This document shows, piece after piece, positions 1-18,922 of a stretch of DNA of 18,922 bases. Position 1 is the first letter of the stretch. Each line of letters begins with the position of its first letter. The translations under genes and the position numbers were made by a program. Source of the DNA: Candidatus Hadarchaeales archaeon (GTDB lineage: Archaea; Hadarchaeota; Hadarchaeia; Hadarchaeales; Hadarchaeaceae); contig JAWCKV010000018.1 in NCBI GenBank assembly GCA_038851565.1, positions 1-18,922 of the forward strand. The letters are read 5' to 3'. The notes under the pieces are model-generated. The model was not told where the DNA came from, did no database searches, and worked only from the letters and a program-made list of their open reading frames with translations.

Positions 1-1330
1 GACTTCCGGGCACCTGGAACTGCGCGAGCGGATACACCTCCTCCAGCTCCTCAGGAACAGGACCGAAGACGGGAAGAAGCCTCACCAGGTGAACGCCCTC
101 CGGATCAAAAAGGCGCAACCTCTCGTATTCTAGACATGGAAGTATGAGCAGGGTCTTGGATGGCCTAGGCTCGTACCTCTCCCTGAATCTCCGCTCGTGC
201 CTTATGACCTCAGGCCTGAACAGCGACTCCTCCCCCAGGTAGAAGAACGCTGATATCTTCGTGACCGGGTCTAACCTTTCGATTGCATTTGAAAACAGGA
301 TCAGCTTTCTGAGTCCCTCGAGCAACCTGGGGTGCGCGGTGCACCTCATCTGCACATGCTCCCACAGTCTTCCCTCGCGTATCGCCTGCCTTATTGCCCT
401 TATCTCCGCGAAGCTGGCATGGAGGTTGTGGCGTGCAAGTGATCTGACCCTCTCGCTCACCGGGGCAGCGCGGAGCTCCTCGGGCGAGGTTGAGGAGCAC
501 ACCGGGCATGAGCAGGGGAACTCGCGGAGCTCGCCGAGGAGGAACGTGCCCCAGGCGGTCATGTACCTCCCGTCCCTCGCATAGAGCGCGTACGCAGCTG
601 AATCGAAGAGATCGCACCCCATCAGCACTGCGAGAGAAAACATCATCGGGTGGCCAGCCCCGAACAGGTGAACCGGCCTCTCCGGAGGAAGGTTGAGCTT
701 TGCGGCCATCACCAGATCCACCAGCTCGGCATATCTGTATTCCTCCATCAGCTCCACAGGGCTCCCGATCGCGTGCACGTGATAGTCCAGCCTCCCCATC
801 TCCCTCGCACACTCCTCCACCAGCTGCCTGAACTGTCCTCCCTGAACCGGGCCGCACCAGAGCACGTCCGGGTTGGACCTCATGCCGACCGCCTGCCGTG
901 CCCTCTCCAGGGTCTCCTGCACGGTCCAGCTCGCCCTCTCCTGCGTGACATCAATTCCTGTCGGGGCATCCAGTATTGTCGCTATGTCCGGCGCTATTCC
1001 CTCCTGATACCTCACGATCTCCTCGGGCGAGACCTCTATGTCGCCGTACCTGAGGATCTGGTACCCGCCGCTGTCGCACATCACAGGTCCATCGTAGTCC
1101 AGTACCCCGTGTACCTTTTTCTCCAGCGCCTCCTCCTCGAAGTGCCTCATGATGATGTAGGCGTTCGTCATCACCAGGCTGGCCCCGAATTCCTCCCTTA
1201 TCTCCCTGGGGGGGATTATCATTTCAAGCGGGTTGATGACCGGCATGAGGGTCGGCGTTACCACCTTACCGTGCTTGAGGGTCAGAAGGCCGATCCTTCC
1301 CATTCCGCACTTTTCCCTTACCTCGAAGAT
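1..1330 (-). CDS. tgtA: archaeosine tRNA-guanine(15) transglycosylase (arcTGT), 3' end truncated by window edge
   Basis: Manually translated open frame with no stop before position 1: (I)FEVREKCGMGRIGLLTLKHGKVVTPTLMPVINP...TNAYII...DSGGYQ...HLFGAGHPMMFSLAVLMGCDLFDSAAYALYA...FPCSCPVC...HNL (Zn site)...FGPVPEELEEVYPLAQ. Start is uncertain: ATC at 1330 after GGTGA, or the first canonical ATG at 1303. Confidence 0.96.
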   Translation of the reverse strand, partial: MFEVREKCGMGRIGLLTLKHGKVVTPTLMPVINPLEMIIPPREIREEFGASLVMTNAYIIMRHFEEEALEKKVHGVLDYDGPVMCDSGGYQILRYGDIEVSPEEIVRYQEGIAPDIATILDAPTGIDVTQERASWTVQETLERARQAVGMRSNPDVLWCGPVQGGQFRQLVEECAREMGRLDYHVHAIGSPVELMEEYRYAELVDLVMAAKLNLPPERPVHLFGAGHPMMFSLAVLMGCDLFDSAAYALYARDGRYMTAWGTFLLGELREFPCSCPVCSSTSPEELRAAPVSERVRSLARHNLHASFAEIRAIRQAIREGRLWEHVQMRCTAHPRLLEGLRKLILFSNAIERLDPVTKISAFFYLGEESLFRPEVIRHERRFRERYEPRPSKTLLILPCLEYERLRLFDPEGVHLVRLLPVFGPVPEELEEVYPLAQFQVPGS

Positions 1331-1351
1331 GGGATCACCAACAGAGGATGG

Positions 1352-1370
1352 GCGCTTGAAACAAAAAGCG
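1352..1370 (-). terminator. possible oligo(T) terminator / short hairpin after mat
   Basis: Minus strand reads TAA CGCTT TTTGTTTC AAGCG directly after the mat stop: a T-rich tract inside a 5-bp inverted repeat. Confidence 0.3.
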
Positions 1371-2576
1371 TTAACACACCAGATACTTGCCCTGAGCCAG
1401 CTCGCTGCAGAACTTGTCCATCCTGTCCAGCTCGCTGTTGAACGTCTCCCTTATCTGCTCCTCGATGTCCTTCATCGACACACTCTCCTCCGGTATGACC
1501 CTGGCGGTCGCTATCGCTGGCTGGTCTATGGGCTTCCCTATCTCGCTCACGAGCCAGACGTAAACCTCCCTCAATCCGGGAACCCTGATGTATATCTCGT
1601 TCGCGATCCTGTGCGTGAGTATGTTGTATATTTTCCCAACGTGGCTTACCGGATTCTTTCCGGCCGCGGCCTCGGACCCGACGTGCCTGTTCAGCGGTAT
1701 CACCCCGTTAGGCCTGTTGCCCCTTCCGACCTGGCCAGAGTCCGCTCCGTCCGCGCTTGTGCCGAGGACTGTGAGGTAAACGCCATCCACCCCCCTCCCC
1801 CTTACGTCGAGGGTGTTTAGCTTGAGGCTAACGTTGAACTCGCAGTTCTCCGCCAGAAACTCCTTTAGCCTACCCGTTATCTCCTCCTTAAGCCTGAAGT
1901 AGTGGTTCTCATCGTTCACGAACCTGTCGACGAATGCCGCTCCCACAGTCAGCGAGAGATCTCCGTCCCTCCTGAACCCCATCACCTTTATGTCCTCGCC
2001 AAGTGCGGGGAACTCCCTCTTGACCTCCCTGGAGTTCAGGAACCTCTCGGTGTCCAGCACTATGCGCTCGGTGGGGGTCATGGGAGCGTAGCCCACCGCG
2101 GCAGATGTGTCGTTCGCGCTCAGTATCCTGCCTCCTCTCCTGAATATGTCCGTGAGCGCAGCCGATCCTGGCTTCAGCTCGACCTGGTACCTCAGGTGCT
2201 GATCCGGGTCCACGAACCTCAGGTTATCCCTTATCCATGTCTTCGCAGCCCTTATCGCTATCTCCTCCACGGGGACCGTGTCATCTCCCACCCTGGTCGT
2301 GGCCCTGTCTCCGAAGATGAGGAGCATGGGCTGGATCACCCTACCTCCGCCGAATCTCGTCTCCACCTCACCGGCCACCAGGAGGGACTTGTCGGCGTTG
2401 TGGTGCATTATGGCCCCAAAGCGCTTCATGTACTCCGCGCTGAGCTCCACAGAAACCCTGTCCAAAACCGCGTCGCATATCGTGTCCGGGTGTCCCAGTC
2501 CCTTCCTCTCAACTATCTCGAAGCGCTGCTCCTCCAGCGGGAGCTGCCTGAACTCCTCCACCATGATGTTCCTCAA
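1371..2576 (-). CDS. mat: archaeal-type S-adenosylmethionine synthetase (methionine adenosyltransferase)
   Basis: Motifs EIVERKGLGHPDTICD, HHNADK, ANDTS, GEDIKVMG, GTSADGADSGQVGRGNR, EAAAGKNPVSHVGKIYN. Start placed at TTG 2576 (GGAGGCGA-4nt-TTG, giving the family-typical MRNI.VE); the ORF-track ATG at 2594 is the alternative. Confidence 0.97.
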   Translation of the reverse strand: MRNIMVEEFRQLPLEEQRFEIVERKGLGHPDTICDAVLDRVSVELSAEYMKRFGAIMHHNADKSLLVAGEVETRFGGGRVIQPMLLIFGDRATTRVGDDTVPVEEIAIRAAKTWIRDNLRFVDPDQHLRYQVELKPGSAALTDIFRRGGRILSANDTSAAVGYAPMTPTERIVLDTERFLNSREVKREFPALGEDIKVMGFRRDGDLSLTVGAAFVDRFVNDENHYFRLKEEITGRLKEFLAENCEFNVSLKLNTLDVRGRGVDGVYLTVLGTSADGADSGQVGRGNRPNGVIPLNRHVGSEAAAGKNPVSHVGKIYNILTHRIANEIYIRVPGLREVYVWLVSEIGKPIDQPAIATARVIPEESVSMKDIEEQIRETFNSELDRMDKFCSELAQGKYLVC

Positions 2577-2608
2577 GCCCTCGCCTCCACCCATTCACCC
2601 CCCCGGTG

Positions 2609-2640
2609 TATTTATATGTTTTGATGCCGATATAACCAAG
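2609..2640. promoter_or_regulatory. overlapping divergent TATA-box region (mat / HTH-CBS)
   Basis: The only AT-rich stretch between the divergent genes: TTTATATG (2611-2618, +) and TTATAT on the minus strand (2630-2635). The two form a TTATAT-N12-ATATAA inverted repeat. Confidence 0.55.
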
Positions 2641-2650
2641 GGTAATAGAA

Positions 2651-3223
2651 TTGATCTACCGGCCCTCTGAGATAAAGGCGATCAGAATCAGGCTGAAGCT
2701 AACGCAGGCTGAGCTCGCGAAGAGAGCCGGGGTCACGCAGGCATACATAGCGAAGATAGAGGCCGGAGAGGCCGACCCGAGGATATCCACAATGGAAAGG
2801 ATATCCAGGGCGCTTGAGGAGTCCATGCCAAAGTCCCAGCGCGTTTCTATCAGGGAGATCATGTCCTCCCCCGTGATCTACGTCAGGCCGTCCGAAAAGG
2901 TCGCCCAGGCGGTTCAGCTCATGAGGTCCCACGACGTCTCGCAGCTGCCGGTGCTTGAGGGAGGAGTGCAGGTGGGATCTGTAACCGAGGGGACGCTGGT
3001 CAAGAAGATCGCGTCTGTCGGTGACCTGAACAGCCTCATGGAGGAGACCGTTGAAAGAATAATGGATGGGCCCCTGCCGACTGTTGGAGACGACGCGGAT
3101 CTCGACACTGCCCACAGGTTGCTGGAACACGAACCAGCCGTGCTCGTGATCTCCCATGGGAGGGCAGCTGGCATAGTGACGAAGGCAGACCTGTTCAAGC
3201 TCACGGGGGCTCAGAAACGGTAG
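2651..3223 (+). CDS. XRE-family HTH transcriptional regulator with C-terminal CBS pair (COG3620-like)
   Basis: N-terminal Cro/C1 HTH (IRIRLKLTQAELAKRAGVTQAYIAKIEAGEADPRIST) followed by tandem CBS motifs (IMSSPVIYV...SQLPVL..G..VGSVTE; IMDGPLPTV...GIVTKADL). TTG start. Confidence 0.92.
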   Translation: MIYRPSEIKAIRIRLKLTQAELAKRAGVTQAYIAKIEAGEADPRISTMERISRALEESMPKSQRVSIREIMSSPVIYVRPSEKVAQAVQLMRSHDVSQLPVLEGGVQVGSVTEGTLVKKIASVGDLNSLMEETVERIMDGPLPTVGDDADLDTAHRLLEHEPAVLVISHGRAAGIVTKADLFKLTGAQKR

Positions 3224-3233
3224 CGGTGCAAGC

Positions 3234-3947
3234 ATGGAGAGCGTAAGGGAGAGAATAGCGAGGTGGATAGCCGGGGACATAGTGGTGTCTGAGGACCATG
3301 GGTCTGCCATCAGGCGCTGGAGGGAGAGGTTCGGGCTGACCCAGACCTCACTGGCCGAGAGGGTGGGAGTTTCACCCTCTGTGGTGAGCGACTACGAGGC
3401 AAACAGGAGGAAGTCCCCCGGAGCCTCCATGGTCAGAAAGATAGTTGAGACAATGATCCTGGCAGATGAGGAGAGGGGGGGGAACCTCGTGAGGAGTCTC
3501 TCCCAGATATTCGGCTCCCAGCTTCCTGCAGATGTGGTCCTCGAGATAAGGGAATTCAAAGAGCCAGTGGAGGGGAAAGCCGTATGTAAGGCGGTCGATG
3601 GAGAGGTCATGGCAAACCGCGATCTGCTGGACAGAAAGCTCTTCGGCTACACAGTAATAGATGGGCCAAGGGCCGTCCTACAGCTCTCAGTGGACGATTT
3701 CAGGCGACTCTACGGGCTGACCACAGAGAGGGTCCTGGCATTTACGGGGGTGACAACTGGCAGGTCGCCCATGGTGGCCATCAAGGTCATTGGCATAACA
3801 CCCGGGATGGTTGTACTTCACGGGGAGCTGGCCTCGCCCGACCCGCTGGGCGTTAGGATCGCTGAGATGCTGAAGGTTCCCCTAGTGATATCCCGCCTGC
3901 CCTCCCCCGAAGCACTCCTGGAGTCCCTCAGGAAGTGCGGGAGATAA
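3234..3947 (+). CDS. archaeal XRE-family HTH transcriptional regulator (COG1709-like, DRTGG-like C-terminal domain)
   Basis: IAGDIVVSEDHGSAIRRWRERFGLTQTSLAERVGVSPSVVSDYEANRRKSPG HTH; conserved C-terminal GYTVID, FTGVTTGRSPMVAIKV. This family is recurrently found next to archaeal HMG-CoA synthase. Confidence 0.88.
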   Translation: MESVRERIARWIAGDIVVSEDHGSAIRRWRERFGLTQTSLAERVGVSPSVVSDYEANRRKSPGASMVRKIVETMILADEERGGNLVRSLSQIFGSQLPADVVLEIREFKEPVEGKAVCKAVDGEVMANRDLLDRKLFGYTVIDGPRAVLQLSVDDFRRLYGLTTERVLAFTGVTTGRSPMVAIKVIGITPGMVVLHGELASPDPLGVRIAEMLKVPLVISRLPSPEALLESLRKCGR

Positions 3948-3950
3948 CGG

Positions 3951-3978
3951 CTTTTGACGATAACGATTTCGTCAATAG
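3951..3978. promoter_or_regulatory. inverted repeat, candidate transcription-factor site
   Basis: CT-T-TTGACGA-taacgatt-TCGTCAA-T-AG: perfect 7-bp arms at 3954-3960 and 3969-3975, plus outer CT/AG pairs. Confidence 0.6.
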
Positions 3979-4000
3979 AAAGGTTTTTATGAATTTTAAG
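3977..4000 (+). promoter_or_regulatory. BRE + TATA promoter of HMG-CoA synthase/thiolase/DUF35 operon
   Basis: Purine-rich AGAAAGG (3977-3983) followed by TTTTTATG (3984-3991); a second TTTTAAG at 3994-4000; about 30-40 nt upstream of the GTG start. Confidence 0.65.
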
Positions 4001-4029
4001 GTAGGCTATTCAGACGGAGAGAAGGGAGA

Positions 4030-5088
4030 GTGCAAGCATTGGCTGTTGGCATAGTCGGGTACGGCGCCTACATCCCGAGGTACAGGATAAAGGTCGAGGA
4101 AATAGCCAGGGTATGGGGAGACAATCCGGAACTAATAAAGAAGGGCCTATTGGTGGAGGAAAAGTCCCTGCCGGGTCCTGATGAGGACACCGCGACGATA
4201 GCGGTCGAGGCTGCGAGGAATGCCGTTAAGAGGTCCGGCATAAACCCACAGGAAATAGGCGCAATCTATGTGGGGTCTGAATCCCCCCCTTACGCGGTCA
4301 AGCCAACCGCAACCATAGTCGCCGAGGCCATCCAGGCCACCCCTAACCTCACAGCCGCAGACATGGAGTTCGCGTGCAAGGCTGGTACCGCCGGGATCCA
4401 GAGCTGCATGGGCCTGGTCGAGGCAGGGGTGATAAAGTACGGGATGTCGATAGGCGCTGACACAGCGCAGGGCGCACCGGGGGATCCGTTGGAGTACACC
4501 GCGGCTGCAGGGGGGGCAGCAGTTATAATCGGGAAGGACGGATTCAGCGAGCTGCTCGCGACCGTGGAAGGAACATGTTCCTACACCACTGACACTCCTG
4601 ACTTTTGGAGGAGGGAAATGAGGCCATACCCAAAACACGGCGGAAGGTTCACTGGAAAGCCAGCCTACTTCAAACACGTGGTTTCGGCAGCCCAGGAGCT
4701 CATGAGGAGGCTGAGGCTGACCCCTCAGGACTTCTCCTATGCCGTGTTCCACCAGCCAAACGGCAAGTTTCCGCTGGCGGTGGCCGAGGTCCTGGGCTTC
4801 ACAAAGGAGCAGGTGATGCCCGGGCTTATCACGCCAAAGATAGGGAACACGTACTCCGGGGCCTCCCTCATAGGGCTGGCGGCTGTCCTTGATCAGGCGA
4901 AGCCGGGGGAACGCATCCTCCTCACGTCCTTTGGGTCTGGTGCGGGAAGCGACGCTTTTAGCTTCGTGGTCAGGGAAGCCATAGACTTGAAACGGGACCT
5001 CGCCCCCAAGGTGGTGGACTACGTTGGGAGAAAGACATATGTCGACTATTCCACCTATGCCAAATACAGGAAGATCCTGGTGAAGTGA
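4030..5088 (+). CDS. mvaS: hydroxymethylglutaryl-CoA synthase, archaeal type
   Basis: [25 protein letters not shown], catalytic [43 protein letters not shown]. Alternative TTG start at 4039. Confidence 0.97.
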
Positions 5089-6252
5089 ATGAGAAAGGTT
5101 GCGGTCATAGGGGTCGGGCAGACGAAGTTCGGTGAGCTCTGGGACGTCTCCTTCAGGCAGATGATGCTCGAGGCCGGGATGCGGGCGCTCGAGGATGCGG
5201 GAATAGACGGGGGGGACTTGGACGCACTATACGTGGGGAATATGTCCGGAGGACAGTTCATCAAACAGGAACACATTGCACCCCTGATAGCAGATCATGC
5301 CGGGCTCGTCCCGATTCCCTCAACCAGGGTGGAGGGTGCCTGTGCATCCGGAGGGCTCGCGCTCAGGCAGGCCTTCACAGATGTCGCCTCTGGTATCCAC
5401 GACCTGGTTGTGGCTGCCGGGATCGAGAAGATGACAGACGTTCTCTCCGAACAGGCGACCGGGGCCCTGGCAACTGCAGCTGACCAGGAGTGGGAGGTCT
5501 ACGCGGGGGCGACCTTTCCCGGATTATACGCCCTCATGGCCAGGAGACACATGTACGAGTTTGGGACCACGGAGGAGGAAATGGCGATGGTGGCGGTTAA
5601 GAATCACGGGAACGCATGTCTGAACCCATGCGCGCAGTATCACACCGAGATAACCGTGGAATCCGTGCTCAGCTCCCCTCCCGTGGCGCTTCCGCTCAAG
5701 CTACTCGACTGCTCCCCGGTGACCGATGGAGCCGCATGCCTCGTGCTCGCTCCAGCCGAGACAGCCAGGAAGTACACTGACACCCCGATAGTCATAGAGG
5801 GAAGCGGTCAGGCAAGCGACACGATCTCCCTGCACAGCAGGCACTCACTCACTGCCCTCATGGCAACGATTGAAGCGTCAAGGATAGCCTACAGGATGGC
5901 GGGAATAGAGCCGAAGGACGTGGATCTGGCGGAAGTTCACGACTGCTTCACGATCGCAGAGATAATGGCGATAGAGGACCTGGGGTTCTGCAAAAAGGGA
6001 GAGGGCGGAAAGCTCACGAAGGATGGTGCCACGGAGATAGGTGGCTCCATCCCGGTCAACACGAGCGGCGGCCTGAAGGGAAAGGGGCATCCCGTGGGAG
6101 CAACCGGTATAGCCCAGGCCATTGAGGTCGTCCAGCAGCTCAGGGGTGAGGCGGGAAAAAGACAGGTAAACGGCGCGATGATAGGCCTCACGCACAACGT
6201 CGGAGGCTCTGGTGGAACAGCGGTGGTGCACGTCTTCAGGAGGGGTGACTGA
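5089..6252 (+). CDS. acetoacetyl-CoA thiolase (acetyl-CoA C-acetyltransferase), archaeal mevalonate pathway
   Basis: VEGACASGG (catalytic Cys), [46 protein letters not shown]; abuts the HMG-CoA synthase stop. Confidence 0.96.
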
Positions 6253-6662
6253 TGGCCGTGCCGAGGTTCTGGCGGGAAATACCCAGCAGGTACAACCTGA
6301 TCGGAAGCAGGTGTGAGAAGTGCAACAAGATATACTTCCCGCCCAGATACATGTGCCCGGAGTGCAGGAGGGTTGGAAGGATGCAGCCGCACCACCTGAA
6401 GCCGCGGGGGAAGATCGTCACACACACAACGATATACGTGGCCGCCAGCGGCTTTGAGGACCAAGTCCCCTATGCCCTAGCAATAGTGGAGCTGGAGGAG
6501 GGGCCGAGGATACTAACGCAGATAACTGACTGCGATCCAAATGAGGTCAAGATAGGGGATGAGGTCGAGATCATATTCAGGAAGCTAGGTGAGGAAGGGG
6601 ACGAGGGGGTCATATACTACGGATACAAGGCCAGAAAGGTAGAAATGCCTAACTCCTCCTAG
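6252..6662 (+). CDS. DUF35 family Zn-ribbon/OB-fold scaffold of the thiolase/HMG-CoA synthase complex
   Basis: [17 protein letters not shown]...CPEC Zn ribbon, OB-fold (PYALAIVELEEG...IG.EVE..FRK...YGYK); TGATG coupling to the thiolase. Confidence 0.94.
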   Translation: MAVPRFWREIPSRYNLIGSRCEKCNKIYFPPRYMCPECRRVGRMQPHHLKPRGKIVTHTTIYVAASGFEDQVPYALAIVELEEGPRILTQITDCDPNEVKIGDEVEIIFRKLGEEGDEGVIYYGYKARKVEMPNSS

Positions 6663-7404
6663 CGAATGTCAGGTAGCCGGTGTGGGCTATCATCCTCGAG
6701 CTCGGCCTGGTCCCACTATCCATAACAACGATCTCTCTCACCAAGCACTCTATAGTCTTGAGACCTATGAACCCGAAGTTCCTGACCTCCCTATAGAACC
6801 TCTGAAGGTGCTCCACACATGGCGCGAAGACCGAAAGATATCCTCCCGGCTTCAGAGCTCTCTCCGCGTGTGGAAGAACCAACTCAGGCCTAGGGATATC
6901 GAGCGTGATGAGATCGAGATCCTTCTCATCTATTCCCCCGCAGATGTCCTTCAGCTTGATCTCAACCACTCCCTCAAGACCTGCGAGCCTCACGTTCTCC
7001 CTCGCAACCTCTGCAAAGTCCTCCCTCACCTCGTAGCTCACCACCCTCCCGTCAGGCCTCACCAGGTTGCCCAAGAATATAGCGAGCGCGCCCGAGCCAG
7101 TCCCCGCATCCACCACCATGTACCCAGGACCCACGCCGGTGTGCGCGACAATCTGGGCCGCATCCTTGGGCAGCATTATCTGCGGAACCCGCTTTATCTT
7201 CTCGAGGTAGTCCGCAGGTGAGGGCAGAAGCACTACGAACTCCCTCCCTATATGGGACCTGAGCCTGCACCCCGGCTCCTTTCCCACAGCCTCCCCCAGG
7301 TCCACGACGCCGAGGTTGGTCTGCAGCTTCCTGCTCTCCGCCCTTGTCAGATATTTCCTTCCCCTCTCGTCAACGAGGATTATCCTTTCCCCCTCGCGTA
7401 TCAT
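6649..7404 (-). CDS. trmI: tRNA (adenine-57/58-N1)-methyltransferase
   Basis: MIREGE start (ATG 7404; ORF-track TTG at 7413), PQIMLPKDA, SAM motif VDAGTGSGAL, SYEVREDF, LDIP.P, TRP...HTGYLTFARR. Confidence 0.95.
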   Translation of the reverse strand: MIREGERIILVDERGRKYLTRAESRKLQTNLGVVDLGEAVGKEPGCRLRSHIGREFVVLLPSPADYLEKIKRVPQIMLPKDAAQIVAHTGVGPGYMVVDAGTGSGALAIFLGNLVRPDGRVVSYEVREDFAEVARENVRLAGLEGVVEIKLKDICGGIDEKDLDLITLDIPRPELVLPHAERALKPGGYLSVFAPCVEHLQRFYREVRNFGFIGLKTIECLVREIVVMDSGTRPSSRMIAHTGYLTFARRS

Positions 7405-7413
7405 CAGGCTCAA

Positions 7414-7457
7414 ATCAACTATTTAACTGCAGAATTAAAATAGGGAGAGGTGAACTC
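7414..7457. promoter_or_regulatory. divergent promoter region trmI / secF
   Basis: AT-rich CTATTTAA-ctgcagaa-TTAAAATAG (7419-7443), with TATA-like boxes on both strands, then SD GAGGTGA 4 nt before the secF GTG. Confidence 0.5.
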
Positions 7458-8318
7458 GTGAAAACTCCTGCGAGCTTCATGAAACCAAAGCAGATGGTGG
7501 CGGTGGCCCTCATCGTCTCCATTTCTCTCGGGACCTACGCCGCGCTGGCAGGAATTCCCAAGAGCATAGAGTTCACCGGCGGCTCTATGATAAGGGTGAG
7601 GTGTGAGAACGCGCCCGACCCCTCATCCGTTGAAACTGCCATCGAGGGGCTTCTGGGCGCAGACGTTTCGGTGGACTCCGTGAGGGGAGGGCTGGACATA
7701 AGAACGCAGCTCCAGCTAACCGAGGAGCAGAAAACGGCCCTGAGAGAACTCATGTCGTCGGAGTTCAACGTAACTGGAGAGGGCGTTAACATTGACGCGC
7801 TTGGGGCTAACATAATAGCGGTCTACGCTGGACAGGCAATCGTCGCGGTTGCCGGGGCCTTCGTCGCCATGGGCGTCATAATACTGATCGCGTTCAGGCG
7901 CAGGGTTCCGGTGGGCGCCATGCTGCTGGCTGTGGGCCTTGACATGGCATGCGTCCTCGGACTGATGGGCATATTTGGCGTGGAGCTCAGCCTCGCCTCC
8001 CTGGCTGGAATGCTCATGCTCATAGGATACTCGGTGGACACGAACATACTGTTGACGACCAGCCTCCTGAGGAGAACCGAGGGAGAAACGCTTGAACGCC
8101 TTGCGACCGCCATGAGAACTGGGCTGATGATGAGCGGCACGACCATGGTCCCCCTCATAGCCCTGAACGTCCTGACCACCGCACCGCAGCTATACCAGCT
8201 GACCATGGTCCTGATATTTGGCATACTGGCGGACATCATGAACACCTGGATGCTCAACGCGGGAATCCTGCTAGAGCACTCAAAAAAGGAGCGGGTGAAG
8301 TACCATGTCGCTCTTTAG
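7458..8318 (+). CDS. secF: protein-export membrane protein SecF
   Basis: GIPKSIEFTGGS after TM1, five further TM helices, LMLIGYSVDTNILLTT. Start GTG 7458 after GAGGTGA; the ORF-track start at 7344 overlaps trmI and is unlikely. Confidence 0.93.
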   Translation: MKTPASFMKPKQMVAVALIVSISLGTYAALAGIPKSIEFTGGSMIRVRCENAPDPSSVETAIEGLLGADVSVDSVRGGLDIRTQLQLTEEQKTALRELMSSEFNVTGEGVNIDALGANIIAVYAGQAIVAVAGAFVAMGVIILIAFRRRVPVGAMLLAVGLDMACVLGLMGIFGVELSLASLAGMLMLIGYSVDTNILLTTSLLRRTEGETLERLATAMRTGLMMSGTTMVPLIALNVLTTAPQLYQLTMVLIFGILADIMNTWMLNAGILLEHSKKERVKYHVAL

Positions 8319-10137
8319 AAAGAGAAGCGTTGCCCTGCTCATCCTGCTCGTCCTCCTGTCAGCGCTCGCTGTTTGGAGTCCCTGGAAGCCAGTTGACCAG
8401 AACGCGAGGGATGCTATAGGGTGGCCGGCAGATTACACCAGGGGGCTGAGATTTGGGGTGGATATAATCGGAGGCTCAAGGATAACGCTAGAACTCAAGG
8501 TATCCAGAGCAACATTTCTGGTAACCGCAGCCAACCCGGAGAACGTGTGGTGGCAGGATATAGTTCCCAGGATAGAGGACAACCTGTACGTGAACGTCCG
8601 CACGATATCCCTTGACCCTGCATCGGGCACTGCGGTGGCGGAGATAGGAAGAAATGTGACGGAGAACCTCCTGGAGAGCATCGTCGGAGAGCTGGCCGAC
8701 GTGGTGGCGATAGAGAGGACGGCGACAGAGGAAACCGTGAACGACGTGGTCTCGGTCCTCACTGCCAGGGTCGACCCCTACGGGACGCTTGGCACGAGCT
8801 TCACCCCGCTGGGGGCAAATCTTGTCCTATTCGAGGTGGCCGGGCTTCCGATCGAACAGGCTAAGGCGCTCCTGGGCAAGCCCGGAAAGCTTGAGGTCTT
8901 CATGGACGAGAACCTGCTCCTGCGCGGTGGGGACATAGTGAGCGTTGGCACGCCGTACAGGAGCACGCAGAGGCAGAACTCCGTAGAGCTCCCCTTCAGG
9001 CTCAACGATGAGGGAGCAGCCAGATTCAGCGCAGCGGCGGCGGGAAAGGCCAACTACCCGACCGTGATATATGTGGACAGACCGGCCGACTCGATACTCC
9101 TCTTCGACGAATCGCTTCTCTTGACGCTCCACGAGCTCGAGTACGACGAGGAGGGCATGAAGTTCAGGGGCAGCACAGGAGGGGGAATTCCATATCCGAT
9201 CCTCGTCACCGCCGTAAAGTCACCAAAGGACTCCCTCTCCGGGGACGCGGCAGACTTCCTGCTCTCACAGGTGGGCCTGAAGTCGAGGGTGATACTTCTC
9301 GGCGACTTCTCGCGGTCTGTAGTTGAGAACCTGGAGAACGCGTACTCCGTGGTGAGCATTCCGAGGAACTCCGGGGAGAGCGTGAAGAGCTGGATAGAGA
9401 GGGCCTGCGGCCTCAAGAGCGTGGTCGTGATCAGCCCGGAGCTCGCCTCTGATCTCCAGCAGGGAAAAATGGTGAGGGACCTGACGATCACCATAACCAG
9501 GGAAACCTTGGACGAGGCCATGCAGGAGGCAAAGAACCTCAAGATAGTCCTCTCGGAGCGCCTTCCGGTGGAGGTGGAATACGTGAGCGAGACCTCAATA
9601 GAGCCCAGGCTTGGATCGCAATTCCTGAGGGAGGCGCTCTATGCGGGAATATTCTCGCTGATCGGGGTCTTTGTTCTGGTGTTCGTCTGGTACAGAAGAC
9701 TCCTCCTGTCCTCGGCGGTCATGATAACAATGCTCTCCGAGCTGATCATCACGCTGGGGGCTGCGTCCGTGCTGAACTGGTCAATAGGGCTGCCGGAGCT
9801 CGGAGCGCTCGTGATAGTCATAGGCACCGGCGTGGACCATCAGATAATAATAACGAACGAGCTGCTGAGGGGTGGTCTGCCCCAGGCTGGCGCCCCTGGC
9901 CTAGGGTGGCGCATCTCCCGCGCCTTTTCGGTGATATTCGCCGCCGCCGCAACCACCGCCGCAGCCATGATGATGCTCGCCATTCTCGGCTTCGGCGCGA
10001 TGAGGGGCTTCGCCCTCATAACTATAACAGGCACCCTGATAGCGGTCCTCATCACTAGGCCAGCGTTCGCGAACATCGCGAGCGCGGTGATCCTCTGGCG
10101 CGGGATGAGGATCAGGGCGAAAACAGGACAAGGATGA
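8305..10137 (+). CDS. secD: protein-export membrane protein SecD
   Basis: GLRFGVDIIGGSRITLEL, RVDPYG, LLGKPGKLE, I.PRLG, IGTGVDHQIIITNE, MRGFALITITG.L...ITRPAF; overlaps the secF stop. Confidence 0.94.
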   Translation: MSLFRKRSVALLILLVLLSALAVWSPWKPVDQNARDAIGWPADYTRGLRFGVDIIGGSRITLELKVSRATFLVTAANPENVWWQDIVPRIEDNLYVNVRTISLDPASGTAVAEIGRNVTENLLESIVGELADVVAIERTATEETVNDVVSVLTARVDPYGTLGTSFTPLGANLVLFEVAGLPIEQAKALLGKPGKLEVFMDENLLLRGGDIVSVGTPYRSTQRQNSVELPFRLNDEGAARFSAAAAGKANYPTVIYVDRPADSILLFDESLLLTLHELEYDEEGMKFRGSTGGGIPYPILVTAVKSPKDSLSGDAADFLLSQVGLKSRVILLGDFSRSVVENLENAYSVVSIPRNSGESVKSWIERACGLKSVVVISPELASDLQQGKMVRDLTITITRETLDEAMQEAKNLKIVLSERLPVEVEYVSETSIEPRLGSQFLREALYAGIFSLIGVFVLVFVWYRRLLLSSAVMITMLSELIITLGAASVLNWSIGLPELGALVIVIGTGVDHQIIITNELLRGGLPQAGAPGLGWRISRAFSVIFAAAATTAAAMMMLAILGFGAMRGFALITITGTLIAVLITRPAFANIASAVILWRGMRIRAKTGQG

Positions 10138-10399
10138 TCGTCAGGGACAGGGACAGCGCCCCCAGCATCCCCGTGTAGCCCAGGAAGAAACTGTGGAAAC
10201 CGAGACCCCTGAGCGCACGGCCGAACATCGCGCAGAGGAATGCTGAGCAGGCGAAGCAGAACCAAATCGTTGCCAGTGACACGACTGCCGGGTTGATTCC
10301 CCCGATGATGAGGAGAAACGCCAGGAAGCCAGCAACCGACAGCGCCAGGGCGAAGGGGTAGAATACCAGGAGAAAAACGTGAAATCTGCGCGAATCCAT
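10112..10399 (-). CDS. small hypothetical membrane protein (about 3 TM helices), last gene of the atp minus-strand unit
   Basis: 95-aa hydrophobic ORF; ATG 5 nt after a GGTGA that overlaps the DUF61 stop; fills the gap between secD and DUF61. Confidence 0.7.
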   Translation of the reverse strand: MDSRRFHVFLLVFYPFALALSVAGFLAFLLIIGGINPAVVSLATIWFCFACSAFLCAMFGRALRGLGFHSFFLGYTGMLGALSLSLTIILVLFSP

Positions 10400-10404
10400 G
10401 TCCC

Positions 10405-10800
10405 TCACCTGGAAAACGCATACTGGGTGGTCGTGGGAAATCTGCTCCTGACGGCTGATATCTCCGGACCGTATATCACTATCTCACTTCCCTCCGCCCT
10501 CTTTCCCAGGACCGAGCAGATCACCTTCACCTCCAAATCCCCCCTCACGACCGCAGCGCCGCTCCCCAGGCTCCTCGTCATCCATATCAGGATTGGAAGC
10601 CTCAGCTCGCCCCAGCTCTTCTCAGACAGGAGCCCTGATAGATCCCTGAGTTCCTCCCTCCGGAAGGAGTGAAACGTTCCGCTCCTGGTCTCCACGCCCG
10701 GCCTTTCAGCCCTGAGGGCTTCAGCTAGGGAAATGTGGGCCCTGGGAAGGTGCGCGTTGAGCCTGGAGAGCTCAAGCTCTATCAGACGCTCTGGGTCCAT
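10405..10800 (-). CDS. DUF61 / UPF0216 family protein
   Basis: ELSRLNAHLP...SLAEAL...HSFRREEL..L...LRLPILI...RFPTTTQYAF pattern; SD GGAGGAG; overlaps the atpD end. Confidence 0.8.
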   Translation of the reverse strand: MDPERLIELELSRLNAHLPRAHISLAEALRAERPGVETRSGTFHSFRREELRDLSGLLSEKSWGELRLPILIWMTRSLGSGAAVVRGDLEVKVICSVLGKRAEGSEIVIYGPEISAVRSRFPTTTQYAFSR

Positions 10801-11435
10801 GACCGCTCCTCCATGATCTTCTTTATTCTCTTGAGGCGCGAGAAGTTCTCCCTCTCCATCTCGTCGAGGCGCATCATGATGAACTTTATCGCCTCCCTCA
10901 GCCTCGGTATCAGCACGTACTCCAGCGAGTTCACCCTCCTCTTCGTGGCCTCGAGCTCCTCGGCTATCGCGAGCGCCTCGGCCTCTGCCTCAGCAAGAGG
11001 GACAAGCAGATCCAGCGCTGCCTCGAACTCCTTTGCAGCTGCATCGAGGAGGGAGGAGGTGTCGTGCAGGCTGTAGCCCCTGCTGAGGGCACCGCGGAGG
11101 GCAGAGTGCCCCTCGAGGACAGGGAGGATTATCCCCATGAGGTTGCGCGTTGAGGTCTCCAGATCTGCACCCTTCGTGCACTCCCTGGCCGCCTGAATCG
11201 TCTCCTGGGTCCCGATGTCAGCGAAACAGAGTGAGAGAGCACGGTGGGCCCTGCCCAGCTGCTCGAAAGCTCTTTTCCTGAGATCCTTTATCTTCCTGAG
11301 GGAGGCGAAGAGTTCCACCACGAGCGCATCCATCTTCTCCTCGAGAAGGTCGTGTCCCGTCCTGGCCAGGGCCTCCCTCTTCCTGAGCCTTATCAGCTCG
11401 GTCCTGGTCGGAGAAAGCTCTGAAGCGGTTGCCAT
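10782..11435 (-). CDS. atpD: A/V-type ATP synthase subunit D (central stalk)
   Basis: PTRTELIRLRKR..LA..GHDLLEEKMDAL, NLMGIILP, TKRRVNSLEYVLIP, LDEMERENFSRLKRIK. ATG 11435 after GAGGTGA. Confidence 0.96.
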   Translation of the reverse strand: MATASELSPTRTELIRLRKREALARTGHDLLEEKMDALVVELFASLRKIKDLRKRAFEQLGRAHRALSLCFADIGTQETIQAARECTKGADLETSTRNLMGIILPVLEGHSALRGALSRGYSLHDTSSLLDAAAKEFEAALDLLVPLAEAEAEALAIAEELEATKRRVNSLEYVLIPRLREAIKFIMMRLDEMERENFSRLKRIKKIMEERSWTQSV

Positions 11436-11440
11436 GCTGT

Positions 11441-11770
11441 TCACCTCTCCACGGTTATCTCCGAGCCTATCGTCCTTCTCAAGCGCTCGCCCAGCTCGTC
11501 CGCCTTCGGCACATAGCCGGAGCCGTCCGGTATCATCAACACAACAGGAAAGATCCCCTTGGACCTCATGAGCCCTCTCAATTCCTCTCCCAGCTCCTCC
11601 GCCACGCGGTACGTGATCATCACGAGGCCAACTTCCTCAGATGAGACAAGATCCCTCAATGCACGGAGGGTCGACTCCCTGTCAGAATGCGAGTGGCCCA
11701 AGTGGACCCCGGCCAAAAACATGCCCGCTACCGTGGATCTGTCGCCAATCACGGCCATCTTACGCCCCAA
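11441..11770 (-). CDS. atpF: A/V-type ATP synthase subunit F
   Basis: KMAVIGDRSTVAGMFLAGV, VGLVMIT, PVVLMIPD, RRTIGSEI. Confidence 0.93.
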   Translation of the reverse strand: MGRKMAVIGDRSTVAGMFLAGVHLGHSHSDRESTLRALRDLVSSEEVGLVMITYRVAEELGEELRGLMRSKGIFPVVLMIPDGSGYVPKADELGERLRRTIGSEITVER

Positions 11771-12890
11771 CCATCATCCCCTCCAGCGTCCTCCTGACCG
11801 CACCCGGTTCAGCGCCGTCGAACTTCAGCCTGTATATCGTCCTTAGTTTCTTCAGCTCGTGCTCCTTCTGGGCAATGTATGAGATCGCCGGGGCCACTGT
11901 GAAGAACCTCGTCATGGCAAGCCATCTGAAAAGCCTTATCCTGCCCCTCTCGAGGGCTGCCTCGGCGGCGGTGGCCCCCTTTTCGCCTATCTCCCCTGAA
12001 ACCTCGGAAAGCACCCTGCCGACGGTTGTTATGTGTATCATGTTTATTGCGGAAGCGAGATCCTCGGCCATTACCATGGCGCGAAGCATCTCCTCGTTCA
12101 GCTCGTGTGATGGCCTGACAATACATGCGCTGATCTCCTCCGGGGGCGCTCGCTCCTGCTTAAGCCTGAGGATGAGCCTGGCGTTTAGCGAGTCCAACTC
12201 ATATCCGATCATCTCCCTCATAACCTTTCGCTGGTCGCGCCTGCCGAGCACGTCGCTCCAGAGCGAGGACCAGTAGTGCCTGTCCAGGGCAAGCAGAAGG
12301 GCCCTCAAGCCCTCCCTCCGGTACGCCTCCATGGCACCAGATATGACGTGGTGATATTCACTTCCCCTCAAGTACTCCAGCAGCTCCTCGAGCGTCCTCG
12401 CGGATGCGAGCATCTCAAGGCGCTCACGCGACATGGTGGGGGAGGGCATCAGCTCCCTCGCCCTATCGCCGGGCGTGACCCCAGAGTGTATCATCGAAAT
12501 TATCGCCTTGAGGTTCCACACATCGATTCTGGAGAGAATCCTCGCCACTGTCGCCCTGCGTCCCTTGGGCAGCATCCCCAAGAGTTCCCTGTACCTTGCG
12601 TTCGCGTTCTCCCTCAGCGCCCTCTCGAATTCCAGCGGATCCACCGGGGCCGATCTCCTGAGCTCCGCAATCTGCTCCCTGTACTCGCTCTCCTCAAGGG
12701 CTGAGAGCACGGCCTCCGCTGATGGGGCGCCTGCGAGCTCCGCCAGCTTTGACTCGGGCAGAAATCTGGCTTCCCAGGCGCTCAGCGTTGCGTTGCAAAA
12801 AACATACGGCATTGAGCGTCTGGCAAGCAGGACGAAGGCCAGAAAAAGGGCCGCGACCAGCCCCAGTATGAGAATCGGCGCCTCGATCAT
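11760..12890 (-). CDS. atpC: A/V-type ATP synthase subunit C
   Basis: N-terminal hydrophobic segment, PY..NA...A.EARFL, DVWNLKAII, LDRHYW, ELDSLN..LILRLK, SYIAQKEHELKKLRTI; position between E and F. Confidence 0.92.
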   Translation of the reverse strand: MIEAPILILGLVAALFLAFVLLARRSMPYVFCNATLSAWEARFLPESKLAELAGAPSAEAVLSALEESEYREQIAELRRSAPVDPLEFERALRENANARYRELLGMLPKGRRATVARILSRIDVWNLKAIISMIHSGVTPGDRARELMPSPTMSRERLEMLASARTLEELLEYLRGSEYHHVISGAMEAYRREGLRALLLALDRHYWSSLWSDVLGRRDQRKVMREMIGYELDSLNARLILRLKQERAPPEEISACIVRPSHELNEEMLRAMVMAEDLASAINMIHITTVGRVLSEVSGEIGEKGATAAEAALERGRIRLFRWLAMTRFFTVAPAISYIAQKEHELKKLRTIYRLKFDGAEPGAVRRTLEGMMVGA

Positions 12891-12891
12891 C

Positions 12892-13500
12892 TCAATCCTT
12901 GAACAGAGTTTCTGCCACCTTCACCCTGAGGGACTCCATCTCCCGCGCAAGTCTTCCCTCGAAGGTCTCATCCAGCTCAACCCTCAAATCCGGAGCCACA
13001 ACCCTCACCCCTCCCGTGACAATTATGGGATCGCCCAGCGCCAAAGAGGCACCCGTCTCCCTCTCTATTGTCCTCTTTTCCCTCTCAATTATGCCAAGAT
13101 CCCTCCTGTTTGTCCTTACCACGACCTTCCTCGCGCCAATGCCCTTCACCGCCTTTTTCACGATCCTCACCAGATCCTCCTCGTATTTCCTAGACCTCAC
13201 GTGCTCCTCCAGTTCTTTCCTCGCCCTGGCGAAAACCGACTCGATCAGCTCCTCCCTCCTTCTCAGGATCTCCTTCTTGATCCTCAGCCTCCCCTCAGAC
13301 AAGATCCTCTCCATCTCGGCAGCCCCCATCCTCTCGGCCTCCCTGAGCCTTGCCTCCTCGGTCTCCTTTGCGGTTATCTTGGCGGCCTCCAGGGTCGCCT
13401 CGGCCTCCTTTCTGGCCTCGGCCACTATCCGCTCGGCCTCCTCCCTCGCCTCCTTTATTATGTCCTCGGCAATGAGCTGCGCCCCTCTCTCTGACTGCAG
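12892..13500 (-). CDS. atpE: A/V-type ATP synthase subunit E (peripheral stalk)
   Basis: Long E/R/A-rich helix then GGVRVV..D.RVELDETFEGRL. The frame extends upstream of the ORF-track GTG (13425) through GAQLIAEDIIKEAREEAERI to CTG 13500 behind GGAGGCGG. Confidence 0.92.
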   Translation of the reverse strand: MQSERGAQLIAEDIIKEAREEAERIVAEARKEAEATLEAAKITAKETEEARLREAERMGAAEMERILSEGRLRIKKEILRRREELIESVFARARKELEEHVRSRKYEEDLVRIVKKAVKGIGARKVVVRTNRRDLGIIEREKRTIERETGASLALGDPIIVTGGVRVVAPDLRVELDETFEGRLAREMESLRVKVAETLFKD

Positions 13501-13513
13501 GGAACCGCCTCCC

Positions 13514-13999
13514 TCATATGGCGCCTATCGTGGTGAGCAAAAGTATGGTGGCGAGGAGTCCGAGGATCGCGTACAGCTCAACCATCACGATGTAGAGCAT
13601 TCCCTGGGAGAAGACCTCTGGCCTTTTCGCTATCGCGCCCACCCCTGCCGTCGCGACCATGCCCTGAGCGTAAGAGGTTATCCCCTGAAGGATGGCCGGA
13701 ATGGCGGCCGCGAGGACGCCGAGACCAAGCCAGGAGGTTGCAGGGTCGGCCAGCTTCCCGGACACCGCAGGATATGCGACGAACATTATGAGGAAGCCCG
13801 CAACGAAGCCGTATATCCCCTGGGTTCCAGGCATGACCTGGTAGACGAAGAGCCTGGAGAACTTCTTCGGATCCTCGGCCGAAACCGCTGCGGCCGCCAC
13901 GCCTGTCATGCCGACTCCGAGCGCTGCGAATATCCCGGGTATGGCCACGCACAGCCCGGCAGCCACCACGACCCAGAGCTCCTCACCGGCCAACAGCAC
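13514..13999 (-). CDS. atpK: A/V-type ATP synthase subunit K (c, proteolipid), four-TM V-type
   Basis: Two hairpin repeats; EDPKKF, MPGTQGIYG, AQG, MVELYAILG. Confidence 0.96.
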   Translation of the reverse strand: MLLAGEELWVVVAAGLCVAIPGIFAALGVGMTGVAAAAVSAEDPKKFSRLFVYQVMPGTQGIYGFVAGFLIMFVAYPAVSGKLADPATSWLGLGVLAAAIPAILQGITSYAQGMVATAGVGAIAKRPEVFSQGMLYIVMVELYAILGLLATILLLTTIGAI

Positions 14000-16022
14000 C
14001 CGCCCCCTTTATCCTCGTGATGCTCCTCTTGACCGCAAACGGTTTAAATTCTTCCCCTCCGCCCTCATAAAACTTGCTGAAGAACTCCGCAAAGTGCAGC
14101 CTCAGCGTGTGGACGAATGCTCCCAGAGAATTGAGGAATATGTTGAAGGAGTGGGCGATGAAGAACATGAAGCCGAAGGCTATGGCGAGCACGCAGATGT
14201 ATACCGCGGTGAGGGGGTTTATTTGTGCGGGAGCTATTCCGTTCCATATGAAGCCGAGTATGAAGTTTATCGAGAAGGCTATCACTCCGCTCGCTATGCA
14301 GAGGGCCAGAAGCCTGCAGTAAGAGGTGACGTCCGCTATCAGCCCCGTTATCCCGTAAACCGAGTTCACCGCACCGCCCACCTTGCCCCTCACTCCGGAT
14401 CCGCCTACCGCCGCCCCCGCCACGCCCAGGGCAAGGCCGGAGTAGAACATGAGCCTGAACGCGGCCACCGTGCCCGGGGCAGGGGATAGCGGATTGAAGG
14501 CGTCGAAGAGCCCCACCTTCGGGAAGGAGAAGTTTATGCCGAACTCGTACAGCCCTATCCCCAGGATGCAGAAGCTGAGCCCGAAGAATCCCAGCAGAAG
14601 CAGCACCTTGGACAGCCTTTCGAAGGCTATGTTCCTCCAGTTCCTGTTGAAGATGTCCTTCAACACGCCGGTAAGCCCCAGGCCGAGCAGCAGATGCGCT
14701 ATTCCTATGAATATCGTGAGCTTGAGCAGCGGGACCGGTCTCTCGATGGGATTGACCCACGCGCCCTCCCCCAGTCCGAACCATCCCCCGACCAGCAGAC
14801 CCGCCACCACGGCGCATATCCCGGAGACCACCATGACCTTCCTGAGGCTCATCGGGAAGGCCTTCGCTATCCACACGCCAGATGCCATGAAGAGCGCCAG
14901 CGCGAGCCCGTATCCGGCGTCCGAGAGAGCTATTGCGAAGAATATCGGAAAGGTGAAGCTCAACACGGGCGTTGGGTCCGCTTCCCTGTACTTCGGCATC
15001 CCGTACATCTTCGTTATGTACTCGAAGTTGCTGATGCCTGGGGGGTTCTCGAACTTGGAGGGAACCGATTCCACCTCCTCACCTGTGGGCTCGTAGGACC
15101 TCAAAACGTATTTTCCGCCTGTCGCGGCCGCCAGCACCCTCTCGACCCTCTCCAGTCCCCTCCCCGGCACCCAGCCCTCGATCACCACCGTGGACTCAGT
15201 CCTTCCGAAGAGCCTCCTCGCATCAAGCCTTTCCCTCTGTATCTCCAGGAGTTCCCTGATCGCGGCTATCCTCGCCCCGTGCTTCCTGGAGATGCGCTGA
15301 ATCGCCTTTCTCACCTCCTCTATTTTGAAGTCGATCTCCCTGATGGCATCCTCGAGCTCCCGCATCACATCATACGGAGCGCCCCTCACCTCCGGAACCT
15401 CAAGAAGCTCAACCTCGTACCTGTACAGCAGTGGAGACACTCTCTCCCTATCCCTGGAGAGGCAGGCCATCAGGACGAGCCTCCGCCTCCCGGACCCGAA
15501 GGACTCCACCACAACCCTCTCCAGAAGCGAGGAGCGCATCTCCGAGATGAACCCGCTGAGGTTCTCCTCCGCAATCTCGCCCACTCCTATCCAAACCCTG
15601 CCGGTGGAGCGCAGGCACTCCATCTCGGCGCCAAGATCCGCCAGCCGCCTCACGGCCTGCTGCCTCGCGACCAGCTTGGATCTCTCGGCCTCGAGCGAGC
15701 GCATTCTCTCCCTCAGCGAGGAAATCCTCGGCCAGAACCTTTCCCCTGTCCTCCTCGCCAGGGCCAGGACCTCTGAAAAACCCATCTCGCGCACCGCCAC
15801 CGATCTGGGAGCCGGGCCAAGGAGTTCCTCCATCTCCTTGAACCTCGAAAGCAGCGAAGATACCTCGTTGATCTCCTCTCCCAACGCCATCCTCGCGAAC
15901 TCCTGATCTGAGACCTCCCTGAGCTGAACGACGCCGGCCTCGTGGAGAGCGCCCACGACTCTCTCGCACTCGCTTTTCAGGAAGACGCACTTAAACCTGC
16001 GCATGCGGGCGGTTCTGAACGT
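13983..16022 (-). CDS. atpI: A/V-type ATP synthase subunit I (a)
   Basis: LHEAGVVQL, IEGWVP, MYGMPKYREADPTP, SDAGYG, DVTSYCRLLAL (essential Arg), HTLRLHFAEFFSKFYEGGG. Start either ACG 16022 (FRTARM) or ATG 16004. Confidence 0.97.
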   Translation of the reverse strand, partial: TFRTARMRRFKCVFLKSECERVVGALHEAGVVQLREVSDQEFARMALGEEINEVSSLLSRFKEMEELLGPAPRSVAVREMGFSEVLALARRTGERFWPRISSLRERMRSLEAERSKLVARQQAVRRLADLGAEMECLRSTGRVWIGVGEIAEENLSGFISEMRSSLLERVVVESFGSGRRRLVLMACLSRDRERVSPLLYRYEVELLEVPEVRGAPYDVMRELEDAIREIDFKIEEVRKAIQRISRKHGARIAAIRELLEIQRERLDARRLFGRTESTVVIEGWVPGRGLERVERVLAAATGGKYVLRSYEPTGEEVESVPSKFENPPGISNFEYITKMYGMPKYREADPTPVLSFTFPIFFAIALSDAGYGLALALFMASGVWIAKAFPMSLRKVMVVSGICAVVAGLLVGGWFGLGEGAWVNPIERPVPLLKLTIFIGIAHLLLGLGLTGVLKDIFNRNWRNIAFERLSKVLLLLGFFGLSFCILGIGLYEFGINFSFPKVGLFDAFNPLSPAPGTVAAFRLMFYSGLALGVAGAAVGGSGVRGKVGGAVNSVYGITGLIADVTSYCRLLALCIASGVIAFSINFILGFIWNGIAPAQINPLTAVYICVLAIAFGFMFFIAHSFNIFLNSLGAFVHTLRLHFAEFFSKFYEGGGEEFKPFAVKRSITRIKGAGAVGR

Positions 16023-16026
16023 CCTC

Positions 16027-16338
16027 TCACCCCAGCACGGATTTCAGCACGAGGTCCACCGCGGCTGCCATGCTCCTCTCCGCGGATCTCTCCATCTCCT
16101 GAACCCTCCTCCCCGCATCATCCTCCATCCTGGCCATCTCCTCCTCGGCCATCCTCCTGTACTCCTCAAGTATCTCCGAGGCCCTCCTCGATGCCCTTTT
16201 CTCCGCCTCTGCCTTCAGGGACTCCGCCTCCCTCCTGGCGGACTCTATTATCCTCACGGCCTCCCTCTTTGCCGACTCCACTATTAGCCTGGCGCGCTCC
16301 TCCGCCTCAAAAACAGCCCTCAGGGCCTCCCTCACCAT
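16027..16338 (-). CDS. atpH: A/V-type ATP synthase subunit H (G-like peripheral stalk)
   Basis: 103-aa charged coiled coil (EAEERARLIVESAKREA...AVDLVLKSVLG), first gene before subunit I. Confidence 0.88.
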   Translation of the reverse strand: MVREALRAVFEAEERARLIVESAKREAVRIIESARREAESLKAEAEKRASRRASEILEEYRRMAEEEMARMEDDAGRRVQEMERSAERSMAAAVDLVLKSVLG

Positions 16339-16416
16339 CCTGCGCCCCTTTACCCATAGCCAGAGGAGATAAAAAAGTATATTCGGATGATGAGCAATCT
16401 TTAAGGCGTCAGGGGG
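16339..16416. promoter_or_regulatory. bidirectional promoter region atpH / atpA
   Basis: 78-bp spacer with AT-rich block ATAAAAAAGTATATT (16369-16383) that reads BRE/TATA-like in both orientations, plus CTTTAAGG at 16399-16406. Confidence 0.5.
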
Positions 16417-18180
16417 ATGCGCTTGGGAAAAATAGTGAGGGTGACCGGACCTGTGGTGATCGCTGAGGGAATGAAGGGCTCCACGATGTACGAGCTCGTG
16501 AAGGTCGGAGAGGAGGGACTGATGGGGGAGATAATAGGGCTTCAGGAGGACAGGGCGACGATTCAGGTCTACGAGGAAACCACCGGGATAAAGCCCGGGG
16601 AAAAGGTGGAGGGAACAGGAAGGCCCCTCTCGGTCGAGCTCGGTCCGGGACTGATAGGATCCATATACGACGGGACCCAGAGGCCCCTCACCGCGATAAT
16701 GGAGAGAACCGGTGAGCTCATAAGGAGGGGGGTATCAGCCCCGGCGCTGCCGAGGGAGAAGAGCTGGGAGTTCGTGCCCAGGGTCAGGAAGGGAGCGGAG
16801 GTAAGAGAGGGGGACGTGCTGGGAACCGTCAGGGAGAGCGGGATGATAGAGCACATGATAATGGTCCCACCGGGGAAGGGCGGCAAAGTCGTTGAGGTGC
16901 GAGATGGCAGGATGACCGTCGAGGAAACCGTGGCGGTGCTAGAGGGGCAGGGAGGGAGGAGCGAGGTGGGGATGATGCAGGTGTGGCCGGTGAGGAGGCC
17001 CAGGCCATACCTCGAGAAGCTGAAAGCGAGCGAGCCGCTTCTGACAGGACAGAGGGTCGCGGATGTCTTCTTCCCCATCGTGAAGGGGGGGACCGCAGCG
17101 ATACCCGGCGGCTTCGGGAGCGGGAAGACGGTTTTCCTCCAGACCCTTGCAAAGTGGGCTGACTCGGACGTTGTGGTCTATGTCGGCTGTGGAGAGAGAG
17201 GCAATGAGATGTGCGACGTGCTCACCCAGTTTCCCAAGCTCAAGGACCCGCGAAGCGGCCAGCCGCTCATGGAGAGGACCACCCTGATAGCAAACACGTC
17301 GAACATGCCCGTGGCAGCCAGGGAGGCCAGCATATACACTGGCGTGACGATAGCTGAGTACTTCAGGGACATGGGATACCACGTCGCGCTGATGGCCGAC
17401 TCGACCTCCAGGTGGGCAGAGGCCATGAGGGAGATCTCAGGAAGGCTGGAGGAGATGCCAGGAGAGGAGGGATTCCCCGCGTACCTTGCCTCGAGGCTCG
17501 CGGAGTTCTATGAGAGGGCCGGAATGGTGAGGACGCTGGGCTCGGACGGAAGGATCGGCTCACTCACCGTCATGGGGGCTGTCTCTCCGCCGGGCGGGGA
17601 CTTCTCAGAGCCCGTCACGCAGAACACCCTCAGGATCGTCAAGGTATTCTGGGCACTCGACACCTCGCTCGCTGACAGGCGCCACTTCCCGGCGATTCAC
17701 TGGCTGACGAGCTATTCCCTCTACGTGGAGCCCCTGGCCGAATGGTGGAAGAAAAAAATGAACGAGGACTGGAAGTCCATGCGAGAGGAGGCCATGGCCA
17801 TGCTGCAGAAGGAGGCTGAGCTTGAGGAGATAGTGAGGCTGGTGGGTCCGGATGCCCTGCCAGAGCCGGACAGGGCTGTGCTCGAGTCCGCGAGGATGAT
17901 GCGCGAGGACTTCCTGCAGCAGTTCGCGCTGCACGAGGTTGACAGCTACTGCCCGGTCCAGAAGCAGATCGGGATGCTGAAGCTGGTGCTCGCGTTCTAC
18001 AGGAGGGCTGTCGATGCGGCGAGGAGGGGGGTCCCTGTGGAGAAGATCCAGAAAATGAGGATCAAGGAGGAGATAGCCGGGATGAAGAGGCTGAGGCCTG
18101 AGGAGTTCTCCAGGAGGTATCCTGCCATTGAGAGGATGCTGAGGGAGGAGTTCGACTCCCTGCTGGGTGAGAGAAAATGA
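16417..18180 (+). CDS. atpA: A/V-type ATP synthase subunit A (catalytic), no intein
   Basis: [15 protein letters not shown], Walker [60 protein letters not shown]. Confidence 0.98.
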
Positions 18181-18922
18181 GGGCAGCGGAATATCTGACG
18201 ATAGGGAGGGTTTCGGGTCCCCTCATATTCGTGGAGGGGGTGAGCGGAGTATCGTATGGCGAGATGGTCGAGATATTCACTCCGGACGGTGAGGTCAAGC
18301 ACGGACAGGTGCTTGACGCGTACACCGACAGGGCGATCGTCCAGGTGTACGAGGGCACCAGGGGGATAGACACCAGGAGCACAAGGGTGAGGTTCAGGGG
18401 AGAAACCGCAAAGTTCGGAGTGGGGCTCGAGCTGCTGGGCAGGATATTCAACGGAAGGGGGGACCCAATAGACGGCGGGCCGAGGCCCATTCCGGAGGAC
18501 ACATGGGACGTCCACGGAGCACCGATAAACCCCTACGCCAGGGAGTACCCGCGGGAGTTCATACAGACCGGGATATCCGCGATAGACGGCATGAACACAC
18601 TTGTGAGGGGACAGAAACTCCCCATATTTTCTGGGTCGGGGCTCCCGCACAACATGCTGGCCGCTCAGATAGCCAGACAGTCCAAGGTTCTCGGAGAGGA
18701 AGAGAAGTTCTCGGTGGTCTTCGCGGGACTCGGCATAACCCACGAGGAGGCGGCCTTCTTCAGGAGGGAGTTCGAGAGGACCGGCGCGCTCGAGAGGTCC
18801 GTGCTGTTCTTGAACCTCGCGAACGATCCCGCGATAGAGAGGATACTCACGCCAAGGCTGGCGCTCACGGCTGCGGAGTACCTTGCGTTCAATCAGGGGA
18901 TGCACGTGCTCGTCATCCTCAC
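18177..18922 (+). CDS. atpB: A/V-type ATP synthase subunit B, truncated by window edge
   Basis: ATGA overlap with the atpA stop. Manual translation: [22 protein letters not shown]...QVYEGT...[43 protein letters not shown]...[28 protein letters not shown]. Confidence 0.97.

Follow-up and report, generated by a model that had tools for sequence, protein, structure and literature searches.

Can conserved archaeal genes be started at codons other than ATG, GTG and TTG? The window analysed here, an 18,922-nt stretch of contig JAWCKV010000018.1 from a Candidatus Hadarchaeales archaeon, raises this question: a sequence-only reading had placed the starts of tgtA, atpE and atpI at ATC, CTG and ACG, respectively. 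Each of these codons lies 4 nt after a match to the Shine-Dalgarno (SD) motif and coincides with the family methionine (the Met column). In two reviews, the starts mentioned for archaeal genes are AUG, GUG and UUG only (PMC7531240, PMC6237735), and a 2021 review treats archaeal non-canonical translation events as demonstrated only for elongation and termination (PMC8211752). A search of the open-access literature found no report for Hadarchaeota, or of conserved archaeal ACG or ATH starts; supplements were outside its scope, including Supplementary Fig. S8 of PMC7261190, which may list codons. Core genes that keep ACG, CTG or ATH as their start would offer a natural test of the trade-off between aIF1 and SD strength in start selection.

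Near-cognate codons occupy the start position of three core genes

The three assignments agreed with the sequence and with curated profiles. All three genes lie on the minus strand. The putative tgtA start is ATC at 1328..1330, separated by tccc from an SD match, GGTGA (1335..1339), with a duplex energy of -8.1 kcal/mol towards the anti-SD GAUCACCUCC. It rests on the Met column, relatives and the family profile, and the same letters are found in an independent contig assembly. The coding region (2..1330) reaches past the contig end, and its earliest canonical codon is ATG 1303, 9 codons in. Its product is the archaeosine tRNA-guanine transglycosylase. For atpE (subunit E of the A-type ATP synthase; 12892..13500, 202 aa counted from CTG), the putative CTG start at 13498..13500 follows GGAGGCGG (13505..13512; -12.1 kcal/mol) after ttcc; the earliest common start, GTG 13425, lies 25 codons in and its use would cost 25 residues. 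The putative atpI start is ACG at 16020..16022, preceded by gagg and by GGGGTGA (16027..16033; -10.6 kcal/mol), the TGA of which is the atpH stop. From this ACG, a codon absent from the start codons of NCBI table 11, atpI (13983..16022) encodes 679 aa; the next canonical codon is 6 codons in.

No in-frame ATG, GTG or TTG was found upstream within the open frames of tgtA, atpE or atpI. Position 1 of TIGR00432 matches residue 2 of TgtA, position 2 of NF004428 matches residue 2 of AtpI and position 2 of PRK03963 matches residue 5 of AtpE, and the alignment of TgtA with the Pyrococcus horikoshii enzyme (1IQ8) also runs from residue 2. In all three genes, therefore, a near-cognate codon stands at the methionine of the homologues with no canonical start upstream.

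Canonical starts in the window share the 4-nt spacer, as the earlier reading had noted: secF (GAGGTGA-actc-GTG; 7447..7460, plus strand), mat (GGAGGCGA-gggc-TTG; 2574..2588, minus strand, with an in-frame ATG also at 2594) and the gene at 10800, previously named DUF61 (GGAGGAGC-ggtc-ATG). The description of this spacing as fixed was too strong, since 4 nt is only the modal value (0.42-0.54 of ATG starts, with 5 nt at 0.20-0.37), and atpD and the gene at 10399 have 5 nt.

Putative near-cognate starts are retained in relatives

The start position of tgtA holds a near-cognate codon in 14 of 19 genomes of family f1 (ATC 5, ATT 7, ATA 1, GTC 1). Nine of these 14 lack an in-frame canonical codon within 40 codons upstream, and in two genomes a stop codon lies immediately 5' of the ATC. 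The SD duplex is -7.5 or stronger in 13/14, and the four canonical codons (ATG or GTG) at the Met column score -5.3 to +1.0, without a strong SD. On a tgtA tree, the near-cognate clades lie in an open fork.

The atp genes gave a similar result. At atpI, 29 of 31 loci were scored (2 skipped), giving ATG 20, ACG 4, TTG 3 and GTG 2; the ACG loci come from three genomes and include a paralogue on contig C10 of the window genome as well as genomes G008 and G015. The atpK gene, which starts at TTG in the window (13514..13993, minus strand), has CTG in the same column elsewhere (CTG 9, TTG 8, ATG 7 and other 1 among 25 scored; CTG 10 if locus L015 is counted), and all CTG-bearing atpK genes carry an in-frame GTG inside the SD, two of them also an ATG. 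At atpE (n = 26), TTG was found 19 times, CTG three times, from two genomes, and a shifted start four times. Mean SD duplexes were stronger at near-cognate than at canonical starts for atpI (-9.9 vs -7.8), atpK (-15.7 vs -11.2) and atpE (-12.7 vs -8.9). The second atp operon of the window genome, on C10, repeats both the ACG and the CTG at 64-65% protein identity, and starts of the ACG, CTG and ATC type are shared by other genera. Near-cognate starts are thus retained in relatives together with a normally spaced SD for tgtA, atpI and atpE.

Codons 2-9 of tgtA differ between pairs of genomes by 0.36, 0.14 and 0.58 at codon positions 1, 2 and 3; they vary mostly at the third position and so behave like coding DNA. 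By eye, the codons after the atpI start do likewise (TTC AGA ACC GCC CGC vs TTC AAA ACG GCT CGA). The residues that follow the near-cognate codon thus appear to be under coding constraint.

Putative near-cognate starts amount to a few percent of conserved genes

In four Hadarchaeota genomes, 371 conserved SD sites were compared, and at 25 of them a near-cognate codon, most often CTG, aligns with a canonical start (5/123 for the window genome). CTG makes up 17 of the 20 CTN codons at such positions against an internal share of 0.37 (p = 1e-5), and ACG 4 of 4 ACN codons against 0.33 (p = 0.012); both p-values overstate the significance, as the four genomes are kin. CTG and ACG are thus more frequent than chance at conserved SD sites genome-wide. 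Set against three control codon sets, near-cognates numbered 8/101 vs 1, 1, 1; 11/188 vs 2, 0, 2; 3/37 vs 0, 0, 1; and 2/61 vs 0, 0, 0, counts in which several individual calls are candidates from a single genome. Genomes G025, G001 and G008 were analysed in part (0.82 of 1.3 Mb, 0.4 of 1.0 Mb and 1.18 of 1.3 Mb). We estimate that near-cognate starts probably account for ~4-7% of conserved SD-led genes.

A swap test that requires a unique canonical SD-led partner start gave no clear excess in the window genome (2/100, 3/59 and 1/49 for CTG/ACG/ATH, several being internal residues). The pairwise test flagged 19 of 664 genes of this genome, of which four look real (atpI ACG, atpE CTG, C20:8162 CTG and C9:11573 CTG); tgtA is outside this set because it runs off its contig. 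When the codons behind SD matches were scanned without reference to homologues, SD-like words in coding regions swamped the result and left a weak hint, and a test on the first conserved column was confounded by off-frame conservation of the gene upstream. Near-cognate starts showed no enrichment at distances of up to 25 nt from a preceding stop codon (11/24 vs 181/363, p = 0.83), which speaks against termination-reinitiation (translational coupling) as the enabling factor.

Compared with other archaea, the rate was higher for matched genes (atpI, aIF1) and for the ribosomal protein cluster. In 21 Methanococci-group genomes atpI starts at GTG (17) or TTG (4), with ACG in 0/21, and in 20 Thermococci-group genomes aIF1 starts at GTG (19) or ATG (1). 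In the ribosomal protein cluster, near-cognates were read at 16/536 starts in Hadarchaeota vs 1/900 in other archaea. Thirteen of these 16 are aIF1, and near-cognates were found in 3 of ~508 non-aIF1 gene-loci.

The initiation machinery looks ordinary

A loss of aIF1 is ruled out by its presence in 65 of 66 genomes of the phylum, and its basic loop 1 (KRKFGK) closely matches the KRRFGK seen in the archaeal aIF1 structure 4MO0. aIF1A was found in 5/5 genomes searched and aIF2 alpha, beta and gamma in the window genome, all normal-looking by eye. A search for altered initiator tRNA (A1-U72, three G-C pairs) found ordinary molecules, including that of the window genome, split by introns, and the 16S P-site and anti-SD segments, searched for alterations in relatives (the window genome has no assembled 16S), were likewise ordinary, which rules out either as the cause. 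The sequence-only reading had suggested relaxed, SD-driven start selection, possibly from reduced aIF1/aIF2 discrimination. Its first half fits the recurrence of SD-led near-cognates in relatives; the second finds no support in these sequences, which would nevertheless be compatible with a lower amount or activity of the factors.

The aIF1 gene itself has CTG at the start site in 12 of 28 Hadarchaeota loci, with a stop codon 0-1 codons before; the others have ATG at the site (8), an overlapping ATG (3) or GTG (3), or are unresolved (2, including the window genome). CTG is also found in G008, and in 0/40 genomes of the Thermococci and Halobacteriota groups; in family f2 aIF1 starts at ATG. A frameshift error at the aIF1 start of the window genome is unsupported, the contigs showing no gap. 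The Met column further holds CTG in aIF1A of the window genome and in aIF2-alpha of G008.

Selected weak starts or a lineage-wide change

We consider it probable that the ATC, CTG and ACG of tgtA, atpE and atpI are true weak starts, used by an ordinary archaeal apparatus and initiator tRNA and placed by the SD. The SD duplex would bring the near-cognate codon into the P site, where it would be decoded by the initiator tRNA, and selection would preserve this kind of weak start in certain genes, namely tgtA, atpI, atpK, atpE and aIF1. Translation from these codons would be of low efficiency and selected for low output. Hadarchaeota would then stand one notch beyond other Euryarchaeota in the same genes (GTG/TTG to CTG/ACG/ATH). 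That weaker starts accompany stronger SDs is a known rule (PMC5622118).

A lineage-wide lowering of stringency, the idea of the sequence-only reading recast without a broken factor, in which little aIF1 (from its own CUG start) lets any near-cognate behind a strong SD be accepted and starts drift by T-to-C changes (TTG to CTG, ATG to ACG), seems to us doubtful. It would account for the restriction of CTG-started aIF1 and ACG-started atpI to Hadarchaeota in the matched comparisons, for CTG swaps confined to one genome in unrelated genes, and for the CTG codons of aIF1A and aIF2-alpha. Against it stand the unaltered aIF1 loop 1, initiator tRNA and 16S segments, the canonical starts kept by ribosomal protein genes, and the occurrence of CTG/ACG starts (5/55 in G025) in family f2 beside an ATG-started aIF1; moreover, ~30% of putative alternative starts in Haloferax volcanii are near-cognate by Ribo-seq (PMC7261190). 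Translation could instead begin at downstream ATG, TTG or GTG codons, with the near-cognates as decayed ancestral starts and the first 6-25 residues lost. An ATG (10) or TTG (4) does lie 9 codons downstream, at codon 10, in 14/14 near-cognate tgtA genes (the next canonical codon in 13/14), an ATG is codon 7 of atpI, and GTG codon 26 of atpE has an SD-like match of -9.4. The skipped codons nevertheless conserve amino acids while varying at third positions, the SD matches ahead of these later codons in tgtA and atpI are poor (-0.8 to -5.3), the four TTG codons of tgtA belong to one clade and thus one event, and in two other CTG-led atpE genes the next canonical codon is 40 and 57 codons in, so that we judge this reading improbable. 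The tgtA and atpI downstream codons could still give a second, shorter product. The residues skipped would include FEVREK in TgtA, FRTAR in AtpI and QSERGAQLIAEDIIK in AtpE.

C-to-U mRNA editing before translation, as in plant organelles, would convert ACG to AUG and CUG to UUG, each one change away, but leaves ATC, ATT, ATA and GTC at tgtA unexplained, and is very unlikely. Assembly error is refuted by the comparative data. The genome is a draft (87% complete, 50 contigs), yet near-cognates fill the Met column across the C10 paralogues, other genera and the 14/19 family genomes at tgtA. An independent contig, possibly from the source sample, is identical over 1000-2009 (0 differences), the segment compared letter by letter; independent contigs also span atpE and atpI.

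The interpretation that we favour, in which selection maintains weak starts in certain genes, may be closest to bacterial infC or to Deinococcus dnaA and rpsL. The ATC start of Deinococcus dnaA and the CTG start of rpsL are proven by N-terminal peptides (PMC2830850). As here, housekeeping genes lineage-wide carry ATC or CTG, gene callers misplace the start, and the codons are thought to limit or regulate output. In contrast, the Deinococcus machinery is bacterial (IF3, fMet-tRNA), about four genes are reported vs an estimated ~4-7% of conserved SD-led genes here, ACG is absent, and the starts, unlike the putative ones here, are proven by peptides. The same source describes autoregulation of infC (IF3) through AUU/AUA and the AUU start of Escherichia coli pcnB, and PMC6237735 describes the feedback of eIF1 through poor start context. 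The aIF1 CTG resembles these as a weak start on a fidelity-factor gene, although it is not universal, its feedback is putative, and tgtA, atpE and atpI do not encode fidelity factors.

Measured against ordinary archaeal initiation as given in the reviews, the anti-SD (GAUCACCUCC), the 4-5 nt after GGAGGUGA (5 nt in the Pyrococcus abyssi aEF1A model mRNA; PMC7531240, PMC6237735), the factors and the initiator tRNA identity elements are the same; the CUG, ACG and AUH codons on conserved core genes in Hadarchaeota are the difference. Ribo-seq in H. volcanii and Methanosarcina mazei (PMC7261190, PMC11456600) suggests that archaeal ribosomes initiate at near-cognates, with 5% of unannotated small ORFs beginning at CTG in M. 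mazei. Those sites are alternative starts or belong to small ORFs, and they were either set aside or left without validation, whereas here the codons are the only plausible main starts of conserved genes and span genera.

A more speculative extension, which we regard as unlikely, is a start-codon dial (AUG to GUG/UUG to CUG, ACG and AUH) that tunes a small regulon comprising aIF1, aIF1A, aIF2-alpha, ATP synthase membrane and stalk subunits and tgtA. CUG-started aIF1 would feed back on its own level, which would set the output of the other near-cognate-started proteins. Such a stringency-controlled regulon would be one not described for archaea.

Annotation of putative near-cognate starts

The expectation that gene callers would truncate many proteins held in kind: the database record of AtpI has 673 aa, begun at the internal ATG 16004 and thus 6 residues short. 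It did not hold in number, the effect being confined to a few percent of genes. Within one TgtA cluster, the same N-terminus is recorded in versions of 490, 496 and 508 residues.

Probable near-cognate starts of tgtA, atpE and atpI

The 18.9 kb window, from a draft genome (G000) of 823 kb that is 87% complete, carries mat-tgtA and atpH-I-K-E-C-F-D-DUF61 on the minus strand and HMG-CoA synthase/thiolase, secF-secD and atpA-atpB on the plus strand, named by matches to NCBIfam-type profiles or, where no profile matched, by reading of the sequences. On the minus strand, tgtA probably starts at ATC (position 1330; GGTGA-tccc-ATC), atpE at CTG (13500; GGAGGCGG-ttcc-CTG) and atpI at ACG (16022; GGGGTGA-gagg-ACG), with codons and spacers exactly as the sequence-only reading had described. 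No in-frame ATG, GTG or TTG lies upstream of any of these three codons, and calling a common start instead removes 9, 25 and 6 residues from tgtA, atpE and atpI, respectively. The N-termini of the curated profiles, and of the solved TGT, coincide with the near-cognate-led residues. Assembly errors were ruled out by comparison with a second operon on contig C10 and with the relatives; a public-run contig, which may be the source sample, was identical to window 1000-2009 (0 differences).

The 4-nt Shine-Dalgarno (SD) spacing is present at all three starts. It had been taken as fixed but is ordinary for the lineage: spacing fitted on ATG starts of four genomes was 4 nt at a frequency of 0.42-0.54 and 5 nt at 0.20-0.37. 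The anti-SD GATCACCTCC was intact in all 30 loci having a 16S end; G000 itself has no assembled 16S.

Conservation among relatives

Within the family of G000, the tgtA start column is near-cognate in 14 of 19 genomes (ATC 5, ATT 7, ATA 1, GTC 1); nine of these 14 have no upstream canonical codon, and in two a stop lies directly ahead of ATC. The SD duplex reached -7.5 kcal/mol or lower in 13 of the 14 near-cognate loci, and only -5.3 to +1.0 kcal/mol at the four canonical codons. Codons 2-9 are coding, since they differ by 0.36/0.14/0.58 at codon positions 1/2/3. As counter-evidence, codon 10 is ATG or TTG in 14/14 near-cognate loci, with a poor SD; the four TTG form a single clade in the tgtA tree. 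The GTC is in locus L034 (genome G009), two changes off ATG and 4 nt behind GGTGG, where the sole alternative start is a TTG 22 codons upstream with a poor SD.

G000 has two A-type ATP synthase operons (C10:8000-16000 and window 10782-18922), which share 65%, 64% and 90% identity in AtpI, AtpE and AtpK, and atpI is ACG-led and atpE CTG-led in both. Across 31 loci, the start column of atpI held ATG 20, ACG 4, TTG 3 and GTG 2 (29 scored), that of atpK CTG 9, TTG 8, ATG 7 and other 1 (25 scored), and that of atpE TTG 19, CTG 3 and a shifted start in 4 (26 scored). None of the scored loci had CTC/CTT/CTA or ACC/ACA/ACT, synonymous codons that would be expected in plain Leu or Thr columns.

At the aIF1 start column, 28 Hadarchaeota loci held CTG (12 loci, 7 nt behind GGAGGTG(C/G)), GTG (3 loci), ATG at the site itself (8 loci) or an overlapping ATG (3 loci), with 2 unassigned. 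Outside the phylum, aIF1 was sampled in two groups, with 20 genomes fetched out of 31 for each: in the Thermococci group (L376-L395) it started with GTG in 19 and ATG in 1, and in the Halobacteriota group with ATG in 17 and GTG in 3. For atpI, the Methanococci group (20 genomes fetched out of 38 hits, and L328 as the twenty-first) had GTG in 17 and TTG in 4. Both genes favour weak starts outside the phylum too, yet always canonical ones in the sampled outgroups; a weak start of aIF1 may be a general feature of archaea. The aIF1 of L168, a locus titled Nanoarchaeota, starts with ATA.

Frequency in the genomes

G000 was set against parts of three other genomes: G008 (1.18 Mb) and G001 (0.4 Mb) from its own family, and G025 (0.82 Mb) from a different one. 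With the partner required to have a unique canonical SD-led start, G000 showed no clear near-cognate excess. A strict test (no canonical codon ahead of conserved residues) flagged 19 of 664 G000 genes, of which 4 were convincing by eye. When the aligned site had to carry an SD in each of the two genomes and the partner's codon had to be canonical, 371 genes qualified (ATG 185, TTG 86, GTG 56, CTG 17, ACG 4, ATA/ATC 4, other 19), with 5/123 near-cognate in G000 alone. CTG made up 17 of 20 CTN codons at these sites (internal share 0.37; p=1e-5) and ACG 4 of 4 ACN (internal share 0.33; p=0.012), both p values being inflated by kinship; a few of the 25 near-cognate sites are probably internal residues. 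Near-cognate starts were not enriched next to upstream stops (11/24 vs 181/363). An SD-model caller placed 8/101, 11/188, 3/37 and 2/61 strong-SD genes at near-cognate codons, and 0-2 at control codon sets. A scan of 30 genes of the ribosomal protein cluster, covering G000 and 80 further loci (grouped by title and identity), flagged 19/536 Hadarchaeota and 16/900 outgroup gene-loci; 16 and 1, respectively, were judged real on reading, 13 of the 16 being aIF1. Near-cognate starts are estimated at about 4-7% among conserved genes with an SD-led start, and certain genes account for most of them. SD-led near-cognate codon use is real and conserved, on a smaller scale than first proposed.

TTG makes up 6% of Leu codons in G000 and G001 vs about 26-31% of conserved SD-led starts (32/123; 26/84). 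A radical-SAM-like gene of G000 (C1:12223-13377, plus strand) has a conserved N-terminal CxxC region upstream of its first canonical codon, with ATA as a candidate start.

Gene callers do truncate such proteins, as had been predicted, though not many: of five forms cut at the internal ATG, 4 are on record. One related TgtA record starts at the first column (MFQILK), so NCBI annotation sometimes takes a table-11 alternative start; ACG is absent from the table 11 start codons. Database treatment of these genes is inconsistent.

Initiation machinery and interpretation

Reduced discrimination by aIF1/aIF2 had been suggested as the cause, and the sequences of these factors and of the initiator tRNA did not bear this out. 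aIF1 is present in 65 of the 66 phylum genomes sampled and is alignable over its full length with solved archaeal aIF1, with a near-identical loop 1 (KRKFGK vs KRRFGK); in P. abyssi, residues of this loop matter when aIF1 binds the 30S subunit (PMC6237735). aIF1A was present in 5/5 genomes searched, and G000 encodes aIF2 alpha, beta and gamma and aIF5B. Initiator tRNA genes, found in 10 of 20 fetched windows, had the GGG/CCC anticodon stem in 10/10; G000 and G008 have intron-split copies that keep it together with A1-U72. In the 16S of G008 and G025, the segments around 790, 966, 1338 and 1400 agree with the expected motifs. With factor, tRNA and 16S sequences looking intact, we saw no sign of damaged start-codon discrimination in them, sequence being silent on factor amount and activity. 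The aIF5B P-loop of G000 (C6:22988-24772) reads GQVDAGKT vs GHVDHGKT in G008 and G025; confined to G000, it does not explain starts common to relatives.

The leading reading, which we consider fairly likely, is that an SD-placed near-cognate codon is read by the normal initiator tRNA. The SD duplex would position the codon in the P site, where this tRNA would read it with one mismatch and at low yield; selection may tolerate or keep such a weak start where little of a gene product, or a set quantity of it, is required, and a strong SD would offset the weak codon, extending the described rule that stronger SDs accompany weaker GUG/UUG starts (PMC5622118). The main rival, which we think rather unlikely, is a lower stringency across the lineage set by the CUG-started aIF1; the CTG-led aIF1 loci fit it, the ordinary-looking factor sequences count against it, and it is compatible with SD-placed reading by the normal tRNA.

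Among the closest known cases are Deinococcus dnaA/rpsL and infC/pcnB (PMC2830850). Reviews give AUG, GUG and UUG as archaeal start codons (PMC7531240; PMC4705826), and another states that, of the steps of archaeal translation, only elongation and termination have demonstrated non-canonical events (PMC8211752). Archaeal Ribo-seq studies list near-cognate start candidates without validating them (PMC7261190; PMC11456600). We found no report of such starts in Hadarchaeota in the open-access literature.

Other observations

G000 aIF1 (C16:6084-6416; L082:1411-1743) has TCG at the column holding CTG/ATG in relatives; its ATG, one base shorter than the congener's, falls out of frame, with no gap shown by contigs, and its start would be either TCG or a GTG that overlaps the stop codon of rpl29. 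G000 aIF1A (C1:42681, plus strand) has CTG 5 nt behind GAGGTGA, with an in-frame GTG inside the SD; G008 and G025 have ATG at this column. The aIF2-alpha starts in the four compared genomes are GTG, TTG, CTG and GTG. Family initiator tRNA genes have several introns at unusual positions and were missed by ARAGORN (G000 C14:~6600-6790; L211, L364, L365, L367, L370). Window SecD (8305-10137, plus strand; 610 aa) exceeds the best archaeal profiles (506-544) by ~100 aa and is extended ahead of the membrane domain; its G025 orthologue starts with CTG. A 95-aa hydrophobic ORF (window 10115-10399, minus strand), which matched none of the NCBIfam profiles, has a good SD (GAGGTGA-5 nt-ATG) and is the final gene of the atpD-DUF61 run.
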